Shown piece after piece: positions 1-64,000 of a stretch of DNA of 64,000 nucleotides. The notes below the pieces were generated by a model that had not been told where the DNA came from, searched no databases, and was given only the letters and a program-made list of their open reading frames with translations. Positions within the stretch are counted from its first letter, which is position 1. Every line of letters begins with the position of its first letter. The stretch lies in the sequence record NC_006268.1. The stretch is one strand, 5' to 3'. Both the position numbers and the translations under genes were made by a program.

Positions 1-2
1 AT

Positions 3-383
3 GATGCCTTAAAGGAAATTGAAGATGATTTAGAGAATGATACAGAGTTAAGGCGTGGAACATATAGGGCCTTAATGAAAGTTTTGGATGCAATGCAGGA
101 GCATGGCAAAAAGGGAGTAGGATATGGGAACGGCGCAGATGAAATAATGTATGACGCATACGATGCAGACGAGGAAGAATATAAGCCTGACGAAATAGAC
201 ACGGAAACACTACTATTAAACTTAGCGGAAACTTACGCACACTTTACAGCGCTACAAGCACTTTACAAAAACATTATTAACGACTATATAACTAATGAAA
301 CATTGGAAGATGCTGTAGAAGTCGCACTAAACAGGGCAAAAGCTGCGATAGGAATAATTTTAAACGGCTATAATAACAACTAA
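3..383 (+). CDS. Hypothetical helical protein, paralog family A (5' truncated by the window edge)
   Basis: The frame is open from base 3 (DALKEIEDDLENDTELRRGTYRALM...), so the track's ATG at 75 is internal. Aligns by eye with the C-terminal half of 5431-6384 (RGTY; ETYAHFTALQALY vs [13 protein letters not shown]). Confidence 0.8.
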   Translation, partial: DALKEIEDDLENDTELRRGTYRALMKVLDAMQEHGKKGVGYGNGADEIMYDAYDADEEEYKPDEIDTETLLLNLAETYAHFTALQALYKNIINDYITNETLEDAVEVALNRAKAAIGIILNGYNNN

Positions 384-596
384 ACGTTTTTTTCTTTTTA
401 GTACCCTTTTTAAGGTTTTTAGTGTTAATATTATAACGACCTTCTACTCAATATATCATTATTGCTAATTTAGAATCATAATACCTGGCGATTTTTAGGG
501 AGAGGGTTCTGGCATTTTTTGACGTTATTTAAGGGCATTAATACCGTTAAGAAGGACCAAAAGCTTTAAATACTTAAAAAACAAATATAATAGTAG

Positions 597-1502
597 GTGA
601 AATCGGGTATGTCTCAACCCCTTAACCAAACCCCCACGCAGGGGGCAAATCAAGACAAATTAAAAGAAAAAATAGGAAAATATATAAAAGATTTGGAAGA
701 TCTGAAGCTGGGTTACGATATAAACGATATACAAGAAGAGATCGTAGAAAGTTACAGCATAACGAAGGGCGTTAAAGAGGCACTAAAAGTGACATATGCC
801 ATTTTAACAGACTACTACAATGATGCTAAAGAAAAAAGCAAGTTGCTAAGTGATGCGTATAATAAAAATGCAATTAAAAGCATGTTTGATAACGCTATAG
901 AGCTTTATGCAGATTTAGCAGCAATTAATGCATTATTAAGATTAATGCGCTCGTTTAAGATAGAGCCTGAACCGACGCTCACGACGCCCTTATTTATAGA
1001 TTTTGCTAGTAAGGCGAAAGACACAGTAATACTACTAATAGGCAGGTACGTAAAAGACGTTAAAAAAGATGATCGGAGAACAATAATTAATAAAATATCT
1101 AAAGAGTTAAGCTGGACCATTTCATATCAAAACAAACTTGAAAGTGACTTCAAAGCATATGAAGAAGAATTTGAAGAGAAAGATGATATATCAGCAGGAG
1201 AATACAAGGTTCTAAAAAGAGCACTAAAGTTAATAAAATATTATTACTGGTTTGGCATAAGGCTCGCAAAAGAAACTAAGGCGATGATAAAGCGAGATGG
1301 TAAAAATGTTAACATGAGAAAAATAGCTTGGAAATTGACAGAAACGTATGCTACGATGACTATATCATTTGCGTTACACGATATTTTATGTAGCGACAAA
1401 TACGACGTATGTTACAAATGGTTTAATTATATTTTACTATTCCCTACCGAGGATGTTAAAGATGCGATAGAGGTGATTAGAGAGCATGCCTTAAGAGACT
1501 AA
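597..1502 (+). CDS. Hypothetical helical protein, paralog family A
   Basis: 301-aa ORF; likely start is ATG 609 after GGTGA. Two YA motifs (ELYADLAAINAL, ETYATMTISFAL) and C-terminal LCSDKYDVC. Confidence 0.85.
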   Translation: MKSGMSQPLNQTPTQGANQDKLKEKIGKYIKDLEDLKLGYDINDIQEEIVESYSITKGVKEALKVTYAILTDYYNDAKEKSKLLSDAYNKNAIKSMFDNAIELYADLAAINALLRLMRSFKIEPEPTLTTPLFIDFASKAKDTVILLIGRYVKDVKKDDRRTIINKISKELSWTISYQNKLESDFKAYEEEFEEKDDISAGEYKVLKRALKLIKYYYWFGIRLAKETKAMIKRDGKNVNMRKIAWKLTETYATMTISFALHDILCSDKYDVCYKWFNYILLFPTEDVKDAIEVIREHALRD

Positions 1503-1516
1503 TTTTTTTAAATTTT

Positions 1517-3766
1517 TTGTTTTATAATTTTAGCGAAGAAACAGTGTACGCCCTCAGGCGTAATCGCATAGAAGGTCAAGATTATATTAGGCTGATCGAA
1601 ACGGATAAATTTCCTGCCGACCTGATTAACGAGGCCTCAGCAAGAGAAAAAAGTAGAGGCGGAATGCCGCCGATATGGGAAATGGTCTTTTGGTGGACTA
1701 GGAAACCCTTAATAGGGGCTAGAGCAATTATCGCAGCCTCACTGCTGCCAGAGTCTGTTGATAAAAGCAAGTTTTTGCGCTTGATTAGGCTCGATAGTAA
1801 CGAATCAGTCATTTACCATAAATATAATCCAGCTGATATACCCTCGTTAAAGAAGTACTTTAAAAATGCTAAGCTTCTAGACCCCTTTGCAGGTTTTTGT
1901 TCAATACCTCTAGAGGCTATGCGGCTAGGCGTAGGGGAAGTCGTAGCTTCTGACCTTTTGCCTACGGCCTACATTTTTCTTAAAGCCATTTTGGAAATAC
2001 CTAAATGGGCCAGAGATAATGACCTTCATGAGACACTTATTAAAGATGTTGAGAAATGGGGCAATTGGATATTAGATGAGTTAAGAAAGGATCAAGAACT
2101 TCAAGAATTATACGATGATGACGCCGAAGGTTACATTGGTACATGGGAAATAAGATGCCCACATTGTAGTAATTATACACCACTAATAGGGAGTTGGTGG
2201 TTAGCGAGAAAGCCAAACGGAAAAAGAAATAAGAAAGAAAATGGTGGATTTAAAAGACTTGCCTGGATGGTACCAAATATCGTTGATAATAAGGTTGATA
2301 TAGATGTAATTGACCTTAATAAAGAATTATCTAGAGATAAAATAAATGCTAAAGTTGACGCTGAACAAGGAATTGTAGAAGTTTATGAGGAAGTAAACGG
2401 CGTACCTCAGCTTGAAAAAACTTATCACGTACAACAACCTAACGTAGATATAAAAAGAAACACTTCAAAATGCTTAGTATGCAATACCACGATAAAAGGG
2501 GGAAGGCAATTTTACGTTAAGGATGCGGTGAGGGATTGGAATGAAAACTTAGAAAAATACTTAGCGGGGGAGATAAGTAAAGAGCAATTATTAAATAGTA
2601 AGGTAAGACCACGAATAATAGTCAAAATAAAAAATGGCATAATCTTTGAGAAGGTAGAAGATCAAGAGAAGTTATGGAAGGCTTTAGAGATGCTTAAACA
2701 AATGTGGGGAGATCCTGATATACCAACGGAGCTCGCACAGAATTACGAAAGCCGCCACATGCCTATTAGTTTTGGCGTTGATAAGTTCTTTAAATTCTTT
2801 AATCCACGCCAGCTTTTAACTGCTGTTAAGTTTGTTAAATTACTACGTGAGGTTGGGAAGAGAGTTGAGGAAGAGAAATTAAAAGTATGGAATAAGGATA
2901 AGGCGAGAAAATACGCTGAAGCAATAGTTACGTATTTAGCAATGTTATTAGCTAAATTTGTGAATTACAGTTCGATTGGTACCGCCTGGGATGCTACTAC
3001 TGTTAAAAGTTTCGAGAGTTTTTCAATGCGAGGGCTGAGGATAATGTGGAATTGGGTAGATATTACTCCTTACAGTAAGCTGAGTGGATCTTTTATAAAA
3101 TCACTGCGCAGTGTATTAAGAGGCCTTCAATATCTTATTGACGCAATTTCGGACAGCCCTACTAGAGTCAGGGTTTTGTTGGATGACGCTACTAAACTAA
3201 ATAAGATTACAGAGAACTTCGATTTAATAGTTACCGACCCGCCATATTGGGATGATGTTCCCTATACAGAGCTTAGTGATTTATATTATGTATGGTTAAA
3301 AAGGGCTTTAAGTGATGTTAAGGAAGTTAATGGGGTTTTAAAGAGGGTTCCTAAATTTTATCCAGAGGCATTCTTTGATAATGCTGGGAATGAAATAGAA
3401 ACTCAGTGGAAGAAATTTGCAATTAGAGAAATTAGTAGATATAGGGGAAGAGTTAAGTACTTTTATAAAAATGTTGATGCCTCTGAGCATTTTAAACGAT
3501 TGCTGGCAGAAGCTTTTAAGACAATTGCAGATAGACTAAAGGAAAATGGAATTTTAGTAACGTATTATGCTCATCCCACTCCAGAGGCTTGGAATGCACT
3601 TTTAGAAGCTGGTTGGAGTAAGGCAGGTTTAAGAATAACTAAAACGCATTTATTTGTGACAGAATCTAGAACGCGGCTTACGGCGCAAGACAAAATTACA
3701 GTAAATACGTCGCTGGTCATAGTGTGGCGTAAGAGAAAGACGATGAAGAAACGTTTAAAAATATAA
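1517..3766 (+). CDS. DUF1156/COG1743-type adenine-specific DNA methyltransferase with Zn ribbons
   Basis: N-terminal FWWTRKPL motif, motif I DPFAGFCSIP, CPHC and CLVC Zn knuckles, motif IV TDPPY. Confidence 0.85.
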   Translation: MFYNFSEETVYALRRNRIEGQDYIRLIETDKFPADLINEASAREKSRGGMPPIWEMVFWWTRKPLIGARAIIAASLLPESVDKSKFLRLIRLDSNESVIYHKYNPADIPSLKKYFKNAKLLDPFAGFCSIPLEAMRLGVGEVVASDLLPTAYIFLKAILEIPKWARDNDLHETLIKDVEKWGNWILDELRKDQELQELYDDDAEGYIGTWEIRCPHCSNYTPLIGSWWLARKPNGKRNKKENGGFKRLAWMVPNIVDNKVDIDVIDLNKELSRDKINAKVDAEQGIVEVYEEVNGVPQLEKTYHVQQPNVDIKRNTSKCLVCNTTIKGGRQFYVKDAVRDWNENLEKYLAGEISKEQLLNSKVRPRIIVKIKNGIIFEKVEDQEKLWKALEMLKQMWGDPDIPTELAQNYESRHMPISFGVDKFFKFFNPRQLLTAVKFVKLLREVGKRVEEEKLKVWNKDKARKYAEAIVTYLAMLLAKFVNYSSIGTAWDATTVKSFESFSMRGLRIMWNWVDITPYSKLSGSFIKSLRSVLRGLQYLIDAISDSPTRVRVLLDDATKLNKITENFDLIVTDPPYWDDVPYTELSDLYYVWLKRALSDVKEVNGVLKRVPKFYPEAFFDNAGNEIETQWKKFAIREISRYRGRVKYFYKNVDASEHFKRLLAEAFKTIADRLKENGILVTYYAHPTPEAWNALLEAGWSKAGLRITKTHLFVTESRTRLTAQDKITVNTSLVIVWRKRKTMKKRLKI

Positions 3767-3780
3767 ACGCTAAACAAAAA

Positions 3781-4159
3781 ATGGGGATAAATAATTTCTG
3801 CACAAAGCGTAATTTCAGAACAATTAAAAAATCAACTAATCGAATTATTTACATGGGCAAAAAATAAAGTATTTGACGCAGAAAAATACAAAACTTCAAA
3901 ATACGACGGCTTTTTGTATAGGCAAGCAAACTGGGCGCTCTATATTTGCGATCTTCAAGAAATGCCTGATGTTAACGTTTACGTTCACGTTTATCCTGGA
4001 AAAACACCGCCTAATGTTCTAGTTTTAGTATTCGTGTATAATCCTTTCAAAACAAAGACTGATCGCGAGATCATTTCGAGGGCCTCAGACCACCTTTCTA
4101 GGGTAATAGACGAGCTGCGAAAAGATAATATCATCTTCGATTCCAACCTTTTCTACTGA
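3781..4159 (+). pseudogene. Hypothetical protein, apparently frameshifted near its 5' end
   Basis: The frame of track ORF 3914-4159 is open from 3791 but has no ATG. An ATG at 3781 is one base out of frame; removing one A from ATAAATAATT gives a 125-aa ORF (MGIIISAQSVISEQ...). Confidence 0.5.
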
Positions 4160-4205
4160 CGGAGTATCGGATCTTTTTAAATTCTTTTTAATAAATAATA
4201 ATGAG

Positions 4206-5270
4206 ATGAGTGAGCCGATCTTTGAAATAGATGAAAATGTTGAAGCATTGAAAAAGCTAAAATATAGGGAAGAAGGTGAGCAAAAGGAGCAATCTTTAAC
4301 TAAATTGATCTTTAAGTATTTAAATAATCTAAATTCTGAGCAAAACGTAGCAATGCTTGCTTATGATATATATGAAATTATTCTCATCCACATTGTACCT
4401 GAACTTAATAAGCTTCTAAGCAAGGCATATAGAGAACGCAATGTTGTTGATATGTTAGCTATAGCGGCTGATGTTTATGCCTCTTTGGAAGCCCTGAAGT
4501 CTGTAGTAAAGCTGGCTGCAGATTCTTCTACCATTCGCCCTGAAGAAAAAGAAAGAATTTTACGACCAATAAAAGAATTTATTGATAAATCGCACCATTT
4601 AATTGAAACAGCAGCAAAATATTACTATCCGCAAGACATTTATATTTCATCTAGTGAATTTACTGGATTACAAGAAGATGTGCTTGCTCTCAAAGAAGCT
4701 ATTGACAAAGTAGAGCAGAGACTGAAGGATGTAGAAGGTGGTGCTATACCTGACTGGAAACTTATAGAAGAAGAGGGTAATAGAAATATGGTTTATTTTC
4801 CACCGCGCGTAATTGAGCATCTAGTGTCGACTAAAGATGTTTTAGAACTGGCTTTAATGGAGGGTAAAGCGTTTTTATCTAAATATTTTGCCGAGCCTTT
4901 ACTAAAGTTCTTTGGACCAATTTTAAAGAAAAATAATCAAGATTTTTCTGAGCACATGAGCTTGCTGTTTCCGCCTGCTGAACTAATTCAAGCATATAGG
5001 CAAGCTTTGAACGAAATTAAACAGCGTTACGACGAGATGGTAAGATATGCACTTAAACTTAACGAAGATAATAGGAATTTTGCAGGCTTAATAAATGATT
5101 TAGCAAACATTTACGCGGATGCGTTTGCGATAAACCAGCTTGGCCTGCTTTTCTGCTTACCTCAAAAATATTCAATTTGTACCGCTGATCTTGGAATAAT
5201 TAGTAGTAAAATTGCATCTACAGCGCAAGAAATGATTGAAAACGCCGCGAAACATTATTACAGAAGGTAA
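4206..5270 (+). CDS. Hypothetical helical protein, probable divergent member of paralog family A
   Basis: 354 aa; DVYASLEALKSV and NIYADAFAINQL motifs; C-terminal FCLPQKYSIC resembles [18 protein letters not shown]. Confidence 0.75.
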   Translation: MSEPIFEIDENVEALKKLKYREEGEQKEQSLTKLIFKYLNNLNSEQNVAMLAYDIYEIILIHIVPELNKLLSKAYRERNVVDMLAIAADVYASLEALKSVVKLAADSSTIRPEEKERILRPIKEFIDKSHHLIETAAKYYYPQDIYISSSEFTGLQEDVLALKEAIDKVEQRLKDVEGGAIPDWKLIEEEGNRNMVYFPPRVIEHLVSTKDVLELALMEGKAFLSKYFAEPLLKFFGPILKKNNQDFSEHMSLLFPPAELIQAYRQALNEIKQRYDEMVRYALKLNEDNRNFAGLINDLANIYADAFAINQLGLLFCLPQKYSICTADLGIISSKIASTAQEMIENAAKHYYRR

Positions 5271-5379
5271 CTTTTTTTAGAAAAATTCTATCTTTTACTT
5301 ATAATACTTTACGGCTTTTAGGAGAGGATTCTCGATTCAAACTGCGTAAATTTACAGCTATAATACCGTAGGAATTGAG

Positions 5380-5400
5380 GGAAAGTTTTATAAGTATAAA
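5380..5400 (+). promoter_or_regulatory. Strong BRE-TATA promoter variant
   Basis: ggaaagttttataagtataaa upstream of 5431. Confidence 0.75.
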
Positions 5401-5430
5401 AAACAAAGTATAAAATCGGTGAGTTGATAT

Positions 5431-6384
5431 ATGTCACAAGTAAAGATAAATAATAAGGTAGATCTTATATTAAAAATACAAGAGAATATTAAAGATCTAA
5501 CTCAGTTTAAGGATGATTTTGGAACACATTACACAGTTAACAGTCTAGCGTCGGACCTTAAAATTATATGGAAAGAGATTGAGAGGAAAAACTTTACTTC
5601 AAAAAGTGTGCAAAGGGCTATAGAGTTGACGCTTAGCATTCTAGAAGGCGTTTACTACGATGAGGTGAGAGAGCATGCAGCAGTACTAAGTGTGGCGTTT
5701 AAGAAAAATTTTGATGCTAGAAGCGCATTTATGCGGGTTTTGGACATTTACGCAAATTTGAGGGCCATGCAAGCATTGTATGAGTTTATAAATGAAAATA
5801 TAAAGATAAATGCAGACTTTGTAAATACAGACATAATTACATTTACGCAAAAGGCATTTGATACGCTTACTACAATTGCCGATTACTATATACAGTATGG
5901 CAACATAGACAAAAGACAAGTGTTGGCAGAAGAGTTAGATAAGTATCTCTCACCATATTACGACATGATAGAAAACAGTCATGAGTACCTCGAGGGTGAT
6001 ATAGATGAGATTACCGCGATGCTCGAAGCGAATGAAGATCTTGCTAGGGGAACTTACAATGTATTAGCTGCTGCGATTGATAAGATGTGGGAGCATTACA
6101 ATAAAGGAATTACGTTTGCTAATCGCGCTAGACTAGTACTGGAAAAAGAAGCCTGGAACGAGGAGGAACAACAAATAGATGTGGAAAAAGTTGATTTTAA
6201 CGCGATTGCACAAAACCTGATAGAGGCATATGCAGAATTTAAGGCATTGCAAGCATTTTACGACGTGTTATGTAACGACACATATGAGCTATGCTTCGAT
6301 GATTTTCAAACGCATTTAGATGAGGCCCTAAAGAACGCTAAAGAGGCCTTACGTTTAATTGCTGAATCTTATATGATATCCTGA
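5431..6384 (+). CDS. Hypothetical helical protein, paralog family A
   Basis: 317 aa; [35 protein letters not shown]. Its upstream region is homologous to that of 597-1502. Confidence 0.85.
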
Positions 6385-6394
6385 AGAGGTAAAA

Positions 6395-7171
6395 GTGATG
6401 ATAGTCAGACTAGTATCATATTCGCCTGATGGTGAAAAGGTAGTAGCTATTGCGGCTAAAATGAGTAGGAGTAGGAAAGGTTGGGATTATCATGAAAAAG
6501 AAATGACTGATGAAGAGATTGAGACATGGATTAGGGATGCGATTCTACATGGGTATTGGTCTGTGTTAGAGCATTCAGTTTATACTTTTTCTATTGAGGG
6601 AATTTCTAGGGTTGCGTCTCATCAGCTTGTTAGGCATAGAATAGCCTCTTATACGCAAATGTCTCACAGGTTTGCTAGGCCAATAGATGAATATTATAAG
6701 CCAATAATACCTATTAGCATTAAAAAGAGGGATGTTCATGAGCTAGTTAACAAAGCTTACAATAATGCTTATGAAATTTATTATGAATTATTGAAGAGCG
6801 GAATACCCGAAGAGGATGCACGTTATGTTTTACCAAACGCTGTTAATACAAACATCGTAGTAACTATGAATGCTAGGGAATTATATAATTTCTTTTCCCT
6901 AAGGCTCTGTTCAAGAGCTCAATGGGAAATTAGAGCAATTGCATGGAGAATGTTAGAGGAAGTAAAGAAAGTTCACCCAAGATTATTTAGATATGCTGGA
7001 CCAAACTGCATAATACATGAGAATTTCATAAGAAATGAGTATATAACTTTAGATGATGTGCTTAAAAATCACAATATAGAGTTTATATCCCAAAGATGTA
7101 TTGAAGGAGTTAATAGGGATGGAATTATAAAATGCATCATTAACTCACGTGGGGTTATTAACTCGATTTGA
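6395..7171 (+). CDS. thyX: Flavin-dependent thymidylate synthase
   Basis: ThyX signature [11 protein letters not shown], plus GHxSVLEH-like HGYWSVLEH and [12 protein letters not shown]. Confidence 0.96.
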
Positions 7172-7190
7172 AGTGATGAAAACTTATTTA

Positions 7191-7230
7191 CGAATTTCGG
7201 ACTTTTGCTATATACAGGAACTTCGAACTT
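7191..7230 (-). repeat. Inverted 40-bp core of the 139-bp repeat
   Basis: Reverse complement of cgaatttcggacttttgctatatacaggaacttcgaactt matches 50672-50711 with 1 mismatch. Confidence 0.9.
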
Positions 7231-7286
7231 TGATCACTAAATTTTTCCCTTTTTTAAGTTTCATTAGTACGAGAAAAATTCATGAC

Positions 7287-7334
7287 GGTAGTAAATTTAC
7301 AGAATTGTCATTACAATTCTACAAATTTATGGAA
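7287..7334. repeat. 48-bp palindromic element (box-TTGTCATTACAA-box)
   Basis: ggtagtaaatttacagaa ttgtcattacaa ttctacaaatttatggaa. Confidence 0.85.
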
Positions 7335-7467
7335 ACCCCTTTTTTCCCTTATGTTTTTATGACTATAATGTTATGTTAACATGTAATTTTACGTTTTTCA
7401 CTATGGAGCTTATGATAGAAAGTTTTATAAGCTTAAATGACCATACTAATAATCGGTGGGAAACATG
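7335..7467 (+). promoter_or_regulatory. Triplicated promoter cassette, copy 1 (BRE-TATA AGAAAGTTTTATAAGCTTAAA at 7417-7437, SD GGTGG)
   Basis: Collinear similarity with 9372-9503 and 14120-14251. Confidence 0.85.
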
Positions 7468-7917
7468 ATAGATATCGTTCCAGATGGTTTAAGTAAAGAA
7501 TCGTGGGAAAGTATAAGGGAAGAAGTCGCACAAGACCAAGAAGGCCTTCAATTTTTGCAAGGATTCGGTCTTGAAAATCCTGAAAATGCAACATTGGATG
7601 AGATAATTTATGTGCTATCAAAAATCTTAAGAACTTTAGAAGATAATACGAAAATCCAAGAATATCTTGTTCATCTTCAAGAAGTCTTGCAGATGTACGT
7701 GCATATCGAAAGCTGGAGAGACGTTCTTGCCTTAAATGTAGTTTACGTCGTTCCTGAATATGAGAATGAAAGAGCAAAAAAGGCCCACAGAATCCTGATG
7801 TTCTATTTCATGCAGCATCTTCAGCTCAAACTTAATCAAACTCCATTAACAATGAAGAGGGCGAGATTTGTAAGGAATACAATCAAAACCATACGCGAAA
7901 TGGTATTTAATATATAG
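7456..7917 (+). CDS. Hypothetical protein
   Basis: About 150 aa; likely start ATG 7465 downstream of the conserved promoter cassette and GGTGG SD. Confidence 0.75.
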   Translation: MGNMIDIVPDGLSKESWESIREEVAQDQEGLQFLQGFGLENPENATLDEIIYVLSKILRTLEDNTKIQEYLVHLQEVLQMYVHIESWRDVLALNVVYVVPEYENERAKKAHRILMFYFMQHLQLKLNQTPLTMKRARFVRNTIKTIREMVFNI

Positions 7918-7934
7918 GGAAAAATGATAAGGGT

Positions 7935-8798
7935 ATGAAGATCGTTTTAGGCCTGCCTGATGAAAGAGTGAAGTTATGGAAGTTAGGTGTACCGTTAATG
8001 ATTAATCAGTTGGTATGGGACAATGTAGAATGGGAAAATGAAACATGGGTAGATTCTGGTGGCTATCAAATAATGGTTAGAAAAATGCAGATTAGTGTAG
8101 ATGCCGTATTAGATAAATACAAGAGGCTTGATGCAGACTATTACATTAGTCTCGATATACCTGCAACACCTTGCGAAAAGCCTTCAGAGCTTAATTTCAA
8201 GCACTTTGAGTACTTATACACGAGACTAGATAAGAATATAATACCAGTCATTCACGCTTATGATGTTGAAAGTATTAAAAAGGCTATTGATTTCTACTCT
8301 CAATATACGGATTATATCGCCTTTGGTGGGATAGTTCCACCATCTCTTAATAAGGTAGCTAGCCAAAAGCTAGCAGTTGCAATGTACCGCCTTGTTAGGA
8401 AAGAATGGAAGGGTAAAATTCACGTTTTAGGTGCTGGTTCTCCTTTCATGAGAAAGGTTTTTTATGATGCTGATAGTGTTGACACATCAACTTATAGAGT
8501 AAAGGCAATACATGGTATGGTGTTATTGCCTGGAAAAGGAGAAAGATATGTTGGAGAGAGAAAAATAAGTTGGGGGGCTAGACGAATTAGTGAAGATGAA
8601 CTTGAATCGCTAAAGGCTTTTCTAGAGAAGACTCACTACCCATTTCCTATAAGGGTTGATAATTGGATAGATAGATCACTTGTTAACGCATGGGTTTTGT
8701 TACACAGTGAGTATGAGGAAGATAATCCTCTTATCAGATATGCACACAACATAACAGACCCAGAGGCTGAGATAAATGAGTTATGTAGAAAGCTGTGA
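7935..8798 (+). CDS. tRNA-guanine transglycosylase-fold protein, DpdA-like (probable DNA 7-deazaguanine inserting enzyme)
   Basis: TGT motifs DSGGYQ, SLDIP, PVIH, FGG, HVLGAG, DSVDTSTY. No CxCxxC Zn site and no PUA domain. Confidence 0.85.
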   Translation: MKIVLGLPDERVKLWKLGVPLMINQLVWDNVEWENETWVDSGGYQIMVRKMQISVDAVLDKYKRLDADYYISLDIPATPCEKPSELNFKHFEYLYTRLDKNIIPVIHAYDVESIKKAIDFYSQYTDYIAFGGIVPPSLNKVASQKLAVAMYRLVRKEWKGKIHVLGAGSPFMRKVFYDADSVDTSTYRVKAIHGMVLLPGKGERYVGERKISWGARRISEDELESLKAFLEKTHYPFPIRVDNWIDRSLVNAWVLLHSEYEEDNPLIRYAHNITDPEAEINELCRKL

Positions 8799-9339
8799 AC
8801 ACTTAGAGAAATATCTTGGCTCAAATAATGAACCAATAATAAAAAAGCCTGGCTTTGACCCATTCCAACACTCTGTCGTAAGGAAATGGCATGAGTACTT
8901 TCTCAATAACTGGTATTCCAAAAAAGAAAAAGAAATAGCGCTTTTACTGCCTTGCACATCAGTTAAGCCTTATAATAGGTCAGCTACTCATAAATTAGCA
9001 TACTCGTTATTGAGGAAATATAAACTTGAGGATAAGGTTCAGGTTTACTCTGTCTCTGAGCCGATGTTGTTAGTCCCTAGAGAATTAGAGAACTGTTACC
9101 CTTTCAATTCTTATGATTATCCCCCTTCTTTGATGACTGAAGAAGAAAAACAAGAGTTTATCAGACTACTTTCCATTGCCTTATCTCACATTCACAAGAT
9201 TCATAAAAGAATAGTGGCAGTTTTGCCTAAGCATCATTACAAGATAGTTTATGAGGCTTCTAAAAACATCCCAATCGAACTTTATCCTTATGGCAAATTA
9301 GCTTTTAAAACGATAGCAAATGTTATAATGAAGATATGA
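8776..9339 (+). CDS. Archaeosine synthase ArcS-like (DUF5591) protein
   Basis: Exact ArcS motif PC-x3-KPY-x2-S-x2-H (PCTSVKPYNRSATH) plus SEPMLLVPRELE; overlaps the TGT-fold gene by 23 nt. Confidence 0.85.
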   Translation: MSYVESCEHLEKYLGSNNEPIIKKPGFDPFQHSVVRKWHEYFLNNWYSKKEKEIALLLPCTSVKPYNRSATHKLAYSLLRKYKLEDKVQVYSVSEPMLLVPRELENCYPFNSYDYPPSLMTEEEKQEFIRLLSIALSHIHKIHKRIVAVLPKHHYKIVYEASKNIPIELYPYGKLAFKTIANVIMKI

Positions 9340-9348
9340 ACAACTATA

Positions 9349-9371
9349 GACAATTCACCAATTTTATAGAA
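9349..9371. repeat. Right half of the palindromic element
   Basis: gacaa ttcaccaattttatagaa, 10 nt after the ArcS-like stop. Confidence 0.7.
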
Positions 9372-9503
9372 GCCCCTTTTTCCCCTTGTGTCTTTTGTTA
9401 CTACCGTTTATATTTTCACGTAATTTTACGTATTTGACTATGAAGCTCATGGTAGAAAGTTTTATAAGCTTAAAGTGTCACAGTGATAATCGGTGGGAAA
9501 ATG
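9372..9503 (+). promoter_or_regulatory. Triplicated promoter cassette, copy 2 (BRE-TATA at 9454-9474)
   Basis: Drives the multi-RHH array; identical 21-bp core. Confidence 0.85.
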
Positions 9504-9821
9504 GCAGAAAACGAAACCATAAAACTTGTAACTTTCAGATGCGAAGATAGTCTGTTTTTAAAGCTTGAGGAAGAGGCTAAAAAAGCTAACACCACTAAAA
9601 CGGCAATTATAAAGGCTGCAGTGACACGGCTTTTACAGCACAGTATTGATGAGATAAGGGAGTTAAACAAAAGAACTCCGACCTATTCGGGCAAACGCGT
9701 AATCACAATAATGCTTCCTGAGAGTCTTAACACACAACTAAATGCTATTGCAGAAAAAATAAGTACCAACAAGAGTGACTTGATAAGGACTGCGATAGTA
9801 GCTTATTTCAAGATAGCATAA
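9483..9821 (+). CDS. Tandem ribbon-helix-helix protein (2 RHH modules)
   Basis: LVTFRCEDSLFLKLEEEAKKANTTKTAIIKAAV and VITIMLPESLNTQLNAIAEKISTNKSDLIRTAI; likely start ATG 9501. Confidence 0.85.
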   Translation: MIIGGKMAENETIKLVTFRCEDSLFLKLEEEAKKANTTKTAIIKAAVTRLLQHSIDEIRELNKRTPTYSGKRVITIMLPESLNTQLNAIAEKISTNKSDLIRTAIVAYFKIA

Positions 9822-9824
9822 GAG

Positions 9825-10919
9825 GTGGCAAAGATGGCATATTTACGCTTTCCAATGCGTATCTCTTTACTTAATAAAGTAAATGAAGAAGCTGCCCGCT
9901 TAAATGTAAAACGAACACTTTTGCTGAGAGCTGCAATTCACGCATTTATCGAAAACCCGCCAGAGACTATACAACCATTACCAACTCCAATCGGCGGATT
10001 TGGGCGAAAAGAATCAATAAAAGTTTTCTTAACATTGCCAAAAGACACTTTAGAAAAAATTCGTTCTTACGCTGCTGCAAGAGGACTATCAATAAGAAAT
10101 GTAGCAGAGAAGGCAGTAGCTGATTTTCTTAACTTGTCTGATGAACAGAAACTAATTTATATAAATAAGGAGATGGAAAGACTTGCAGAGAAGAGAAAGG
10201 GAAAAATAGACGAAGAGTCTACACTACAATTGCTAGAGCCCGAGGCTTCAAAAGATCCTTCTCTACTGGTTCCAACAAGTTTCAAATGTGTAGATGACTT
10301 ACATAAGCTACTTGCAAAAGAGGCATGTGAAAGGGGAACAACTGCAAGTGAGCTCGTGAGAAGAGCTGTTGAAGAATTTTTGAAAAAATATGGCGATAAC
10401 CTTGAGGAAATCAAAAAGCTATATGAGGTTGCTAAAGACCTGTATTATATGGAGGTTGAGGACAAAACTTGTACTTTAAAAATACCAGTGTATATGACAG
10501 TACAATTAGCAAAAATAGCTAATAAGATGAATGTACCTAAGTCTGCATTAATTCGTCTTGCGATCGTGAAATATCTGAACCTGAGTGACACAAAGCCACA
10601 AAAACACACAAAGCCACAAAAACACATAATCTTCAAATGTGCGGCTAGCCTTGTTTCAATGTTAGAAGAAAAGTCTAAAAAAGCTAACACCGCAAAAGCC
10701 GCAATTGTAAGGGAGGCAGTGAAACAACTTTTACAGCATAGTGCTGATGAGATAAGGGAGTTAAGCAGAAGAAATCCGGCTTGTTCAGCCGACTATCTAG
10801 TTTCCGTAATGCTTCCTGAGAGCCTTAATACTCAGCTAGATATTATTGCAGAAAAAGTAAGGACCACTAAGAACGATCTGATGAGGACTGCATTAGCAGT
10901 TTATTTTAGGCTAGTGTGA
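9825..10919 (+). CDS. Multi-RHH DNA-binding protein (6 RHH modules)
   Basis: Six strand-helix-helix repeats, e.g. PTSFKCVDDLHKLLAKEACERGTTASELVRRAVEEFL; likely start ATG 9834. Confidence 0.85.
   Translation: MAKMAYLRFPMRISLLNKVNEEAARLNVKRTLLLRAAIHAFIENPPETIQPLPTPIGGFGRKESIKVFLTLPKDTLEKIRSYAAARGLSIRNVAEKAVADFLNLSDEQKLIYINKEMERLAEKRKGKIDEESTLQLLEPEASKDPSLLVPTSFKCVDDLHKLLAKEACERGTTASELVRRAVEEFLKKYGDNLEEIKKLYEVAKDLYYMEVEDKTCTLKIPVYMTVQLAKIANKMNVPKSALIRLAIVKYLNLSDTKPQKHTKPQKHIIFKCAASLVSMLEEKSKKANTAKAAIVREAVKQLLQHSADEIRELSRRNPACSADYLVSVMLPESLNTQLDIIAEKVRTTKNDLMRTALAVYFRLV
10588..10623 (+). repeat. Perfect 18-bp tandem duplication in an RHH inter-module linker
   Basis: acacaaagccacaaaaac x2 (TKPQKH twice). 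Confidence 0.9.
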
Positions 10920-10931
10920 GAGGTAACGAAA

Positions 10932-11993
10932 ATGGCGTATTTACACTTATATCTACATAAATCTTTATTAAAGAAAGTAAAGAAAGAAGCATCACGTTTA
11001 AATGTAAAACGAAAACTTTTGATGAGTGCTGCAATTCAGGCATTTGTCGAAAATCCGCCAGAAACCATAAATCTACCGCCAGACTTGAATAACGGATTTG
11101 AACTAACAATTGGCGTTACCTTAGAACTGCCTACCGATGTTGTAGAAAAGATTTATTCTTACGCTATGTCAAAAGGTCTTTCGGCAAAAAAAGTAGCGGA
11201 GATAGCGATAACTACTTTTCTTAGCCTTTCTGATGAACAGAAAATGATCTATATAGATAAGGAGATAAAAAGACTTGAAGAGAAGAGAAAGAGAAAACTA
11301 AGCGAAGAGCGCAAGTTTCAATTTCTGGAAAGTATTGCTTCAAAAGATCCTTCTCGATCAGTTCGAATAAGTTTCAATTGTGTAGATGACTTACATAAAC
11401 TACTTGTAAAAGAGGCACATGTAAGAGGAACAACAGCGAGTGAACTTGTAAGAAGGGCTATTGAAGAATTTTTACAAAACTACTATAAGGGCAAGATAAA
11501 AATAAGAAAGCTGTATGAGGCTACTAAAGACTCGCATTATAGCAAAGCTGGGGGCAAAGTATATGACCTAAAAGTACCTACATATATGCTATTACATTTA
11601 ATGGTAATAGCTGATAATGTGAAGTTGTCTGTGGCTATGCTTATTCGTCTTGCCATTATGAGATATCTAAAGCTGGTTGACATAGAGCCACTAAAACAAG
11701 TAAGCTTCTCATGTGCGGCTAGTCTTATTTTAATGTTAGAGGAGGAGGTTAAAAAAACTAACACCGCAAGAGATGCAATTATAAAGGAGGCAGTGAAACA
11801 ACTTTTACAGCATAGTGTCGATGAGATAAGGGAGTTAAGTAGAGGAACTCCTCCCTATTCAAGCGGCTATGAAGTTTCCGTAAAGCTTCCTGAGAGCCTT
11901 ATCACACAACTAGATGCTATTGCAGAAAAAATAAGGACTAGTAGAAGCAACCTCATAAGAACTGCTTTAGCAGTTTATTTTAGGTTGGTATAA
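10932..11993 (+). CDS. Multi-RHH DNA-binding protein (6 RHH modules), paralog of 9825-10919
   Basis: Collinear similarity to the preceding ORF across all six modules. Confidence 0.85.
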   Translation: MAYLHLYLHKSLLKKVKKEASRLNVKRKLLMSAAIQAFVENPPETINLPPDLNNGFELTIGVTLELPTDVVEKIYSYAMSKGLSAKKVAEIAITTFLSLSDEQKMIYIDKEIKRLEEKRKRKLSEERKFQFLESIASKDPSRSVRISFNCVDDLHKLLVKEAHVRGTTASELVRRAIEEFLQNYYKGKIKIRKLYEATKDSHYSKAGGKVYDLKVPTYMLLHLMVIADNVKLSVAMLIRLAIMRYLKLVDIEPLKQVSFSCAASLILMLEEEVKKTNTARDAIIKEAVKQLLQHSVDEIRELSRGTPPYSSGYEVSVKLPESLITQLDAIAEKIRTSRSNLIRTALAVYFRLV

Positions 11994-11995
11994 GG

Positions 11996-12817
11996 GTGGT
12001 AAAGATGGCATATTTATGCTTTTCAATGCGCAACTCTCTACTTAACAAGGTAAATGAAGAAGCTACCCGCTTAAATGTAAAACGAACACTTTTAATGAAA
12101 GCTGCAATTCAAGCGTTTATTGAAAACCCGCCACAAACCATAAAACCGTTACCAAATGCAATTGGTGGCTTTGGGCGAAAAGAGACAGCAAAAGTTTGTT
12201 TAGCATTACCAAAAGATATCGTAGAAAAGATTTATTCTTATGCTATGTCAAAAGGCCTACCGGCGAGAAAAGTAGCGGAGAAGACAATAGCTGATTTTCT
12301 TAACTTGACTGATAAACAAAAACTAATTTATATAAATAATGAAATAAAAAGAGTTATAGAGAATAGGAAAAGAAAACTAGATAAAGAGCATTCGCTTCAA
12401 TTACTGGAAAATATTGCTTCAAAAGAACCTTATCGGCTAGTTCCAATAAGTTTTAAATGTGTAGATGATCTACATAAACTACTTGCAAAAGAGGCACGTG
12501 AAAGAGGAATAACGGTAAGTGAGCTTGTAAGAAGGGCTATTGATGATCTTTTGCAGAAATATGGTAATAACTTTGAGAAAATCAAAAAGCTGTATGAGGC
12601 TGCTAAACATCTGTATTATATCGAAGTTTCGGCTAAGGATTGTTCCTTAAAAGTGCCTGCATATATGCTATTACAGCTAACTAAAATAGCTGATAAGGTG
12701 AAGTTGCCTAGGACTATACTCATTCGCCTTGCAATTGTGAGATATCTGAACTTGGTTGACGTACATCAAGAGGTTATACAAAGTGTTAGCAGCGCAAACA
12801 TAACACTAGCAGCGTGA
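11996..12817 (+). CDS. Multi-RHH DNA-binding protein (4 RHH modules)
   Basis: Paralog of modules 1-4 of 9825-10919; likely start ATG 12005. Confidence 0.85.
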   Translation: MVKMAYLCFSMRNSLLNKVNEEATRLNVKRTLLMKAAIQAFIENPPQTIKPLPNAIGGFGRKETAKVCLALPKDIVEKIYSYAMSKGLPARKVAEKTIADFLNLTDKQKLIYINNEIKRVIENRKRKLDKEHSLQLLENIASKEPYRLVPISFKCVDDLHKLLAKEARERGITVSELVRRAIDDLLQKYGNNFEKIKKLYEAAKHLYYIEVSAKDCSLKVPAYMLLQLTKIADKVKLPRTILIRLAIVRYLNLVDVHQEVIQSVSSANITLAA

Positions 12818-12822
12818 TGTAA

Positions 12823-14067
12823 ATGAAGTCTCTTGAGTTCATTATTCCTAATGCCTTGTTCGATAAAATAAAAGAAGAAGCAGAACGACTTAATGTGACC
12901 GACAAGCTTTTGATTAAGGCAGCTATTATTACGTTTGCCGAAAACCCTTCAGACGCTATAAAACCACTATCATATAATTATAGCAAAAAAGACTTAACGA
13001 GAATTTACTTATCAGTACCAAAAGATATTATTGAAAAGATTCGTCTTTACTCCAGTTCAAAAGGATTTTCAATTAGGAGAATAGTTTGGAGTATGGTAGA
13101 TGATTTCCTTACTCTAGATGATGAGAAGAAAAAGTTCTATATAGACAAAGTAAAAAGAAGATTATCCAGGTTTAGAGATGATCAAAATCGTCTAACAAAA
13201 CTACAAGAGGCTATAGCTTACGAAAATTTTAATGCGCCAATTTCAGCGAGTTTTAAATGTAATCCTCAGTTATACAAACTAATTGAGGATGAGGTAATAA
13301 AAAAACGCACAACAATAAGTGATCTTGTAAGACAGGCTATTGAAGAGTTTCTGAAAAAGTATGGTAATAACTACGAGGAAATCAAAAAACTACATGAGAC
13401 GGCTAATCAATTATTTCCTGAAAAAGGTCCTTGGAAAGGGCGCGCTATAAAGTTGCCTGCGTATATGTTGCTTCAATTAACAAAGATTTCGGAGCAGACG
13501 TCAGTCCCCAGAAGCGCTATTATTCGCCTTGCAATTATGAAACACATGAATTTGTTAAATAAAAGCACCATAGAACAGCAGAAGGTTACAAGAAATGAAG
13601 TATTAAACGATCCGCCAAATGACCCACCATCCAATGATCCCCCACAACAAAATAATAAAGACGAACTTGAGCAAGTAATACGTTTTGTTAATGTATCACT
13701 GCCAGACCCACTTTATAATTTATTAAAGAAATATGTAATGCTTAAGTACAATATTGATGATGAAAGACAGATTAAGCTTGAAGTTAGTAAAATTGTTGCA
13801 AAAGTATTGATACAATGGGCAAGGAGACGCTTCTTTAAGAGGCCTGATATTGAAACTTATGTGATATGGCAAAAGATTTTAGAAGAGCTAAAGACGAGCC
13901 TTTATCCTAGCCTGAGCAGAGGAACAGTGGTGAAGAAGCAGGATATTCAAGATGCAATGAAGGAAATAAAAGATGTTAAAAATATAACAGAGTTATTTGA
14001 AAAATTTAAGAGGCGTGGCTATCTAAAGGAAATCGATAAAGACAACGTTAAAATTCTACTCTTGTAA
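12823..14067 (+). CDS. Multi-RHH protein (4 modules) with NDPP linker and an additional C-terminal domain (possible RHH plus winged helix)
   Basis: Modules 1-4 are paralogous to its neighbours, followed by an NDPPNDPPSNDPP linker. The C-terminus ELFEKFKRRGYLKEIDKDNVKILLL resembles a wHTH wing. Confidence 0.8.
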   Translation: MKSLEFIIPNALFDKIKEEAERLNVTDKLLIKAAIITFAENPSDAIKPLSYNYSKKDLTRIYLSVPKDIIEKIRLYSSSKGFSIRRIVWSMVDDFLTLDDEKKKFYIDKVKRRLSRFRDDQNRLTKLQEAIAYENFNAPISASFKCNPQLYKLIEDEVIKKRTTISDLVRQAIEEFLKKYGNNYEEIKKLHETANQLFPEKGPWKGRAIKLPAYMLLQLTKISEQTSVPRSAIIRLAIMKHMNLLNKSTIEQQKVTRNEVLNDPPNDPPSNDPPQQNNKDELEQVIRFVNVSLPDPLYNLLKKYVMLKYNIDDERQIKLEVSKIVAKVLIQWARRRFFKRPDIETYVIWQKILEELKTSLYPSLSRGTVVKKQDIQDAMKEIKDVKNITELFEKFKRRGYLKEIDKDNVKILLL

Positions 14068-14071
14068 GTTT

Positions 14072-14119
14072 TTCAGTAAAATTACAGAATTGTCATGTTA
14101 GTTCTACAAATTTGTGGAA
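14072..14119. repeat. 48-bp palindromic element
   Basis: ttcagtaaaattacagaa ttgtcatgttag ttctacaaatttgtggaa. Confidence 0.85.
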
Positions 14120-14251
14120 ATCCCTTTTTCCCCTTGTGTTTTTGTGACTATCGTGTTAAATTAACATGTGACTTTACGTATTTGACTATGGAGTTTATGA
14201 GAGAAAGTTTTATAAGCTTAAATGAACACAATAATAATCGGTGAAAAAATG
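14120..14251 (+). promoter_or_regulatory. Triplicated promoter cassette, copy 3 (BRE-TATA at 14202-14222)
   Basis: Identical 21-bp core. Confidence 0.85.
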
Positions 14252-15049
14252 TTTGAGATCCAATCCGAAAAAACACAACTCCACTTAAAGGCAAAAGAAA
14301 AGACTTTAGAAGACTTAGTATATTACACGTTAAGAAACAGCGTTACGTTATATAAGAAAGGCATATTGCCTTTCGCATTGTACAACTACAAAATAGATAG
14401 AATAAAGAAAGATATATCAAAGATTAATCAAACAACATATGCGATAACCTTAAGCGTAAGATTATATAACACTGCCAGCAAAGAAAAACTAAAAATAATG
14501 TTCACTTTCATTTTTGAAATAAATGCCGATCATAGCAGCGAGTACTTGTTTGACCCAGATGAGGCTGAAGATAGATTGTTGATAATAACAATGCCAGGCT
14601 TATCTCCACTAGTTTATGACTTCGCTGACTTTATCGAAAGGGCTGACTTTACCTACGATCCTCTAGCTTATGTTGAATCAAATAAAGAAGTTAAGGAGAA
14701 TATGATAAATGTAGCAATGAAGAAAGTAAAAAGATACACTATACCTATAGGCAATGAGGCCTTTATCGAGGCTGACGTGTTTTATGCAGAGAGGAAAATA
14801 GACTTAGCTGCTGCCAGTATGTTAGGAAGTAATAATTGGACACTTATAGAGAAAAAAGTTAATTTGGCTGATTATAATGATGATATACAGGCTGTGTTAA
14901 AGGCTTATGCTGAAGAGTTGAATGAAACGCTTCACGACCTGATACGAAACGGAGAAACTAAAATATTTGCGATAAAATATAAAGATAAATTGACTATGCG
15001 CCTTATAGCACCAGTTTCAAAAAAGGAAAACTACCTGTTTGCCACATAG
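14222..15049 (+). CDS. Hypothetical protein
   Basis: Long ORF; likely start ATG 14249 behind the conserved promoter cassette and GGTGA SD. Confidence 0.8.
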   Translation: MNTIIIGEKMFEIQSEKTQLHLKAKEKTLEDLVYYTLRNSVTLYKKGILPFALYNYKIDRIKKDISKINQTTYAITLSVRLYNTASKEKLKIMFTFIFEINADHSSEYLFDPDEAEDRLLIITMPGLSPLVYDFADFIERADFTYDPLAYVESNKEVKENMINVAMKKVKRYTIPIGNEAFIEADVFYAERKIDLAAASMLGSNNWTLIEKKVNLADYNDDIQAVLKAYAEELNETLHDLIRNGETKIFAIKYKDKLTMRLIAPVSKKENYLFAT

Positions 15050-16040
15050 GTGGCCCATCATGCCTTACTTAACGTTTAGAATCCCACGCGGTCTAGTTGA
15101 AACAATGAAAACACTTCAAGAGAAGCGACAAGAAACTCAAGACCTAATAGTCACTAGGGCCTTGGAGAAATTTTTTGAAAAATACAAAAATGAAAGCTTC
15201 AGAATTGCGCATCGAGAAGTAAAGAAATTAGAGCCAAAGCTTACTGCTGATTCGCCACCACTTGAGGATCTAGTTACTGTTTCATTGTCAGATGATATGG
15301 TAAAGAGGCTAAATGAATACATAGAAAAGAATAAAGTGAGCTCTAGGGATTTGGTTGTTTCTGCCGCGCTCACTGATTACCTTTATGATCTTACTATAAG
15401 AAGAAAGGAGAAAGCAGAAATTTCTTTTCCCGTCAGTAGCGAGATTTACAGAAAGCTCAAAAATATATTACAATTTACCTCAAAGGGTATGAAGGATATT
15501 GTGTCAGATGCCATAAAATGGTTTTTAGATAATTATGGGGACTATGACTTTGCTCATATAATTAAGAATAGGATAGAAAATGAGGATGAAGTGTACAAGG
15601 GAGATTCGGTCATTACGACAATGATACCGAGTCGCCTTAAGAGACGTCTTTATAATTATGCACATAAGAACGGAGTTCCAATGGTTATCGCATTTCGTGT
15701 TGCGATAATTCTGTACTTAAAAAAGGTTGAGGAAGGTAAGATAAAGCTTAGTGAGGCTAAGAATGAGGAGGTAAAGCAAGATACGCAAAAGGAAAAACAC
15801 ATAAACGAAATTGTTGAATCACTAGATAAATTGCAAAAAGAGCTTAAGGAACTAAAGGATAAAAAAGAAAGAAATGATTCACACGTTCGCCTAGTCAATA
15901 CTAAACTAGAGGTCATAAAATTAGGAATTAAGAGTGGCGCCGAGCCCGATGAGATTATGAATGTAGTAAAGACGCTTGACAAGATGGTGGATGAGGCAAA
16001 GGAAAAGAAGGAAACGTTAATAAAAGATAATAATTCGTGA
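15039..16040 (+). CDS. Multi-RHH protein (4 modules) with C-terminal coiled coil
   Basis: e.g. YLTFRIPRGLVETMKTLQEKRQETQDLIVTRALEKFF and VITTMIPSRLKRRLYNYAHKNGVPMVIAFRVAI; likely start ATG 15060. Confidence 0.8.
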   Translation: MPHRWPIMPYLTFRIPRGLVETMKTLQEKRQETQDLIVTRALEKFFEKYKNESFRIAHREVKKLEPKLTADSPPLEDLVTVSLSDDMVKRLNEYIEKNKVSSRDLVVSAALTDYLYDLTIRRKEKAEISFPVSSEIYRKLKNILQFTSKGMKDIVSDAIKWFLDNYGDYDFAHIIKNRIENEDEVYKGDSVITTMIPSRLKRRLYNYAHKNGVPMVIAFRVAIILYLKKVEEGKIKLSEAKNEEVKQDTQKEKHINEIVESLDKLQKELKELKDKKERNDSHVRLVNTKLEVIKLGIKSGAEPDEIMNVVKTLDKMVDEAKEKKETLIKDNNS

Positions 16041-16055
16041 TAAAAACCTTTCATA

Positions 16056-17462
16056 ATGAATCCGATTTTAAATTTCTTGAAAAACGCCAACATTCCTATT
16101 GTTTCCATCATATCATCATTCATCTTCTTTGTTGTCGCTGCAAAGCTTTCAACCCCGGCATTTTTTGGGAAAGTAGCAATCATTCAGCTGTTTTCCACTG
16201 CGGTCTCATTGTTTGAACTAGTCAATACTTCTATTGTATCTCGAGAAATCGCATATCAACTTGCCAAAAACGAGATAGACAAGAAGTTCATAAGCACTGC
16301 AATTATTACATCATTTTTAATCTCGCCGCTCTTTCTCGCCTTATTGGCCTTTTCTAATTATCTCAGATTTTTAATTCCTTATTTAATTCTATTTTTACTG
16401 TACCACTACTTAACTGCAATCTTAATAGGCTTGAATAGGTTTACTGAAAACACGATTTCGTGGAGTGTATTTTTCATAATACGCTGGGGCGTATCAGTAA
16501 TTGCAGTAATTTTTAACAGTATTTTACTCTTTATTGCAATCTGGACTCTCGCGGCATTAGTATGTGACATTTATTCATTTCTAATAGTGATAAAAAGCGT
16601 TTCCGGTTTGCCTTTCGCCTTTGATAAGGCCCTTTTCAAGAGATTAGTTAAAGAGAGTTATGCGCTTAACCTAAAGAGCATTGCTAGCTTTTTTAGTACC
16701 CAGGGTGATAGGCTAATAGTTGTCTCACTCCTAGGTACTTATTTTTTGGCTATTTACCAGTTCGCCGCATTATTGGCTGATGTGCCTGGAATGATCCTAA
16801 GAGCTGTTAACGATTCGGTTCTCGTTTCCTCTTCTTATTTCAAGGCTAAAGGCGCTGATGAGTTACGAATGAGTAGGTTAACGTTTAAGGCAGTGACAAT
16901 TCTAACATTCGTAACCGCAATAGTATTTTTAGTATTAGTGCGCTTTTTAGTACCAGCATTTTTCCCTGCATACAAGGCCAGCTTAGATGCGCTTTCTATC
17001 CTTTCGCTTTCTTTTATTTTTTCTATACCATTTCTTGTTCTCACACAATTCATCATTTCGTACAAGAGAGATCTTAGGCTATTTACATTAATTTCTCTGA
17101 TTGATGCTGTATTAGTTGTGTTAACATCTATTGCATTAGTTCCAAGGTTAGGAATCTTAGGCGCTGCCATTTCGCAATTGATTGTCGCAGTGGTTAATAA
17201 CGTTTTGAATCTTCTTTATTCTCTGCATGTAAAGGTGTTTAAAGTTGGAAAGAAAGAGTTATTGCTGATGGCCATGATGCCAGTTATCTTTGCTTATGAA
17301 CTATTTTTTGACAAAGCGTATTTCAGCGTGTTGCTATTATTTGCGCTGTTTGTCTTTCTTAAGCTAAGTAAAATTTTCAATAAGCACGAGAAGGATGTAA
17401 TTATCCATTTTGCTGGAAAAAAACTTAGTTTTACGAAAAGGATTTTTGAAGCGATTTTTTGA
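16056..17462 (+). CDS. Polysaccharide biosynthesis protein / Wzx-like (MOP superfamily) flippase
   Basis: 468 aa, about 12-14 hydrophobic segments; FGKVAIIQLF, QGDRLIVVSLLG, LVPRLGILGAAISQL patterns typical of Wzx/RfbX. Confidence 0.85.
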   Translation: MNPILNFLKNANIPIVSIISSFIFFVVAAKLSTPAFFGKVAIIQLFSTAVSLFELVNTSIVSREIAYQLAKNEIDKKFISTAIITSFLISPLFLALLAFSNYLRFLIPYLILFLLYHYLTAILIGLNRFTENTISWSVFFIIRWGVSVIAVIFNSILLFIAIWTLAALVCDIYSFLIVIKSVSGLPFAFDKALFKRLVKESYALNLKSIASFFSTQGDRLIVVSLLGTYFLAIYQFAALLADVPGMILRAVNDSVLVSSSYFKAKGADELRMSRLTFKAVTILTFVTAIVFLVLVRFLVPAFFPAYKASLDALSILSLSFIFSIPFLVLTQFIISYKRDLRLFTLISLIDAVLVVLTSIALVPRLGILGAAISQLIVAVVNNVLNLLYSLHVKVFKVGKKELLLMAMMPVIFAYELFFDKAYFSVLLLFALFVFLKLSKIFNKHEKDVIIHFAGKKLSFTKRIFEAIF

Positions 17463-17642
17463 TCAAAGTTTATTTCTCTCAAAGGAAGGAAATTTTGTTA
17501 TCATACGGCCCCAAGATAACAGAAGATCCGGTTACGAGGTTACCTTTTGACCGTGTCTAGGGAAGAAAGATAACAAAGAACGAATAAGCAAAAATCCCCT
17601 TAGTTTAGAATATTTTAAGCACAATAATTTTTTAATCGTGTT

Positions 17643-17975
17643 TTGCAATTTTACCATATGAGTGGGCACACATTAGAACTCATCCTAAAGCCCATTGATT
17701 TTCGAAAAGCTACAACAAAAGAAGAAAAAGAAGCTATAAAAAAATATGTTAACAGAAATTATAGTATAATAGAAGTTAATAAAAATGGGCAAGAAATAGA
17801 AATAAAAATCGCATATGAGAAACTACCAGATGCTGTTTTAATCAAAGACAGCTTAATAAATGATTGCGTATTAAATTACAAGATTGGTAGACTCGTAATT
17901 AAGAGTACTGGAATGGCTATTAAACTTGTCCCTGGGAAGCTTGTTGAACGTAAACCAGTCTCTACTTCATTATAG
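17643..17975 (+). CDS. Hypothetical protein
   Basis: ORF only; likely start ATG 17658. Confidence 0.65.
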   Translation: MQFYHMSGHTLELILKPIDFRKATTKEEKEAIKKYVNRNYSIIEVNKNGQEIEIKIAYEKLPDAVLIKDSLINDCVLNYKIGRLVIKSTGMAIKLVPGKLVERKPVSTSL

Positions 17976-17994
17976 AAAGTTTTATAAGTTTGAA
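17974..17994 (+). promoter_or_regulatory. Strong BRE-TATA promoter variant
   Basis: agaaagttttataagtttgaa upstream of 18020. Confidence 0.75.
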
Positions 17995-18019
17995 TGTTCA
18001 CTAGATTTATGAGGGAAAA

Positions 18020-18322
18020 ATGTTGAAGACAATACCCTTCAAAATAGACTACAAAATGCTCTTCTTAGATCTAGATGAAGAAACGAATGACGTGTATGCT
18101 TACTTGACAGACCCAAACCTAAAGCTGGAAAGGCGTGAAAAATTTAGAGAATTCACGGAATTCAAAAACTTCATTGATGAATTAAGTAGAGACTACATCA
18201 TAAAGCCTGTAGCTGGCTATGTCAATCAAAATGGTAATGAGCCTAAACTATCATTTTTGATAGTTGTACTATTTAAAAAGCCTGTAGCTGCTGATGTTCA
18301 ATATACAACAACAGTGAATTAA
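18020..18322 (+). CDS. Hypothetical protein
   Basis: 100 aa; preceded by the AGAAAGTTTTATAAG promoter. Confidence 0.75.
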   Translation: MLKTIPFKIDYKMLFLDLDEETNDVYAYLTDPNLKLERREKFREFTEFKNFIDELSRDYIIKPVAGYVNQNGNEPKLSFLIVVLFKKPVAADVQYTTTVN

Positions 18323-18337
18323 CTGGGGGGTTAAAAG

Positions 18338-19093
18338 ATGGCAGAAGAGGCTGAGAAATTAAAACTTCTAGTTGGCCATTTTAAGGATTTGGCATTAGCA
18401 AAAGAGTTCTTAATGCAAGTTACGCCCCAAAAGCTTGGCACGATTAAGTATTCATACACAGTGGCCGTTTCACAAAACACTGGACTAGAGTTCATTCCAA
18501 CTGAAGTCAAAATAAATCCAATCATCATAGGAGATGCGCAACGTAGATATGTGAAAAAACTCGTAAAAGAAAAAACAACAGCCCTTTCACAAATCATGCT
18601 AACAATACCAAAAAAATTGAACAATCGTACAATTTCCAGCCTTTACACGCGTGCTGAAACTTATGGCGACCTCTTGTTTGGAATGCGTAAATTACTCTGG
18701 AAGATGCAAGATGATATAAGAGAAGCTGGAAAAGAGGCAAACCTCTTACCTAGCTTAAAAGTAATGCAGATACACACGTTAAGACTGCTTTTCAACGTGT
18801 GTATGGAATTTATGCTAAGGAGAGGGAATATAGTTACATTTGAGTATGATAAAGGATCAGTTCTTCTTTATAGATTAGCAGATCAAAATGCTGTTTTGAC
18901 GTTCGCCAACTACAGTGAAATAGTATATGCGAATGATCTCGCATTTGACTTCCCATCACAGAAGCTAGTAGAAATAGAGGCACATTTGAGGGCAAGGGAA
19001 ATGGTTCCACTCGTTAACACAGTAATGAAATTGCTACATTGGGTATTTGATTTTACTTATGACTATTTGAATGGAAAGAAACATATTTTATAA
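18338..19093 (+). CDS. Hypothetical protein
   Basis: 251-aa ORF with SD-like GGGGG. Confidence 0.8.
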   Translation: MAEEAEKLKLLVGHFKDLALAKEFLMQVTPQKLGTIKYSYTVAVSQNTGLEFIPTEVKINPIIIGDAQRRYVKKLVKEKTTALSQIMLTIPKKLNNRTISSLYTRAETYGDLLFGMRKLLWKMQDDIREAGKEANLLPSLKVMQIHTLRLLFNVCMEFMLRRGNIVTFEYDKGSVLLYRLADQNAVLTFANYSEIVYANDLAFDFPSQKLVEIEAHLRAREMVPLVNTVMKLLHWVFDFTYDYLNGKKHIL

Positions 19094-19120
19094 GGTTCTT
19101 CATTAGAGAGGGTATCAAAA

Positions 19121-19639
19121 ATGATTTTCAGTGATAGAGATTTAAAATATTACTTGGAAAAGGGATGGATAAAGATTGAGCCGTTAAGAGAAGACACTAT
19201 TAGGGAAAATGGGGTAGATTTAAGGATTGGTAACGAGATTGTTAGATTCAAGAAAAATAGGATTTTTGATCCTGACAAAGATTCCATAGATGATTTTATA
19301 GAGAAAGAGGTGGGGAATGAGTTTATAATAAATCCCCATGAGCATGTATTATTAGTTACAGAAGAATATGTAAAATTGCCTAATGATGTAATGGCATTCG
19401 TAAATCTTAGATCAACATTTGCTAGATTAGGTCTTTTCATTCCTCCAACTATCGTAGATGCAGGATTTGAAGGACAATTAACTATAGAGTTAGTAGGATC
19501 AGAATTCCCAATAAAACTAAAATATGGAATGAGATTTATCCACCTAATCTTCGCAAAAACACTAACACCAGTTGAAAAGCCATATAATGGAAAATATCAG
19601 AAACAAAGAGGAGTGACGCCGGCTAAGCTTTTAAGTTGA
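19121..19639 (+). CDS. dcd: dCTP deaminase (dUTPase superfamily)
   Basis: MIFSDRDL start, [40 protein letters not shown]. Confidence 0.9.
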
Positions 19640-19644
19640 CGTTT

Positions 19645-19692
19645 TTCTACCAATTTACAGAATTGTCATGACAATTCTGTAATTTTGGTGAA
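19645..19692. repeat. 48-bp palindromic element
   Basis: ttctaccaatttacagaa ttgtcatgacaa ttctgtaattttggtgaa, 5 nt after the dcd stop. Confidence 0.9.
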
Positions 19693-19770
19693 TTCTAACC
19701 TTTTGTCCATATTTAGATAAATCAAGGTTATGGAGTCTTTTTAACTTATACCTTATGAATAATATTTAGT

Positions 19771-22700
19771 ATGAGTGTTACTCAGCCAACTACACAACAG
19801 TTAAATGCTTATGCTCAATACACATCTCTCCAGCAACAATTATCTAACTTATTAAATCAACTTCAGCAAATCCCTAACCCTCCAACCCCTCCACAAGTAC
19901 CAACTGTAAACACCCCAGTTGCACTAGCTAACTATTACGCTGGCTTAGCAGAATATTATCAAAACTTACAATCCTATTCTCAAGAGTATGGAAAGACAAT
20001 AACACAAAACCTACAAACCTTACAACAAGCAATGCAAATAGTCAACCAAATGGAAGGATTATTGAACACGTTAGGGATGACAGATTCTAACTTACAACAA
20101 GTTGCAAACCAAATAAGCCAAAACATAAACTACTACCAGCAATTACAGAATATTACTCAAACAAACTATTCGACATATATTACCTTTTTCAATAACCTAG
20201 CAAATGCATATAGCCAAATAAGCCAGTATCAGCAATTACCACCTCTTCCACAGGCGCCTAGAGGCTCCGTTTCGCTAACTGAGGCATCCCAATACTATTC
20301 AAACTTAGCAAATTGGTTAACACAAAACTCATCTATTGTTCAACAAAACATAAGCGCTTTACAAGGGGCAATACAGGCATTACAAGCAGCTTTAAACAAT
20401 GTACCCCCAGGCTATAATGCTTCTCAGTTACAACAACAATTACAACAATGGCAACAAGCTTTAGCACAATTACAAAATTTAGAAAATCTAAACCCACAAC
20501 AATTACAAAATACAGCAACTGCTTATTCATTATGGGCCCAAGGGATTTCAGCACTTAACCAAGGCGATTATCAAGATGCTGTAAATGATTTTAACCAAGC
20601 ATTACAAGCTGTTGGTTTAAGTCCACCATCATCACCTACACAAAAAGCTCCTTCTTCACAATGGGCTGCACTATTCTACCTTGATGGATTAGCAAATGCA
20701 TTATTGAACGCACAAAACATACAAAATCAATACCAGCCACAGTTAAATCAGTTAGCTCAACAAATTTCATCACAACAAGGCGGAAATATTTCACCACAGC
20801 TTCTACAAACTATTTCACAATTCTACTCAACTTTGTCTCAAGAATTAGCACAAGTAAGACCATATTTCGAACAGGCCTCACAATATGGGGCAAACGTAGG
20901 TGTTCAGATTAATGTGGAGGGATATAATAGAGCATCAAAACTTGCGGCAGATTTAGCAAAACTAGCAAGCGACATGGCAAATGCGTTACAGCAACTAAAC
21001 AATGCTAGCACGCAGAACTCTAGTCCAGCTAATCAAGCCGTACAAATACTTATGAGCGATCGAGGCCTAGTTAATGAAATAAATTCCCTTGCTTCATCAT
21101 TACCTTCATCCTTTAGTAGTTTAGCGATTGATGCACAATCCCTAGTTAATGGTTACAATGAACTTACTAAGTCTTCTGTAAACGCTTATACGTTTTATAG
21201 TGGTGTTAAACAAATACAACAATATTTGAATCAACAAGATTACAAAGATGCTTATAACGCTGCAGAAAATCTAGCGAAATCGCTTGGTATATCAGTCTCA
21301 GTTGGCAGTCTGACACAACAGTCTTACCAGCCACCCTCTAATGATCCAGAAGTTGAAACTGTGTATTACTTACTTTTACTATCGAAGTGGGGTTTAACAT
21401 ATCAAAGCATTACAAATCAATATCAACGACAGATTAACTCCCTCGCATCTAGCATTAGCTCCTCAAGCTCTATGGAACAGACTTTCAGCACTTACGCGAA
21501 AATCTTCAACCTAATGTCTCAGATGTATAGCAATCTCCAGCAAATCACCCCTGCTGCTAACGCTGCATTTTCATATTTTGGCGAACCAACCTTCCCGCCA
21601 AACTACTTTGCTACAGCTGCAGAATTGATGAAGAAGGCCTCAAACATTGCCTCACGTATTGCAAACGATCTAGCAAATGGTAATTATGATGATATAGAGA
21701 AGATTCAACTTAACTTTAGTGAATTATCACAACTACAAAGCATGAACAATAGCTTAACACAAGACATGACTTCTAGCATAAAGCAAAACATAGCTAATTT
21801 TGCTATCGCTGTTGCAAACTTACAATATAATATCGCATTTACAAATGCAATAAACAAAGCAGTACAACAGACAAATAACCAGCAAAATCAGACTGCTGTT
21901 AATCAAAACAATATAGCTGCTAATCGTTTCTTTAGAGGTAGATTCGGTAATGTATATGAAACTTCTAGCAATTCATCGGCACAATCATATGAACAGTTAT
22001 CGCAAGCATATGCGCAAGCAGCGCAACAAATTGAAACAATTGCGCAAAAACAAGCCTCTGGAAACGTAGAGATACCTGGAGTAGGTACAGTAAATGTTCG
22101 TGTCTCAAATGATCTAATCAATTCTGCAGACAAAACCGCACAGAAGATGAAACTATTAAGCCAGGCTTATAATGCATTAGCACAAGCTTCACAGAACTCT
22201 AGCGATCCGCAAACTGCGTTAAGATATTATCAAACAGCTTATAATGATTTTACACAGGCTGGAGTTAGTCAAGATAAATTAAGCAATTTGCAAAGTATAA
22301 TTACATTTTATCAATACTTGGCAAGTAACCAGGGAACATTACAAAGCATACAAAGCCAGTTACAAGCAATAGGCAATCTAACACCCCAAGTTAATGGTAA
22401 TTCTATACAATTAGGCTCAGCCACACTTGTTGCATCAGCCGCTTCAATGCCCTTGTCGCAAATGAGAAGTACAGTAGAGCAAGCAACTGGTTTAGATCAG
22501 TTGAAACAACAAATTAATAGTTATTATGATAATTTCCCACCTCTACCACAAGATCTACAACAACAAGTTGACAAGATGCACAAAATCGCAAACACGACAG
22601 TTGATTTATATACAAATATTTTAGTAGCTAGGGCCTATTCGAGCATAACACAATTACCTAACGTTTCAACAGACCAACAGATACAAGCATTACAAAATGC

Positions 22701-25700
22701 AAAACAAGCACTAGAAAATGCAAAACAAGATGCGCAAACATTACAAAGCTTAGGAATAAATGTTAATCCATCACAAATCCAGAAGTCTGTAGATAATATC
22801 AACCAAAGCATAAATGAAATACAAACAGTTCATGATTACTCTCAGCAATTACAAAACATATTGAAACAAATACAAGATCAATTGCAAACGCCTCAAACTG
22901 CGGAATCGCTAACATCAAACCTAATGAATCTATCGAGTCAAGGCTTACAAATAATTAATAATATAATAGCTACATATCAAAGATATGGGCAAAGTCCAGA
23001 TCAAAGCATTTTAGCATTAAGAGATAGACTACAGAAGATTTATAATAATGCGTACAATGAATACAAAACATTAACTGGACCGCTAAGTATTCAATCAATT
23101 GTTGAAAACATAGTCGCCAATCTTTCGAGCCTTGTTGGTACAGCAATAAATGATGGTTTGAATGACATAAGCAACTTTATAACTCATGCAATTCCAGGTT
23201 TGGCTGGCCAAATAATTGCTGGAATTGTAATAGGCGCCCTATTCTCACTGTTACAACTAATTCCTGGCGTTAACGTAGCAGTTGATACAGCGATTGGAAT
23301 TACCATAATGGCTGCTACAATGGGTGCGGCAGTACAACAATACTATCTATCTGGAATCTCGAATTGGAAAACAATAGCGTTTGATATAGCGAAATCATTC
23401 GCAACACCAGAAGGAATAGCTGCGTTGCTTTCCGGTGTAGGTTTTTCAATTGGATTACCACGAGTTGTTGACAACATAGGTGGTTTATTCAAATCAACCG
23501 ATAATGTAAAAGTGTCTGGAGTAGTAAAAAGCTTGGATAATGCGAAAATTGACTTAGACAATATACGAGCAAAGATAGGAGACCTATTAAACAGACTAAA
23601 TCTCGATAAGAACAAAATTAATGTCTCAGATGTTGCAAAAAGTCTAGGAGATTTAAATGAACTACTTAGGATAAAGGGAGTATTAGAAGGTATTAAAGAT
23701 GACCTTGACAAACTAAAAGAGCAACTGAATGGAATTGTAAAAATAAATGCAAAAGTAAAAGTTGGACCAGAAGGTCCAGAAGTTTATACAACAAAACTCG
23801 AACTAGTTGGTGAAAAAATTGCTAGCTTAACTGCAGAAATAGAAAGAATACAACAAGCTATTGATGCTGCAATTGAAAAGCTAAAACCAGCAATCAGAAT
23901 AACTAAAGGAGGAACAGTAGAAGTAGAAGGTGGTAGCAATTTTGCAGCAACTATAGCTAAGATAAGTAATGAAGGAAAAGTAGAAGTATATAGAGAATTA
24001 CCAAATAATATCTTCCAAAAACTTGAAGTTCCTCCTGAAAACAAAATAGGTTTGCCAACATCTAAAACAGTAGAGATAAGTAATGGAGAGTTACATGGTA
24101 CTACACTTTCACCAGACCTATTAAATCTAGAACGAGCTAATCTAATTAATGAAAAAGTAGTTTACGAATTTTCGCAAATCCCAGAAGAGATTAGTAGATT
24201 AGAGGCGCAATTCAAAGATAATGAAACAACCATAATACCTATAAGTAAAGAGTTCGCAGATTATTTACAGGCAAAATTTGATGCTTTGAGATCACAAATT
24301 GAGCAAATCACATCAACAATGTATGAAATCTATCAAAACGCACCAGATTTCAGGACAGCACAGAAAGAAATAGATCGGCTGGGTTTAACAGACCAATTAA
24401 AGTCCGCTGAAGATCAGCTAAGAGAATTGAATAAGAAATTAATTTCACTAAGACAGATAGGTGATTTATTAAATGCCATCAAGGAGAAAACAACGATAGA
24501 TATCGAACCACTGTTGAAAGACTATATTGATGGTAAGATAAGTAATACATCTACCCTTGTAAAAGCGTTAGGTGAAAAACTTTATGATTATTATAAATCA
24601 CAAATTGATTCTGTAGAAAATAATATTTTAAGCACTTTACAGAAGAAGGGTGCAACACCAGAGCAAATTGCAGAGATTAAGAATATAATTGATGAGCGGG
24701 CATCAGGCCGACTTGCGGGCTTTAGGAACTTCAGTAATCCACTAGATGTAGCAGACGTGATTGAACTAACTAATGATTATATTGATGATTTACACGAAAT
24801 TGAAGGACTTGTAAATAATGCATCTAATGCGAATGATATAATTGACATAATAAAGAACCGCCTTAGTGGAGGTTCTAACAAACAAATTGGAGTACAACTT
24901 AAACAAATAAATACTAAAACAGAGAATCAACCAATAGGCGCGCCAAATCAGAATATTGGCCAGCCAAATACTCCTAGTGCTTCTGCCTCTGGTGGCGCTA
25001 AGATTACGACTAGTGGCAACCAGCAGTTAATTCAGCTACAGAAAGCTGATGTAGGAACCATAACACTGAGGTATAGCCTTTCTGACATTATCAATACCGC
25101 TAGACAAATACTTGGAAAAGATTTTGATAGGGAATTGTACGTATTTTCGCAGTTGTTTGGAAAAGATTCTATAGAACAGGCAATTTTAGATGCTGCGAAG
25201 AAGTCTCCAACACCAGAGCTAGACTCAATAGCGAGAACATTGGGCGACGTTATAAAGAGTAAAGTTGATGAAGCCTTGAAGAATTCCCCAGATAAAGTAG
25301 TTTCGACTATTGAAAGTATGCTAAAAATCAATAATGATTTAGTAAGAAGTAAGCTCACAACGGACTTACTTGACTTTATAAAGAACAATCCAAAAGCAAC
25401 ATTTAGGGACTTATTGACATTTACAGAAAAAGATCTACCAAAAATTGTTAATGATGTTAAGGACACATTGATAACTACAGTTTTAGATCAATTGAGTAAA
25501 GGACTTGGTGATTTAACTAACTTAATTGGGAAAGATTCACTGAAGACATTCCTTGAAAACGAGATAAAGAATGGTGTATTCGATGTAAACAAGTTGTTAA
25601 ATGATGCTAAAGCATTTGTAGATTCCAGACTTGCAGAATTATTGAAGGCCAATCCGGAGAAAATACTTTCAACGATATTAGATTCTGCAAAGATTGGGAA

Positions 25701-26697
25701 TAAGCTGGTTAGAGACAAACTGCTAGCAGATGCACTAGAGTTCGTAAAACATTTTGGCGGTAACGTGACATTGCAAGATATTGCAGAATTTATAGCAAAG
25801 GATGCTGCTGATCTAAAAATACAACTTGCAAGAGCGTTAAATAGCGGTAACTTAGAAGAACTAGCAAAGATATTCCCTGCTTTGAAAAACGTCATTGAGG
25901 AATTAAAGAAGAATCCACTAAAAGGTTTGAGAGAGTACTTCAGTTTGATAGATCCAACACTTGCTAATGCCTTGAACAAGATAACACCAGATAATGCATT
26001 AGATATTCTTAATGCATTAAAGAACAATGATTTAGCTAAAATATCACAAATAACTGGCTTATCGGTAGATCAACTGAAAAGCCCACAAGTTAAACTATCA
26101 ATAATCAGTGAGGTATTCGACGATTTAATGGAAAAGCTAAAGGCGAAACAAATAACTGACAAGGAATTTGAAAGTGCGGTAGAAAGTTTGAAAGTGATGT
26201 TAGATGAATCACTAAAAGATTACAAAAATTTGCTAGGTGATTACGGTGATAATCTACGAGAACAATTACAAGAAGTTGAGAATAATGTAAAAAGAAAAAG
26301 AATACCTAAAGTAGTTGAACTTTATAAAACAGTGATTCCATCTGTTGCTGCATTACCAGTAGTTCTTTCAATTGAAAGTGCCAGTGATGTCAGTTATCTA
26401 TTAAATTACGCAGAACAACTACCCTCTGAAGAACAAGCACCACTGGTTAGTGAACAAATGCCACAACAACAAGTACAAGTACAAGAAGGTGCAACAGTTT
26501 TACCAACGCCAGTTGAGCCAGAAACACCTACCCTCGCAGAACCTTTAGCTCCACCACCAACTGCACCTAATGGGGAAGAGCAACCTACCTATCAACCACA
26601 AATGGGACCAAACGCACCAGCATTAATATCAGGCAGAAATACTAGATCTATTAGTGGTGAGACACAAGAACAAGTACTATACTTCCCCATTTCATGA
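19771..26697 (+). CDS. Giant 2308-aa coiled-coil protein, probable virion/tail structural or ejection protein
   Basis: Q/N/S/A-rich helical N-terminal half, central hydrophobic segment (GQIIAGIVIGALFSLLQLIPGVNVAVDTAIGITIMAATMG), charged helical C-terminal half, Pro-rich tail. Confidence 0.8.
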   Translation: MSVTQPTTQQLNAYAQYTSLQQQLSNLLNQLQQIPNPPTPPQVPTVNTPVALANYYAGLAEYYQNLQSYSQEYGKTITQNLQTLQQAMQIVNQMEGLLNTLGMTDSNLQQVANQISQNINYYQQLQNITQTNYSTYITFFNNLANAYSQISQYQQLPPLPQAPRGSVSLTEASQYYSNLANWLTQNSSIVQQNISALQGAIQALQAALNNVPPGYNASQLQQQLQQWQQALAQLQNLENLNPQQLQNTATAYSLWAQGISALNQGDYQDAVNDFNQALQAVGLSPPSSPTQKAPSSQWAALFYLDGLANALLNAQNIQNQYQPQLNQLAQQISSQQGGNISPQLLQTISQFYSTLSQELAQVRPYFEQASQYGANVGVQINVEGYNRASKLAADLAKLASDMANALQQLNNASTQNSSPANQAVQILMSDRGLVNEINSLASSLPSSFSSLAIDAQSLVNGYNELTKSSVNAYTFYSGVKQIQQYLNQQDYKDAYNAAENLAKSLGISVSVGSLTQQSYQPPSNDPEVETVYYLLLLSKWGLTYQSITNQYQRQINSLASSISSSSSMEQTFSTYAKIFNLMSQMYSNLQQITPAANAAFSYFGEPTFPPNYFATAAELMKKASNIASRIANDLANGNYDDIEKIQLNFSELSQLQSMNNSLTQDMTSSIKQNIANFAIAVANLQYNIAFTNAINKAVQQTNNQQNQTAVNQNNIAANRFFRGRFGNVYETSSNSSAQSYEQLSQAYAQAAQQIETIAQKQASGNVEIPGVGTVNVRVSNDLINSADKTAQKMKLLSQAYNALAQASQNSSDPQTALRYYQTAYNDFTQAGVSQDKLSNLQSIITFYQYLASNQGTLQSIQSQLQAIGNLTPQVNGNSIQLGSATLVASAASMPLSQMRSTVEQATGLDQLKQQINSYYDNFPPLPQDLQQQVDKMHKIANTTVDLYTNILVARAYSSITQLPNVSTDQQIQALQNAKQALENAKQDAQTLQSLGINVNPSQIQKSVDNINQSINEIQTVHDYSQQLQNILKQIQDQLQTPQTAESLTSNLMNLSSQGLQIINNIIATYQRYGQSPDQSILALRDRLQKIYNNAYNEYKTLTGPLSIQSIVENIVANLSSLVGTAINDGLNDISNFITHAIPGLAGQIIAGIVIGALFSLLQLIPGVNVAVDTAIGITIMAATMGAAVQQYYLSGISNWKTIAFDIAKSFATPEGIAALLSGVGFSIGLPRVVDNIGGLFKSTDNVKVSGVVKSLDNAKIDLDNIRAKIGDLLNRLNLDKNKINVSDVAKSLGDLNELLRIKGVLEGIKDDLDKLKEQLNGIVKINAKVKVGPEGPEVYTTKLELVGEKIASLTAEIERIQQAIDAAIEKLKPAIRITKGGTVEVEGGSNFAATIAKISNEGKVEVYRELPNNIFQKLEVPPENKIGLPTSKTVEISNGELHGTTLSPDLLNLERANLINEKVVYEFSQIPEEISRLEAQFKDNETTIIPISKEFADYLQAKFDALRSQIEQITSTMYEIYQNAPDFRTAQKEIDRLGLTDQLKSAEDQLRELNKKLISLRQIGDLLNAIKEKTTIDIEPLLKDYIDGKISNTSTLVKALGEKLYDYYKSQIDSVENNILSTLQKKGATPEQIAEIKNIIDERASGRLAGFRNFSNPLDVADVIELTNDYIDDLHEIEGLVNNASNANDIIDIIKNRLSGGSNKQIGVQLKQINTKTENQPIGAPNQNIGQPNTPSASASGGAKITTSGNQQLIQLQKADVGTITLRYSLSDIINTARQILGKDFDRELYVFSQLFGKDSIEQAILDAAKKSPTPELDSIARTLGDVIKSKVDEALKNSPDKVVSTIESMLKINNDLVRSKLTTDLLDFIKNNPKATFRDLLTFTEKDLPKIVNDVKDTLITTVLDQLSKGLGDLTNLIGKDSLKTFLENEIKNGVFDVNKLLNDAKAFVDSRLAELLKANPEKILSTILDSAKIGNKLVRDKLLADALEFVKHFGGNVTLQDIAEFIAKDAADLKIQLARALNSGNLEELAKIFPALKNVIEELKKNPLKGLREYFSLIDPTLANALNKITPDNALDILNALKNNDLAKISQITGLSVDQLKSPQVKLSIISEVFDDLMEKLKAKQITDKEFESAVESLKVMLDESLKDYKNLLGDYGDNLREQLQEVENNVKRKRIPKVVELYKTVIPSVAALPVVLSIESASDVSYLLNYAEQLPSEEQAPLVSEQMPQQQVQVQEGATVLPTPVEPETPTLAEPLAPPPTAPNGEEQPTYQPQMGPNAPALISGRNTRSISGETQEQVLYFPIS

Positions 26698-27681
26698 AGA
26701 TACAAAAATTTTTTCTAATTCATTTATTAATTCTTTTTGAACTTCTTCCCTAACTCTCTTTCTTCTTTCCAACTCAGCCCTTATTTCATCTTCTACTTTC
26801 TTTAGCAAACCAGTCTTCACGTAGTAGTCATACACTATCATCCATTTTTCCCTCGCCTTATTACGTAGTTCGAATAAATACGCAATAATATCCCTCATGC
26901 TAATCTGAGGGGGTTGCCTATCTATCTCATCCTTATAGGCTTCTATAGTCTTCTCAAGTCTATCAGAAAAGATCCACATCATATAATAATAGTACTTACG
27001 AATAGAAGATTCATCTTTAAACGCTTTTTCATCAATCTTATCACCAATAATTGGCACATGGTCTCCTGCTAAGAGTTCTTCAAGCTCGGGCTGATCCAGA
27101 AAATGAAGACTTAACTCGTTAAGTAGCTTACTCATTCCAGCGCGACCACATAAGCCGTTTTCAGTAACTTCATTCAAATAATTATTAATTTTCTCCCTAA
27201 GATTGTCAATTGCTGGCATTATTTCATCTACTGCTTTCTCTAAACGCTCTGCCTTTTCTTTCTCACCTTCCTCTTTAAGAGCTCCAAGATGTATATAAAA
27301 GACAAAATCCTTCACAGACAGATTATAAGGAAGGTTTATAAGATCAATTTGATTAGGTAGATCTTCATAAAAATATGACCAGAGTTTAAAACAATAGTTT
27401 GACGCCCCCTCAAGTGCTTTCTTTATTTCTTCAAGTACCACATGAGGATCGTCATTTTTGTGAGCTTCAAGGTACTCCTTTACGCTTTTATATCCTTGTG
27501 GAATGTATAAATGCTTGCTAAACTCTTTTTCATCCTTTATTTGAATGTTTAGTCTTTCTTCAACCTTTTCTATTTCTCTTGTTATCCACTCATCGTTCAA
27601 GCTTTTATAATACTCGATTATCTTTTTCGCTTCTGTTATGATCTCATTTATCCTTTCAAAATACTCTGAATAACTTTTCAT
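26692..27681 (-). CDS. Hypothetical charged helical protein
   Basis: 329-aa ORF converging on the giant ORF with a 6-nt overlap. Confidence 0.8.
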   Translation of the reverse strand: MKSYSEYFERINEIITEAKKIIEYYKSLNDEWITREIEKVEERLNIQIKDEKEFSKHLYIPQGYKSVKEYLEAHKNDDPHVVLEEIKKALEGASNYCFKLWSYFYEDLPNQIDLINLPYNLSVKDFVFYIHLGALKEEGEKEKAERLEKAVDEIMPAIDNLREKINNYLNEVTENGLCGRAGMSKLLNELSLHFLDQPELEELLAGDHVPIIGDKIDEKAFKDESSIRKYYYYMMWIFSDRLEKTIEAYKDEIDRQPPQISMRDIIAYLFELRNKAREKWMIVYDYYVKTGLLKKVEDEIRAELERRKRVREEVQKELINELEKIFVSS

Positions 27682-27725
27682 CTAAAAATATAGAGAGAGA
27701 AAGGTAAAAAATATATTTTTATCTT

Positions 27726-28226
27726 TTATACGCCTTGCGGGAGATAACCTAATGCCATTAACATGTATAGAATTTCTGCTACTGAAAATACGCCTATTAA
27801 GAAGTAATCAAATGCCATAATAACTGGTGCTACGATTAAACCTTGAACAACTAATGGAACCCAATCTGCAAAGAGGAAAAGCGCGTTAGTATAGACATAC
27901 GTAATATATGCTACTATAAACACAGTTTGTGCGTAGGTTTGTGTTGAGGAGGATAGGTTTGAAAGTAATGATATTCCAGACATTGTACCTAGAAGTGCTG
28001 CACCATTTACTACAGCGCCAAAAAATGGATTATGTACTAACCCAGTTAGGAATGTGATAAGACTTAGTCCAGAAATGTAAGATAGTAACTGAGATGCTTG
28101 TCCGGAAAAGTAGTTTGGAATCGCTGCCGTAATTGCATCAACTAGGAGGTTTGCAACAAAAGCCCCCATTAATATTCCATATGCTGCGTTAAATGTTGTT
28201 TGTAAGAAATTTGTTAGGAATCCCAT
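27726..28226 (-). CDS. Membrane protein (about 4 TM helices)
   Basis: 166 aa, almost entirely hydrophobic. Confidence 0.8.
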   Translation of the reverse strand: MGFLTNFLQTTFNAAYGILMGAFVANLLVDAITAAIPNYFSGQASQLLSYISGLSLITFLTGLVHNPFFGAVVNGAALLGTMSGISLLSNLSSSTQTYAQTVFIVAYITYVYTNALFLFADWVPLVVQGLIVAPVIMAFDYFLIGVFSVAEILYMLMALGYLPQGV

Positions 28227-28237
28227 CTTCTATCACC

Positions 28238-30511
28238 TTATAAGAGTTGTGTCTGTGCTCTTTGCGTTGTTGTGCTAGAAGAAAGTACTGATGGTGCTGC
28301 TGCTATTGCTGCATCACCTACTACATTTATTACTGCGTTTAAAGCATTAACTGCAGCATCATACGTTGCGTTTTGTGTGAAGTTTTGACCTGTAATCGTG
28401 CTTAATGCATTGATGAGATTTAGATAATATTTTGCTTGTTCTTTATACTGTATTGCAGCATTCTTATCTCCATTTTTTAAAGCCTCATATGCTTTTGCAG
28501 CATAATCATATAAAGAGATTAGCAAACCATTCATCTTCATTGTAAATGTGCTTCCTGGCTCTTGTGCCAAAGCCATTATGTAAGGGGCATATTGTGGTGC
28601 TGCAGCTATTGCATCTGCATAATCATTATTCATCAGATAGTTTGCGACTGTTTGATTATATTGCACCTGTACTTCTTGTGATGAATTATTTGGTGAGAAT
28701 CCTGATACGATGTTATTAATGTAAGTGCTTAATCCATTAAGGTATGGATTATTAGTATTTGCTAATGCTGAAAGTTGATCAACAATGTTTTGTGGATTTT
28801 GGCTCTGGATAAATGCTGTGTTAAGCTCTTGTATCAAGTTCTGAACTTGATTAATCGTACTTATTGCTTGATCAATATCTGCTGTATCGTTAGTGTATGA
28901 TTTTAATTGATTCAATATCTGAAGGGCCTCATTCAGATTACCGCTTTGTAGTGCATTTTGAAGATTTGCAGTTAGACTCTGCGTGCTTGTACCTACTTGC
29001 TGCTGTGCGCTTTGTAATAATTGTGCTACAGTATTTGCCTCATTGCTTAGATAATTGGTTAAATACGAAGTGATTGGATTGCTGCCTACTTGGTTTGCAA
29101 TTTGTTGCAATTGGTTTGCAATTTGTTGCAGTGTATTAACATCTGATAAAGTGTATTGCTTCTTATTTTGTTCTTGCTGAATTGTGTTAGTAATATTATT
29201 TAATTGCTGCTGTACGCTACTCAATATCTGAATTGCCTGAGAGATGGTATTTGCATCTTGAGAATCACCTATTTGATTGGCAGTTTGTTCACCACTCTGT
29301 AAGGCGGTGATTGCTGCATTTATATTACCATTCTGCAAATCGTTTTGTACTTGGCTAATTAGACTTTGGAATTGTTGCTGTAATTGTTGTAATTGTTTCT
29401 GTTGTTGCTGCTGTAAGTAGTTTTGTATGTTAGTTTGTACTTGTTGCGCAGTACTCGCTAAATTATTTATATAGGTAGATAAGTAAGAGGTAATTGTGTT
29501 ATTACCAATACTATTGTTTATGTTGTTTAATGTACTAATAGCATTTTGAATAGTCTGTAGATCACTTTGTGTGTAGCTACTTTTGTTAGCTTCTTGTTGT
29601 ATTGTACTGGCAACACTACTTAATTGTTGCTGTATGTTATTCAAGATCTGTACTGCCTGTGAAATAGTACTTGCAGCTTGCGTATAACTAATTTGATTTG
29701 CGAGTTGACCGCCACTCTGTAAGGCAGAAAGGGCTCCACTTATGTTACCACTCTGTAAATCATTCTCAGCTTGAGAAATGTAGTTCTGTACTTGCTGCGT
29801 ATTTGGTCCAGTACTGCCTCCGCCACCGCCAGAACCGCCGCCGGAGTTTGGATTGTTATTTCCTCCACCACCGCCAGAGTTTGGCGGACTGGAACTACCC
29901 CCACCACCGCCAGAACCACCACCAGAATTTGGATTAGAACTACCCCCACCACCGCCAGAACCAGGGCTCGAGCTGTTTGGTGAGTTGTTAGAACTGCCTG
30001 ATTGGTTATTAAGGTAGTTTTGTATTTTTTGTTGAACTGATTGTGCTTGTTGATATAGACTGTTTAAATAATTTGCAAGAGGACCAGCGTATGGATTTCC
30101 ACCATTTGCTTCTGCGTCTAAGCCATTAACAACATTCTCCAAATTATTTACAATAGTACTAATTGTGTCCAAATCATTTTTTGTATACGAACTTTGTTGT
30201 TGTAATTGAAGTATTGTGTTTCTATATTGATCATAATTATATGCAGTAAGAACTTTTAGGACTTGCTCCGCATCATAAGCATCACCTTGATTACCAATTT
30301 GCTTATCATATTGTATTATTCCGTTTAGAATATCTTGTACATCAGCAGGAGAAACACCAACACTAACGATTTGCCCATTTTGAACTGTTTGTGTACATTG
30401 AGCAGGGCCTTGTCCAGTACTGTATAGTGGAGGAGGGTTGTACGCTTCAAATGGAATTTGGTAAGCCATTAACCAACCTTGATTTGTGCATGGTTGCGAA
30501 GATTCTGACAT
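28238..30511 (-). CDS. Q/N-rich helical repeat protein with Gly/Ser linker, probable structural/filament protein
   Basis: A GGGGSS/NPNSGGG low-complexity tract and about 3 internal helical repeats (QNDLQSGNI...ISQA.QIL). Confidence 0.8.
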   Translation of the reverse strand: MSESSQPCTNQGWLMAYQIPFEAYNPPPLYSTGQGPAQCTQTVQNGQIVSVGVSPADVQDILNGIIQYDKQIGNQGDAYDAEQVLKVLTAYNYDQYRNTILQLQQQSSYTKNDLDTISTIVNNLENVVNGLDAEANGGNPYAGPLANYLNSLYQQAQSVQQKIQNYLNNQSGSSNNSPNSSSPGSGGGGGSSNPNSGGGSGGGGGSSSPPNSGGGGGNNNPNSGGGSGGGGGSTGPNTQQVQNYISQAENDLQSGNISGALSALQSGGQLANQISYTQAASTISQAVQILNNIQQQLSSVASTIQQEANKSSYTQSDLQTIQNAISTLNNINNSIGNNTITSYLSTYINNLASTAQQVQTNIQNYLQQQQQKQLQQLQQQFQSLISQVQNDLQNGNINAAITALQSGEQTANQIGDSQDANTISQAIQILSSVQQQLNNITNTIQQEQNKKQYTLSDVNTLQQIANQLQQIANQVGSNPITSYLTNYLSNEANTVAQLLQSAQQQVGTSTQSLTANLQNALQSGNLNEALQILNQLKSYTNDTADIDQAISTINQVQNLIQELNTAFIQSQNPQNIVDQLSALANTNNPYLNGLSTYINNIVSGFSPNNSSQEVQVQYNQTVANYLMNNDYADAIAAAPQYAPYIMALAQEPGSTFTMKMNGLLISLYDYAAKAYEALKNGDKNAAIQYKEQAKYYLNLINALSTITGQNFTQNATYDAAVNALNAVINVVGDAAIAAAPSVLSSSTTTQRAQTQLL

Positions 30512-30571
30512 CTCACTCTCCTCTCTCTAAAAATATTAAAGCAAAATTAAAAAGAGTCACTCAGAAGGCTT

Positions 30572-30657
30572 TTCGGTAAATTTACCAAATTCTTACTTGT
30601 TGAACATATTTTGGTAAATTTGCTGAATTATCATGACAATTCGGTAGATTTGAAGAA
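30572..30657. repeat. Single box (30572-30589) plus full 48-bp element (30610-30657)
   Basis: ttcggtaaatttaccaaa; tttggtaaatttgctgaa ttatcatgacaa ttcggtagatttgaagaa. Confidence 0.85.
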
Positions 30658-30697
30658 AAAGCTAATCTTTTTTAATTTATAACGCTTACTTAAGATT

Positions 30698-31198
30698 ATG
30701 AGTGAGATATCTCCATCAAATCCGCTACAACGAATCTCATCTAATTTCATAACAATCTTGCATAGTTTACCGCCTACATATCAGGCTGAGACAATACAAT
30801 ACATCAAAACGACGCTACTCAACAATGGCCTACAGCAAATTGTACCACAGTACCTTAGCCAATTAGTCCCCTCTACTACTCCAGCAGCTATTCTTTCATC
30901 TATCCAAAAAGAAATAACTACTGGACAAGGTGAGAAAATAAAAATACAACAGTTGCCAGAACTAGTAGAGCAAACGCAAAACTTGATTGAGCAACTGCCT
31001 TCAGTAATTGCAAGAACTCAACTGAGTGTTAAAGAAGCGCCTGCGGTTCTTGCAGCGATTATTGCTGTACCATACATTAAACAAAATATTTTACCAAAAG
31101 TGATCCAAACATCATCTAGTTCAGTAAAACAACTGCCTAGTGTGCTTGGTAATGTTGAGACTGAAGTGTTAACATCGCCATTAGTAATAAAGGGATGA
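30698..31198 (+). CDS. Hypothetical protein
   Basis: 166-aa ORF with a TATA-like sequence upstream. Confidence 0.75.
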   Translation: MSEISPSNPLQRISSNFITILHSLPPTYQAETIQYIKTTLLNNGLQQIVPQYLSQLVPSTTPAAILSSIQKEITTGQGEKIKIQQLPELVEQTQNLIEQLPSVIARTQLSVKEAPAVLAAIIAVPYIKQNILPKVIQTSSSSVKQLPSVLGNVETEVLTSPLVIKG

Positions 31199-31248
31199 AA
31201 GAAGAAGAAAAGAATTTTAAAAAAATCGAAAAATAGCTTTTTTTCTTA

Positions 31249-31623
31249 TTATTTCTTACCGAAGAAGCCTATTATATACTTCATTGCTACACCGATTGCT
31301 GCTAGTATTACTACTATTATTATAATTTCGAAGAGTGTTTGTGAGAAGGTTAACGTGAAGTTAACACCACTTGAGATTTTCGAAGTTATGTTACTATTTT
31401 GTGGTAATGTTGGGATTAATGTTCCTCCCAGTATACCTATTACGAAATATCCTACTATAATTAATACAATGACAAATACTGCAACCTTGGCAAGATTCAT
31501 GAAAGTATCGCTATCAAAATCTCCTCCTCCGCCGCCACCGTTTGATGATTTATAGAACCTTCCTAGCTTCTTTGCTACCTTTGCTGCTGCTCTATTATTG
31601 GCATTTATGAGCCATCCCACCAT
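31249..31623 (-). CDS. Hydrophobic helical-hairpin protein, candidate spindle-virus major capsid protein
   Basis: Basic N-terminal leader, Gly run, two long hydrophobic helices joined by a loop with NIT/NFT sequons, basic C-terminus; architecture of fusellovirus VP1-type capsid proteins. Confidence 0.6.
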   Translation of the reverse strand: MVGWLINANNRAAAKVAKKLGRFYKSSNGGGGGGDFDSDTFMNLAKVAVFVIVLIIVGYFVIGILGGTLIPTLPQNSNITSKISSGVNFTLTFSQTLFEIIIIVVILAAIGVAMKYIIGFFGKK

Positions 31624-31736
31624 CTTTTCTCGGTACTTTTTACATTATTCGAGTATAAAAAGACTCCTTAAACACATTAGCAACAGCTTAACGAGTCTTT
31701 TTATATCTCATTTTGAAAAAAGGTTATTGACCAAAG

Positions 31737-32171
31737 ATGGCAAGAGAGGAACCATACAAGGGCGACTACGTAGGAGGAGTAGCAAAGATATTACAAGGCT
31801 ATTTTGCAAACTATTATGGATTCCCCAACGTTTCATTAAGGTTAGCTGGTGAAGAGGCGAATCTTAGTAAAACTGGGCATGCTAATGCAAAAGCAATAGT
31901 ACATGAAATGATAAAAGTAATCAAAGAAGCTTCAAAACCATTAAGAAGGGGAAAAGGCTTCAAAGAGGCATGGGTATATTTCAGTCAAGTGCCAGAAAAT
32001 GCTCCACCTAACAGTACAGCATTACCACCAAACATTGCTCAGCAAGTAAAAGCGAAACTAGAAGCATTATATCAACAGTTACTAGCTACAAGAGCGGCTG
32101 CTAGTGAGGCAGCAAAAGCCCCAGCTTACACTAATCCAACTCCAGGCTTAACTATGCAGGCTAGTATGTAA
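31737..32171 (+). CDS. Abundant virion protein of the ATV p131 family (historically annotated as the major coat protein)
   Basis: N-terminus [15 protein letters not shown]...[15 protein letters not shown] matches my recollection of ATV p131 (EPKKGDYAGGAVKIL...GYPEVTLKLAGEEAN); 144 aa. Confidence 0.88.
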
Positions 32172-32249
32172 AAGTAAAGCTAAAGTAATTTTTTTATATT
32201 CTCTTCTTCTCAAGGAGACTTTTTTACCTTTGCGATATTAAATTAACGT

Positions 32250-34472
32250 ATGAGATTCAGAATAAGATACTTATTCATGTTGGCCTTTCTAATCTTTATC
32301 ATTACAACGATTGCCTCTGCAGCTATCCAGCAGATAAACATCCTAGTCAACATTCCGCCATCTTTAACTGGAAACAACTTGTTTTTCGTCATTCCATTGA
32401 AGGTTAATAATAGCGTAATAACCAATAATAATTTTTATGTTATCAATAACTATGGCTATTATGAATACTCTTATCTTTTCTCATCCACTCCACCACTATT
32501 AACACTATACCAAGCACAAGCTACAAACACAACGTATTACGTTACGTTTGGAAACGGAATAACACCACAGTACGTTTCAACCAACATATACTCGAACCTT
32601 TTCACATTCTATCTAATAAACACTACAATTTTTAATGTAAGTGGTGTTACAGCAAGCGCTGGAATTGCGACTTTTGCGAATAACAGTCACCTATGGTTCC
32701 AACCATCTACATCCCGTTACATTCCGTCTTCAGTCCTATTCCTTTACAACATTTTACCGTCAGCAACCTTATCTGTTAGCCCATTAATATACTCTGGCCA
32801 ACCATTACAGGCTGGCGCTGCAGTATTCTTTAACCTATTTCAATCATCAACTACATACACGTTCTCAGCACAATACTTGAACGTACCTTACCTTTTCCTA
32901 AATTACATACAATATCCTACACTACAAATAACTAACAATCAGGTAGCAATCAACAATTTCCCACCAGTGCCAGTAAAGCCGGTCTCCGAAGTGATAGTAA
33001 CTCAAAATCAAACCATCGTGTCAAACGTTACCTTCCACACTACTCCAATTATCACACCTTCATCATCATTCTCAACAACTTATATAGCAGCTTTTGCAGC
33101 AATCTATTCTCAAACTGGTTCATCCGTTTATGGTTTAGCCCCACTCATCTTCACTCAATCAATGATAAATGGTTCTAACCTATACGCAGTAGAAAATGGA
33201 AAATTTGTAACTGTGGGTACTGCGCCCTCATCCTTATCCTTAGTCAACAATCCGCAAATGTTTGTAATAAACTTAGGTAATAATGCAAAGAACATAACAT
33301 TGTATGGAGTTCCAATAGGCTCTACAATTGCCGTAACGTATTCAAATAGTACAACTAAAACGTTTATTGCACAAGGGCAAGTAGTTAATAACGTTGGTCC
33401 ATTGAAGTTAACTAACTATGGTATTCCAGCTGGTAGTGGAATTACTACGATGGTAATCACTTTGCCAGGCTCTCAAGACATTTACACTGCGCAAATAGGC
33501 TTTACCGATTTTGTTCATGCTTTTTATGTGAATTTAACAAATGGTTTTGCAACCGTAGATGTTAATGGCACACAATTAGTTACACTTGGGCAAGTAGTTT
33601 TACCAGCAAATATTGTTATTGGAACACAGCAAGTTGGTTCAAACACTTACCTTCTTGGCCTTGTACAATCATACACTGGACAAGTTTATAATTTCTTAGT
33701 ACCACTAAACTATCCAGTCTATAACGTTGTACCTTACGTAAAATATGTGACATACACTGGCCAACCATTGTTATTAACTGAAATAGGCGTTTATCCAGCG
33801 AATGGTTTGTTCTACACTTTAAATGGACAAATTAAGCTTAGTGTTTCCACGCCTTATCCAATTACTGCTACAGTGGAAACAATAGTTACATCGCCTGGCT
33901 TAACGCTTTCGATTAATAATGGTAAAGTAAACGTTTATACTAATTCTTCTACATCTTCTTCAAACTTGGTAATAGAAGGGGCAAATGGTTACCAGCTACA
34001 GTTGATTTATCAAAACGTACAAACTACTACCCCAATAACATCAAACTACTACTCAGTTCAGATACCTTCAAATATGCCGGCCTTAGTTTCAGTTGATCCA
34101 TCATCAAGAGTTATTATTGTTAATGCTAATGCTATCCAGCAGCAACAGGCACAATACATTAACCAAAAAGTAACTCTAAACCAACCATTAAACGTGACAA
34201 TAGCCCAATTGCAAATTACACCAATAAAAGTACAATTGCCAACAGTTAGTACTAACCAAATAGTTCAAATTGTTACGAACTATGCCTATGCGGCATTTGG
34301 AATTTACTTGATAAATAGAAACCTTGAAATTACAAACACATTATGGTATGGTTCAATGCTCTTGAGTTTACTGGGATTCATTGTAGCTATAGTAATTTCA
34401 GACAAAGCATTAACAGCTATGTCATTGTTACTACTTGTAGTTAGCTTTGGTTTAAGATATATTGGAAAATAG
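32250..34472 (+). CDS. Secreted/membrane-anchored beta-rich glycoprotein, probable virion surface protein
   Basis: N-terminal signal-like segment, many N-x-S/T sequons, two C-terminal TM helices. Confidence 0.8.
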   Translation: MRFRIRYLFMLAFLIFIITTIASAAIQQINILVNIPPSLTGNNLFFVIPLKVNNSVITNNNFYVINNYGYYEYSYLFSSTPPLLTLYQAQATNTTYYVTFGNGITPQYVSTNIYSNLFTFYLINTTIFNVSGVTASAGIATFANNSHLWFQPSTSRYIPSSVLFLYNILPSATLSVSPLIYSGQPLQAGAAVFFNLFQSSTTYTFSAQYLNVPYLFLNYIQYPTLQITNNQVAINNFPPVPVKPVSEVIVTQNQTIVSNVTFHTTPIITPSSSFSTTYIAAFAAIYSQTGSSVYGLAPLIFTQSMINGSNLYAVENGKFVTVGTAPSSLSLVNNPQMFVINLGNNAKNITLYGVPIGSTIAVTYSNSTTKTFIAQGQVVNNVGPLKLTNYGIPAGSGITTMVITLPGSQDIYTAQIGFTDFVHAFYVNLTNGFATVDVNGTQLVTLGQVVLPANIVIGTQQVGSNTYLLGLVQSYTGQVYNFLVPLNYPVYNVVPYVKYVTYTGQPLLLTEIGVYPANGLFYTLNGQIKLSVSTPYPITATVETIVTSPGLTLSINNGKVNVYTNSSTSSSNLVIEGANGYQLQLIYQNVQTTTPITSNYYSVQIPSNMPALVSVDPSSRVIIVNANAIQQQQAQYINQKVTLNQPLNVTIAQLQITPIKVQLPTVSTNQIVQIVTNYAYAAFGIYLINRNLEITNTLWYGSMLLSLLGFIVAIVISDKALTAMSLLLLVVSFGLRYIGK

Positions 34473-34473
34473 A

Positions 34474-35124
34474 TCAAAAGAGAACTGGCCTTGCGCCAAG
34501 CAATGGCGCCCTATATAAGAAGAATGCTTTTGGTGCCAACAATATTAATTCAGCATCTCTTGTTGTTGGATCCATATACGCATAACCAAAAACTTCATAT
34601 TTTAACCTCCATTTTTCTTTATCTGGTGTGAAATAGGTTTCCATTGAAAATTGTGATGCTGGTGATGCTGTTTCTGTTAGCACACAATGCTGGCCTTGTA
34701 CTTCGTCACAAAGCGTGAAGAGTTTGCGTAGTATTCTTGGACTCTTATCTTTTTGCCTAAGTTTTTCTAACTTTTCTAGCGCAATATCTGAGAGATTTGC
34801 ACGTATATAAACTAAAACCTTTGCTGGCTCGTAATTTGCCAGAGTGTTAATAAATAGTGAAAGATTGATTGGTGTTTGCATACGCATTTTATACACACGT
34901 TTTAACTCCCCAGTTAAAATAAAACCGAAAGGTCTGGCCTCTTTTACCAGTGGTTTTAACAAATACAGTTTAGGTTTCGTGTAGGATTTCAAAATGTCAA
35001 CTGTATAGGGCAAGTATGATAATTTCGGCGTTAAGGTTGTTTTTGGTTTTGATTTTTTTGAAAAAATCATATTACTCATGCTCCAAAATTGTATATTTTG
35101 GATACTCTTTAGGTATTTTTTCAC
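34474..35124 (-). CDS. Hypothetical protein
   Basis: ORF; true start is probably downstream of the track start (MSNMIF, near the stop of 35072-35560). Confidence 0.7.
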   Translation of the reverse strand: MKKYLKSIQNIQFWSMSNMIFSKKSKPKTTLTPKLSYLPYTVDILKSYTKPKLYLLKPLVKEARPFGFILTGELKRVYKMRMQTPINLSLFINTLANYEPAKVLVYIRANLSDIALEKLEKLRQKDKSPRILRKLFTLCDEVQGQHCVLTETASPASQFSMETYFTPDKEKWRLKYEVFGYAYMDPTTRDAELILLAPKAFFLYRAPLLGARPVLF

Positions 35125-35560
35125 ATGGCACTACGTAAATACGTAAGAGATCTTCTAGTCTTGAATCATTCGTGGTTATTTTCGCAATTTGCTCAATCTC
35201 AATGCATGTTTCCCCTCCTTTATGGTCATTAGCAGTAGTATATGTAATTTTGATTATAACGTGATTTATATCCTTAAGAGGATATGATTTTACAGAAGTA
35301 ACTATAGCATCTTTTGGAATAGGATAAAGCGAACCAAGTCTACTAACAAGACCGCTAACTATCGTGAACTTGATAAGTTCACGTTCCCTTGGATCATCAA
35401 AAGCCTGTAAAAACAAGTGTAAATCGTATGTAAATACTCTTCCAGGGTTCTTGTCTAGTAGTAACACGTTTTTAAAAATTTGAACAATAAAAGTAATATC
35501 AAACGGAGACTTTTGACCTTGCATACTAGCCTTTCGTTCAGCTGTTGTAGCTTCTGCCAT
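35072..35560 (-). CDS. Hypothetical protein
   Basis: 162-aa ORF. Confidence 0.75.
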   Translation of the reverse strand: MAEATTAERKASMQGQKSPFDITFIVQIFKNVLLLDKNPGRVFTYDLHLFLQAFDDPRERELIKFTIVSGLVSRLGSLYPIPKDAIVTSVKSYPLKDINHVIIKITYTTANDHKGGETCIEIEQIAKITTNDSRLEDLLRIYVVPCEKIPKEYPKYTILEHE

Positions 35561-35589
35561 ACCTATTTATTATATCATTGAGTTTATAT

Positions 35590-35919
35590 TTATTGTGATT
35601 CTTGTCTTCTTATTGCAGTAGCTAAACCTAGCATAAAGAAGGCAGCTAAGAAAATGACAATAGTAATTACAATTATATTTAACCCTATACTCCCTTGTGT
35701 TGCAAATGCCTGTTGCTGATGTATTGCCTTATTATAATATTGCTCTCCTTCTGCTGAGATGTTGCCAGTAATTTGATAGCCAATTTTATCAAGAGTTGTT
35801 ACTTGTGAAAGCAGGAGATCAGCAACAAAGTATAATGTAGGGATAAAGATGGCTAGAACTATCAGTATCTTTATATAAACTGATGAGATCTTTGATGCAC
35901 TGTCGTCGCTGCCACTCAT
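35590..35919 (-). CDS. Two-TM hairpin membrane protein
   Basis: Start reassigned to ATG 35919 to remove the overlap with the divergent gene; two hydrophobic helices, NIS sequon in the loop. Confidence 0.75.
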   Translation of the reverse strand: MSGSDDSASKISSVYIKILIVLAIFIPTLYFVADLLLSQVTTLDKIGYQITGNISAEGEQYYNKAIHQQQAFATQGSIGLNIIVITIVIFLAAFFMLGLATAIRRQESQ

Positions 35920-35950
35920 ATTTAAAAGTTTGAAAAACAAAGTATTAAAT

Positions 35951-36349
35951 ATGATAGCTAAATCCAGTGGCTCATCACCACCATTTTCAACATTCAACGA
36001 CTCAGCACCACCATACTCAACGACAACGTATATACTTCTCCTTATCCTGGCTCCAATAGTAACATTATTGCTTTACTATTTATTTTCTACTATGATTCCG
36101 CAATTCCTCAAAGTAAATAATGAGTTGGCGACAGTATTATCAAATGTGACAAATAATACGGTAAACGAATATACTGTTGGTAATGTAACTGTTGAATATT
36201 TGAATGGAAGTTATAATAATGCAGTAAGCCCATTAGCAGTAACAGTGGCATTCTTTTCATATTTGCTGACTAGCCCATATACAATAGCAATACTGTTTGG
36301 TATTGCATTAATTTTCTACGCATTATTTTCAATTAAAAGAAGAGGCTAA
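35951..36349 (+). CDS. Two-TM hairpin membrane protein
   Basis: Start reassigned to ATG 35951; two hydrophobic helices flanking a loop with four sequons (NVT, NNT, NVT, NGS). Confidence 0.75.
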   Translation: MIAKSSGSSPPFSTFNDSAPPYSTTTYILLLILAPIVTLLLYYLFSTMIPQFLKVNNELATVLSNVTNNTVNEYTVGNVTVEYLNGSYNNAVSPLAVTVAFFSYLLTSPYTIAILFGIALIFYALFSIKRRG

Positions 36350-36382
36350 AGGCTTATTATTTTTTCTTTCCTATTTTTACTT

Positions 36383-36517
36383 ATGACGAAAAAAGATAAG
36401 GAAGAAGAACAACAAGCTACAAAAGCAACTGAGAGAGTGGTTATCGCAAGAGTAGATCCTCTACTGATTGTTAAAAGTTTAGAGGTTACTAAAAGTTTAG
36501 AACAGACAAAGGACTAA
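36383..36517 (+). CDS. 44-aa truncated duplicate of the N-terminus of 36549-37097 (not in ORF track)
   Basis: MTKKDKEEEQQATKATERVVIARVDPLLIVKSLEVTKSLEQTKD vs MAKKENEQQQAAKASEKSIVARLDPLLVARSLEQ. Confidence 0.6.
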   Translation: MTKKDKEEEQQATKATERVVIARVDPLLIVKSLEVTKSLEQTKD

Positions 36518-36548
36518 GATTTATTATTTTTATTTCCTAATTACAAAT

Positions 36549-37097
36549 ATGGCAAAAAAGGAGAATGAACAACAACAGGCTGCGAAAGCATCTGAGAAAT
36601 CTATCGTAGCAAGGCTTGATCCTCTCCTAGTCGCTAGAAGCCTAGAACAAGCAGTAATGTCTGCACGAGTTCCTACAGACAACCTGGTGGAAAAGGATTT
36701 ACAAGCCGCTAACCAACTTGTAGCAGCAGTTGCAAAGGATATCGAAGAATTGGTAAAGCCAGTTTACCTTGAAGGATGGCAGAGATTCTCAATATCTGCA
36801 TCAACGCTAGAGGCAGACTTCAGTAGAATACTTACATCGATTCTTGAGGTGTTAGAATCATATCTCATTGAAATAAGGAAGTACATTCAAACAAGACTAA
36901 GAGAGGCCCTAGAGGCAAGAGATGTTGAAAAACTAAGACAATATGGCTATATGCTAACCATTTTACAAAGGGCTATCGTCATCGCAGTTTATAACATATT
37001 ACAATCTATTGTAGGTAAAATAAAGGTCAACTTGCCTCTAACATATGGTTCACAAGAATACAATCACGCTGTAATTGGAGTTGCGCACTTAGACTAA
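36549..37097 (+). CDS. Hypothetical helical protein
   Basis: 182-aa ORF followed by a T-run. Confidence 0.8.
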   Translation: MAKKENEQQQAAKASEKSIVARLDPLLVARSLEQAVMSARVPTDNLVEKDLQAANQLVAAVAKDIEELVKPVYLEGWQRFSISASTLEADFSRILTSILEVLESYLIEIRKYIQTRLREALEARDVEKLRQYGYMLTILQRAIVIAVYNILQSIVGKIKVNLPLTYGSQEYNHAVIGVAHLD

Positions 37098-37233
37098 TTT
37101 TTTCGAACTTTTGAAACCATTTAATGCTTTATTTTTCACGTAATAAGTTCGAAGTTCCTGTATATAGCAAAAGTTAGAATTTCGAAAGTGAAAGTAGATG
37201 AGTGAAAACCTTTGGTAAATTTACTGAAGTCAT
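37095..37233 (+). repeat. 139-bp intergenic direct repeat, copy 1
   Basis: 6 mismatches versus 50622-50760; starts exactly at a TAA stop codon. Confidence 0.95.
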
Positions 37234-37256
37234 GATAATTCTGTAGATTTATAGAA
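37211..37256. repeat. Palindromic element with 10-bp spacer
   Basis: tttggtaaatttactgaa gtcatgataa ttctgtagatttatagaa. Confidence 0.8.
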
Positions 37257-37298
37257 CGACCTAGTTTATGCGGTAAAAAAGTAAAGTTTATTAAGAGA

Positions 37299-37535
37299 CT
37301 AACGATTTTTCTCATACAATACCAGCACTATGAAAATGCCAAAGAATCCTAAAATGGTAAATACAACGGTCCAAAAAGCATAAGGGCTTATTGAAGAGTA
37401 ATATGCCGAAGTAGAACCACCAGTCGCTTTCAAAACTGTTGAGTACATATCTTGTACTGCAATTGCAACATTTAAGATGATAATTGCAATTACTCCGAGT
37501 AAAACCATAGTCATGATAACATAAATGATATTCAT
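37299..37535 (-). CDS. Small two-TM membrane protein
   Basis: 78 aa, two hydrophobic helices; ATGA overlap with the upstream gene. Confidence 0.75.
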   Translation of the reverse strand: MNIIYVIMTMVLLGVIAIIILNVAIAVQDMYSTVLKATGGSTSAYYSSISPYAFWTVVFTILGFFGIFIVLVLYEKNR

Positions 37536-38158
37536 ATTTTTTTATCTGTCATCTGCAATTTTATTGCTTTCGCTCCAAATCTATACTTTGCAAGTATGAT
37601 GGATATCATTAAAATGTTCTCTGGAATCCCATCAGGGTACATAAATGGGAAGAACGGTATGTGTTGAATATCATATTTTGGTTTATGTATAGGTTCTTCA
37701 TCTACTGGGCAAATAGTACGATATTGTTTGTGTTTAATGAGAAAGTGAGTGATGAGATCGCTTAATTTTCTGACTGAATAGTCACAAACTGGGCAGAAGT
37801 AAGCTTCTGGGTTTGTGTTAAGCAACTCATCAAGGTTCAGGCTTGCCACTGTTCCAGCATGGTTCCTTCTCACCCAAATTACCAAACTTTTGTATGAAAA
37901 TGCTGGGATGTAGGCCTCATCAAACAAATATGTTAGAATGGCTTCCATTATAAAACGCTTATATTTTTTGTATTCACCAAAATCTGTTGTAAGCTCCTTT
38001 TCTATCCTTGTGAAATCTGGCGCTGAGTTATTTGAAATGTAGTATTTCAGTTTGTCTTCAAGGTACTTATCTGTCTTGTGATGTGTCTCAATTAGTATGT
38101 AATTATACTTTTTGTTGTACCTAACAATTGCTGGGATGTGAAGCTTCTTCAAAAACAT
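37532..38158 (-). CDS. C2H2 zinc-finger protein
   Basis: CPVCDYSVRKLSDLITHFLIKH, followed by a second partial knuckle CPVD. Confidence 0.8.
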   Translation of the reverse strand: MFLKKLHIPAIVRYNKKYNYILIETHHKTDKYLEDKLKYYISNNSAPDFTRIEKELTTDFGEYKKYKRFIMEAILTYLFDEAYIPAFSYKSLVIWVRRNHAGTVASLNLDELLNTNPEAYFCPVCDYSVRKLSDLITHFLIKHKQYRTICPVDEEPIHKPKYDIQHIPFFPFMYPDGIPENILMISIILAKYRFGAKAIKLQMTDKKI

Positions 38159-38199
38159 GTATGCTAGTAGCTCGCTTTCCTCTTTGTCAGTTTTAATTG

Positions 38200-38823
38200 T
38201 TATTTGAAATGTGCCTTGATGAATTCCAACACACCTCCTACAACTTTAAGCATCTTGAGCGAATAATCAAAAAAATAGTCTGCGCGTAAAGCCTCCTCAA
38301 GGTTTTTCTCATTCACATCAAATATTGACATTATCTCTTGATAAAGCATCGTGCCCCTAATACGCAGTAATAAAGCCTTAGTCTTCTCGATTATTACTTG
38401 GTATGCTCTCAGTTTTGCCAGGTATTCAGACTTCTCCTTGTAGACTGTTTCCAAGTGTGACAGGATGTTCGAGGCTTCATTAACAACTGCCTCAATGTTA
38501 TAATCACTCGTATCTACAGTATCAATAACTAAATTTGTAATTGCTGGATTATTAGAAAATAAGGCAACACATAATTTTATAACATGAGCACGCTGTACAG
38601 CTTTATCATTGGTGCTCTCAAGAACTTTCTTAGTTTTTTCAAATAATGGCCTTAAATGTGGGTATGTTGACAAGAATAGTAATAGGCTGTTGTAAACTGA
38701 TATTGGGTGAGAAGATATTGTTAAGTTATTACACATGTTTAGTGCGAGAGAGATAGCATCTTTTCGTTTATCAAGATCTTGCGGTGCTGCTTCAGGCAAA
38801 AGATAATCTAGTTCGTCACTCAT
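38200..38823 (-). CDS. Hypothetical protein
   Basis: 207 aa; ATGA overlap with the ParB-like gene. Confidence 0.8.
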   Translation of the reverse strand: MSDELDYLLPEAAPQDLDKRKDAISLALNMCNNLTISSHPISVYNSLLLFLSTYPHLRPLFEKTKKVLESTNDKAVQRAHVIKLCVALFSNNPAITNLVIDTVDTSDYNIEAVVNEASNILSHLETVYKEKSEYLAKLRAYQVIIEKTKALLLRIRGTMLYQEIMSIFDVNEKNLEEALRADYFFDYSLKMLKVVGGVLEFIKAHFK

Positions 38824-39806
38824 CTTTGCCCATCATCGCCATGACTTCTAATATTCTTCAAAACTTTTTTAGGCAATTCAGCTTCAAATACAGGCAGAAG
38901 GGCATCATAAAGTTGTTTTGGCAATACTACAATAGCGCCGTTTTTTGCCCTTTCTTCAATGCTAGTAATGTAATCATCAAGCTTTGCGATATTAATCAAT
39001 CTTGTCCTTTTCTTAAACTTCTTTACCTTTTCGCGCAACTTATTTTCCATTAATTCCTTCACAGTTTTCATATATTCGTCTTTGTCCTTGATTTGTGATA
39101 GAAGTAGCTTATACTTAGAAAAGAAAGATGGGCCATTCTGCAAAAGCAAATCTACGTCTTCTTTTGTCAACTTCTCGCGTACTGGTATAGGTATTGCTTT
39201 GGCCATCGCTGAAACGTTAGTGGGATAAAGGTTGTGGTATTTCAGATACTCGCTTAGTTTTCTGAAGAGGACTGGATATTTTTTGAAGTGTTTTATTATT
39301 AAATCAAAAGTTCTTACGCTTAAGTCAACATTAGTCTCTTCAAGTAGCTCTATAGTATCATGATATGGGAGATTTACCCTTTCTCTCAATTCTTGTAATT
39401 TAGAATAATATTCAAGCAATTGGCCCCTATCTATTGCCTTCCTAACGAAATTGACTGCGTAAGCTATTAGTTCTAGCTGATCTTCTGAACCATACACTAT
39501 TCTGACTGGGACCATTACTTTATCCCATTTCCCATCGTAAAGCTCACGTAATGCATAATATCTAACGTAACCATCAATTAATAGGAAACGATCTTTGCTT
39601 GTCTTATCTTCTGTTACGATGAGGGGTTGAAGAAGTGATTCTTTTTGTATGCTTTCTTTCATCTTTTGGATTTCATCTTCTCTTCTCGGGAAAAGCGTTG
39701 CAAACTTAGGATGCTCGAAAATGTACGATAAGGGAACGTTTGTTGAAACTGTGTTAGAAAGTATGTTAAGCTCCTTGAGTTTATCTAGCAATTCTACTGT
39801 AGCCAC
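38820..39806 (-). CDS. ParB/Srx-domain protein
   Basis: LFPRREDEIQKMKESIQKESLLQPLIV...FLLIDGYVRYYAL (GxxR motif), followed by a helical region. Confidence 0.85.
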   Translation of the reverse strand: MATVELLDKLKELNILSNTVSTNVPLSYIFEHPKFATLFPRREDEIQKMKESIQKESLLQPLIVTEDKTSKDRFLLIDGYVRYYALRELYDGKWDKVMVPVRIVYGSEDQLELIAYAVNFVRKAIDRGQLLEYYSKLQELRERVNLPYHDTIELLEETNVDLSVRTFDLIIKHFKKYPVLFRKLSEYLKYHNLYPTNVSAMAKAIPIPVREKLTKEDVDLLLQNGPSFFSKYKLLLSQIKDKDEYMKTVKELMENKLREKVKKFKKRTRLINIAKLDDYITSIEERAKNGAIVVLPKQLYDALLPVFEAELPKKVLKNIRSHGDDGQR

Positions 39807-39894
39807 GTGATGTTATTATGCTTTAAATGCTTAAATATTTGCCTCTGAAAAAAATGCAAAATATAAAGAAAAATTGTGAATTGAATTCACAAAA

Positions 39895-41475
39895 TTATGC
39901 AATCAGCTTTGAATTAATTGTATCTATAAAATCTCTAAAACCTTGCTCGTCACTAATTATTGTTGGTGGGGGTTTTAAATCTTTCGCCAACTTCGTGTAT
40001 TGTATCATATCTTGTTTACAGTTTGTTTCAGCTGGGAAGCATATCTTTCCAGCATCAAAGGGTAAATCGAGCGTATTTGCCAAAATCGCTAAGAATGTCC
40101 TATAAACACTGTAAGGATCATAAGGATTTTCTGCAATAAGGCTTGCAATTGTTGATTGCAGTTTTGCTCTTAGCAAATCGTCGTAAAACGTGGTTGTTGA
40201 GATTTGCGCTATTTTTATCAATTCAACAGCCATATCACCAATTATCAACACAAACTTACTACTCTCTGTTTGCAACAAATGGTCTAGTACTTCAAGGTAG
40301 TAATGAGTGAATTTGGGCAGTGTGATTACACTAAGTGCATCTCTAAATAGCTCTACCGTGTTAAAATAATCCAGCGGAGTAGCGCCAATTGTTGGAGTGA
40401 AAAGCGGCTTGTTACAAACTTCACTGAAATATGCTACTACAAGTGTTTTATATAATGGAACATGCTTTGTTATAAAGGAAATACGTAATGGTGAAGAATC
40501 ACACCTTATTCCTAAATTTTCTTGGAAGAAGCGAGTTAATAGCCTTTTTCCTTCATCTGGTATAGGCTTTTGTGTAATTAGCCTTGATACTCCCCTCGTG
40601 TTTTCCATACTTCCAGTGTATGTTCCAAGTGTAAGGATTTGATCAATCATCCTAAAGGAAAGGCCTCGATTTACTGCTAATCTAGCAAACTCATCAATTC
40701 CTAATTCCATGCCTTTGAATTTCACAGCGCCAGAATGTTTTATAACGAGGTAGGAGAATATCGCTTCGTAGTCTGGGAGTGGGAATGGTACCTGAATATT
40801 GAAACGTGAAATAATTGCTTGATCGAGAGTGTCAAGCTTCACGTTTGTTGTTGCAATTACTGCAATATGCTGTTTAGTCTTTTTCCACAAATTAAGCCTC
40901 TCTAAAACTTGGTTTGTCAAATTTAAAGAAAGTGCTCCATATCCTTCTTCAGCATTAGTTGGTCTAGTACGTAAAAGCCATTCACCATCATCAAAAACTA
41001 CAATTGAAGGTTGTTCACTTTCAGCCTTAATAAAAAGTTCTTCCAATTTCCTTTCCGATTCGCCTACAAATTTGCTCAAAGAGGAATAAGGCCTTATCCA
41101 TACTGTTGTGAAACCATAGTACTTTGAAAGAATTTCGGCAATGCTTGTTTTTCCAGTTCCTGGCGCTCCATAAAGTAGAACTGATTGAAAAGGATTCTTA
41201 AGAAGAATATCGATTACATCTCCTATTTCCTTTGGAAAAATATAATAATTGACACTGTCTGGGCTGGCTACTCTATAAATACGATTAAAACGCAAGTCTC
41301 TCTTTTCAATCTTAACTTCGGGAATTAACTTTATGTTGCCTGGATGAGCAGCAAACCACGTTTGGTTAAAAACACAAGGATCTGGCTCAACAAAACGTAC
41401 GCCTTCGGTTTCAGAAGAAATTACTTGGCCGTCTTTAATACTTCTAGTGGTGATAAGCTTTTCGCAAATCTCCAC
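39895..41475 (-). CDS. AAA+ ATPase (classical Cdc48/Vps4-like clade)
   Basis: Walker A GAPGTGKT, SKFVGESERKLEELF pore-loop region, Walker B VVFDDGE, ATTN...LDQAIISRF second region of homology. Confidence 0.92.
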   Translation of the reverse strand: MEICEKLITTRSIKDGQVISSETEGVRFVEPDPCVFNQTWFAAHPGNIKLIPEVKIEKRDLRFNRIYRVASPDSVNYYIFPKEIGDVIDILLKNPFQSVLLYGAPGTGKTSIAEILSKYYGFTTVWIRPYSSLSKFVGESERKLEELFIKAESEQPSIVVFDDGEWLLRTRPTNAEEGYGALSLNLTNQVLERLNLWKKTKQHIAVIATTNVKLDTLDQAIISRFNIQVPFPLPDYEAIFSYLVIKHSGAVKFKGMELGIDEFARLAVNRGLSFRMIDQILTLGTYTGSMENTRGVSRLITQKPIPDEGKRLLTRFFQENLGIRCDSSPLRISFITKHVPLYKTLVVAYFSEVCNKPLFTPTIGATPLDYFNTVELFRDALSVITLPKFTHYYLEVLDHLLQTESSKFVLIIGDMAVELIKIAQISTTTFYDDLLRAKLQSTIASLIAENPYDPYSVYRTFLAILANTLDLPFDAGKICFPAETNCKQDMIQYTKLAKDLKPPPTIISDEQGFRDFIDTINSKLIA

Positions 41476-41485
41476 ATTACCACCT

Positions 41486-42328
41486 CTACAAGTGGAGTGA
41501 TATGACGTGATTATTAGCTAACACTAAAATCATTATGAATGCAATTATACCTAACACTAAAAGCATTAGCAGGAAGTTCCATTTTTGTGAAGATTGCATC
41601 AATCTTAGTTTTTCAATCCTTTGTGCCATTTTCGACCATTCTCTAATATCATTTCCAATAGCGACCAATGCCCTAGTCATCGCTGTTGTTGCATCTACAG
41701 GGAAGGATAACATTTCATCTGTTAGAACAGTTTTAGGATCAACAGTGAATGCGAAAGCATAATTATTTGCAATTGGAATGTAACCAGTTATTTCCTTATT
41801 TGTTGTAATTATATCAACTATAACATCAAGGATAGTCTTTTTCCCAGTGGCAGCCCTAAGAACATCTAACTTTGCAATAGTGCCAAAATCAAATGCGGAA
41901 AACATAGGTATATCACCAACAGCGAAATAAACTGGCTTATTGTAGTCCTTCACACCAAACCTATAAGGCCTAGCATATGGATTAACGAGAATTAAGTATA
42001 ACGCACCATTTTCTGTGGCATGAAGAATACCTTGTCTAACATATCTCGCCGGCAAAACCTTTAATTCGTCAAGCTTAGAATTGATTAAAACAACAATAGC
42101 ATCAGCGTTTTTATGGCTAACTGAAAGGTAAGGTATTTTGTTTCTAGAACGAGAGATAATAGCAACAATAAAAGCAATTGCGAGAATTGCAACAAGAGCT
42201 ATTAGTAACACATCCACCAGGCTAGCAAAAAACGACGGTGCTTGAATAGAAATCTGAGGACTTGTTGATACTGATGATGGAGCTACAGTGTGGGATGTAG
42301 AAGGTGGTGGAGTAGGAGAGGCTGTCAT
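41486..42328 (-). CDS. Membrane protein with N- and C-terminal TM helices
   Basis: 280 aa; co-oriented directly upstream of the AAA ATPase. Confidence 0.8.
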   Translation of the reverse strand: MTASPTPPPSTSHTVAPSSVSTSPQISIQAPSFFASLVDVLLIALVAILAIAFIVAIISRSRNKIPYLSVSHKNADAIVVLINSKLDELKVLPARYVRQGILHATENGALYLILVNPYARPYRFGVKDYNKPVYFAVGDIPMFSAFDFGTIAKLDVLRAATGKKTILDVIVDIITTNKEITGYIPIANNYAFAFTVDPKTVLTDEMLSFPVDATTAMTRALVAIGNDIREWSKMAQRIEKLRLMQSSQKWNFLLMLLVLGIIAFIMILVLANNHVISLHL

Positions 42329-42360
42329 CTCGTATATATTTTTAAACTACTTATATTTAA

Positions 42361-42482
42361 CCTTGTCACCCCACAGTTAGGAGGGGATGTTGAGCCTCAA
42401 CCTTACGGTTCACTGTGACAACTTGCCACTCTACGTAAGGGTCATGGGCCCCCTTCGAGCCCCAAGGCATGAGGCTCACATC
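42361..42482. ncRNA. Candidate structured non-coding RNA (three-way junction)
   Basis: 57% GC (68/120 counted over 42361-42480) in AT-rich intergenic DNA; nested stems 42386-42399/42470-42482 and 42400-42407/42434-42442 plus a hairpin at 42446-42463. Confidence 0.5.
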
Positions 42483-42564
42483 TAAGTGTTATCAATATAG
42501 ACATAGTTGTAAAAATTAATAAACTTTACTTTTTCACATCGTAAGCTAGGTATGAGTGAAACCC

Positions 42565-42612
42565 TTCTCCAAAACTGGAGAATTGTAATTACAGTTCTGC
42601 AAATTTGGTAAA
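42565..42612. repeat. 48-bp palindromic element
   Basis: ttctccaaaactggagaa ttgtaattacag ttctgcaaatttggtaaa. Confidence 0.8.
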
Positions 42613-42633
42613 AAAACAGTTAAAATAAATCTT

Positions 42634-42882
42634 CTAGAATTCTGCATAATTCTTTTCCCTAATCTGTCTCATGACCTCATTATACACTATACGGAATAAT
42701 CGTTTCATCTCCTCAGCTGACATCTTTAATATCTCCGCTGCACTCAGCTGATCTGCGATATATGTCTTTATGATATTATGTAACATAGGTTCAATGTCCT
42801 TTCTTTCAATGACTAAGAGCGTATTACAACACACTATCTCACAAAGCACATCGTCACATTCGACCTTAAACATTGTTCTCAT
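42634..42882 (-). CDS. Hypothetical protein
   Basis: 82-aa ORF. Confidence 0.6.
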   Translation of the reverse strand: MRTMFKVECDDVLCEIVCCNTLLVIERKDIEPMLHNIIKTYIADQLSAAEILKMSAEEMKRLFRIVYNEVMRQIREKNYAEF

Positions 42883-42961
42883 GTGGTAAGAAAAGAAAAG
42901 AAAATATAAAAAGACTCGCTAAGTATAAGTCTTTAAAACTCCAACATCCTATTTATAAAAT

Positions 42962-45900
42962 ATGAAGAGTGGTAAGTTAATAATCCGTCTTCTCCTCCTT
43001 AATTTACTCCTAACTAGCATCATATTAGTTGCGACAGGAATAAAAGCAGATTCAGGCGTCTCAGCACAGCCAATTGGGCAAGCAACAGTGTATACAGCAC
43101 CTTACACATCAACAAGCTTTGTACTTAACACCACAGTAAATCCAATAAACCCAATAGCAAGTAACATAAGACTATTCAAATACCCAAACCTAACTGGGCC
43201 AATACAAGCTTTCGTATCACAAGGCTGGTCACCTATATCATCTGGATCATACCCATCGTCAAGAGTGATAAAAGTAGTACCGGGAAGCGGAGTTAGTGGT
43301 GTGTACCCAGATTACTTGTTTAATGGATCGATGTTCAGAGTAGGAAGTGTAGTAGAATCAACTGATTGGGGTACATCACCTAAACCTTATTATCAAGGGA
43401 ATTTATTAGTGATAAATACAACTGCCGTTTCAGCATGGGGACAGTATATAGCGTGGTATTTTGTACCACCTACAACAACACTAAACGTTACGATACATGT
43501 AGTATCATATCCAAGCCGTAATGGTAATCCAGGAATTGTAATTTATAGTCCAAATGTAGGGAATCAAACATATGATGGTGCTAGTGGATTTTATGTGCTT
43601 CTTGTTGACTTTTATAATTCTGGAATATTCTATCATGGACCATCTACTGGTTACACTGAATTATATGGTTCATTACCGCAGCCAAACCCAAATTATCCTT
43701 TTACCTTCACCGTAATCTTCACGGAGAATAGTGCTGGAAACGTGACAGTTGCTGAAGTGGGAATAAACGGAACATACACGACTATAAACGTTAATACACC
43801 ATTCCCTTGGTCTCAAATAGGATATATAGGAATACGAGGAGATATTAATGATTTATTATACACCTCTTACTTCGCAGCATCAAGTGGTTCAGTATTTGCG
43901 CAATTCGTCCCAACACCTTCCATAGGTGAAGCAGTTAAATCATTGTCTTTAGTAGAATCAGTTACTTGGTTTACATCGCCTAAACCATATTATCAAGGGA
44001 ATTTGCTAGTGATAAATTCGACTACTGCAGGATCTGGACAATATATAGCGTGGTCTTTTATACCTTCAACTACAACGCTAAACGTTACGATACATGTGAC
44101 TTCATTCCCAGATCATAATAATAACCCAGGCATTGTAATCTATAGCCCAAATATAGGAAATACATCAGATGTTTATACTGGTTTTTATGCACTTGATGTT
44201 GATTTTTATGGAAATACAATATGGTATCATGGACCATCTACTACATTTACGACATTATACACTTCACTGCCACAGCCCAATCCAAATTATCCATTTACGT
44301 TCACGGTAATCTTTACGGAGAATAGTGCGGGAAATGTTACAGTATCGGAAATAGGCATAAACGGAACGTACACAACGATAAACGTAAATACACCATTTCC
44401 ATGGACAGAAATTGGTTATGTAGGAATAAGAGGAGATACTGGTAATTTATTCTACGTTTCCTATTTCGCAGCATCTAGCAGCCCAGAATTTGCGCAATTT
44501 GTTCCACCGCGAGAACTACAATATCCGCCTTTCGTAGAGTCAGGATATTGGGGTTTATCCTCTAAAGTATATTACCAAGGAAATTTGTTAGTATTGAATT
44601 CAACTAATTATAACCAGTATATAGCATGGGCTTTTACACCTCCTACTACAACGCTAAACGTTACGATACATGTAGTATCATATCCAGTCCGTGGTGTTCA
44701 GATCACAGGTATTGCGCTTTTTAGCCCAAATCTAGGATATAGACTACAAGATGATATCCTGGGACCTAGTGGATTTTACATGCTTCTTGTTAGTTTTTAT
44801 AGTGGTCTCATAGTTGGTCATGGACTATCTCCTAGCTCAGTCTGGCAAACTTTCTCTACTTCAATACCGCAACCTAATCTAAACTATCCGTTTACTTTCT
44901 CTGTGATCTTTACGGAGAATAGTGCGGGTAATGTTACAGTATCAGAAATAGGGATAAATGGCACGTACACGACAGTCAATGTTGCTACAACATTTCCTTG
45001 GTCACAGATTGGTTATGTAGCAATAAGAGGAAATTATATGGATTTATTCTATGTTTCCTACTTCGCAGCATCAAGCGATCAACCAGGCACTTATCCAGTT
45101 GTCTTTGTCCCATCATATACGGTTAACGCTAATCCTTTCCCAATCTTCCGTTTCCCATCTACTATCACTCAAGCTTACCTAGTGTATAATAATAACAGCG
45201 TGTTCTTGTCAGCAGTAGATGCTGGTGGCCAATTCTTCTTGAATATCCCATTAAAAATGCAATGGGAGCCATTCACCTACTTTGGCCTAAGCGCATATCA
45301 GCTTCTAACTGTTGTTAATGCGCCAACTACTGGTTACCTTGCCGCTTTCCCATATCCTTTGACATATAATTACTTCACTTCGCCTGGGCCTTTCACTTCT
45401 GTCCCATCAACTGTAATAACTCCAACGTTTAGTAAAACAGTGTACCCATTAACTAACGTTTCAATACAACAGCTGACATTATTCACCTCTGCTGGTAGTG
45501 TTACGACTTCAACGCAAGCTTACGTTTTGCCCAACATAGGAGCGTGGACTTATGCTTCAGTACCATACCCAACTTCAGTGAGTGTAATAGTGAATAATAC
45601 TGTGCAAAAGCTTAGTGTGAGTGGGGCGTCTGTAACTGTCACAGCATCATATTCAACAACAGTGATAGCCCCAGACAATCTAATACCCCCACCAAATGCA
45701 CAAGTAAGTGTATACAATGGTACTTTTAACAAAATAGTTATATCTTCAACGTCAACCTTCACATTCAGTACGCAGATAGTACAATCTGGATTGCCAACGT
45801 TTGGGCTGGTCTTGCCAGTGTGGTATTATGTTTCACTAGGAACTGGAACGATAGGTGTGTCATTAGTACAAGTGCCTATGATATTGGGTAATAAACTATT

Positions 45901-47611
45901 TGCATTCTTGCCAGAAGTTGTGTCAACTTATTGGGGTTCATCACCTAAGCCGTATTATGAGGGGAATTTGCTAGTGATGAATGGATCTAATGCGGCAGCA
46001 CCTGGGCAATATATAGCGTGGTCTTTTATGCCATCTACTACGACGCTAAACGTTACGATACACGTAGTATCATTCCCTGAACGAGCTAGCCAGCCAGGCA
46101 TTACAATTTATAGCCCAAATGTAGGAAACCAAAGCTCTGATAATGACATTGTTGGTTTTTATGAGATTCTTGTTGATTTTTATGATAATACGTTATGGTA
46201 TCATGGACCATCTACTAACTGGCAATCGTTATACACTTCATTACCACAGCCTAACCCAAACTATCCGTTCACTTTCAGTGTGATCTTCACGGAAAACGGC
46301 GCTGGTAACATAACGCTTTCAGAAGTGGGAATAAACGGAACGTACACAACGATTAACGTTAATACACCATTCCCATGGACAGAGATTGGGTATGTAGGAA
46401 TAAGAGTAGATTGGGATAATATATTCTACGTTTCCTATTTCGCAGCATCTAGTGGCCCAACTTCCATCACTTTCGTTTCTCCATCCTACATCTTCTTAAA
46501 CAGTTGGGCATCTTCTTACGTTGTTCCTAGCTATCTTAACACGCCCTACGCTTTGTCTTACTCTGTATCACAAACTAGCGCTCAAGTTGGTCAATACACT
46601 CTCACTCAAGGTTTGAACTACGTTTCCTATTCGTTTACGCCGGGTTATGTTGCTACTGCTATATTATACTATAACTCTACTCCAGTCCTAGCAAATCTAC
46701 TATCACCCTACATTTCTTACAAGTTCTCTTCACTAACTCTATCGTTCTCTACTGCAACAGCTGCAATGTTTTCCAACTTCCCTATCCCAGCTCCTCAGCT
46801 ACTAAGTAGTTATATTCCAACTGGTTCTGTCCTTTATCAAGACCCTATTACATACTACATTTCTCCAACTACAGTTACAATGTATAATACTACAGTAGCA
46901 ACTAGTTTGCAAAGTTCTAACGCTAGTTCTAGCAGCGCGGCAACAACTACTACTCCACCGCCTTCATCATCTACAACTTCTACAGCGCAATCTATTTCCC
47001 CTGGCCAAATGCAGATAGTCTATAATGGTACAACTACGATAAGGATAAACTTTGTTACTTTCCCATCAGTGTCAGTGCCTAAGATTGGCCAAATTGTGGC
47101 TATGCCTATTGTTAATTCATCTGGCGCTTTTCTATACCTCTACAACTACAATCAATCTGCTAACTTCAATGTGACTGTCTCCTATGTGTTCAGTAATGGT
47201 ACTGTGGTGACGAGAACTGACCCTGTAAATTCAATAGTTCCTTTACCAACTATTACTTCGCCAGTTGAGGTTAGAATAACTGTAGAAAACGAGTCTACTA
47301 CTTTTAATATAACACCAGTCCAATTGGGCAGTGCGCAGTTAGCAGTACAGATGTACAATACGATTTCAAATAGCTTGCCTGGGCCTTTTGCCTTCTTCGG
47401 TCCTATCCTGGCTAACGTGATTTTCTTAATATTTGCCCTATCAGCGATGCTGAGGAATGATTTGAAATTAGTTGGAATGGGTGGGATTGTGTATGGCGTG
47501 TTTATAGCCCCAGGCTTGCTAGACTTAGGCTTCCCAGCGTTTATTGTATTCCCAAGTGCAATAGTAGCAGTTGCTGTAGGGCTTTTTGCATTATGGATGT
47601 CAAAAAGTTAA
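42962..47611 (+). CDS. 1549-aa surface glycoprotein with four internal beta-sandwich (lectin-like) repeats and a C-terminal membrane anchor; candidate receptor-binding protein
   Basis: Signal peptide; four copies of W..SPKPYY.GNLLV.N...PQPNPNYPFTF.VIFTEN.AGN.T..E.GINGTYTT.NV.T.FPW..IGY.GIR; S/T-rich stalk; about 3 C-terminal TM helices. Confidence 0.8.
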   Translation: MKSGKLIIRLLLLNLLLTSIILVATGIKADSGVSAQPIGQATVYTAPYTSTSFVLNTTVNPINPIASNIRLFKYPNLTGPIQAFVSQGWSPISSGSYPSSRVIKVVPGSGVSGVYPDYLFNGSMFRVGSVVESTDWGTSPKPYYQGNLLVINTTAVSAWGQYIAWYFVPPTTTLNVTIHVVSYPSRNGNPGIVIYSPNVGNQTYDGASGFYVLLVDFYNSGIFYHGPSTGYTELYGSLPQPNPNYPFTFTVIFTENSAGNVTVAEVGINGTYTTINVNTPFPWSQIGYIGIRGDINDLLYTSYFAASSGSVFAQFVPTPSIGEAVKSLSLVESVTWFTSPKPYYQGNLLVINSTTAGSGQYIAWSFIPSTTTLNVTIHVTSFPDHNNNPGIVIYSPNIGNTSDVYTGFYALDVDFYGNTIWYHGPSTTFTTLYTSLPQPNPNYPFTFTVIFTENSAGNVTVSEIGINGTYTTINVNTPFPWTEIGYVGIRGDTGNLFYVSYFAASSSPEFAQFVPPRELQYPPFVESGYWGLSSKVYYQGNLLVLNSTNYNQYIAWAFTPPTTTLNVTIHVVSYPVRGVQITGIALFSPNLGYRLQDDILGPSGFYMLLVSFYSGLIVGHGLSPSSVWQTFSTSIPQPNLNYPFTFSVIFTENSAGNVTVSEIGINGTYTTVNVATTFPWSQIGYVAIRGNYMDLFYVSYFAASSDQPGTYPVVFVPSYTVNANPFPIFRFPSTITQAYLVYNNNSVFLSAVDAGGQFFLNIPLKMQWEPFTYFGLSAYQLLTVVNAPTTGYLAAFPYPLTYNYFTSPGPFTSVPSTVITPTFSKTVYPLTNVSIQQLTLFTSAGSVTTSTQAYVLPNIGAWTYASVPYPTSVSVIVNNTVQKLSVSGASVTVTASYSTTVIAPDNLIPPPNAQVSVYNGTFNKIVISSTSTFTFSTQIVQSGLPTFGLVLPVWYYVSLGTGTIGVSLVQVPMILGNKLFAFLPEVVSTYWGSSPKPYYEGNLLVMNGSNAAAPGQYIAWSFMPSTTTLNVTIHVVSFPERASQPGITIYSPNVGNQSSDNDIVGFYEILVDFYDNTLWYHGPSTNWQSLYTSLPQPNPNYPFTFSVIFTENGAGNITLSEVGINGTYTTINVNTPFPWTEIGYVGIRVDWDNIFYVSYFAASSGPTSITFVSPSYIFLNSWASSYVVPSYLNTPYALSYSVSQTSAQVGQYTLTQGLNYVSYSFTPGYVATAILYYNSTPVLANLLSPYISYKFSSLTLSFSTATAAMFSNFPIPAPQLLSSYIPTGSVLYQDPITYYISPTTVTMYNTTVATSLQSSNASSSSAATTTTPPPSSSTTSTAQSISPGQMQIVYNGTTTIRINFVTFPSVSVPKIGQIVAMPIVNSSGAFLYLYNYNQSANFNVTVSYVFSNGTVVTRTDPVNSIVPLPTITSPVEVRITVENESTTFNITPVQLGSAQLAVQMYNTISNSLPGPFAFFGPILANVIFLIFALSAMLRNDLKLVGMGGIVYGVFIAPGLLDLGFPAFIVFPSAIVAVAVGLFALWMSKS

Positions 47612-47620
47612 TTTTTTTAT

Positions 47621-47971
47621 TTATTGTGAAGAAGTTTGAGAAGATTTTTCAATTACTTCTTTGTAAAAAATTTCTAGCCACTTGTCTATATAAAGTGCTA
47701 TAGCTGTTCTTATGATCACAGCAGGCGTAACGTTTCTCCTCTTTGCTAGTTCTTCTATTGCTTCGACCAGATTACGATCTAATTTCATTACCTTTATATG
47801 CCTTTTTCCTGGCTTAATGTAATACTTATCAATTGGGTTTTGTAAATATTCGACTAATGCCTCATTTATTAGCTGTGCTTGATCTTTTTTGAGAAAGTTT
47901 GACACTTTTTGAAGACTGTCAAATAGGTAGTTGTCCAGAGGGAATCTAACTTTAATCTTCTGCCCTGCCAT
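47621..47971 (-). CDS. Tandem RHH protein (2 modules)
   Basis: IKVRFPLDNYLFDSLQKVSNFLKKDQAQLINEAL and IKVMKLDRNLVEAIEELAKRRNVTPAVIIRTAI. Confidence 0.85.
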   Translation of the reverse strand: MAGQKIKVRFPLDNYLFDSLQKVSNFLKKDQAQLINEALVEYLQNPIDKYYIKPGKRHIKVMKLDRNLVEAIEELAKRRNVTPAVIIRTAIALYIDKWLEIFYKEVIEKSSQTSSQ

Positions 47972-48023
47972 ACGTTTTTGCTCTTCATAATACTATTTAA
48001 AGCTTTCTTACCTAAAGAAGATA

Positions 48024-48575
48024 CTACGAATTTGCGATACGGGCTAAGTAATCTTCCGCCTCCTTCGTTTGAACATAAGTCAGAATGTGGCGCAAGCTCT
48101 TATGGCCAGTTATTTTTGCAACTACTTCAGCTGGTAATCCATCTTTTATTGCTTTTGTTATAAAAGCATAACGGAAAGAGTGCGTATTTACGCCATAGCG
48201 CCTTTTGCAAAACATCTTCACTGCTGCGATCATTTTCCTTTCACTTTTTGTAAGTATGATGGAATAGTACTTTTTGTAAGTGATTATTTTGGGGATGATG
48301 ATTTTTCTTTCATTCCCGCCTTTTTCAGCCTTTAAAATGATTGTTCTTTCTTTGCCACCAACTTCTACAAATTGGTAGAAAGCCTTAACTGCTTCGCCTA
48401 TTCGTGTACCATTTAAAAGCTGTGTAAGTAAAATTGCAACGTAAATCTCTTTATCAAAATCCTCAGTGGAGTTTTGTGAGAATTGCTTATAGTCTTTTTC
48501 TAAGGTTTTTCTCATCTTGTCAAAGTCAACTCCCTTGTCCCACTTGAATATTGTCTTCCCTTCTTCTATTGCCAC
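48024..48575 (-). CDS. Tyrosine recombinase/integrase (catalytic domain only, 183 aa)
   Basis: Catalytic set R (GTRIGE), K (AEKGG), HxxR (HSFR), H (TGH), Y (LTYV). Confidence 0.92.
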   Translation of the reverse strand: MAIEEGKTIFKWDKGVDFDKMRKTLEKDYKQFSQNSTEDFDKEIYVAILLTQLLNGTRIGEAVKAFYQFVEVGGKERTIILKAEKGGNERKIIIPKIITYKKYYSIILTKSERKMIAAVKMFCKRRYGVNTHSFRYAFITKAIKDGLPAEVVAKITGHKSLRHILTYVQTKEAEDYLARIANS

Positions 48576-48610
48576 ACTATCATTTTAGATTAAGCAGTTA
48601 AAAATGTTCT

Positions 48611-48628
48611 TTCTGTAAAATTGTAGAA
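48611..48628. repeat. Single 18-bp box upstream of the recombinase
   Basis: ttctgtaaaattgtagaa. Confidence 0.75.
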
Positions 48629-48682
48629 GCAAAGGGCAGTGAAAGACGTAAAAAGTGAGGGGTTCACAACGTTACTGATTAT

Positions 48683-48699
48683 AGAAAGTTTTAAATACC
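48683..48699 (+). promoter_or_regulatory. Strong BRE-TATA promoter variant
   Basis: agaaagttttaaatacc upstream of 48720. Confidence 0.7.
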
Positions 48700-48719
48700 A
48701 GAAAAACAGACCCTAACAT

Positions 48720-49076
48720 ATGAGAGTCATTTGTAGAGCTTGTGGTGAACCGGGAACCCTATACATCAAGAAGGTAGGAGAAAGGAAATATAAATATGTA
48801 AAGCACTATAAGAAAAAATCATGTTACTTAGGACCAGTAGAGGGATATGAGTATGTTAATGGAAATTATGAAAAAATTGGTTTAAACCTAGACTTAAGAG
48901 GTGTGGACGAATTTGATCCAATTTCATCAATGTTGAGATTACTTGATTCACTTGAAGAAAAGTACAAAACGACAAAAGACTTGAAACTGAAGGCAGATCT
49001 AAGGATGATAAGGGACAGGATAGACAAGATACTAGAGGAAAGCGATACTCAGGATGGCCAAGATGGAAAGCAGTAA
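48720..49076 (+). CDS. Zn-ribbon protein with C-terminal coiled coil
   Basis: CRACGEPG...HY...CYLGP; divergent from the recombinase, behind the AGAAAGTTTTAAA promoter. Confidence 0.75.
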   Translation: MRVICRACGEPGTLYIKKVGERKYKYVKHYKKKSCYLGPVEGYEYVNGNYEKIGLNLDLRGVDEFDPISSMLRLLDSLEEKYKTTKDLKLKADLRMIRDRIDKILEESDTQDGQDGKQ

Positions 49077-49140
49077 CAAAAACCAGTAGAAATAACTGTG
49101 CAACATCTTTAAATTATCTTTCTTTTTCTTTTATCTATAT

Positions 49141-49569
49141 ATGTATAATGAAGTTTTGCTTAGGTTTGTTGAAGATCTCGGCGATGCGCTTGACATGTAC
49201 GATATAAGCGCGCGCAAAATAGCTCCTCACATTGGGCCTTTTGTCTTGAATGAACTGAAAAGAACGATAAGAGAGTATCTGAACACAACTGATATCATAA
49301 ATTATGTTGATTTAAGACAACTCAACGAGGCGAAAAATGCTAAAGCGCTGCTGATGGCCTTTATACAAGTTTTGGATGTTGGTTTGGCGAGAAGCTACCA
49401 ATTTGCTGGTTTTGGTTATCAAACTACACTTGCTAGAATGCAAGCAATTATGACAATAATAAAAAATGTTGTGCTTGAAGTTGCGAGAGATTTGGGGCTT
49501 CCAGAGATTGAAGAAAAATTAACTGCCCTAGAAAAGATGCAGTCACAGGGTGGCAGTACAACTGCCTAG
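49141..49569 (+). CDS. Hypothetical helical protein
   Basis: 142-aa ORF. Confidence 0.75.
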   Translation: MYNEVLLRFVEDLGDALDMYDISARKIAPHIGPFVLNELKRTIREYLNTTDIINYVDLRQLNEAKNAKALLMAFIQVLDVGLARSYQFAGFGYQTTLARMQAIMTIIKNVVLEVARDLGLPEIEEKLTALEKMQSQGGSTTA

Positions 49570-49904
49570 CCTATTCTCTTTATAAATCTAGCGAGCAGTA
49601 TGATAGCACTTATCCCCATGAAGACAATATATATTGCGTTAAGCGTATCTGCATATCCTACTGTTACGTAAACTGTTGAATTCGTTGCGGAAGTTGTCAC
49701 ATTAACGCCAGGCGTTGAAAGGATATATTGAGTTGAAGAAAGGTACAAAATTGTGGCGTAGATCATGGCCAATATTACTAAAACATCGTTACGATAACTA
49801 CCGCTAAAGCGATAAAGCATGAAGCCAATAATTGCTATCATGACGCTAACTATAACAATAAATATTACGTATTGTGTAAGTGTTGGGAGGACTACATAAC
49901 CCAT
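49566..49904 (-). CDS. Small membrane protein (3 TM)
   Basis: Hydrophobic; NVT and NST sequons in a loop. Confidence 0.75.
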   Translation of the reverse strand: MGYVVLPTLTQYVIFIVIVSVMIAIIGFMLYRFSGSYRNDVLVILAMIYATILYLSSTQYILSTPGVNVTTSATNSTVYVTVGYADTLNAIYIVFMGISAIILLARFIKRIG

Positions 49905-49975
49905 TTTTGCTCCCTATATAGTCGTTTTTATTTTGGCAGGAAAAAAGCTTAAATGAAATGAAAAAACAAATAAGC

Positions 49976-50116
49976 TTAAACGCCACCTACTAACTTTTGT
50001 AGTAGTTTATCTTCTTCCTCTTCTTCCTCTTTTTCTTTCTCTGTCTCTTCTTGATTATCAAGTACTCTCTTATGCTCCTTCTTCATTTTTTCGAGGACTT
50101 CCTTATAACTGCTCAT
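49976..50116 (-). CDS. 46-aa acidic small protein (not in ORF track)
   Basis: MSSYKEVLEKMKKEHKRVLDNQEETEKEKEEEEEEDKLLQKLVGGV; AAAAG-TTTAAAAA promoter-like motif about 30 nt upstream. Confidence 0.55.
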   Translation of the reverse strand: MSSYKEVLEKMKKEHKRVLDNQEETEKEKEEEEEEDKLLQKLVGGV

Positions 50117-50156
50117 CTCATTACTAATCTCTTTATACTTATTTTTAAACTTTTAT

Positions 50157-50624
50157 GTGATGCGAAACGTTTTTAAACAAAAGATAGAAAAAATAAAAAT
50201 GATGACAACGATCAATGCATTTCAACTGGATGAGCTGAAGACAAAGCTATACTATGAGGCCTTTGCTGCTGGAATGCAATCAATAATAAATGAATTTTAT
50301 AAAAAAGGTATCTCACCTATTCAAATTAGCGATGAATATGTTCTTGATGATGACTACTTTAATCAACAAGTCACATTTGACGATAATGGTACATTCAAGA
50401 TAATAAGTACAATAAGGCATTACAGCCTAAATGGCGAAAAAGAAATCTTAATTGATTTTATCTACACACAAGGTGAACAAAAGGCAACAATGCAAATAAT
50501 TGCGAGAACTAATGATAACATATTTGTTGGACCAGAGATTGATTATCAAAAATACTTAGAGATCTATTACGATGTGGTAGATAAGCTGGCCTCTGAACTT
50601 GATTCTGAGCTTGATAAGGAATAA
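50157..50624 (+). CDS. Hypothetical acidic protein
   Basis: ORF; true start likely one of the downstream ATGs near 50199. Confidence 0.75.
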   Translation: MMRNVFKQKIEKIKMMTTINAFQLDELKTKLYYEAFAAGMQSIINEFYKKGISPIQISDEYVLDDDYFNQQVTFDDNGTFKIISTIRHYSLNGEKEILIDFIYTQGEQKATMQIIARTNDNIFVGPEIDYQKYLEIYYDVVDKLASELDSELDKE

Positions 50625-50760
50625 TTTTTTCGAACTTTTGAAATCACTTAACGCTTTATTTTTCACGTAATAAGTTCGAAGTTCCTGTATATAGCAAAAG
50701 TTCGAAATTCGAAAGTGAAAGCAGATGAGTGAAAACCTTTGGTAAATTTACTGAAGTCAT
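50622..50760 (+). repeat. 139-bp intergenic direct repeat, copy 2
   Basis: 6 mismatches versus 37095-37233; contains a 12-bp inverted repeat 50629-50640/50695-50706. Confidence 0.95.
50738..50760. repeat. Left half of the palindromic element
   Basis: tttggtaaatttactgaa gtcat, abutting the 3' end of the alpha-class methylase. Confidence 0.75.
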
Positions 50761-50767
50761 AGCAAAT

Positions 50768-52006
50768 CTATCTAACCTTTTTCAACACCACTAGGTGCTC
50801 AGTTTTGATCCTACTGTCTTCCAGCCCAGTGGCCGGATTTACATCTGCTTCGAACATTACGCGAGAAACTATTTTATCAACATAGGTAACTTCATGCCGC
50901 CAGCCGAACTCTCTCAAGTGTTCAGTTACTATATCATCTATTGGAATAGGTAAATTCCGTATCTTAGCTGGGCCAACAAAGATGAACATGTAATCTACCA
51001 CTCTTTCACCTAACGTAGCGAATGCCTGCAAAATTGCATTAAAGTAATTGTCATAAAGTGCCCTAAGATGGCTTTCTGTTATTTTTTCTCTGAGGGTGTA
51101 GTACGTTTCTGAAAAAATGTTTGTACTTTTTACTTGTCTATAAGGAATCTCTTTTTTACTTAGCGATTGTATGTACTTCTCGTCGTAACCTAGCCAAAAC
51201 AGCTCAAGCTTCGTAGACCTAATATACTCTTGTGCTTGCAAGTAAGGTGGAGATGTGATAAGTGCATTAACTTCTTTATCTAGTCTGGTTTCCAACGTGT
51301 CAATACCGGCTTTTAACTCATAATCTACCGCTTTAGGCTTAAGATGATTGTACTCTTCTATTTTCCTAATAAGCGTAAGTATTTCATTCTTTAACATGTT
51401 ATAAAATTTGGCTTTCCAATTTGTTTTAAGAAGTGTTTCTACTTTCTGTTTAGAGTATTTTGACTTAAATAGCTTATGAACCTTTTCGTCACTATACGAA
51501 AAGTATCGCGTAACCTTGAGTAGCGGTATTAATAGCAAATATTTTTTCTTGTCTGTAATTGAGTGGGCGAACCCCCATGCTTTCGAAAGAAGAGGGAGAA
51601 ACTCCTCCGGGAACCAATAATTTAGGTTAGACCATTTGGGGAGGAATTCCTCTCGAGAGTTCATCAAATCTTTCATTATCTTTTCAACATCCGCTTCTGC
51701 CCTTGTCATGATAGCTGTATTATGTGTGACATTTATTATCGGGTTTAACTCCCATAACACATAACTATGCCCATACACTCTTGATACGACACCAACTGTA
51801 CCATAACCAGCAAAAGGGTCAAACACCTTCATGCCTGGCTTGCAGTAAGTCTTCAGTATATAAGCAACAACCTGCGGAATGAATTTAGCGGGATATCGAT
51901 AAATAGCAAATGTTCCGTATGTAGTTGTTGGAATTTCCGGGATCATGTTCCTAAAAACTACGGGAACCCTTTGAGAACCTTCAGACGATACCGTCATAAT
52001 TATCAT
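50768..52006 (-). CDS. Amino-methyltransferase, alpha class, probable N4-cytosine DNA methylase
   Basis: YRYPAKFIPQ, motif I FDPFAGYGT near the N-terminus, motif IV ITSPPY in the C-terminal half. Confidence 0.88.
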   Translation of the reverse strand: MIIMTVSSEGSQRVPVVFRNMIPEIPTTTYGTFAIYRYPAKFIPQVVAYILKTYCKPGMKVFDPFAGYGTVGVVSRVYGHSYVLWELNPIINVTHNTAIMTRAEADVEKIMKDLMNSREEFLPKWSNLNYWFPEEFLPLLSKAWGFAHSITDKKKYLLLIPLLKVTRYFSYSDEKVHKLFKSKYSKQKVETLLKTNWKAKFYNMLKNEILTLIRKIEEYNHLKPKAVDYELKAGIDTLETRLDKEVNALITSPPYLQAQEYIRSTKLELFWLGYDEKYIQSLSKKEIPYRQVKSTNIFSETYYTLREKITESHLRALYDNYFNAILQAFATLGERVVDYMFIFVGPAKIRNLPIPIDDIVTEHLREFGWRHEVTYVDKIVSRVMFEADVNPATGLEDSRIKTEHLVVLKKVR

Positions 52007-52018
52007 TTAATGAAATCT

Positions 52019-52390
52019 TTATTGGGATCTTATTACCTTTATTACTTTTTCATTCTCATCATAGATAAACTTCACAATATCTCCAGGACTTACTGGAAAG
52101 TGCCTTAACAACTTTGCAGGGATTTTCATTCTGTAATTTCTGGAAACTGTTGCAAAATCTTCAAATTCAAACTGCAATGGTCTTTCTGCATTCTGCGGGT
52201 CAACAGACAATACCCTAGTAGGTGAAACTCTAGCATATGCTTTAACTAACTTTAGTGCGGGTTCATTACCATTTTTTGCAATACTCACTCTCATAATATC
52301 TCCCATAGTCATTGGGTAGGCCTTCCTTATTGCCGTTGGGATTGTTACTACATAATTCGTCGTTACTTTCGAAAACGCCTCTACTACCAT
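52019..52390 (-). CDS. Tandem AbrB/SpoVT-type DNA-binding protein
   Basis: Two repeats: KVTTNYVVTIPTAIRKAYPMTMGD and TVSRNYRMKIPAKLLRHFPVSPGD. Confidence 0.85.
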   Translation of the reverse strand: MVVEAFSKVTTNYVVTIPTAIRKAYPMTMGDIMRVSIAKNGNEPALKLVKAYARVSPTRVLSVDPQNAERPLQFEFEDFATVSRNYRMKIPAKLLRHFPVSPGDIVKFIYDENEKVIKVIRSQ

Positions 52391-52436
52391 TTTCTTTCAC
52401 CCCACCTTCACATTACATTTTGTTGTAATTTACTAG

Positions 52437-52451
52437 TATATAAATCTTTCT
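52437..52451 (-). promoter_or_regulatory. Strong BRE-TATA promoter variant
   Basis: agaaagatttatata on the minus strand upstream of the AbrB gene and alpha-class methylase. Confidence 0.7.
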
Positions 52452-52490
52452 ATAATAGTGATGAAAACAAACTTCGGAAAAATGAACTAC

Positions 52491-53480
52491 TTAACCAAAA
52501 ACCTTCCTAAAAACTTCTTCATGCTCTTTTATCACTCTTTCCACCTTGAAGTAGTCCGGCAATGTAACTCTAATCTCTTGTGCCTCTTTTATTTTCTCTA
52601 TTGCTTCTTCATCGCTGCTGTAGAAGAACAGCTTTAGATGTTTGCCAAGTTCTTTATGCACTGGAATATCTGTCACAACCGCTGGAAGGCCATGCGCTGC
52701 AGCTTCAACTAATGGTAATTCAAACCCCTCATCTTGTGAGGCACTAAGATAAACGTCACTTCCCGCGTAAAGGAGTGAAAGCTCAGTGTCTGAAATAGTT
52801 CCTATGCTTTTATCACCGTAAATGTTTCCTTTTCCTACTGTAATGAGGTAGTAATCATCCCCTAGTTTTTCCCTTATTCGCCTCAATCGTGGTAAGTCTT
52901 TCCGCGGATGATAGTTTGTAACGTTGAGTATTATCTTTTTATTGGGCGGGATTCCATACATTTCTCTTACTTTTTGTACTGCTTCTTCACGTGTATAAGC
53001 AACATTGAGGTAGTTCCCGTGGTAAATAACCCTAATAGGAGGTAAATCGAGGCCTTTCTTATCTGCATATTGTTCTAACTCTGATAGCGTATGATAAGTT
53101 GGAACAATAACGTATGCAGCCTCTGGTAGGTGCCTAAGCATGAAGTACATGTATGGTGTATAGGTGTAGTGTTTCCATTTAAAGTAAACTAAATCTTGTA
53201 GGCCTGTAACTATTGTCTTATGTTTTGCGTGATTCAAGAAATCGATGTTTGGAAAAAACACGTTTTGTTCGGGAACAAATTTACAGAAGATATCGTAGAA
53301 AAATGCATCGATTATAATATTTAGCCTATTTCTGAAAACGTTTATTACCTTATCATAGCCAGAGGGAGCCTCAGTATTAACCCTTACAAAGTAAAACTTT
53401 GATTTAAGACCAAAGGCAATAACTGCAGCGTATCGACCGAGCCCAGTGTATGGCGGGGACCGTGTAACGGTAACAAACAT
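52491..53480 (-). CDS. GT-B glycosyltransferase family 4
   Basis: VIYHG, HPRKDL, SDVYLSASQDEGFELPLVEAAAHGLPAVVTDIP (E-x7-E motif). Confidence 0.92.
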   Translation of the reverse strand: MFVTVTRSPPYTGLGRYAAVIAFGLKSKFYFVRVNTEAPSGYDKVINVFRNRLNIIIDAFFYDIFCKFVPEQNVFFPNIDFLNHAKHKTIVTGLQDLVYFKWKHYTYTPYMYFMLRHLPEAAYVIVPTYHTLSELEQYADKKGLDLPPIRVIYHGNYLNVAYTREEAVQKVREMYGIPPNKKIILNVTNYHPRKDLPRLRRIREKLGDDYYLITVGKGNIYGDKSIGTISDTELSLLYAGSDVYLSASQDEGFELPLVEAAAHGLPAVVTDIPVHKELGKHLKLFFYSSDEEAIEKIKEAQEIRVTLPDYFKVERVIKEHEEVFRKVFG

Positions 53481-53514
53481 ACAAAAAACTTTTACCTTTA
53501 TAGCATTATAAACA

Positions 53515-55257
53515 TTATTGTTGCATTACACTCTTTAGAGTGAGAACGCCATTATTCCCTACAACGTTGTAATAGCCGAACGTTTCAACAGTGTTATTAG
53601 TAATGCCAAGAATCTTAGCGTTTATTGCTGTATAGATACCAGGTATTAAGAAGAGTTTAGTTGTACCATTTACGCTAAATGATGGTGGCTTGAAGAGAAC
53701 TGGAGGACCAGAGTAATTGTACTTCATCACAACAAACCAGTAGCAAACTGCATAAATTCCATACCCATTTTTGTAAAATAGGTTAAGTACTGCAATTGAT
53801 TGATTATTGAAGTTATTCGTTATGTCAATGATAATGTAATCAACACTGACGTTAACTATAGTGTTATTGGCAGGATCGTACACTAGATACTGATTTTTAG
53901 CAAAGTTGAATGATGTAAAGTTTGTGTATTGTAAAACAAGTGGATATAGGTACTCTGGAATCCTTGGGTAGAGTTCGGGCATGTATGGTGTAGTTAAGAC
54001 AGAAGCGTTTTGAGGTATTAGGCTTGCAACCTGATAGAAGTATTGAACACGATCTGGATACTCTGCCAATGTGTAATATGGCCCACCCATTGCTATGCGT
54101 GAGGTGATTGAGAGTGGAGAAATGAGTGATAGTACAGCAAATGTAAGTAGTACAAATAAGAGCGCATATGACATTATCCTCTTTAGGTTGAAATTATCAA
54201 TTTTTGCAAGTGTCCTAGCTACAGTGATGAAAAGCTGAGCTAAGTAAAGTGAAGCATATTGGAATAAGTAAATGTATGGGAACGTCATTGGTTGATACGT
54301 TGTTATTGCAAAAAAGACAAAAACTGGTAGTATAGTTAGGATGAACCAATCCCAAACAAAAAAGACTGAGGCAAGAATTGTCAAAGGTGTTAGAAGGTTT
54401 AAAGGATTAAACCCAATGTTACTATACCCATTTGGATTAGCTAGATGAGATTGCAGATCTATATTAAACGCGTTGTGCCCGAAAGCTGCAATTCCAAATG
54501 GAATAAACATTAACGCTCCATAAGCAGCTACCATAATGTATTCAGATGCCTCATTAAATTCATATCTTCTTGCAAAAATTTGAAAAAGTGTAGTAAAAAA
54601 GTATCTAGGATCATGTTCTTTTATTGCAAATTTAAGACTGTATCTTCTTTCAAGAAACCCTTTGAAAAGATCTACAAACAATTCTAAATTAATGTACAAT
54701 AGTACTAGGAATACATAAGGAAAACGAACAGTAGAAGCAAGAATTGCAAAGATTGCTGCTGGTATTGGCTTATTCTTTATCTTAAAATAATACATTAATA
54801 AAAAGTATAATACAAATAGATTTTGCATGTGGAAAGGCATAAAAAGTTCGCCATAAACGCCAGGATTTAGAAGATAAAGCCACACTACAAGGTAAGACTT
54901 CTCATAACTTTTTGTTAATTCTTTAGCAATGTAGAAGAGTGGAATAATTGGTGCTGCTGTTACCGCAGCTTGCCAAATCACCGCCTCGTAAGCGTTGTTT
55001 ATAAAGAAGAAGTAGAGGAGCGGAGACTTATAGGCAAATGTAGCTAGGATATAGAGCCATGTAAGAGGGTTGTTTAAATGGGCAAGCTTCTGGGCAGTTA
55101 AATAAAGAAACATTAGGTTTACTCCAACGTCGTAGATTGGAAAGGCCTCCATTGTTACATATTGTTGATAAACGAGAGTGTAGAATGCGGCAAAAGCTCC
55201 AGCAAAAATAAGCCAGACACCGTATTCTTTGAGAAGATTGTTATATTTCTTGCTCAT
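53515..55257 (-). CDS. Polytopic membrane protein, GT-C fold / DUF2079-like glycosyltransferase
   Basis: About 10 TM helices, YDVG in the first external loop, PFH motif, soluble C-terminal domain. Confidence 0.65.
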   Translation of the reverse strand: MSKKYNNLLKEYGVWLIFAGAFAAFYTLVYQQYVTMEAFPIYDVGVNLMFLYLTAQKLAHLNNPLTWLYILATFAYKSPLLYFFFINNAYEAVIWQAAVTAAPIIPLFYIAKELTKSYEKSYLVVWLYLLNPGVYGELFMPFHMQNLFVLYFLLMYYFKIKNKPIPAAIFAILASTVRFPYVFLVLLYINLELFVDLFKGFLERRYSLKFAIKEHDPRYFFTTLFQIFARRYEFNEASEYIMVAAYGALMFIPFGIAAFGHNAFNIDLQSHLANPNGYSNIGFNPLNLLTPLTILASVFFVWDWFILTILPVFVFFAITTYQPMTFPYIYLFQYASLYLAQLFITVARTLAKIDNFNLKRIMSYALLFVLLTFAVLSLISPLSITSRIAMGGPYYTLAEYPDRVQYFYQVASLIPQNASVLTTPYMPELYPRIPEYLYPLVLQYTNFTSFNFAKNQYLVYDPANNTIVNVSVDYIIIDITNNFNNQSIAVLNLFYKNGYGIYAVCYWFVVMKYNYSGPPVLFKPPSFSVNGTTKLFLIPGIYTAINAKILGITNNTVETFGYYNVVGNNGVLTLKSVMQQ

Positions 55258-55299
55258 TAAGTGATATCATATGTCGTAATATTTTAAATTTTTAGGCTT

Positions 55300-55347
55300 T
55301 TCTCCAAAATTACCAAATTGTCATGACAATTCGGCAAATTGGTAGAA
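55300..55347. repeat. 48-bp palindromic element
   Basis: ttctccaaaattaccaaa ttgtcatgacaa ttcggcaaattggtagaa. Confidence 0.9.
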
Positions 55348-55359
55348 AAGTCAGAAGGG

Positions 55360-56322
55360 TTATTTGATGGCTTTTTCAAAAGCTTGGATTTCCTTTTTAG
55401 TTAGCTTTTCAAACTCTTCCTTTAAGTACTTTATAGCCTTGTGAATTGCCATTATTGGGTTTTCTACACTAAACCCAGTTTTGTATATCTTTGTTGAATC
55501 AAGCAGTAAGTAGTTTGGCTCAACTGGCCTTGGATTTTCCATCCAACTTATCTTTCCTTCCCAGCCCAATTCCTTAGCAACAATAGAAACAGTTTCTGAC
55601 AGCGTCAGAACGTGATTATATACACTATAATGTACTGATACGTTATACACTCCTTCCATCTTATCTAAGTTTTTAATAGCGTGTAAGTAAGCGTTCACGT
55701 GGTCCTCCCAGTACATCCATTGCCTGCTTGAGAGAGGATGGCCATCGTAATGTATTTCTTTCGCACCGCTCAACATTGCTAAAACGGTTTTTTCAAAGAA
55801 GTATCCTCTTGCCTCTTCCGGCAAACGTGAAATTGGCCTACCGATCGTGTTAATAGGCCTTAAGATGATTGTTTTTTCCTTTCTACCAGCAAGTAGCATC
55901 TCTGACGCTATTTTTGAAACTGCATAAGGACTGGTTGGTGTCCTATAAACCTCCTCTTCCTTATAATAGTGAGGGTAAGGCGTATAAGGGTAGACTTCGG
56001 CGGTTGAAGCGTGAATTAATGGGGCCTCTGCCATCGCTATGTTATATGCTATAATTGCGTTATTCATGAAAGAAGTGTCCTCGTAGCTAAGCCTAACAGG
56101 CGTTTTTGAGGCTAAATTAATAACCAAATCAGGCTTTACCTTTCTTAACAAATCCCTTACTTTTTCTCTATCTGTGAGATCAACAAAAACGTACTCAGCA
56201 GCTGAATCAACTATGTTGTTGGAAAAATGGTCCTTATTTGCAACACATACTACTTTATCATTGTTTAGTCTCTTAAGGAGTTGAGAACCGATAAAGCCCG
56301 TACAGCCAGTGATTAAGATCAT
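55360..56322 (-). CDS. NAD-dependent nucleotide-sugar epimerase/dehydratase (extended SDR)
   Basis: ITGCTGFIG, HASTAEVY, YAVSK, RPINTIG. Confidence 0.92.
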   Translation of the reverse strand: MILITGCTGFIGSQLLKRLNNDKVVCVANKDHFSNNIVDSAAEYVFVDLTDREKVRDLLRKVKPDLVINLASKTPVRLSYEDTSFMNNAIIAYNIAMAEAPLIHASTAEVYPYTPYPHYYKEEEVYRTPTSPYAVSKIASEMLLAGRKEKTIILRPINTIGRPISRLPEEARGYFFEKTVLAMLSGAKEIHYDGHPLSSRQWMYWEDHVNAYLHAIKNLDKMEGVYNVSVHYSVYNHVLTLSETVSIVAKELGWEGKISWMENPRPVEPNYLLLDSTKIYKTGFSVENPIMAIHKAIKYLKEEFEKLTKKEIQAFEKAIK

Positions 56323-56389
56323 GTGATAGTTAATGTAATCATTATTTTTAAATATTTCTTCTTGCTGAAATATGAATTGCTAAACAGAA

Positions 56390-56407
56390 TTCTCCAAATT
56401 GGTAGAA
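56390..56407. repeat. Single 18-bp box
   Basis: ttctccaaattggtagaa, 5 nt from the beta-class methylase stop. Confidence 0.75.
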
Positions 56408-56412
56408 ACAGA

Positions 56413-57306
56413 TCATTTTTGCGTGACTGTCCTTTGCCTTTTAACTTTTTCTTGAAGCCAGCTTCTTAGCCGTTTAGCATCATCCCTTATAATTATCTCG
56501 AAATTCGATGAATCAGAATTAAACAGTTTAGCGTGATCTATTCCTAACTTCTTTTTCACCACGTCAAGAAGTTCCAGGTCAATTTCATAGCCAACTGCTT
56601 TTCTTCTTAATTCAACAGCTACCTTTAATGTTGTTGCAGAACCCATGAATGGGTCCAAAACAGTTTCACCAACATAAGAAAATAATTTTATCAATCTGTA
56701 AGGAATCTCTTCTGGGAAGGCCGCTATTCCTTCTTCAATTCTACCTTTAACTGGTAGAACGTTTGTAATCTCCCATACAGAAAGATACCACTTTTCTCTA
56801 TTAAATTCCTGTATGTCAATTCTTGACGATTCTAATTCTGCCTTGTTTTTAGGGTACTTATATTCGCCTTTTTGCATAATCAAAATCTCCTCGTATATAT
56901 TGTCTGGATAGAAGTACATTGGGTATGGATGCTGTAACTGCACTCCACTTCGTCTACTTATCCTAACATAACCCTCTGGCTTTTTCCAGATAATCCTATC
57001 GCGATAAGTGAAACCTTCCTCCATCATTATCCTAAGAATGTCCGCAGTTACTGGGTACAATTTCCCATTAATTCTAACATCTTGCGTCACGAAACAGGCT
57101 ATCCTACCTTCTGCCAAAACCCTATATAGTTCCCTAGCCACATCTCTTATCAATCCAAGAAATTCATCGTAATCCTTAAATAAATCTGGATAATCAAAGG
57201 GGGCGTTAAAGTATGGAGGTGAAGTAACCACTAAGTGAACTGAACCATCCGAAATTTCTTTCATGTTTCTACTGTCACCAAAAACTATCAGATTTCCTTG
57301 AGGCAT
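56413..57306 (-). CDS. Amino-methyltransferase, beta class (N4-C/N6-A DNA methylase)
   Basis: Motif IV VTSPPY at the N-terminus; AAFPEEIPYRLIK and motif I LDPFMGSATT at the C-terminus. Confidence 0.92.
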   Translation of the reverse strand: MPQGNLIVFGDSRNMKEISDGSVHLVVTSPPYFNAPFDYPDLFKDYDEFLGLIRDVARELYRVLAEGRIACFVTQDVRINGKLYPVTADILRIMMEEGFTYRDRIIWKKPEGYVRISRRSGVQLQHPYPMYFYPDNIYEEILIMQKGEYKYPKNKAELESSRIDIQEFNREKWYLSVWEITNVLPVKGRIEEGIAAFPEEIPYRLIKLFSYVGETVLDPFMGSATTLKVAVELRRKAVGYEIDLELLDVVKKKLGIDHAKLFNSDSSNFEIIIRDDAKRLRSWLQEKVKRQRTVTQK

Positions 57307-57370
57307 TTTGTAACTGTTATTAATCCCACGCTCTTATTTTTTTCCGCGGTACAGTAGTGGGTCACATTCG

Positions 57371-57418
57371 TTCTGTAAATTGGTAGAATTGTCATGACAA
57401 TTCTACCAATTTACAGAA
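57371..57418. repeat. Perfect 48-bp palindrome (type copy of the element)
   Basis: ttctgtaaattggtagaattgtcatgacaattctaccaatttacagaa equals its own reverse complement. Confidence 0.97.
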
Positions 57419-57482
57419 GCTAGAAATTATACGGTAAAACAAAAAAGTTTTTAAACCATGATTATAACAATTATCATTAGAA

Positions 57483-57959
57483 ATGAATAGTAACGATAGA
57501 ATAATAAAAACTAAGCAAGGTAACAAATTCCTACTTACAATGTTAAATAAAATACTCAAGACCATCAAGGAGAATGGGGAGTATTACAAGGTGAGAGATG
57601 CAGGCAATAACTACGTTTGCTATATGTGGGAAACCGCCAGAATATGTGTAGGCCTTGCAAGGAAGTTTGGAAAAGATGAATACATCGTTTATCTAGACTT
57701 TGATTCTAATGACATTGGAACTGATATAATGTTCGTTGTTGACACAGAAGAAAGGACAGTGAAGAGTCACTCGATGATTCTAAGCTTTCTACTTAAGAAC
57801 ATTACTAATGCACCACTTGTGTTGAAGAGTCTAGATGGACTAAGGGTGTTTATTGAAGAATTGATAAGGGCATTGCCAGCAGAAGATGAAGAAAATGAGA
57901 AAATGGACAACAATGAAACAAAGTCAGATGCAGCAGTAGCAGTTGTCAATTTTTCTTGA
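57483..57959 (+). CDS. Hypothetical protein
   Basis: 158 aa; AAAAG-TTTTTAAA promoter upstream; flanked by palindromic boxes. Confidence 0.75.
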   Translation: MNSNDRIIKTKQGNKFLLTMLNKILKTIKENGEYYKVRDAGNNYVCYMWETARICVGLARKFGKDEYIVYLDFDSNDIGTDIMFVVDTEERTVKSHSMILSFLLKNITNAPLVLKSLDGLRVFIEELIRALPAEDEENEKMDNNETKSDAAVAVVNFS

Positions 57960-58044
57960 CTTCTGTAAATTTGTAGAAGTCAAGTCTTTGTTTATATCTC
58001 TGTTGAAATAATAAAAGTGAGTTGCGTTCTGTAAATTTGTAGAA
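57955..58044. repeat. Two single 18-bp boxes (57961-57978, 58027-58044)
   Basis: ttctgtaaatttgtagaa twice; the first is extended by cttgac/gtcaag into a 30-bp inverted repeat. Confidence 0.85.
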
Positions 58045-58814
58045 AAAGCTTGTTAGTTAGGCGGTTTACTGTAAGAGGTGTGATAGTTTAGTATCTGAAA
58101 GTAAGCTGTTTAACTTTCGCCCCCCACACCCCCCCAAAAAAAGAGGGGTGGTGTAAGTAAGAGGGGCCTCATTAGCGGCAGCAATTAGTGCTTAGCAGCA
58201 GCTTAGCGGCCTAGCAGCAGCTGCTTATATTAAATAATTAGCTTAATATAAGACTCTTATTACATTAGCTAAGAACGCCCTTAACTCCCTCAGATTATTT
58301 CATATGACTTTTTGACGCATATAATTAAACGCCTGATCTTTTCATATCTCTTTCTATTTTTATCTTCTTAGTATTAACACTTCAAAGGTCGTTTTCTTTC
58401 ACTCTTAATTCAACACTTCTTACTACACACTTTTATACACTACAGAATTATCAATTAGATGTACCTTCTTTTCTTTTGTTTAATTCAGTATCTTTCACTT
58501 TCACAATATTTAGATGACATACAGAGAAGGTGGTGAGAAGTCTCATTCAGCATGAGAAAAATTGCGATTTCATATACCCCCCATACCCCCTTAACTTATT
58601 TCATACCCCTTTTATGCAAAGTTGTAATATTAATACAAGCTACTCTCTTTTTACTTGTGTATAGTGAAGAGTAACATATTATCACTAAACAAAAATTTTC
58701 TTTACTCCTCTTATCTTTTACATTTTTCCCTTAAACTTTTAGGTTGGTAGAATATTTATTACAGTCGTGAGAAAAATTATTTATAAAATTAGATGTTTAT
58801 TTATCTCACGTTAA
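57960..58814. other. Largest non-coding region (about 855 bp) with boxes, C/G-run hairpins and TTAGCRGC repeats
   Basis: No ORF of 60 aa or more in the track; see finding. Confidence 0.7.
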
Positions 58815-59582
58815 CTATCTAACTATTTCTCCTATAGCTCTTTCTATATTGACTACACCAAGAAAGTCTTCAATTAGCGCCCTTAGTTTATCTTCTAGCC
58901 CATACTTTTCCGCAAGCGTTTTATAAATGGAATACATTCTAGCTATCAACACTTGAGTTCTTGATGCGACTTTTTCAAAAGTTTTCACATTCTGATCTTT
59001 TAGTCTGTATATTAGGTTTTCAGTTCTTTTTCCAATGAACTTATTGATTGTTTTAGCAACTCTTTGCAATAACTTTCCTAATCTATCTTTTAACTCCTCA
59101 ACATTCTGAATTGGCTTCTCATTTCTCCTTAATCTTAATACTAGAATCTGATCCGTAAATAATTTCTTTAAGAGTTTTTCAGCGTTTGAAGTAATCCTAT
59201 CACCAATGTAAGCATATGTTATACTCGTATTCTCCATAGTTGGCACCTTCATCACTTTATTTAACCACTTAGAAGCAGTTCTAATCTCTCTCATAATGTC
59301 AGAGGGCGTTATTGGTTTTGATGTTTGGCCAGAATATATGATTACCACAAAGTGATTTTCTTTCTCATTCAATTTAATTTGAATATAAGCAACTCCTAAT
59401 TTTACATTTTGGCCAAATTCCACAATCCTTTCATCTTCAGTAAGAGGAAGAAAATCGTCTTCAATACCTAAAGCTTTTTTAAAAATTTTCATAAAGTCCA
59501 CAATAGAGCGTATAGTAACTTCATTAACCTTTTTTGTTGCCTCACGCCTCGCTAACTTCTTCTGCAATGCCAGCATCATCAT
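58815..59582 (-). CDS. Hypothetical basic protein
   Basis: 255 aa; overlaps the upstream NTPase gene. Confidence 0.75.
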   Translation of the reverse strand: MMMLALQKKLARREATKKVNEVTIRSIVDFMKIFKKALGIEDDFLPLTEDERIVEFGQNVKLGVAYIQIKLNEKENHFVVIIYSGQTSKPITPSDIMREIRTASKWLNKVMKVPTMENTSITYAYIGDRITSNAEKLLKKLFTDQILVLRLRRNEKPIQNVEELKDRLGKLLQRVAKTINKFIGKRTENLIYRLKDQNVKTFEKVASRTQVLIARMYSIYKTLAEKYGLEDKLRALIEDFLGVVNIERAIGEIVR

Positions 59583-60576
59583 TTTCTTCTAATATATTGT
59601 CTTCTTCTCCTTTAAATTTCTTTTTCTCTTCTTCAAGCAATAACTCAATATAACTATTTCTTATTAATGTATATTGGTCATACGCTGCTTTAGGCAGTTT
59701 TACGTTAACTAAGCCAGTGTGGGCCCTCACTCTTCCTGCATCTATTATTTTATCACCTTCAACCTTTATCTCATTGTAAATTATGTACTCTTTTTTCAAC
59801 CAGTTCTTTATTGTCGTTCTCGTGTACAGTTTCCATTGCGCGTAATTGTCAGGATCTAGGTTATTCTGAACTAAAAGCCTCACTAAATTATAATCCTTTC
59901 TTCTATTATCACGCGTTAAATACACATAATAGATCCCTTTAATTGTCCTCAGCATTTTGTGCAAGTTTTGCTCTGTCGTTGGCATGGTTATTATTATACT
60001 ACTCACTCTAGGCCTTAGAAGTGTTAACAAATCATTCGCAACCTGATATCTGTTTCGCCTTGACCAGTACGTATGAGAGCCGAAGAACACTTGCGCATCG
60101 TCTAGCAAAATTGCCGGAACTCTCAGTTCATTTCTTTCCAAAAACAAAATGAAATCACGTAATTGTAAGGGGTCAATAATGTTAAAATAAAGCGCAAATT
60201 GGAAATTAAGCAATGGATCATCGGGCCAATATCCATAAATCCCTGCCAAGATTTGCAATGCCATGCTACTTTTTCCAGCTCCTTGCTCACCTTCTATGAC
60301 AAAGATCGAAAAGCTCGTCAATTCTTTAACAAAATCTCTCGTTATTTTCATAATGAAGGGGTTAATGGTGGGAATCAAAACTTCTTGTCCACTTTCATCC
60401 CTAAGCCAAAGCGGCATATCGAGATAGGGATTTTTGTCTCTCTTTAGCTTCTCCTCTATCACTTCTTTTAGTATTACCTTGAATTGTTTTCTAAACGCAT
60501 TTTCATAATCAACGGTTAATAATGGCTTTCTAGGATCTTCGTTTTGAATAACAAAATCCCCAATTCTTTTTATCAT
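59542..60576 (-). CDS. P-loop NTPase (Zot/B251-like; possible packaging or assembly ATPase)
   Basis: Walker A GEQGAGKS, Walker B ILLDDAQ; family assignment is inference. Confidence 0.75.
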   Translation of the reverse strand: MIKRIGDFVIQNEDPRKPLLTVDYENAFRKQFKVILKEVIEEKLKRDKNPYLDMPLWLRDESGQEVLIPTINPFIMKITRDFVKELTSFSIFVIEGEQGAGKSSMALQILAGIYGYWPDDPLLNFQFALYFNIIDPLQLRDFILFLERNELRVPAILLDDAQVFFGSHTYWSRRNRYQVANDLLTLLRPRVSSIIITMPTTEQNLHKMLRTIKGIYYVYLTRDNRRKDYNLVRLLVQNNLDPDNYAQWKLYTRTTIKNWLKKEYIIYNEIKVEGDKIIDAGRVRAHTGLVNVKLPKAAYDQYTLIRNSYIELLLEEEKKKFKGEEDNILEENDDAGIAEEVSEA

Positions 60577-60630
60577 GCTATTCTTTATTTTGGCTACAGA
60601 ATTTATAAAAGTAATATCGAATAGTAATAT

Positions 60631-60948
60631 ATGTCTTTACCATATATCCCTAGAGCACGTATTGCCACAGAAAAGTCGAAAAATGAAGAGGATGAAGAGC
60701 AAAAAGCTGCAGAAAGCAAAAAAGATGAGCAAAAAGTAGATTGCACGCAAGTAGTTGCACAGTATGTTACACTTTTAAATGATTTGCTAAGTGACTTGCA
60801 AGAGCTTCTAAATCTTTTAGCAGATCGCTCTCTTAAAGCAAAGCCAAACTTCAAATGCCTCGATTACGATTTTTACCCTATTAACCCCGTGTTAACTCGT
60901 TACATTGTTAAGGGAATAAAAGAAGAATGTAGAAAAAGTTTAAAATGA
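60631..60948 (+). CDS. Hypothetical protein
   Basis: 105-aa ORF with TATA-like sequence upstream. Confidence 0.65.
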   Translation: MSLPYIPRARIATEKSKNEEDEEQKAAESKKDEQKVDCTQVVAQYVTLLNDLLSDLQELLNLLADRSLKAKPNFKCLDYDFYPINPVLTRYIVKGIKEECRKSLK

Positions 60949-61149
60949 AGTTTGGAAAAGTTCAGAAATCCTCTTTTTCCTACCGTCATAATAGTAAATA
61001 ATGCCATCATCGCCGAGATTTTCAATTTTCTTAACCTCAAAACTGTAAAGCGTGACAGTGTTCAAATCAAGTTCATTCTCACTTTCTGAGTTAGTTATCT
61101 TTAGGAACTCACCTTCCTTCTCTATCAAATATTTACCTATCTTTATCAT
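60940..61149 (-). CDS. Hypothetical protein
   Basis: 69 aa; ATGA coupling to 61146-61772, GAGGTGA SD. Confidence 0.7.
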   Translation of the reverse strand: MIKIGKYLIEKEGEFLKITNSESENELDLNTVTLYSFEVKKIENLGDDGIIYYYDGRKKRISELFQTSF

Positions 61150-61772
61150 CTTCTCACCTCTTCAATCTGAAGAAGTTTATCTACCTCATCAGAGATCTCA
61201 TCTCTTTTACGAAATACTTCTATTGCCTGTTCTAGCAATTCTAATCTTTGTGAAACATTCTGCCTTGCCCCTTCCATTATATTAATTAATTCTTTTGTAG
61301 TATCGTTAATCCTTATAAGCAATTCGTACATCTTTTCCATTGTATTTTTCTGATCTTCTATCTTATTCATTGCTTCTTTAATTTTATTTTCGTTAATGTG
61401 TGTAGAACTAGCAGCATTTTTTACCATTCTCATTTCCGCATCTAAAATTACTTGTACTATTTTTGTTGTTGTTTCTATAAATTCCAGTTCCATCCTATCC
61501 ACCTGTTTTAGCATTTCTATTATCTCATTTATTTTGTTGATTATCTCAGCTTCTGGTACCTTTTCTTCATTCAACCTTTTACGGAGGTCTGTTATACTAT
61601 CAAAAATTTTTACGCATGTGTCATCTGCTTCAGTGCTAAGTCTATCGGCTTTTTTTGATAACCTATTAAGCTCTTTAAATTCGTTATCACTCAAAACATC
61701 CTTTAAATTTGCGAAATCCGTGTTATCTTCTTCATTATATACTTTATTTTCTTCAAGATCTTTTTCTTTCAT
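61146..61772 (-). CDS. Coiled-coil protein
   Basis: 208 aa, heptad-rich E/K/I/L composition. Confidence 0.8.
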   Translation of the reverse strand: MKEKDLEENKVYNEEDNTDFANLKDVLSDNEFKELNRLSKKADRLSTEADDTCVKIFDSITDLRKRLNEEKVPEAEIINKINEIIEMLKQVDRMELEFIETTTKIVQVILDAEMRMVKNAASSTHINENKIKEAMNKIEDQKNTMEKMYELLIRINDTTKELINIMEGARQNVSQRLELLEQAIEVFRKRDEISDEVDKLLQIEEVRR

Positions 61773-61864
61773 ATTAATCTATTTCTTTATGTGTCATTTT
61801 ATAAATTTTTATCAAAGACCTCTCTTTGCTTCTTTGCCAACTCATCGTTTTTAGATTTCCTCTT

Positions 61865-61903
61865 TTTACAGAATTGTCATGACAATTCAGCAAATTTGGA
61901 GAA
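61865..61903. repeat. Palindromic element with degenerate left box
   Basis: tttacagaa ttgtcatgacaa ttcagcaaatttggagaa. Confidence 0.85.
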
Positions 61904-61937
61904 AAGCCTACAAAACTTCACTACTTAAGGGGGCACA

Positions 61938-62384
61938 GTGTTTCTATCTACACGTTTTCTTCCGTCATCTTTTACGTTACTCATGGAAGAAAACTTTAAA
62001 TATAAAAAAGTTAACATAATATATGGTGAGAAAATGTTAGTCCAAACAGATAAGATTTCTCATGAAAGGATTACAAATCTGTTGGAAAACTCAATTCAAC
62101 TACTTACTGCTTCAACAGAAACTAAAAAATTGCGCACTATAAGAACAAACCTTAGTAATGTTATAAACAACATCTCGAGGGTAATGCTTTTACTAGAAAA
62201 AAGAGAAACCACAGAGGCTGAAAAAGCATACGTTCTTCTTCAATTCGCCAGGAAATTAGCAGTTTCAGAAAAGGCAAAAATAGATGAGGTAATAAAAGGG
62301 AAGAGAAAAGAAGAATTAATAAAGGACAATCTTAATAGCATTAAGATATTGTTGTGTGAAGTTGAAAAGCTGATGAAGAGGTGA
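61938..62384 (+). CDS. Hypothetical helical protein
   Basis: Likely start ATG 62034 after TTTAAATA and GGTGAG SD. Confidence 0.7.
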   Translation: MFLSTRFLPSSFTLLMEENFKYKKVNIIYGEKMLVQTDKISHERITNLLENSIQLLTASTETKKLRTIRTNLSNVINNISRVMLLLEKRETTEAEKAYVLLQFARKLAVSEKAKIDEVIKGKRKEELIKDNLNSIKILLCEVEKLMKR

Positions 62385-63256
62385 GACTCATGTCTCCCGT
62401 GATTTACGGAGTTCACATGAAAGAGACAGAATACGCTGTTCCAGATGATGTTGCAGAACTACTCGTTCAGAAAGATAAGTACGCATTAGAAAAACTTCCA
62501 GTCTCCTATCTTCAAAAGGCAATCCGTGATCCCAATGTAATGCAAAACTTAATCAACTTTGCATCAAACATTCACACGTTTAGAAAGGGAATGACAAGAT
62601 GTAAAGTTCTGCTTCCACTTTCATTGTACGAAAAAGTAATTCATGAAGCTTCAGAGAAAAAGCTAACATTAAGCAAAGTAATGCTAGCTGCACTCTTTTT
62701 GGCTGCGAGAGAGGCAGGATTTTTGTCTGACAAAGAAATCTTACCATATGTTCAAGATTCAGCAATGTATAATACAAAACGCTCAATTAGAGTTCCACCT
62801 GGCTTCAAAAAAGAGTTGTTTGAAAAAATTTACGATTCTGGTAATACGCCATCTGAATACACGAGAAGAGCACTTTATCGATTTATTTCGGATCCTTCAT
62901 TTAGGCAAAACGTAGCTAGCGTGTTGAACTCCCTCGGAGTAGGAAAAATGCCAACAGAGCACAGCGAAATTTTTCCATTATACATAACTCCACAAGAATA
63001 CAAAAAATATAAACAAACACTTGAGCAAGAAAGACTTTTCGAAAAGTACGGTGTTTCAAGCCCAACGCTAGTCTTACTGCTTTTACATATGCATGACGAT
63101 GGCCTCCTAAATGATCAAGAGTATTTCAACTATCTATCAAGATTTACTGCGTTTGTTTCTTCAGGCTATCAACCTCAACCGGAAAACGCACAAGTGTTAT
63201 CAAGTTCGTCAGCTCATCAACAGTCGCAATCCAATAGCCATCATACTTCACCTTAA
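62381..63256 (+). CDS. RHH-like repeat protein
   Basis: CKVLLPLSLYEKVIHEASEKKLTLSKVMLAAL and SIRVPPGFKKELFEKIYDSGNTPSEYTRRAL; likely start ATG 62390. Confidence 0.65.
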   Translation: MRLMSPVIYGVHMKETEYAVPDDVAELLVQKDKYALEKLPVSYLQKAIRDPNVMQNLINFASNIHTFRKGMTRCKVLLPLSLYEKVIHEASEKKLTLSKVMLAALFLAAREAGFLSDKEILPYVQDSAMYNTKRSIRVPPGFKKELFEKIYDSGNTPSEYTRRALYRFISDPSFRQNVASVLNSLGVGKMPTEHSEIFPLYITPQEYKKYKQTLEQERLFEKYGVSSPTLVLLLLHMHDDGLLNDQEYFNYLSRFTAFVSSGYQPQPENAQVLSSSSAHQQSQSNSHHTSP

Positions 63257-63956
63257 GTACGTATTTTTTACACTCCTCCCTAGGATCGTAAAGCAGGTTT
63301 ATTTCATCTCCATAATCCGCTACAGAAACAATTTTGCCTAGCTTTACTCCGTAAAAGCGTTCAAGCTTTTTTAAGTTGAGCTCTAGAATGCCATCTTTTG
63401 AAAATTCATGCGCAACTCTCTTTAGTATTGTTTTGTTCTTGTCAAGTATCTTTATGTAGTAGTATATCCTGTCACCCATGTTGTACTCAAGCACTTCCAT
63501 TGTTTTGTTTATAAGCCTCTTTTTTTCTTTACTTTTCTTCTTGTCTGCAATTATAAGCAGATCGTAGCCCGGTATAGCAGGCTTTAGTTCTTCGACGAAA
63601 TGCTCAATTACTAAAGACGATTTCCTTATGTATTTTCGTTTAGTTATCATCGTCTTTTTCGATAGGATTATTGAGTCAGGCGTGTAAGTCTTGTAGTACG
63701 TTCCGTCATATTCTCTGGGAAAACGTATTATTAAGGTTTGCTTTTTAGTATCTTTGCGATACATCAGGTGGTACCCGAGCTTCGGATAGTTCAGCTCTTG
63801 ATCCGTAAACTTTACCTCAATTAAACCATTGCCTTGGTCAATTAGGTACGCGTATTTAGGATTTTCTATATCCTTTAGGTAACGTAAAAGGCCAGGCGGG
63901 GGTACGGTACGTGTATAGCCGTCAATTATCTTAAGCGTTTTGCCTATCCTAAGCAT
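63144..63956 (-). CDS. Hypothetical basic protein
   Basis: 270 aa; overlaps the convergent gene by 113 nt. Confidence 0.7.
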   Translation of the reverse strand: MLRIGKTLKIIDGYTRTVPPPGLLRYLKDIENPKYAYLIDQGNGLIEVKFTDQELNYPKLGYHLMYRKDTKKQTLIIRFPREYDGTYYKTYTPDSIILSKKTMITKRKYIRKSSLVIEHFVEELKPAIPGYDLLIIADKKKSKEKKRLINKTMEVLEYNMGDRIYYYIKILDKNKTILKRVAHEFSKDGILELNLKKLERFYGVKLGKIVSVADYGDEINLLYDPREECKKYVLKVKYDGYWIATVDELTNLITLVRFPVEVDSLKKQTQ

Positions 63957-64000
63957 GCTAATTATTTATGCTTTGCAAAGCTTATAGCATTTCCTCCCCC

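Follow-up and report, generated by a model that had tools for sequence, protein, structure and literature searches.

Results

A repeat family at sites of gene gain and loss

Most of the places at which genes have been gained, lost or duplicated among the viruses STSV1-4 are marked by a single family of short repeats, the composite form of which spans 48 bp and has two 18-bp boxes (TTCnnnAAATTTnnnGAA) with a 12-bp core (TTGTCATGACAA) between them. The window analysed here is a stretch of 64,000 nt of Sulfolobus virus STSV1, an archaeal spindle virus (record NC_006268.1, 11295-75294), and coordinates given with or without the prefix w are positions in that window. We consider it moderately probable that the repeats are protein-bound punctuation at the borders of transcription units and act as recombination hotspots, much as the promoter-early stem-loops of T4-type phages do.

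The box-core-box palindrome, first proposed in an earlier note on this DNA, is real. When three or fewer mismatches are allowed, GAATTGTCATGACAATTC occurs eight times in the STSV1 window against 0.03 expected, and a position matrix for the 18-bp arm gives 28 matches against about 1 in shuffled sequence; these counts rule out a chance origin. The matrix matches include solitary boxes and a ninth full copy with a shortened core (w37211-37256). The basic repeating unit is the 18-bp box, and the 48-bp palindrome is two boxes flanking a core. The window holds nine copies of the full form and at least eight solitary boxes or halves (Table 1), with 14 of its 35 intergenic regions carrying copies and one further box inside the integrase gene, and each STSV genome has about 17 copies in all. 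Only one copy, E7, is a perfect palindrome. Across 25 full copies from STSV1-4, the invariant positions are GAA, T-T, AT, A and TTC, and the box triplets are free to vary. The core dyad is GAATTG-TCATGA-CAATTC and the box dyad is TTCnnn-AAATTT-nnnGAA, so that each full element has three overlapping dyads. The family is discrete and is unannotated in the STSV1 and STSV2 records. Scans for the exact core in IMG/VR, in the collection of species genomes and in metagenomes, a search that misses diverged cores, returned only unboxed chance matches and STSV1; protein-seeded scans of IMG/VR returned only STSV1 and STSV2. A literature search by core sequence, with the original STSV1 and STSV2 descriptions outside its scope, retrieved no archaeal or viral paper.

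Table 1. Repeat copies and associated features in the STSV1 window (full elements are E1 to E9).
Feature	Position	Strand	Context
GAATTGTCATGACAATTC, centres	w7310, 14095, 19668, 30633, 42588, 55323, 57394, 61879		
E1, full element	7287-7334		115 nt past thyX stop; heads 174-nt element and early promoter module, 7290-7463
Second element and promoter module	9327-9500		headed by right half 9349-9371
Right half only, GACAA and box	9349-9371		9-14 nt past stop (9339) of DUF5591/ArcS-like ORF19
E2, full element	14072-14119		4 nt past ORF24 stop; heads third element and promoter module, 14075-14248
E3, full element	19645-19692		5 nt past dcd/dut stop (19639)
Solitary box	30572-30589		164-184 bp insert at this site in STSV2 and STSV3, bounded by two direct boxes
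E4, full element	30610-30657		between divergent ORF37 and ORF38
Copy of ORF60/ORF61 intergenic unit (unit U and left half of element)	37092-37242	+	twin at 50619-50769
E9, full element, 10-nt core	37211-37256		chimera inside 198-bp STSV1-only insert (37098-37295)
IS200/IS605 tnpB deletion derivative (right end and left end)	42360-42560	-	left end 13 nt from E5 box; full length in STSV2
E5, degenerate full element	42565-42612		21 nt past ORF53 stop; IS605-tnpB remnant abutting
ORF56, tyrosine-recombinase catalytic domain, 183 aa	48024-48575	-	candidate enzyme of integron model
Box within integrase ORF	48363-48380		kept in STSV2, 3 and 4
Box upstream of integrase	48611-48628		35 nt upstream of start; left edge of 335-bp tandem duplication in STSV2
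Box (50738-50755) and GTCAT, "left half"	50738-50760		ORF61 methylase stop codon within GTCAT
E6, full element	55300-55347		12 nt past epimerase stop
Solitary box	56390-56407		5 nt past ORF66 N4-methylase stop; 16/18 direct repeat of E7 left box
E7, perfect 48-nt palindrome	57371-57418		between ORF66 and ORF67, 64 nt to each
Two solitary boxes	57961-57978 and 58027-58044		first begins 1 nt past ORF67 stop
E8, full element	61856-61903		between divergent ORF71 and ORF72; outside the range of the earlier note

Position relative to genes and promoters

There are eight regions in which a gene end adjoins a copy, and in all of them the copy begins 0-21 nt past the stop codon (P ~3e-7 under uniform placement). 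Four copies separate divergent genes, a setting with no transcript to end, which counts against a role in termination. Archaeal termination requires oligo-T, not palindromes, and of the 50 outer flanks only 10 have a T-run of five or more. In three STSV1 copies, a conserved early promoter (GAAAGTTTTATAAG) is joined to the element in a 174-nt module; the other copies are without it. Most of the genes that adjoin elements have a TATA box annotated in the GenBank record, and they lie on both strands. A search of the window for tRNA genes found none, ruling out a tRNA-like att site.

The earlier note had described accessory, host-like genes bracketed by the palindrome. The full element directly after dcd, the right half alone after the ArcS-like gene, the box at the stop of the beta-methylase (ORF66) with the perfect palindrome upstream of its start, the elements on both sides of the epimerase (E6 and an upstream box) and the element beyond thyX were all found as described. 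For the alpha-methylase (ORF61), the stop does lie within GTCAT, exactly where the match between the two copies of a repeat ends (37092-37242 and 50619-50769; 151 bp, 93% identity), but the site is not the clean left-half break that was claimed: STSV2 has GTCATGACAA at the corresponding site (STSV1 50738-50760), and the right arm survives in decayed form within the 3' coding end of the methylase. Elements flank core genes too (ORF37/38, ORF52/53 and ORF71/72), and their enrichment beside host-like genes is weak (7 of 11 vs 18 of 52, P=0.075).

Comparison of the four STSV genomes

The family is kept at orthologous sites in STSV2, STSV3 and STSV4. Among 11 intergenic events of gain, loss, duplication or replacement in STSV1-4, nine show a boundary no more than 20 nt from a box (P ~9e-4), a count that comes from four genomes, two of them drafts with contigs ending at repeats, with the events delimited by the analyst and BLAST ends tending towards repeats. 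The earlier note had proposed this check of breakpoints in relatives against element positions, and the outcome agrees with it, several of the boundaries lying at dyad centres.

The N4-methylase gene ORF66 is absent from STSV3, in which a single element replaces the box, ORF66 and E7. In STSV1 the bounding boxes are direct repeats identical at 16 of 18 positions, and the loss is the product expected of excision between two directly repeated boxes. STSV2 has lost the core at this site and has a small ORF and an IS605 tnpB there. Further box-associated events include IS605-tnpB insertions and two extra ORFs. The first, of about 350 bp (STSV2_63), is present at the E6 site in STSV2, 3 and 4, where it sits between an element and a half element and has its stop in a second TCATGA; the other lies at E8, where STSV3/4 have the intact ORF, STSV2 has none of it, and STSV1 keeps a 3' remnant that joins the element at its left box. 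The 198-bp insert found only in STSV1 has a 7-nt direct repeat, AGACTAA, on its flanks. The element that it contains, E9, is a chimera: its left half is the same as the copy at 50738, its right half (TCATGATAATTCTGTAGATTT) agrees with E6 of STSV3/4 over 21 nt, and the junction joins GTCAT to GA.

The boundaries are variable, falling at box centres, core centres, box edges and other dispersed repeats (the early promoter and unit U), and some junctions are blurred by sequence divergence. A single strand-exchange point at TCATGA, as the earlier note had it, is not compatible with this spread. The ORF14 event has its right boundary within the conserved promoter, and this boundary, together with the other dispersed repeats, points to repeat-driven recombination in general. 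However, the boundaries at dyad centres fit site-specific exchange or breakage at the centre, not homologous crossover, and speak against the explanation that we favour. These comprise the STSV2 hybrid box (TTCTGTAAATT joined to TACAGAA), the half box of STSV1 and half core of STSV3/4 at E8 and, within TCATGA, the ends of ORF61 and STSV2_63 and the E9 chimera.

As for the suggestion that metabolic and modification genes are inserted or swapped at the repeats, ORF66 was indeed lost in STSV3, but thyX, dcd, the TGT/DUF5591 pair, the ORF61 methylase and the epimerase keep their positions in all STSV genomes with coverage of these regions, and these host-like genes are not swapping now. A step in sequence identity, taken as a mark of module exchange, is clear at the RHH cluster alone: identity is 72-79% within this cluster, which the 9354 and E2 modules delimit, and 92-97% outside it; steps at other elements are confounded by gene constraint.

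Hairpin potential and possible breakage at dyad centres

The conserved property of the element is its sequence, not its fold. Calculated energies of single-stranded DNA hairpins across the nine full copies range from -2.8 to -21.3 kcal/mol, with E7 at -21.3 kcal/mol and E3 at -14.2 kcal/mol, and four of the nine fold no better than shuffles at 37 C. Covariation that would keep the left and right boxes complementary was not detected in 25 copies from STSV1-4 (12.5 vs 12.35 matches, P=0.31), nor was covariation keeping a single box self-complementary (P=0.17-0.30), and Rfam had no match for the element. We reject a conserved hairpin, cruciform or RNA element on the basis of the missing covariation, the widely varying fold energies and the Rfam result.

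The same data bear on the idea that the palindromes are fragile, with dyads that would stall forks or extrude hairpins or cruciforms, be cut by host nucleases (Mre11-Rad50, Hjc/Hje) and be repaired by microhomology end-joining, giving indels that start from dyad centres; the repeats themselves would persist for other reasons or selfishly. Fragility would explain the dyad-centre breaks joined to unrelated sequence, such as the ORF-internal sequence fused to the half box TTTACAGAA at E8 of STSV1, as well as the AGACTAA repeats around the 198-bp insert, and E7 and E3 are able to form very stable hairpins. Nevertheless, we think it unlikely. The majority of copies are far from perfect as palindromes, four of the nine folding like shuffles at 37 C when the host's growth temperature is near 75-80 C, and arm complementarity is not under selection. 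Moreover, the perfect palindrome E7 is intact in STSV1, and the events at direct boxes (ORF66, 30572 and 48611) require recombination between repeats, not breaks at centres.

The ORF56 integrase

ORF56 consists of the Phage_integrase catalytic domain only (PF00589, E=5.8e-9), without an N-terminal DNA-binding domain, and its HxxR and Tyr motifs align with XerA. Its homologues, at 39-45% identity, are a core gene of ATV, SMV1-4, ATSV and SYV. In all four STSV viruses one box lies inside int and another just upstream.

The earlier note interpreted the repeats as an integron-like cassette system run by this viral tyrosine recombinase. That interpretation is partly supported, and such a system is not established. 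ORF56 would exchange strands in the 6-bp dyad centre, TCATGA in the core or AAATTT in the box, and so excise and re-insert circles of a gene plus a box. The core and box dyads have the arm-spacer-arm shape of tyrosine-recombinase core sites, and the boxes at int, the XerA-like motifs, the loss of ORF66 as a box-by-box excision product and the boundaries at dyad centres (E9, the STSV2 hybrid box, E8, ORF61 and STSV2_63) all favour it. However, the exchange points are not fixed, repeats other than the elements are used too, and conservative exchange between two full sites would yield two full hybrids, not half sites. The would-be cassettes come with TATA boxes of their own and occur in both orientations, unlike integron cassettes, and most elements and host-like genes are positionally stable in the four genomes. 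Nothing links ORF56 to the site: the protein is without an N-terminal DNA-binding domain, and no box-core-box repeats were found in SMV1, although it shares the ORF56-type integrase. We regard integron-like exchange by ORF56 as quite unlikely. It is likewise doubtful that the box and core dyads are true recombination sites at which this minimal 183-aa integrase excises and captures single-gene modules (methylases and small early ORFs); if they were, they would be an archaeal-virus counterpart of the integron, working on double-stranded sites.

IS200/IS605 neighbours

Copies or scraps of IS200/IS605 tnpB lie 2-13 nt from a box at four places (E5, E7 in STSV2, w37257 and L010:671). An IS200/IS605 orfB element gave rise by deletion to the sequence at w42360-42560 and to the scraps at w37259 and L010:691, and a 45-bp stretch is 87% identical to SMN2 of SMV1. 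The box is not part of the IS605 left end: the IS right end is unboxed, boxes are present at conserved sites free of any IS, and three more IS insertions, in STSV3/4, have no box anywhere near them. That the repeats are selfish REP/REPIN- or MITE-like sequences with no viral function, spread by a host IS200/IS605-type (Y1/RAYT-like) transposase, is very improbable, for although they are extragenic, lie near gene 3' ends as singlets and inverted doublets in the manner of REP/BIME and have these tnpB neighbours, they sit at orthologous sites in four genomes and are not polymorphic, target-site duplications are absent, the hairpin-preserving covariation expected if a Y1 transposase needed a folded single-stranded site is missing, the distant IS insertions also count against it, the STSV1 and STSV2 annotations contain neither tnpA nor RAYT (viral genomes only), and the exact core is in no Sulfolobales genome of the species collection.

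Discussion

We infer that the repeats are bound by a protein, serve as boundary or termination signals and recombine in a general, not a site-specific, manner. The element would be a conserved recognition site on double-stranded DNA, most likely for a candidate dimeric DNA-binding protein. Its copies would act as punctuation between the transcription units of the STSV genome, mostly directly past stop codons and upstream of the next promoter, some midway between divergent promoters and three fused to the conserved early promoter. With about 17 occurrences of one 18-48 bp sequence in each genome, copies could recombine with each other, and this, along with breakage or mis-repair at them, would remove, add, duplicate or swap the single-gene modules that lie between, and IS200/IS605 tnpB elements would tend to land beside the copies.

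Gene gain and loss in archaeal viruses are poorly understood, and this family marks most of the points at which four related viruses vary. It predicts where new genes appear and which circles or junctions to seek, and offers a 48-bp probe for the binding protein. For a crenarchaeal virus, it also provides a candidate signal for boundaries or termination, and it offers a system in which to probe what the short integrase common to all large spindle viruses does.

Several known systems resemble the STSV repeats in part. The SMN MITEs and IS200/IS605 orfB elements of Sulfolobus, annotated in SMV1, are neighbours of boxes, not the boxes themselves. With dif, loxP and FRT the repeats share inverted arms of 6-9 bp around a spacer of 6-8 bp (6 bp in STSV), but they are present in about 17 copies with three overlapping dyads each, their palindromic spacers give no direction, and they are known from sequence alone. 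The bacterial REP, BIME and REPIN sequences are likewise palindromic repeats, lie outside genes on the downstream side, occur both singly and as inverted doublets, and are known recombination and IS-insertion hotspots and protein-binding sites; in contrast, the STSV repeats are viral and positionally conserved, with no RAYT found and no stem covariation.

Integron attC sites, too, are imperfect palindromes at gene 3' ends, sometimes overlapping the stop, with accessory genes between sites, and both STSV and integrons have a tyrosine recombinase gene in the same genome with a site beside it. However, attC is recognized as a folded single strand of conserved structure and variable sequence, the reverse of what is seen in STSV. 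The integron set of recombinase, attI and common promoter has no equivalent, no cassette array following the boxes at ORF56, and STSV has no promoterless cassettes in one orientation, no IntI-type enzyme and no fixed crossover point.

Finally, PeSL motifs (promoter-early stem-loop, a composite terminator/promoter) drive modular shuffling in T4-type phages (PMC2839356, PMC4122927). The STSV repeats differ in that their virus is archaeal and has promoters of the archaeal type, most copies stand without a promoter, the palindrome has no conserved stem-loop, its terminator role being putative, and some breaks fall at dyad centres. What the two share are short conserved intergenic repeats at gene boundaries, copies fused to an early promoter (the three 174-nt modules of STSV1), small ORFs of unassigned function as the main cargo, and a motif that bounds indels, replacements and duplications between close relatives, as it does in nine of the 11 STSV events.

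Repeats at probable transcription-unit borders

The palindromic repeats of STSV1 are best read as putative protein-bound punctuation at the borders of transcription units and, because they are dispersed repeats, as the main recombination hotspots of the STSV genomes. With up to three mismatches allowed, GAATTGTCATGACAATTC matches the window eight times, against 0.03 matches expected. When the copies are read in register, each full element proves to be a 12-bp core (TTGTCATGACAA) flanked on either side by an 18-bp box (consensus TTCnnnAAATTTnnnGAA). Scanning with a matrix derived from the 16 arms gave 28 matches, compared with about one in shuffled sequence, adding a ninth full copy (E9), with a shortened core, and the solitary boxes listed in the table. 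No core occurs in the remaining STSV1 genome (record 1-11294), which holds a single weak box near the origin; this box, TTAGGCAAATTTAGAGAA, is in an intergenic region and is conserved in STSV1 and STSV2. None of these repeats is annotated in the GenBank record, although TATA boxes and ribosome-binding sites are. The gene-to-repeat spacings quoted in the earlier note were all correct on recheck, and its gene names agree with Pfam, which identifies thyX, a DCD/dUTPase-like gene, two N6_N4 methylases, an NAD-dependent epimerase, a Phage_integrase domain protein (ORF56) and a DUF5591 (ArcS C-terminal-like) gene that adjoins a TGT-like ORF.

Coordinates of repeats, gain/loss events and associated sequences. 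Positions are in the window unless stated, position 1 being record position 11295 (from thyX coordinates); L-numbers are contigs, L007 and L010 being STSV3.
Feature	Position	Description
Full elements E1-E9	7287-7334, 14072-14119, 19645-19692, 30610-30657, 42565-42612, 55300-55347, 57371-57418, 61856-61903, 37211-37256	In order E1 to E9
Solitary boxes (starts)	9354, 30572, 48363, 48611, 50738, 56390, 57961, 58027	
Copies adjoining a gene end	E2, E3, 9354, E5, E6, 56390, 57961, 50738	
Weak box	L003:186-203; STSV2 224-241	
Conserved promoter/leader	550-604, 5372-5426, 7409-7463, 9446-9500, 14194-14248, 17966-18020	
43-nt TTCGAA-rich repeat	7188-7230, 37145-37187, 50672-50714	First copy inverted
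ORF-poor stretch	57960-58814	855 bp without ORFs of at least 45 aa; C-runs and GCAGC-type repeats (58121-58240)
ORF20-24	9483-14067	Tandem multi-RHH-domain genes
ORF54 internal repeats	43351-46453	Four, ~594 nt each
ORF56 (int)	48024-48575	Box at 48363-48380
IS200/IS605 tnpB family	42360-42560; 37259-37294; L010 about 691-733; L012; L009 1-232	STSV1 right end and left end; STSV1 left-end scrap; STSV3 mini-copy (43 bp); further locations
Event 1	STSV2 12288	ORF14 in STSV1, element plus promoter module in STSV2
Event 2	Immediately right of E1	ORF17 locus; paralogues 0 (STSV2), 1 (STSV1), 2 (STSV4)
Event 3	ORF20-24	RHH gene cluster expanded
Event 4	30572	Insert of 164-184 bp between two direct boxes, in STSV2/3
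Event 5	E9	198-bp insert with E9, STSV1 only
Event 6	E5	IS605-tnpB, left box and core in STSV1/2; lone box in STSV3
Event 7	48611	335-bp tandem duplication in STSV2, starting at the box
Event 8	E6	STSV2_63 (~350 bp) between E6 and a second TCATGA plus half element; in STSV2/3/4, absent from STSV1
Event 9	E7	Small ORF and IS605-tnpB within E7 of STSV2
Event 10	L007:18573-18620	ORF66 N4-methylase lost in STSV3; single element links wcaG and ORF67 flanks
Event 11	E8	Extra coiled-coil ORF in STSV3/4; STSV2 cleanly without; STSV1 partly deleted

Across 25 full copies, drawn from the genomes of STSV1 and STSV2 and from draft contigs of STSV3/4, GAA/TTC, AAATTT and most core positions are invariant or almost so, and the two triplets of each box take one of a few forms (TAC, TGT, GGT, TCC and ACC). 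Left and right boxes are complementary at 12.5 of 18 positions within an element and 12.35 between elements (P=0.31), and complementarity between triplets inside one box is not maintained (P=0.17-0.30). Folded as ssDNA, the nine STSV1 copies range from -2.8 to -21.3 kcal/mol, four of them at shuffle level, and only E7 is a perfect palindrome. What the copies preserve is therefore a duplex-read sequence, of the kind used by a dimeric binding protein or a recombinase, rather than a hairpin.

Of the 35 intergenic gaps in the window that reach 40 bp (6,290 nt in all), 14 hold a box or element. A copy that directly adjoins a gene end begins, in every such case, 0-21 nt past the stop codon (chance about 3e-7 if placement within these gaps were uniform); in three further cases, a ~130-bp TTCGAA-rich unit lies between stop and box. 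The core of this unit is a 43-nt repeat, AAGTTCGAAGTTCCTGTATATAGCAAAAGTTCGAAATTCGAAA, which also forms part of the insert that STSV2/3 carry at the E4 locus. Between co-directional genes, copies always lie closer to the upstream stop than to the downstream start, and four copies lie between divergent gene pairs, E7 being dead centre, 64 nt from either start. Annotated TATA boxes are 12 to ~90 nt from the copies, which therefore are not operators of the classical, promoter-overlapping kind. E1, box 9354 and E2 head a 174-nt module ending in a conserved promoter, GAAAGTTTTATAAG, which resembles STSV1/2 early or anti-defence promoters reported in PMC11065993. Promoter and leader (GAAAGTTTTATAAG ... 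AATCGGTG) precede six genes. Box 57961 is nested within CTTGAC...GTCAAG; the ORF-poor stretch is ~85% conserved in STSV2/3 and may be a non-coding RNA or a cis-acting site.

Elements occupy the same intergenic sites in STSV2, which is complete, and in the contigs of STSV3 and STSV4. Between orthologous copies, the box triplets diverge far more than the flanks (the E3 left boxes of STSV1 and STSV4 differ at 6 variable positions, with a flank 96% identical), and E3 of STSV3 has the layout of E4, that is, box, 20-nt spacer and element. Boxes are therefore either swapped among copies or very fast-evolving. Scans for the exact core in IMG/VR, one genome per prokaryotic species and metagenome contigs returned only STSV1 itself and unboxed chance matches. 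Relatedness is mosaic across the whole window, the nearest relative of STSV1 alternating between STSV2 (for example at 14.5-19.5 kb and 37.5-41 kb) and STSV4 (20-21 kb and 23.5-27 kb, up to 99%).

Probable recombination at the repeats

The earlier note proposed that host-like genes may be inserted or swapped as cassettes, integron-like, at the element centre TCATGA by the viral tyrosine recombinase, and suggested asking whether gene gain and loss breakpoints map to the elements. They do: a box lies within 20 nt of a boundary in nine of 11 intergenic events, with 17% of intergenic positions this close to a box (chance about 9e-4), in a comparison of four genomes, two of them drafts, in which the analyst delimited the events, indels within repetitive coding sequence (ORF34 and ORF54) were left out of the count, and BLAST ends are pulled towards repeats. 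The events came from an STSV1-STSV2 alignment with ten main-chain breaks and, in further cases, from the draft genomes. The left box of E7 repeats box 56390 in direct orientation (16/18 identical), and the STSV3 junction at the ORF66 locus would be the product expected of recombination between the two; the absence of ORF66 refers to the draft contigs compared, and the gene could sit on another STSV3 contig. The ORF20-24 cluster, built of ~1.09-kb repeat units and expanded in STSV2, is 72-79% identical to its STSV2 counterpart, has flanks at 92-97% and is bounded by two element plus promoter modules. The internal repeats of ORF54 (1549 aa) differ from STSV2 in copy number or register.

The swapping of host-like genes did not hold up. 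thyX, dcd, the TGT/DUF5591 pair, the ORF12 and ORF61 methylases, the glycosyl-transferase genes and the epimerase keep their positions in STSV2 and in those parts of STSV3/4 that contigs cover; ORF66 alone varies. The cargo that does vary consists of IS elements and small ORFs without assigned function. A box adjoins 7 of the 11 host-like genes, against 18 of 52 others (P=0.075). SMV1, another large spindle virus, has none of these host-like genes, so they were gained in the STSV lineage, by whatever route.

Nor is there a single strand-exchange point: boundaries fall at TCATGA (event 8, the E9 chimera and the end of ORF61), at box centres (events 9 and 11), at box edges (events 4 and 7) and at other dispersed repeats. 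The left half-site described at the ORF61 methylase is present in STSV1, but its clean break is not borne out, since STSV2 has a full core there and a decayed right arm in the coding end. Several junctions at dyad centres, and the make-up of E9, whose left half is that of the 50738 copy and whose right half matches the STSV3/4 E6 element over 21 nt, speak for something more specific than a homologous crossover. Conservative exchange of two full sites would leave no halves, and a non-element repeat, the conserved promoter, forms the right boundary of the ORF14 event. We consider integrase-driven exchange at a fixed site improbable. Most copies are poor palindromes, which makes hairpin-driven breakage a weak account of them.

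IS insertions account for part of the half-site pattern, namely STSV2 E7 and the right side of E9. What is left of STSV2 E7 is a hybrid box (TTCTGTAAATT joined to TACAGAA) and a lone right box, the core being lost; the E8 deletion of STSV1 ends mid left box. STSV2 carries two full-length IS200/IS605 tnpB copies, and the STSV1 remnant matches the SMN2 MITE of the SMV1 annotation at 87% identity over 45 bp. A box lies 2-13 nt away from all four readable IS left-end junctions. Another three copies, in STSV3/4, are distant from any box, one of these lying within the ORF12 methylase; in STSV4, copies interrupt this gene and the ORF26/27 junction.

The ORF56 recombinase

ORF56 (183 aa) is a catalytic domain only (PF00589, residues 26-172), with HxxR and Tyr motifs that align with XerA. 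Judged from the sequence, its presumed box-I Arg is within NGTRIGEA, directly before the FYQFVE encoded by the sole intragenic box, which all four STSV genomes retain. Identity among STSV1-4 is 93-98%, with the genomes overall at ~85%, and homologues at 39-45% in ATV, SMV1-4, ATSV and SYV1/2 place ORF56 among the core genes of large spindle viruses. SMV1 has such a homologue and no boxes, core-like sites or palindrome family, so that the enzyme is not tied to the repeats. With one box inside int and another shortly before it in each of the four STSVs, a link between the two is possible. A bare catalytic domain, conserved and common to large spindle viruses, suggests a housekeeping role such as dimer resolution.

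An integron-like system driven by this integrase would be the interesting outcome if true, but is improbable. For the repeats as punctuation and recombination hotspots, the nearest documented parallel is PeSL, a composite terminator/promoter motif of T4-type phages, where it mediates modular shuffling (PMC2839356, PMC4122927).

Follow-up and report, generated by a model that had tools for sequence, protein, structure and literature searches.

The window, a stretch of 64,000 nucleotides, corresponds to bases 11295-75294 of Sulfolobus virus STSV1 (AJ783769.1). Dispersed through it are copies of an 18-bp box with two-fold symmetry, each composed of two inverted 9-bp half-sites of the form TT(C/t)-N-V-Y-A-A-A. 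The half-sites abut within the box, and the only possible centre, AAATTT, is symmetric. The boxes frequently take a composite form of 48 bp, in which two of them surround a 12-bp palindromic core (TTGTCATGACAA, exact form n=4, with a likewise symmetric TCATGA), giving four half-sites and a 12-bp palindrome per element. Paired boxes were spaced exactly 30 bp apart, start to start, in eight pairs and 28 bp apart in one. The loci were as follows.

7287-7334, full element (box-core-box) with a degenerate outer left box, in the thyX-ORF17 interval, with the ORF17 TATA about 100 bp downstream; CCCCTTTTTTCCC comes next
9349-9371, half element (partial core GACAA plus box 9354-9371), 14 bp past the ORF19 stop, with the ORF20 TATA about 100 bp downstream
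14072-14119, full element, 4 bp past the ORF24 stop, upstream of ORF25; kept in STSV2, STSV3, STSV4 and metagenome (MAG) contigs
19645-19692, full element, 5 bp past the dUTPase stop, with the ORF34 TATA 48 bp downstream
30572-30589, single box in the divergent ORF37/ORF38 region, 32 bp from the ORF37 TATA
30610-30657, full element, with the ORF38 TATA 13-14 bp downstream
37211-37256, full element whose core is 10 bp, in the gap that separates the convergent genes ORF46 and ORF47
42565-42612, full element between ORF53 and ORF52, adjoining an internally deleted IS605/orfB remnant
48363-48380, single box in coding sequence, inside ORF56 (integrase), encoding FYQFVE
48611-48628, single box, about 8 bp upstream of the ORF56-ORF55 operon TATA and 62 bp from the ORF57 TATA
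50738-50767, half element, a box with a degenerate core, in the convergent ORF60/ORF61 gap, 12 bp past the ORF61 stop
55300-55347, full element in the wcaG-ORF64 interval, with the ORF64 TATA 12 bp downstream
56390-56407, single box, 5 bp past the ORF66 stop, with the wcaG TATA 38 bp downstream
57371-57418, perfect 48-bp palindrome in the divergent ORF66/ORF67 promoter region
57961-57978, single box, 1 bp past the ORF67 stop codon, which its degenerate core overlaps
58027-58044, single box identical to that at 57961 and 66 bp beyond it, within a gene-free gap of 855 bp
61856-61903, full element in the divergent ORF71/ORF72 region; its outer left half is degenerate

Boxes and elements exceed chance and are intergenic with one exception

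Boxes were counted in the 64-kb window, where 24-25 were observed against a chance expectation of 0.2-0.6. With up to two mismatches, the consensus proposed in an earlier sequence-only reading of this DNA (TTCTRYMAATTKRYAGAA) gave 14 matches versus 0.30 expected; an IUPAC box derived from the data (TTYNVYMRWWYKRBNRAA) gave 24 versus 0.55. A PWM at a threshold of at least 15 bits, whose scores were clearly bimodal, gave 25 matches versus 0.23 in Markov-1 simulations, so the enrichment for which that reading proposed to scan was found, as was the intergenic bias: non-coding sequence makes up 9.9% of the window and held 24 of the 25 boxes (binomial p ~2e-23). The box and the 48-bp element are thus a real feature of STSV1 and not one of chance, and the repeated palindrome described earlier was borne out by matches far above expectation and by conservation in relatives.

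Several details of that description changed. Its "about 14 copies" was too low, as the total comes to about 16 loci with 25-27 boxes. All copies had been called intergenic, which is true of 24 of 25 boxes and 15 of 16 loci only, since a strong box (48363-48380) lies inside the ORF56 CDS. The coordinates were right overall, with small corrections at three places: the copy at 7287 is present with a degenerate left box, that at 37211 has a 10-bp spacer and hence spans 46 bp, and the last full copy, placed at 61865, begins at 61856, the former position being the middle of its degenerate left box. The perfect palindrome at 57371 was exactly that (24 of 24 pairs). Weaker boxes were seen at window position 1520 (~15 bits) and once in the remaining 11.3 kb of the genome, at record position 186 (16.5 bits).

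Conservation in relatives and rearrangements at the boxes

Boxes occupied orthologous positions in STSV2, STSV3, STSV4 and STSV-like MAG contigs; among the four viruses copy number was stable and gene order largely collinear. The box within ORF56 is kept in STSV2-4 with one synonymous change. Among the relatives named in the sequence-only reading, STSV2 carried orthologous copies and SMV1 had no boxes, its best score (14.1 bits, below the 15-bit threshold) falling in coding sequence. Boxes were absent from every phage record outside the STSV lineage. The pattern used on the genome collection recovers one of nine STSV1 elements, and the scan of hosts for single boxes is limited accordingly.

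Between relatives, several insertions, one deletion and one cassette inversion had their ends inside boxes. Insertions of 164, 352 and 1544 bp distinguish STSV1 from STSV2, each with boxes, or a core-plus-box duplication, at its ends. At box 30572, STSV2 has the 164-bp extra segment with one copy of the box at each end, and at 57371 it has a 1.5-kb insert, including an IS605 orfB, between the two boxes. At 55300, STSV2, STSV3 and STSV4 have an additional gene with a full element on one end and a half element on the other. The ORF67 cassette is inverted in contigs L179 and L180, with the inversion ending in elements. Element 37211 lies inside a 199-bp STSV1-only insertion flanked by a 7-bp direct repeat (AGACTAA).

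Selection on half-sites and symmetry of the arms

As judged by sequence comparison, the conserved box positions are under purifying selection: orthologous STSV1 and STSV2 boxes diverged by 8% at conserved positions versus 21% at variable ones. In a profile of 118 half-sites, T1 and T2 were invariant, position 6 was always a pyrimidine and A7-A9 were strongly conserved. The arms of the elements pair at 14-24 of 24 positions, at 79.5% complementarity versus 79.3% in shuffles, with a covariation score of 0.184 versus 0.178 and no excess of compensatory changes over the shuffled expectation; variable positions showed weak complementarity across arms (p = 0.02). Because the arms lack compensatory covariation, the symmetry looks like a protein recognition pattern rather than a selected hairpin or cruciform.

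We therefore regard a role as a nucleic-acid structure as very improbable, whether as a DNA cruciform or as an RNA hairpin that would end or stabilise the transcripts upstream of it; cruciform extrusion, raised in the sequence-only reading, is disfavoured by arm pairing at the shuffled level. Many copies do begin 1-14 bp past stop codons, one is a perfect palindrome and a C4-T5-6-C4 tract directly follows three of them. However, the tract occurs only after three paralogous promoter modules, which is not the layout of hairpin terminators; direct reading of the sequence showed no T-tract after copies downstream of minus-strand genes, and at four loci, in divergent promoter regions, there is no gene upstream. 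The boxes near stop codons could point to a 3'-end role, and we counted this against a function as operators.

A second alternative is that the elements are selfish palindromes of the REP/BIME or MITE type, moved in trans by an IS200/IS605-type enzyme. Bacterial REP/BIME elements are short extragenic imperfect palindromes, often at gene 3' ends and in inverted pairs around a linker, and are hotspots for IS insertion and rearrangement. The extragenic location, the inverted unit pairs around a linker, the IS605 orfB copies or remnants abutting boxes at three places and the direct repeat around the 199-bp module all resemble this. Against it, positions are orthologous and stable, the hairpin shows no covariation, no Y1 transposase (RAYT or IS200-type TnpA) was found among 40 proteins scanned, and the IS copies of STSV2 consist of orfB only. 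Moreover, what moved was 199 bp of ordinary intergenic DNA rather than a bare 48-bp unit, and REP/BIME belong to cellular genomes whereas the STSV1 elements belong to one virus lineage. This origin is highly improbable.

Position relative to promoters

About 14 annotated TATA boxes have a box 8-103 bp upstream, and no box overlaps an annotated TATA in the STSV1 annotation. These TATAs include those of both tandem-RHH genes (ORF20 and the ORF56-ORF55 operon), whose promoter boxes are kept in STSV2-4. ORF1-11 are predicted early genes (supplement of PMC11065993), and the part of the genome that carries them has only the two weak boxes at record 186 and window 1520. The distance from box to TATA differs widely between sites, without helical phasing, and three loci (37211, 50738 and 57961/58027) lie between convergent genes with no annotated promoter; both observations were counted against an operator function.

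Candidate binding proteins

The sequence-only reading had named three classes of protein as possible partners of the element: RHH proteins, a tyrosine recombinase and a ParB-like protein. Their genes are listed below.

9501-9821, plus strand, ORF20, 106 aa with two tandem RHH domains, candidate binder
9834-14067, plus strand, ORF21-ORF24, paralogues, each chain carrying from 3 to at least 5 RHH modules
38820-39806, minus strand, ORF50, ParB_N-like (G79-x-x-R82-x-x-A85), rival candidate
47621-47971, minus strand, ORF55, tandem RHH, co-transcribed with the integrase, candidate binder
48024-48575, minus strand, ORF56, 183-aa tyrosine recombinase (PF00589, E 5.8e-9), rival candidate

A profile of ORF20 and ORF55 matched SSV-RH E73 (E 4e-4), CopG and, weakly, SvtR, and the ORF21-ORF24 family was found in STSV-like viruses only. 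The RHH family, ORF50 and ORF62 have no counterpart in SMV1. The RHH proteins appear to be the best of the three candidate classes; a box is present in the promoter region of ORF20 and in that of the ORF55 operon.

It is unlikely that the boxes are loading sites for ORF50, similar to parS or KorB operators, that help to segregate, condense or package the genome or to silence at a distance. Plasmid RK2 (IncP) has 12 KorB operators, a dozen or so short intergenic palindromes at varied promoter distances, and KorB is a ParB-family protein that serves as both regulator and partition factor. STSV1 shares with this system dispersed palindromes at variable promoter distances and a ParB_N-like gene, which matches PHROG ParB-like proteins (E 4.5e-10), keeps the GxxRxxA motif and, like the boxes, is missing from SMV1. 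However, the ORF50 match to ParB_N (Pfam E 1.8e-4) scores 21.9 bits, below the gathering cut-off of 26.3, and an HTH is not demonstrable on its AlphaFold model, whose pLDDT of 58 makes it unusable for that judgement. Neither a ParA or KorA partner nor a box near the ORF50 promoter was seen; the larger ATPase genes, ORF51 and ORF69, gave weak Pfam matches. Whereas a KorB or parS site is a single 13-16-bp palindrome, STSV1 has an 18-bp box with a 48-bp composite form, and its boxes are spread over the window rather than clustered at the proposed origin, where the proximal 11.3 kb has one weak box. In addition, an 11.7-kb contig with a 79%-identical ParB-like gene lacks boxes, even at the conserved ORF53/ORF52 position. 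The parS-like role suggested earlier is thus weak.

The case for recombination is circumstantial. Here the boxes would be core sites of ORF56, a member of the Phage_integrase family, and would allow insertion, deletion and inversion of cassettes with integron- or shufflon-like modularity, which we consider unlikely. As in att, dif and attC systems, the recombinase gene adjoins and contains a box (one abuts its promoter and the other lies inside the gene, 248 bp away), and some rearrangement endpoints fall in boxes; SSV-type attP likewise lies inside int. Because indel and inversion ends fall inside boxes, a recombination role keeps some probability, and the copying of the 199-bp element-bearing module to a new site in STSV1 is in keeping with it. 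Several observations speak against it. Site and recombinase do not co-occur, as the integrase is kept in box-less SMV1 (41% identity), and the box lacks the arm-overlap-arm layout of those systems with its asymmetric 6-8-bp crossover region. Twenty-five active sites without orientation would be expected to scramble the genome, in contrast to the observed collinearity. Box-bounded intergenic indels numbered about 3 of roughly 7, not clearly above chance, and the junctions in boxes (three box-bounded indels and one inversion) are equally predicted by homologous recombination between 18-48-bp repeats. A narrower version, that the boxes are working sites at which ORF56, perhaps guided by ORF55, exchanges, deletes or inverts box-bounded promoter-gene cassettes, is very unlikely, though the indels bounded by boxes, the module copied to a new site, the ORF67 inversion and the int-internal box agree with it. 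If true, it would amount to integron- or shufflon-like swapping of accessory genes between co-infecting STSV-type genomes. As dispersed repeats, the boxes also act as recombination endpoints between and within genomes, which can be a side effect.

A likely set of virus-wide operators

The boxes are most likely docking sites for an STSV-encoded regulator, with the proteins above as candidate binders. The dyad symmetry, independent half-sites, purifying selection, 30-bp pairing, promoter proximity and lineage restriction all point to protein binding, which was the best supported of the functions proposed in the sequence-only reading; its cruciform was not retained. We somewhat favour the interpretation that the boxes are operators of a DNA-binding protein of the STSV lineage, most likely a tandem-RHH protein, that would coordinate adjacent transcription. 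Protein binding, the identity of the binder and the regulatory outcome are what we infer from the observed motif, its excess, bias, conservation, selection and positions.

As operators, the boxes could work as follows. Each 9-bp half-site would be read independently by the putative binder. Two boxes with centres 30 bp apart (about three helical turns), and therefore on the same face of the DNA, would form with the 12-bp core a composite 48-bp site for cooperative occupancy by several protein units. Occupancy 8-103 bp upstream of TATA could then co-ordinate the expression of about 14 units outside the predicted early region, whether by BRE/TATA occlusion, spreading from a distal high-affinity site or looping. 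The likeliest binders would be ORF20 and ORF55, and perhaps the multi-RHH paralogues ORF21-24. Since the promoters of the candidate binders themselves carry boxes, autoregulation would follow if they bind.

RHH-type operators (those of Arc, MetJ and CopG and of the viral SvtR, AvtR and F55) consist of two or more short inverted or tandem sub-sites and occur at the regulator's own promoter; the inverted half-sites, and the boxes at the ORF20 and ORF56-ORF55 promoters, agree with this layout. Adjacent RHH dimers typically bind at a spacing of 7-11 bp. The three dyads of the element are spaced 15 bp apart, outside this range, and this too was counted against operators.

There is precedent for such regulators in archaeal viruses. 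SvtR (SIRV1) and AvtR (AFV6) are RHH regulators that bind imperfect inverted repeats and autoregulate; such regulators can act from high-affinity sites some 80 nt before the TATA, which several units occupy cooperatively, and AvtR is a tandem RHH (PMC5569661), as are ORF20 and ORF55. Like the operators of SvtR, AvtR and F55 (SSV1), the STSV1 boxes occupy intergenic viral DNA and consist of sub-sites that are repeated or imperfectly inverted. In sequence the two are unrelated (ATnnTTCAAnAnnnnnAAAATG, ATnnTnnTAnnACnTT and ATAGATAG versus TTCTGTAAATTTACAGAA), and those regulators have a handful of sites, as against about 25 candidate boxes in STSV1, spread over 16 loci and with a composite form fixed at 48 bp.

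Distribution of the box in STSV1 and its relatives

The palindromic copies described in the sequence-only reading are present at every coordinate it gave, with the last full copy corrected to 61856-61903, and they are genuine, with robust statistical support and conservation. The window corresponds to record positions 11295-75294. The 18-bp consensus (the box, two 9-bp half-sites in dyad symmetry) had 14 matches at up to 2 mismatches, where dinucleotide-preserving shuffles led us to expect 0.30; a degenerate IUPAC box gave 24 matches (0.55 expected). Scores from a position weight matrix (PWM) were bimodal across the window, with ~25 boxes at 15 bits or more and almost none at 12-15 bits, compared with 0.23 matches at 15 bits or more in Markov-1 simulated windows. 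The 11.3 kb of the genome outside the window held one weak box. Paired boxes had starts exactly 30 bp apart in eight cases and 28 bp apart in one, separated by the spacer TTGTCATGACAA or a close variant; a full 48-bp element is thus box, 12-bp palindromic core and box, and a half element is part of the core with one box. Copies with particular features were as follows (window positions):

7287, full copy, left box degenerate
37211, full copy, spacer of 10 bp
61856-61903, last full copy, left box degenerate
48363-48380, strong box within the integrase gene
1520, weak box (~15 bits)

By annotation, only 9.9% of the window is non-coding, and this fraction contains 24 of the 25 boxes. The claim that all copies are intergenic therefore held with one exception, the strong box in the integrase gene, which the original list lacked, as it did the weak box at 1520. 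Of the 35 gaps between genes that span 40 bp or more, 15 contain boxes (tandem 8/24, divergent 4/7, convergent 3/4).

Conservation in relatives, which the sequence-only reading had put forward as a check, was borne out in STSV2 (~30 boxes, most at orthologous places) and in the STSV3 and STSV4 contigs, but not in SMV1, where no box scored above 14.1 bits although this virus and STSV1 have the coat protein, large structural proteins, ATPase and integrase in common. STSV-like contigs binned into unrelated MAGs also carried boxes. The more distant STSV-like sequences L177/L178 and L181/L182 lacked boxes and had no evident replacement motif, although these fragments are too short for assessing co-occurrence with any protein. 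Considering this pattern of presence and absence, the element is private to a single clade of STSV-type viruses. When the 48-mer was compared by BLAST with 50,697 phage records, meaningful matches were confined to STSV1-4. A pattern scan of IMG/VR recovered STSV1 and STSV2 alone (other matches had no boxes), a metagenome scan gave at least 120 chance loci with boxes in none among the matches listed, and a search with the coat-protein locus returned STSV1 itself only. A two-box pattern run against 185,579 genomes gave 11 chance bacterial matches and none in archaea, a weak negative because the pattern fits only 1 of the 9 STSV1 elements.

No known RNA families or tRNAs were detected in the window. 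The GenBank record annotates TATA boxes, ribosome-binding sites and origin repeats and has nothing at the element sites, and literature searches with sequence strings and keywords returned no description; the element thus appears undescribed in these sources, the STSV1 (PMC1168784) and STSV2 genome papers aside.

The palindrome as a recognition pattern

A profile built from 59 distinct boxes (118 half-sites) gave the half-site T-T-(C/t)-N-V-Y-A-A-A, with no variation at positions 1 and 2 and only pyrimidines at position 6. Between orthologous boxes of STSV1 and STSV2, 17/210 cells differ at conserved positions vs 36/168 at variable ones, and identity in the box flanks is ~85%. The flavour of a whole half-site is often swapped between orthologues with the frame kept, as at 61886.

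Cruciform extrusion had been suggested as one role for the palindrome. Over 25 aligned elements, however, the arms paired in 79.5% of cells (79.3% when shuffled) with a covariation score of 0.184 (0.178 when shuffled), and we found no covariation between box halves or between 48-mer arms. An alternative three-hairpin structure likewise paired at the shuffled expectation in the same alignment, and a hairpin or cruciform as the selected feature was rejected. Complementarity at variable positions was slightly above chance (134 vs 119 ± 6.8). As covariation is absent, the palindrome reflects the symmetry of a recognition pattern rather than a conserved stem. To judge from these alignments, such symmetry favours a symmetric protein complex and speaks against a cruciform or a hairpin, whether of RNA or REP-like.

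Position relative to promoters and genes

Boxes never overlap an annotated TATA box. They lie 8-14 bp upstream of it at ORF56-55, ORF64 and ORF38, 32-62 bp upstream at ORF37, wcaG, ORF34, ORF66, ORF67, ORF57 and ORF71, and ~90-100 bp upstream at ORF17, ORF20, ORF25 and ORF72; many also start 1-14 bp past a stop codon. In three of the distal cases the box is part of a recurrent promoter module (core-box-CCCCTTTTTCCCC-...-TATA). The module of ~130 nt (CCCCTTTTTCCCC, a conserved stretch, AAAGTTTTATAAGCTTAAA) precedes ORF17, ORF20 and ORF25 at 7335-7463, 9372-9500 and 14120-14248, and related 55-nt promoter copies lie upstream of ORF11, ORF15 and ORF31. Only two boxes, both weak, occur in the 11 kb where the predicted early genes ORF1-11 lie (PMC11065993, supplement), one at record position 186 (16.5 bits) and one at window position 1520. 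The regulatory motif of that study belongs to other promoters (ORF1, 2, 4, 6, 9, 11 and 72).

Several further features were noted near the elements. A 43-nt TTCGAA-rich repeat, AAGTTCGAAGTTCCTGTATATAGCAAAAGTTCGAAATTCGAAA, occurs at 7188-7230 (reverse orientation), 37145-37187 and 50672-50714, shortly after the thyX, ORF46 and ORF60 stop codons, with an element 24-57 bp away each time; this repeat may act as another protein site or as a signal for 3' ends. The 855 bp at 57960-58814 lack Rfam matches and ORFs longer than 44 aa, and open with a pair of identical perfect boxes at a distance of 66 bp, an arrangement kept in STSV2/3; this gap could host an unannotated RNA or a further cis element. 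From 7287 to 48611, successive loci are ~5.3-6.8 kb apart, or double that across ORF34, which may simply reflect operon lengths. Some annotated ORFs or gene starts overlap elements in STSV2 (14258-14500, STSV2_14; 65468-65521), as do several small STSV3/4 ORFs. These are probably spurious annotation artefacts, and the boxes could help to correct them.

Candidate binding proteins

The control of the ~75 genes of large tailed spindle viruses of Sulfolobales is almost uncharted, and operators are known for only a few regulators of archaeal viruses. The box, conserved, readily recognised and present at 16 loci, offers a concrete cis-regulatory map and a short list of candidate binders (ORF20, ORF55, ORF21-24, ORF50 and ORF56). 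Pfam and PHROG scans identified ORF20 and ORF55 as tandem double-ribbon-helix-helix (RHH) proteins, ORF21-24 and ORF26 as chains of 3 to at least 5 RHH modules, ORF56 as a 183-aa tyrosine recombinase, ORF50 as a weak ParB_N protein and ORF62 as AbrB/MazE-like. Module counts per polypeptide are at least five in ORF21 and ORF22 and at least three in ORF23, ORF24 and ORF26 (9834-14067 and 15060-16040); this multi-RHH family, larger still in STSV2, was found in STSV-like sequences only.

Single-sequence PDB searches with ORF50, ORF55 and ORF20 gave nothing significant. Against solved RHH proteins, one half of the ORF20/ORF55 profile matched EndoAI and CopG, and the other matched SSV-RH E73 and, weakly, SvtR. 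SvtR, AvtR and F55 bind imperfect repeats, can act ~80 nt upstream of TATA and are typically autoregulated (PMC5569661). In all relatives, boxes are present in the promoter regions of the two tandem-RHH genes themselves, which fits autoregulation of this type.

The ParB-domain protein had been another proposed cognate, with the boxes in a parS-like role. ORF50 does keep the GxxRxxA motif, but a 79%-identical homologue lies on an 11.7-kb contig that has no boxes; the AlphaFold model of ORF50, from 4 near-identical sequences, was too poor for use (pLDDT 58). Among the cognates suggested in the sequence-only reading, the RHH proteins are the most likely, given the boxes at their promoters, and the recombinase and ParB protein are disfavoured by box-less relatives or contigs. 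The best-supported interpretation, in which binding, protein identity and regulatory sign are inferred, is that the boxes would act throughout the virus as operators for a DNA-binding protein specific to STSV, most likely a tandem-RHH regulator, and that the 48-bp composite would be occupied cooperatively. The proposed protein-binding role agrees with the dyad recognition pattern and the lack of arm covariation. In kind, such sites would be operators for the global regulator of a mobile element, and their composite architecture is unusual. The multi-RHH family is an intriguing candidate partner; if its single chains do read the composite element, this would be an unusual mode of DNA recognition.

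Rearrangements and mobile DNA at the elements

Rearrangements were examined using the STSV1-STSV2 collinear chain and junction alignments. STSV2 has an extra 164-bp segment with a copy of box 30572 at each end. The extra gene STSV2_63 (also in STSV3/4) is carried on a 352-bp segment that has a full element on one side and a half element on the other, and the STSV1 state resembles a deletion from one core to the other. In STSV2, the two boxes of the 57371 palindrome are separated by a 1.5-kb insert that includes IS605 orfB. An STSV1-only 199-bp module (37098-37296, ORF46|47), flanked by the direct repeat AGACTAA, derives from the ORF60|61 gap and looks like a recently copied intergenic module; it matches 50619-50769 at 93% identity and has in addition a box and a promoter-like tail. 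In L179/L180, STSV-like MAG contigs, the ORF67 cassette is inverted relative to STSV1, with its ends within elements.

Recombination at the boxes by the integrase, as had also been proposed, would fit such junctions. However, only ~3 of ~7 intergenic indels are strictly box-bounded, which is suggestive but not significant, and short repeats are expected to recombine anyway, so we treated the junctions as a property of dispersed repeats, and site-specific recombination as a rival of low probability. The integrase is 41% identical to that of box-less SMV1, so integrase and boxes do not co-occur. The boxes mark unit boundaries and recombination-prone points, and help explain the gain and loss of accessory genes in these genomes.

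The inverted ORF67 homologue (58% identity) and its promoter (L179 3340-5000, L180 3271-3945) lie between a full element and a core-plus-box overlapping its stop codon. At 42360-42510, STSV1 retains an internally deleted IS605/orfB (TnpB) remnant, with the 3' end of the gene and the right end kept; a complete orfB occupies precisely this place in STSV2. A guide (omega) RNA could still be encoded by the remnant. The STSV2 copies lie at 11015-12298 and 28118-29368, and the second STSV2 orfB and a MAG contig copy (L183, 2120-2182) also adjoin boxes or their promoter modules.

Other features of the window

ORF19 contains DUF5591, and the RefSeq name of a neighbouring product is queuine tRNA-ribosyltransferase; taken with three DNA methyltransferases, this suggests an extensive DNA-modification repertoire (features at 7998-9339, 1664-3766, 50768-52006 and 56413-57306). 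ORF54 (1549 aa) has four internal repeats of ~594 bp at 43351-46453, with 73-87% identity.

What the first reader, a model, noticed from the sequence alone, without database searches (positions are those of the whole stretch)
7935..9339. TGT/DpdA-like plus ArcS-like gene pair: probable 7-deazaguanine modification of viral DNA
Seen: intact TGT catalytic Asp motifs (DSGG, SLDIP, DSVD) without Zn site or PUA domain, translationally coupled to a protein with the exact ArcS motif PCx3KPYx2Sx2H. No folE/queD/queE/queC in the window. Established: DpdA-type transglycosylases swap guanine for preQ0 in DNA, ArcS converts preQ0 to archaeosine, and Sulfolobales make preQ0 for tRNA. Inference: the virus uses host preQ0 to hypermodify its DNA against restriction enzymes or CRISPR. 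I recall a 7-deazaguanine derivative being reported for a related Sulfolobus spindle virus, so novelty may be limited; the exact product here is not predictable from sequence.
Basis: partly seen in the sequence, partly recalled or inferred. Interest (0 to 1): 0.68.

Follow-up and report, generated by a model that had tools for sequence, protein, structure and literature searches.

The report
Known viral deazaguanine DNA-modification gene pair
These two overlapping genes of the archaeal virus STSV1 are an already published pair (DpdA plus ArcS2) that swaps a few guanines in viral DNA for a 7-deazaguanine base; the new part is that the host carries its own copy beside a possible defence module.

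Summary
The window is Sulfolobus virus STSV1 (window position = record position minus 11294). In detail: ORF18 (7935-8798) is a minimal TGT-fold enzyme with invariant catalytic Asp residues, no zinc site and no PUA domain. ORF19 (8776-9339) overlaps it by 23 nt and is a stand-alone ArcS C1 domain with the exact PCx3KPYx2Sx2H motif.

The reading is already published. Hutinet 2019 lists these two STSV1 proteins as DpdA and ArcS. Cui 2023 found dCDG (0.04% of G), not dG+, in DNA of STSV2, whose proteins are 97.6% and 96% identical.

New here:
- The Sulfolobus tengchongensis genome encodes FolE, QueD, QueE, Gat-QueC and arcTGT. The host can therefore supply the base, contrary to the 2023 paper.
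- Thirty of 47 Sulfolobaceae species genomes carry a full-length chromosomal copy of the transglycosylase (a remnant in one more), ArcS2 beside it in 28. It usually sits in the order TGT-like, ArcS2, HerA, 1011-aa ATPase, 232-aa protein, NurA. The pair and the ATPase are missing together in at least four places on a marker-gene tree.
- The viral genes branch beside the host-genus copies.

An earlier scan note (s1-165276, on STSV4) reached the same view. Verdict: already known pair; a host Dpd-like system is a lead only.

The parts
7935..8798 (+). ORF18: DpdA-type (TGT-fold) guanine transglycosylase, 287 aa. RefSeq annotates it from 7998.
   Evidence: PHROG 887 at 1.2e-54. AlphaFold pLDDT 92. 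VIA-align Z 21.6 to arcTGT 1iq8 over 252 residues at 3.1 A. Invariant D40, D74 and D183. Profile hits to arcTGT at 2e-6 and to bacterial DpdA 7ui4 at 0.037. Listed as DpdA by Hutinet 2019.
8776..9339 (+). ORF19: ArcS2, the stand-alone C1 catalytic domain of archaeosine synthase, 187 aa.
   Evidence: Pfam DUF5591 at 1.6e-20 and NCBIfam ArcS at 1.6e-20, matching model positions 278-403 only. PDB 2q07 (AF0587) at 8.8e-8. The motif PCx3KPYx2Sx2H is invariant. 96% identical to STSV2_16.
8776..8798 (+). 23-nt overlap of the ORF19 start with the ORF18 end.
   Evidence: Sequence read directly. The host chromosomal pair has the same kind of overlap, 29 nt.
8763..8766 (+). GAGG Shine-Dalgarno-like site for ORF19, inside ORF18.
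   Evidence: Sequence. Annotated as a ribosome-binding site in the RefSeq record.

Best explanation
ORF18 and ORF19 are the STSV1 copy of the published DpdA/ArcS2 module of the STSV spindle viruses.

ORF18 is a stripped-down tRNA-guanine-transglycosylase-fold enzyme. It has the barrel and the catalytic aspartates, but no zinc site and no RNA-binding domains. After replication it exchanges a small number of guanines in double-stranded viral DNA for a 7-deazaguanine base.

ORF19 is the isolated catalytic C1 domain of archaeosine synthase. It is made from the same transcript by an overlapping start, and it acts on the C7 side chain of that base.

The virus has no biosynthetic genes for the base. 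It draws the base (preQ0 or CDG) from the host's own archaeosine pathway.

Shown here: the fold, the conserved residues, the motif, the gene overlap, near-identity to STSV2, the host pathway genes, and that the viral genes branch beside the host-genus chromosomal copies (SH-aLRT 92, unrooted quick tree).
Published, not tested here: 7-deazaguanine (dCDG) in STSV2 DNA, and dPreQ0 to dG+ conversion by a phage ArcS2.
Inferred: DNA as the substrate in STSV1, the exact product, and a protective role against host nucleases.
For: - The window is 100% identical to STSV1.
- ORF18: TGT fold at Z 21.6, pLDDT 92. Invariant Asp residues align to arcTGT Asp95 and Asp249. PHROG 887 at 1e-54.
- ORF19: DUF5591/ArcS C1 with an invariant motif.
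- Published listing of exactly these two proteins as DpdA and ArcS.
- STSV2 orthologues are 97.6% and 96% identical, and STSV2 DNA carries dCDG.
- Vibrio phage nt-1 DpdA2 inserts dPreQ0, and dG+ appears only when its ArcS is co-expressed.
- The host genome encodes FolE, QueD, QueE-like, Gat-QueC and TgtA.
- ORF18 has no PUA domain and ORF19 has no C2 or PUA domain, so the tRNA-binding parts are missing.
- S. acidocaldarius has archaeosine in its tRNA (PMC11298593) but no DUF5591 gene. The pair is therefore not needed for tRNA archaeosine.
Against: - No chemistry exists for STSV1 itself.
- In STSV2 the level is very low and the product (dCDG) is not what ArcS chemistry predicts. The authors concluded that further unknown proteins are needed.
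- ORF18 does not reach any curated model: no Pfam TGT hit, no NCBIfam DpdA NF041059 hit, and only 20 bits to TgtA against a cut-off of 350. PADLOC finds nothing.
- Canonical ArcS makes a lysine adduct that needs the radical-SAM partner RaSEA. The virus has no radical-SAM gene.
- The host genome searched may not be the strain used in the published work.
Confidence: 0.85

Rival explanations
1. Self-marking mimicry. This refines the purpose and does not replace the chemistry. Sulfolobaceae have a chromosomal 7-deazaguanine system in which the TGT-like/ArcS2 pair marks host DNA. A linked module of HerA, a 1011-aa ATPase, a 232-aa protein and NurA acts on unmarked DNA. The virus captured the marking half so that its DNA passes as self.
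For: - The host S. tengchongensis has its own overlapping pair, 71% and 64% identical, followed on the same strand by HerA, a 1011-aa P-loop protein, a 232-aa protein and NurA.
- The same six-gene order is found in 14 of 21 Sulfolobaceae loci.
- The 1011-aa protein is found in 30 of the 31 genomes with an ORF18 match (the exception holds only a remnant) and in 0 of the 16 without one. This includes genomes where the two are far apart.
- On a marker-gene tree they are absent together in at least four places. One genome (G140) keeps ArcS2 and a TGT-like remnant but not the ATPase.
- A universal neighbour, rSAM TIGR04084, shows no such pattern.
- A Conexivisphaera MAG, from another class, again has ArcS2, TGT-like, HerA and a homologue of the N-terminus of the 1011-aa protein together.
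- The viral genes are sister to the host-genus clade.
- This NurA is one of five paralogues, not the best-scoring copy, taken to be the repair one.
Against: - No biochemistry exists for the cellular cluster, and no 7-deazaguanine has been reported in Sulfolobales DNA.
- The synteny extends to unrelated housekeeping genes on the other side, so adjacency alone is weak evidence.
- The co-occurrence rests on few independent events and on a single-gene tree.
- PADLOC gives only generic HerA hits.
- The 1011-aa and 232-aa proteins have no recognisable nuclease or reader domain.
Confidence: 0.3
2. The pair acts on RNA. The virus re-creates a split archaeosine synthase or transglycosylase to modify host or viral tRNA, and the dCDG seen in STSV2 DNA is a side reaction.
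For: - The closest solved relatives are tRNA enzymes.
- RefSeq names ORF18 a queuine tRNA-ribosyltransferase.
- ArcS accepts minimal substrates down to a nucleoside.
- The DNA modification level is very low.
Against: - There are no PUA, C2 or other RNA-binding domains.
- The host already has a full-length TgtA and Gat-QueC for tRNA.
- Sulfolobaceae without the pair still make tRNA archaeosine.
- A 7-deazaguanine was found in virion DNA of STSV2.
Confidence: 0.06
3. ArcS2 does not make archaeosine in DNA. It makes a bulkier or labile amidine adduct, for example a lysine adduct as canonical ArcS does, and dCDG or traces of dG+ are breakdown products seen by targeted mass spectrometry.
For: - T. 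kodakarensis ArcS transfers lysine to preQ0, and RaSEA is needed to reach G+.
- The virus has no radical-SAM gene.
- In the published E. coli test, adding nt-1 ArcS removed 926-1607 dPreQ0 per 10^6 nt but produced only 4-7 dG+. Most of the product is therefore unaccounted for (Table 3).
- STSV2 shows dCDG instead of dG+.
Against: - No adduct has been observed.
- ArcS co-expression could simply lower DpdA activity or bind free preQ0.
- Alternatively, the host's CDG could be inserted directly.
Confidence: 0.2

Closest known systems
STSV2 DpdA (STSV2_15) and ArcS2 (STSV2_16), Cui et al. 2023, NAR 51:9214
   Same: Orthologues at 97.6% and 96% protein identity. Same order, same overlap, and the same position downstream of thyX.
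   Different: Only STSV2 DNA was analysed chemically. STSV1 has a different small ORF between thyX and dpdA.
Phage DpdA1/DpdA2 with ArcS (Vibrio phage nt-1; Hutinet 2019, Cui 2023)
   Same: A TGT-fold DNA transglycosylase plus a stand-alone ArcS C1 domain. The base comes from the preQ0 pathway.
   Different: nt-1 also encodes FolE, QueD, QueE and QueC, whereas STSV1 encodes none. Sequence similarity to bacterial-phage DpdA is marginal: 25% identity at E 7e-5 to Synechococcus phages.
Bacterial Dpd system: DpdA (PDB 7UI4), DpdB, DpdC plus DpdD-K
   Same: A TGT-fold enzyme that inserts preQ0 into DNA at low density. In the profile alignment the bacterial DpdA also keeps only the second Asp of the nucleophile motif.
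   Different: ORF18 does not match the NCBIfam DpdA model or any PADLOC model. No DpdB or DpdC was recognised here. The archaeal cellular cluster has HerA, NurA and a large ATPase instead.
Archaeal arcTGT (TgtA) and the ArcS-RaSEA archaeosine synthase
   Same: Best structural and profile match for ORF18. ORF19 matches the C1 domain of ArcS with the full motif.
   Different: No zinc site, no C-terminal C1/C2/PUA domains on ORF18, no Nt/C2/PUA on ORF19, and no RaSEA. The scores are far below the equivalog cut-offs.
Rudivirus (SIRV1, 2, 5 and others) TGT-like proteins
   Same: Same protein family, 35-42% identical. They are also Sulfolobales viruses and are listed as DpdA singletons.
   Different: In the published table, rudiviruses carry the transglycosylase alone, without ArcS2.

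Membership tests
TGT superfamily (tRNA/DNA-guanine transglycosylase fold) | (beta/alpha)8 barrel of the TGT type | tested here: met
   AlphaFold2 model with pLDDT 92.2. Foldseek top hit arcTGT 1iq8 at E 3.6e-10. VIA-align Z 21.6, 252 residues, 3.1 A.
TGT superfamily (tRNA/DNA-guanine transglycosylase fold) | Catalytic aspartates (arcTGT Asp95 and Asp249 equivalents) and the substrate Asp of the LDIP motif | tested here: met
   D40, D74 and D183 are invariant in 59 sequences. The HMM alignment places D40 and D183 on Asp95 and Asp249 of 1iq8. That these two are the catalytic residues is from my own knowledge of arcTGT.
TGT superfamily (tRNA/DNA-guanine transglycosylase fold) | Structural zinc site CxCxxC...H | tested here: not met
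   Two Cys only (C80, C284), and no conserved Cys column.
TGT superfamily (tRNA/DNA-guanine transglycosylase fold) | Match to Pfam PF01702 at the gathering score | tested here: not met
   No Pfam hit at E up to 1 and no PF01702 match in the whole virus record. NCBIfam TgtA scores 20 bits against a cut-off of 350.
DpdA (DNA-guanine transglycosylase) | TGT catalytic core without tRNA-binding domains, encoded with 7-deazaguanine genes in a virus or a Dpd island | tested here: met
   287 aa, barrel only. Overlapping ArcS2 gene. Listed as DpdA by the family's authors.
DpdA (DNA-guanine transglycosylase) | Match to the curated bacterial DpdA model NF041059 | tested here: not met
   Not among the hits at E up to 1. 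The profile hit to DpdA structure 7ui4 is only E 0.037.
DpdA (DNA-guanine transglycosylase) | 7-deazaguanine present in the element's DNA, dependent on the enzyme | not testable with these tools
   Published for STSV2 only as presence of dCDG. Dependence on the enzyme is not shown for any STSV.
ArcS / ArcS2 (archaeosine synthase C1 domain, PF17884) | PF17884 match above the gathering score | tested here: met
   73.9 bits against 26.
ArcS / ArcS2 (archaeosine synthase C1 domain, PF17884) | Motif PC-x3-KPY-x2-S-x2-H | tested here: met
   P59, C60, K64, P65, Y66, S69 and H72, all invariant in 24 sequences.
Canonical ArcS (tRNA archaeosine synthase alpha subunit) | Nt (TGT-like), C2 and PUA domains fused to C1; RaSEA partner | tested here: not met
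   Only model positions 278-403 of 575 are matched, at 73 bits against a cut-off of 440. No radical-SAM gene in the virus.
Bacterial-type Dpd restriction-modification system (considered for the host cluster) | DpdA with DpdB/DpdC and DpdD-K restriction genes | tested here: not met
   PADLOC gives no Dpd hit for the pair or its neighbours, only generic HerA models. The resemblance is functional analogy only.

The most novel reading that the evidence does not exclude
Many Sulfolobaceae carry a chromosomal, archaeal analogue of the bacterial Dpd system. A TGT-like/ArcS2 pair marks cellular DNA with a 7-deazaguanine. A co-inherited module of HerA, a 1011-aa STAND-like ATPase, a 232-aa protein and NurA acts on unmarked DNA. 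STSV viruses, and perhaps rudiviruses, captured the marking genes to pass as self. A side prediction is that the true ArcS2 product is an adduct not yet looked for, with dCDG as its remnant.
Probability: 0.3. Interest if true: 0.75.

Novelty: already known. Interest (0 to 1): 0.35.

Why it matters
The viral gene pair itself adds nothing new. It was catalogued in 2019 and its twin in STSV2 was analysed in 2023.

What matters is the open question those authors left: where does the base come from, and why dCDG? The host genome now available encodes the full archaeosine precursor pathway, which removes the 'no source' puzzle.

The host-encoded pair, linked to a HerA/NurA-type module, gives a concrete and testable reason for the virus to carry these genes. 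If it holds, it would be the first 7-deazaguanine-based self/non-self system in archaea. It would also be an example of a virus stealing the marking half of such a system.

Tried and rejected
- Complex prediction on ORF18 + ORF19 gave no verdict (score 0.00). It is no evidence either way.
- PADLOC found nothing for the pair.
- Pfam, even relaxed to E 1, gave no family for the 1011-aa and 232-aa host proteins. There were only weak P-loop/STAND hints. The Atlas look-alikes were unnamed archaeal ATPases.
- I asked whether the radical-SAM gene about 7 kb upstream in the host (TIGR04084) could be the RaSEA partner. It is present in 46 of 47 Sulfolobaceae, including S. acidocaldarius. It is absent from M. 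jannaschii, H. volcanii and M. acetivorans, which have ArcS. So it is not RaSEA and is unrelated to the pair. It served as a negative control.
- I asked whether the host 1011-aa protein is simply Rad50. The cluster's NurA is one of five paralogues. Rejected.
- An earlier scan note about an ACAGCTGT palindrome as a possible target site does not apply: there are 0 copies in this window.
- Papers by Phillips 2010 and 2012 and the original STSV1 paper (Xiang 2005) are not held. My recollection that the 2005 abstract called STSV1 DNA 'modified in an unusual fashion' is unverified.
- No paper in the library links 7-deazaguanine with HerA/NurA; the search was noisy.
- The careful tree search did not finish, so only the quick tree is reported.

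Full report
**Identity of the window.** Bases 7000-10000 are 100% identical to Sulfolobus virus STSV1 (AJ783769 / NC_006268). Window position equals record position minus 11294. The finding covers STSV1 ORF18 (YP_077211, RefSeq 'queuine tRNA-ribosyltransferase') and ORF19 (YP_077212, 'hypothetical; conserved Sulfolobus protein').

**Observation.** Both ORFs are present as described.
- ORF18 (7935-8798, 287 aa) has DSGG at 40-43, SLDIP at 72-76 and DSVD at 180-183.
- ORF19 (8776-9339, 187 aa) has P59-C60-x3-K64-P65-Y66-x2-S69-x2-H72.
- The ORF19 ATG lies 23 nt inside ORF18, with a GAGG 9 nt upstream of it.
- In an alignment of 59 family members D40, S41, G42, G43, Q45, D74 and D183 are invariant. 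D180 is not.
- In 24 ArcS2-type sequences every position of the motif is invariant.
- ORF18 has two non-conserved Cys and no Pfam domain, so the zinc site and the PUA domain are indeed missing.
- The whole virus record, not just the window, lacks QueC and radical-SAM genes.
- RefSeq starts ORF18 at window 7998. The 21 upstream residues are conserved in cellular homologues, so 7935 is the better start.

**What the proteins are.**
- ORF18 matches PHROG 887 at 1.2e-54. It gets no Pfam hit, only 20 bits to NCBIfam TgtA, and nothing to the NCBIfam DpdA model.
- An AlphaFold2 model built on the family alignment is confident, with pLDDT 92. It has the TGT barrel: Foldseek E 3.6e-10 to arcTGT 1iq8, and VIA-align Z 21.6 over 252 residues at 3.1 A. 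Bacterial and human TGT score Z 20-21.7.
- A family profile hits arcTGT at 2e-6 and the bacterial DNA-guanine transglycosylase DpdA (7ui4) at 0.037.
- The alignment puts D40 and D183 on arcTGT Asp95 and Asp249. Like bacterial DpdA, the family keeps only the second Asp of the nucleophile motif.
- ORF19 matches Pfam DUF5591 (73.9 bits) and the C1 part of the NCBIfam ArcS model, positions 278-403 of 575. It also matches the split-ArcS fragment AF0587, PDB 2q07.

**Prior knowledge.**
- Hutinet et al. 2019 (PMC6884629), Supplementary Data 1, lists 'NC_006268 Sulfolobus virus STSV1' with YP_077211 under DpdA and YP_077212 under ArcS.
- Cui et al. 2023 (PMC10516641) analysed STSV2 DNA. They found dCDG at 149 per 10^6 nt (0.04% of G) and no dG+.
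- They renamed the stand-alone domain ArcS2. They showed that Vibrio phage nt-1 DpdA2 inserts dPreQ0 and that dG+ appears when its ArcS is co-expressed.
- They stated that the host encodes no Q/G+ pathway and that the source of the base is unknown.
- The STSV2 proteins are 97.6% and 96% identical to those here and lie in the same arrangement downstream of thyX.
- The finding is therefore already known. By my arithmetic the STSV2 level is about 23 modified bases per genome.

**Source of the base.** The S. tengchongensis chromosome CP146016 (GCA_036967215.1) encodes the following:

| Gene | Evidence |
|---|---|
| FolE | PF01227, 1.2e-61 |
| QueD | PF01242, 1.8e-20 |
| QueE-like | 208-aa radical-SAM protein whose five best NCBIfam hits are all QueE models |
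| Gat-QueC | 464 aa, GATase plus QueC; TIGR00364 at 161 bits against a cut-off of 150 |
| arcTGT | full-length; TgtA at 550 bits against a cut-off of 350 |

Because the host's only QueC is the Gat-QueC fusion, CDG and G+ base may be more available than free preQ0. That could bear on the dCDG result (inference).

**A cellular counterpart.**
- ORF18 homologues at 50-71% identity sit in chromosomes of many Sulfolobaceae, including the host (P0011, 71%). ORF19 homologues do too (host 64%).
- In the host the two genes overlap by 29 nt. They are followed on the same strand by a HerA-type ATPase (535 aa), a 1011-aa protein, a 232-aa protein and a NurA-domain protein.
- Among 47 Sulfolobaceae species genomes, 31 match ORF18 and 29 match ORF19: 28 match both, always close together (adjacent or within about 2.5 kb), two match ORF18 only, and one holds ArcS2 beside a 48-residue ORF18 remnant.
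- In 14 of 21 loci examined the six genes keep this order.
- The 1011-aa protein is found in 30 genomes. These are the same ones that match ORF18, apart from G140, which keeps ArcS2 and a 48-residue TGT-like remnant. This holds even where the two are hundreds of kilobases apart or on other contigs.
- In a sample of 121 genomes of the order, it occurs only in the nine that carry the close (above 50% identity) form of ORF18.
- On a tree of a universal neighbour gene, the pair and the 1011-aa protein are absent together in at least four separate places. That neighbour (rSAM TIGR04084) is present in 46 of 47 genomes and serves as a control.
- A Conexivisphaera MAG from another class has ArcS2, TGT-like, two unknown genes, HerA and a homologue of the N-terminus of the 1011-aa protein in a row.
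- The cluster's NurA is one of five paralogues in the host and not the best-scoring one. The 1011-aa protein has only weak P-loop/STAND signals.
- S. acidocaldarius has tRNA archaeosine (PMC11298593) but no DUF5591 gene. The pair is therefore not the tRNA archaeosine machinery.

**Origin of the viral genes.** In a quick maximum-likelihood tree the STSV sequences are sister to the Saccharolobus / S. tengchongensis chromosomal clade (SH-aLRT 92), inside the Sulfolobaceae radiation. The rudivirus proteins form a long branch within the same radiation. This fits capture from a host lineage, but the tree is quick and unrooted.

**Mechanism.**
- Most likely (0.85): ORF18 exchanges a few guanines in viral dsDNA for a host-made 7-deazaguanine, and ORF19 alters its side chain. 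The role would be to blunt a nuclease-based host defence.
- The purpose may be more specific (0.3): copying the host's own mark so that a host HerA/ATPase/NurA module spares the viral DNA.
- The product is uncertain. Canonical ArcS transfers lysine and needs RaSEA, which the virus lacks.
- In the published E. coli test, ArcS co-expression removed nearly all dPreQ0 but yielded only 4-7 dG+ per 10^6 nt. The main product may therefore not have been looked for.
- A tRNA role is unlikely (0.06).

**Limits.** There is no chemistry for STSV1. The genome handles carry no taxonomy. The co-occurrence rests on few events. The complex prediction gave no verdict. Three key older papers are not held. It is not independent evidence, and I re-derived each point here.

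Noticed in passing
window 7935-7997: RefSeq starts STSV1 ORF18 at window 7998 (M22). The 21 codons upstream are conserved in the STSV-like and cellular homologues shown, so the public CDS looks truncated at its 5' end.
   Followed up: yes
L003 1462-2853 (-); L007 1009-2517 (-); L008 1495-1908 (-); L047 1492-2115 (+); G001:C1:2371699-2372250: The S. tengchongensis genome (CP146016) encodes Gat-QueC, arcTGT, QueD, a QueE-like protein and FolE. This contradicts the published statement that the STSV host has no Q/G+ pathway genes.
   Followed up: yes
L002 10001-18144: A host six-gene cluster on one strand: TGT-like, ArcS2, HerA-type ATPase, 1011-aa P-loop protein, 232-aa protein, NurA-domain protein. 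It is conserved in 14 of 21 Sulfolobaceae loci. The 1011-aa protein co-occurs with the pair in 30 of 31 genomes with an ORF18 match and in 0 of 16 without one.
   Followed up: partly
G140:C1:1400304-1401009: One Sulfolobaceae genome keeps an intact ArcS2 gene beside a 48-residue remnant of the TGT-like gene and lacks the 1011-aa protein. It looks like a system in decay.
   Followed up: no
L043 198-9639: A Conexivisphaera MAG contig carries ArcS2, TGT-like, two unknown genes, a HerA homologue that looks frameshifted, a homologue of the N-terminus of the 1011-aa protein, and a protein of more than 1200 aa. This repeats the linkage outside Sulfolobaceae.
   Followed up: partly
window 1664-3766 and 6395-7171: Upstream of the pair the virus encodes a 700-aa protein annotated as DNA methyltransferase (ORF12; Pfam DUF1156 and Cons_hypoth95) and ThyX. 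This part of the genome gathers DNA and nucleotide modification genes.
   Followed up: partly
window 9483-14067: Directly downstream lies an array of five paralogous genes (ORF20-24). Ribbon-helix-helix domains were confirmed in ORF20 (two stretches) and ORF21, and the translations share repeated segments.
   Followed up: no
L041 6049-8963: In Ignisphaera MAGs a roughly 40%-identical TGT-like gene stands alone, without ArcS2 beside it. It lies divergent from a 593-aa radical-SAM protein with a Zn-ribbon and next to ribonucleotide reductase. Its function is unknown.
   Followed up: no
PMC10516641, Table 3: In the published E. coli assay, nt-1 DpdA2 alone gives 926-1607 dPreQ0 per 10^6 nt. With ArcS the dPreQ0 falls to 0-11 while dG+ reaches only 4-7. 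Most of the expected product is unaccounted for.
   Followed up: no
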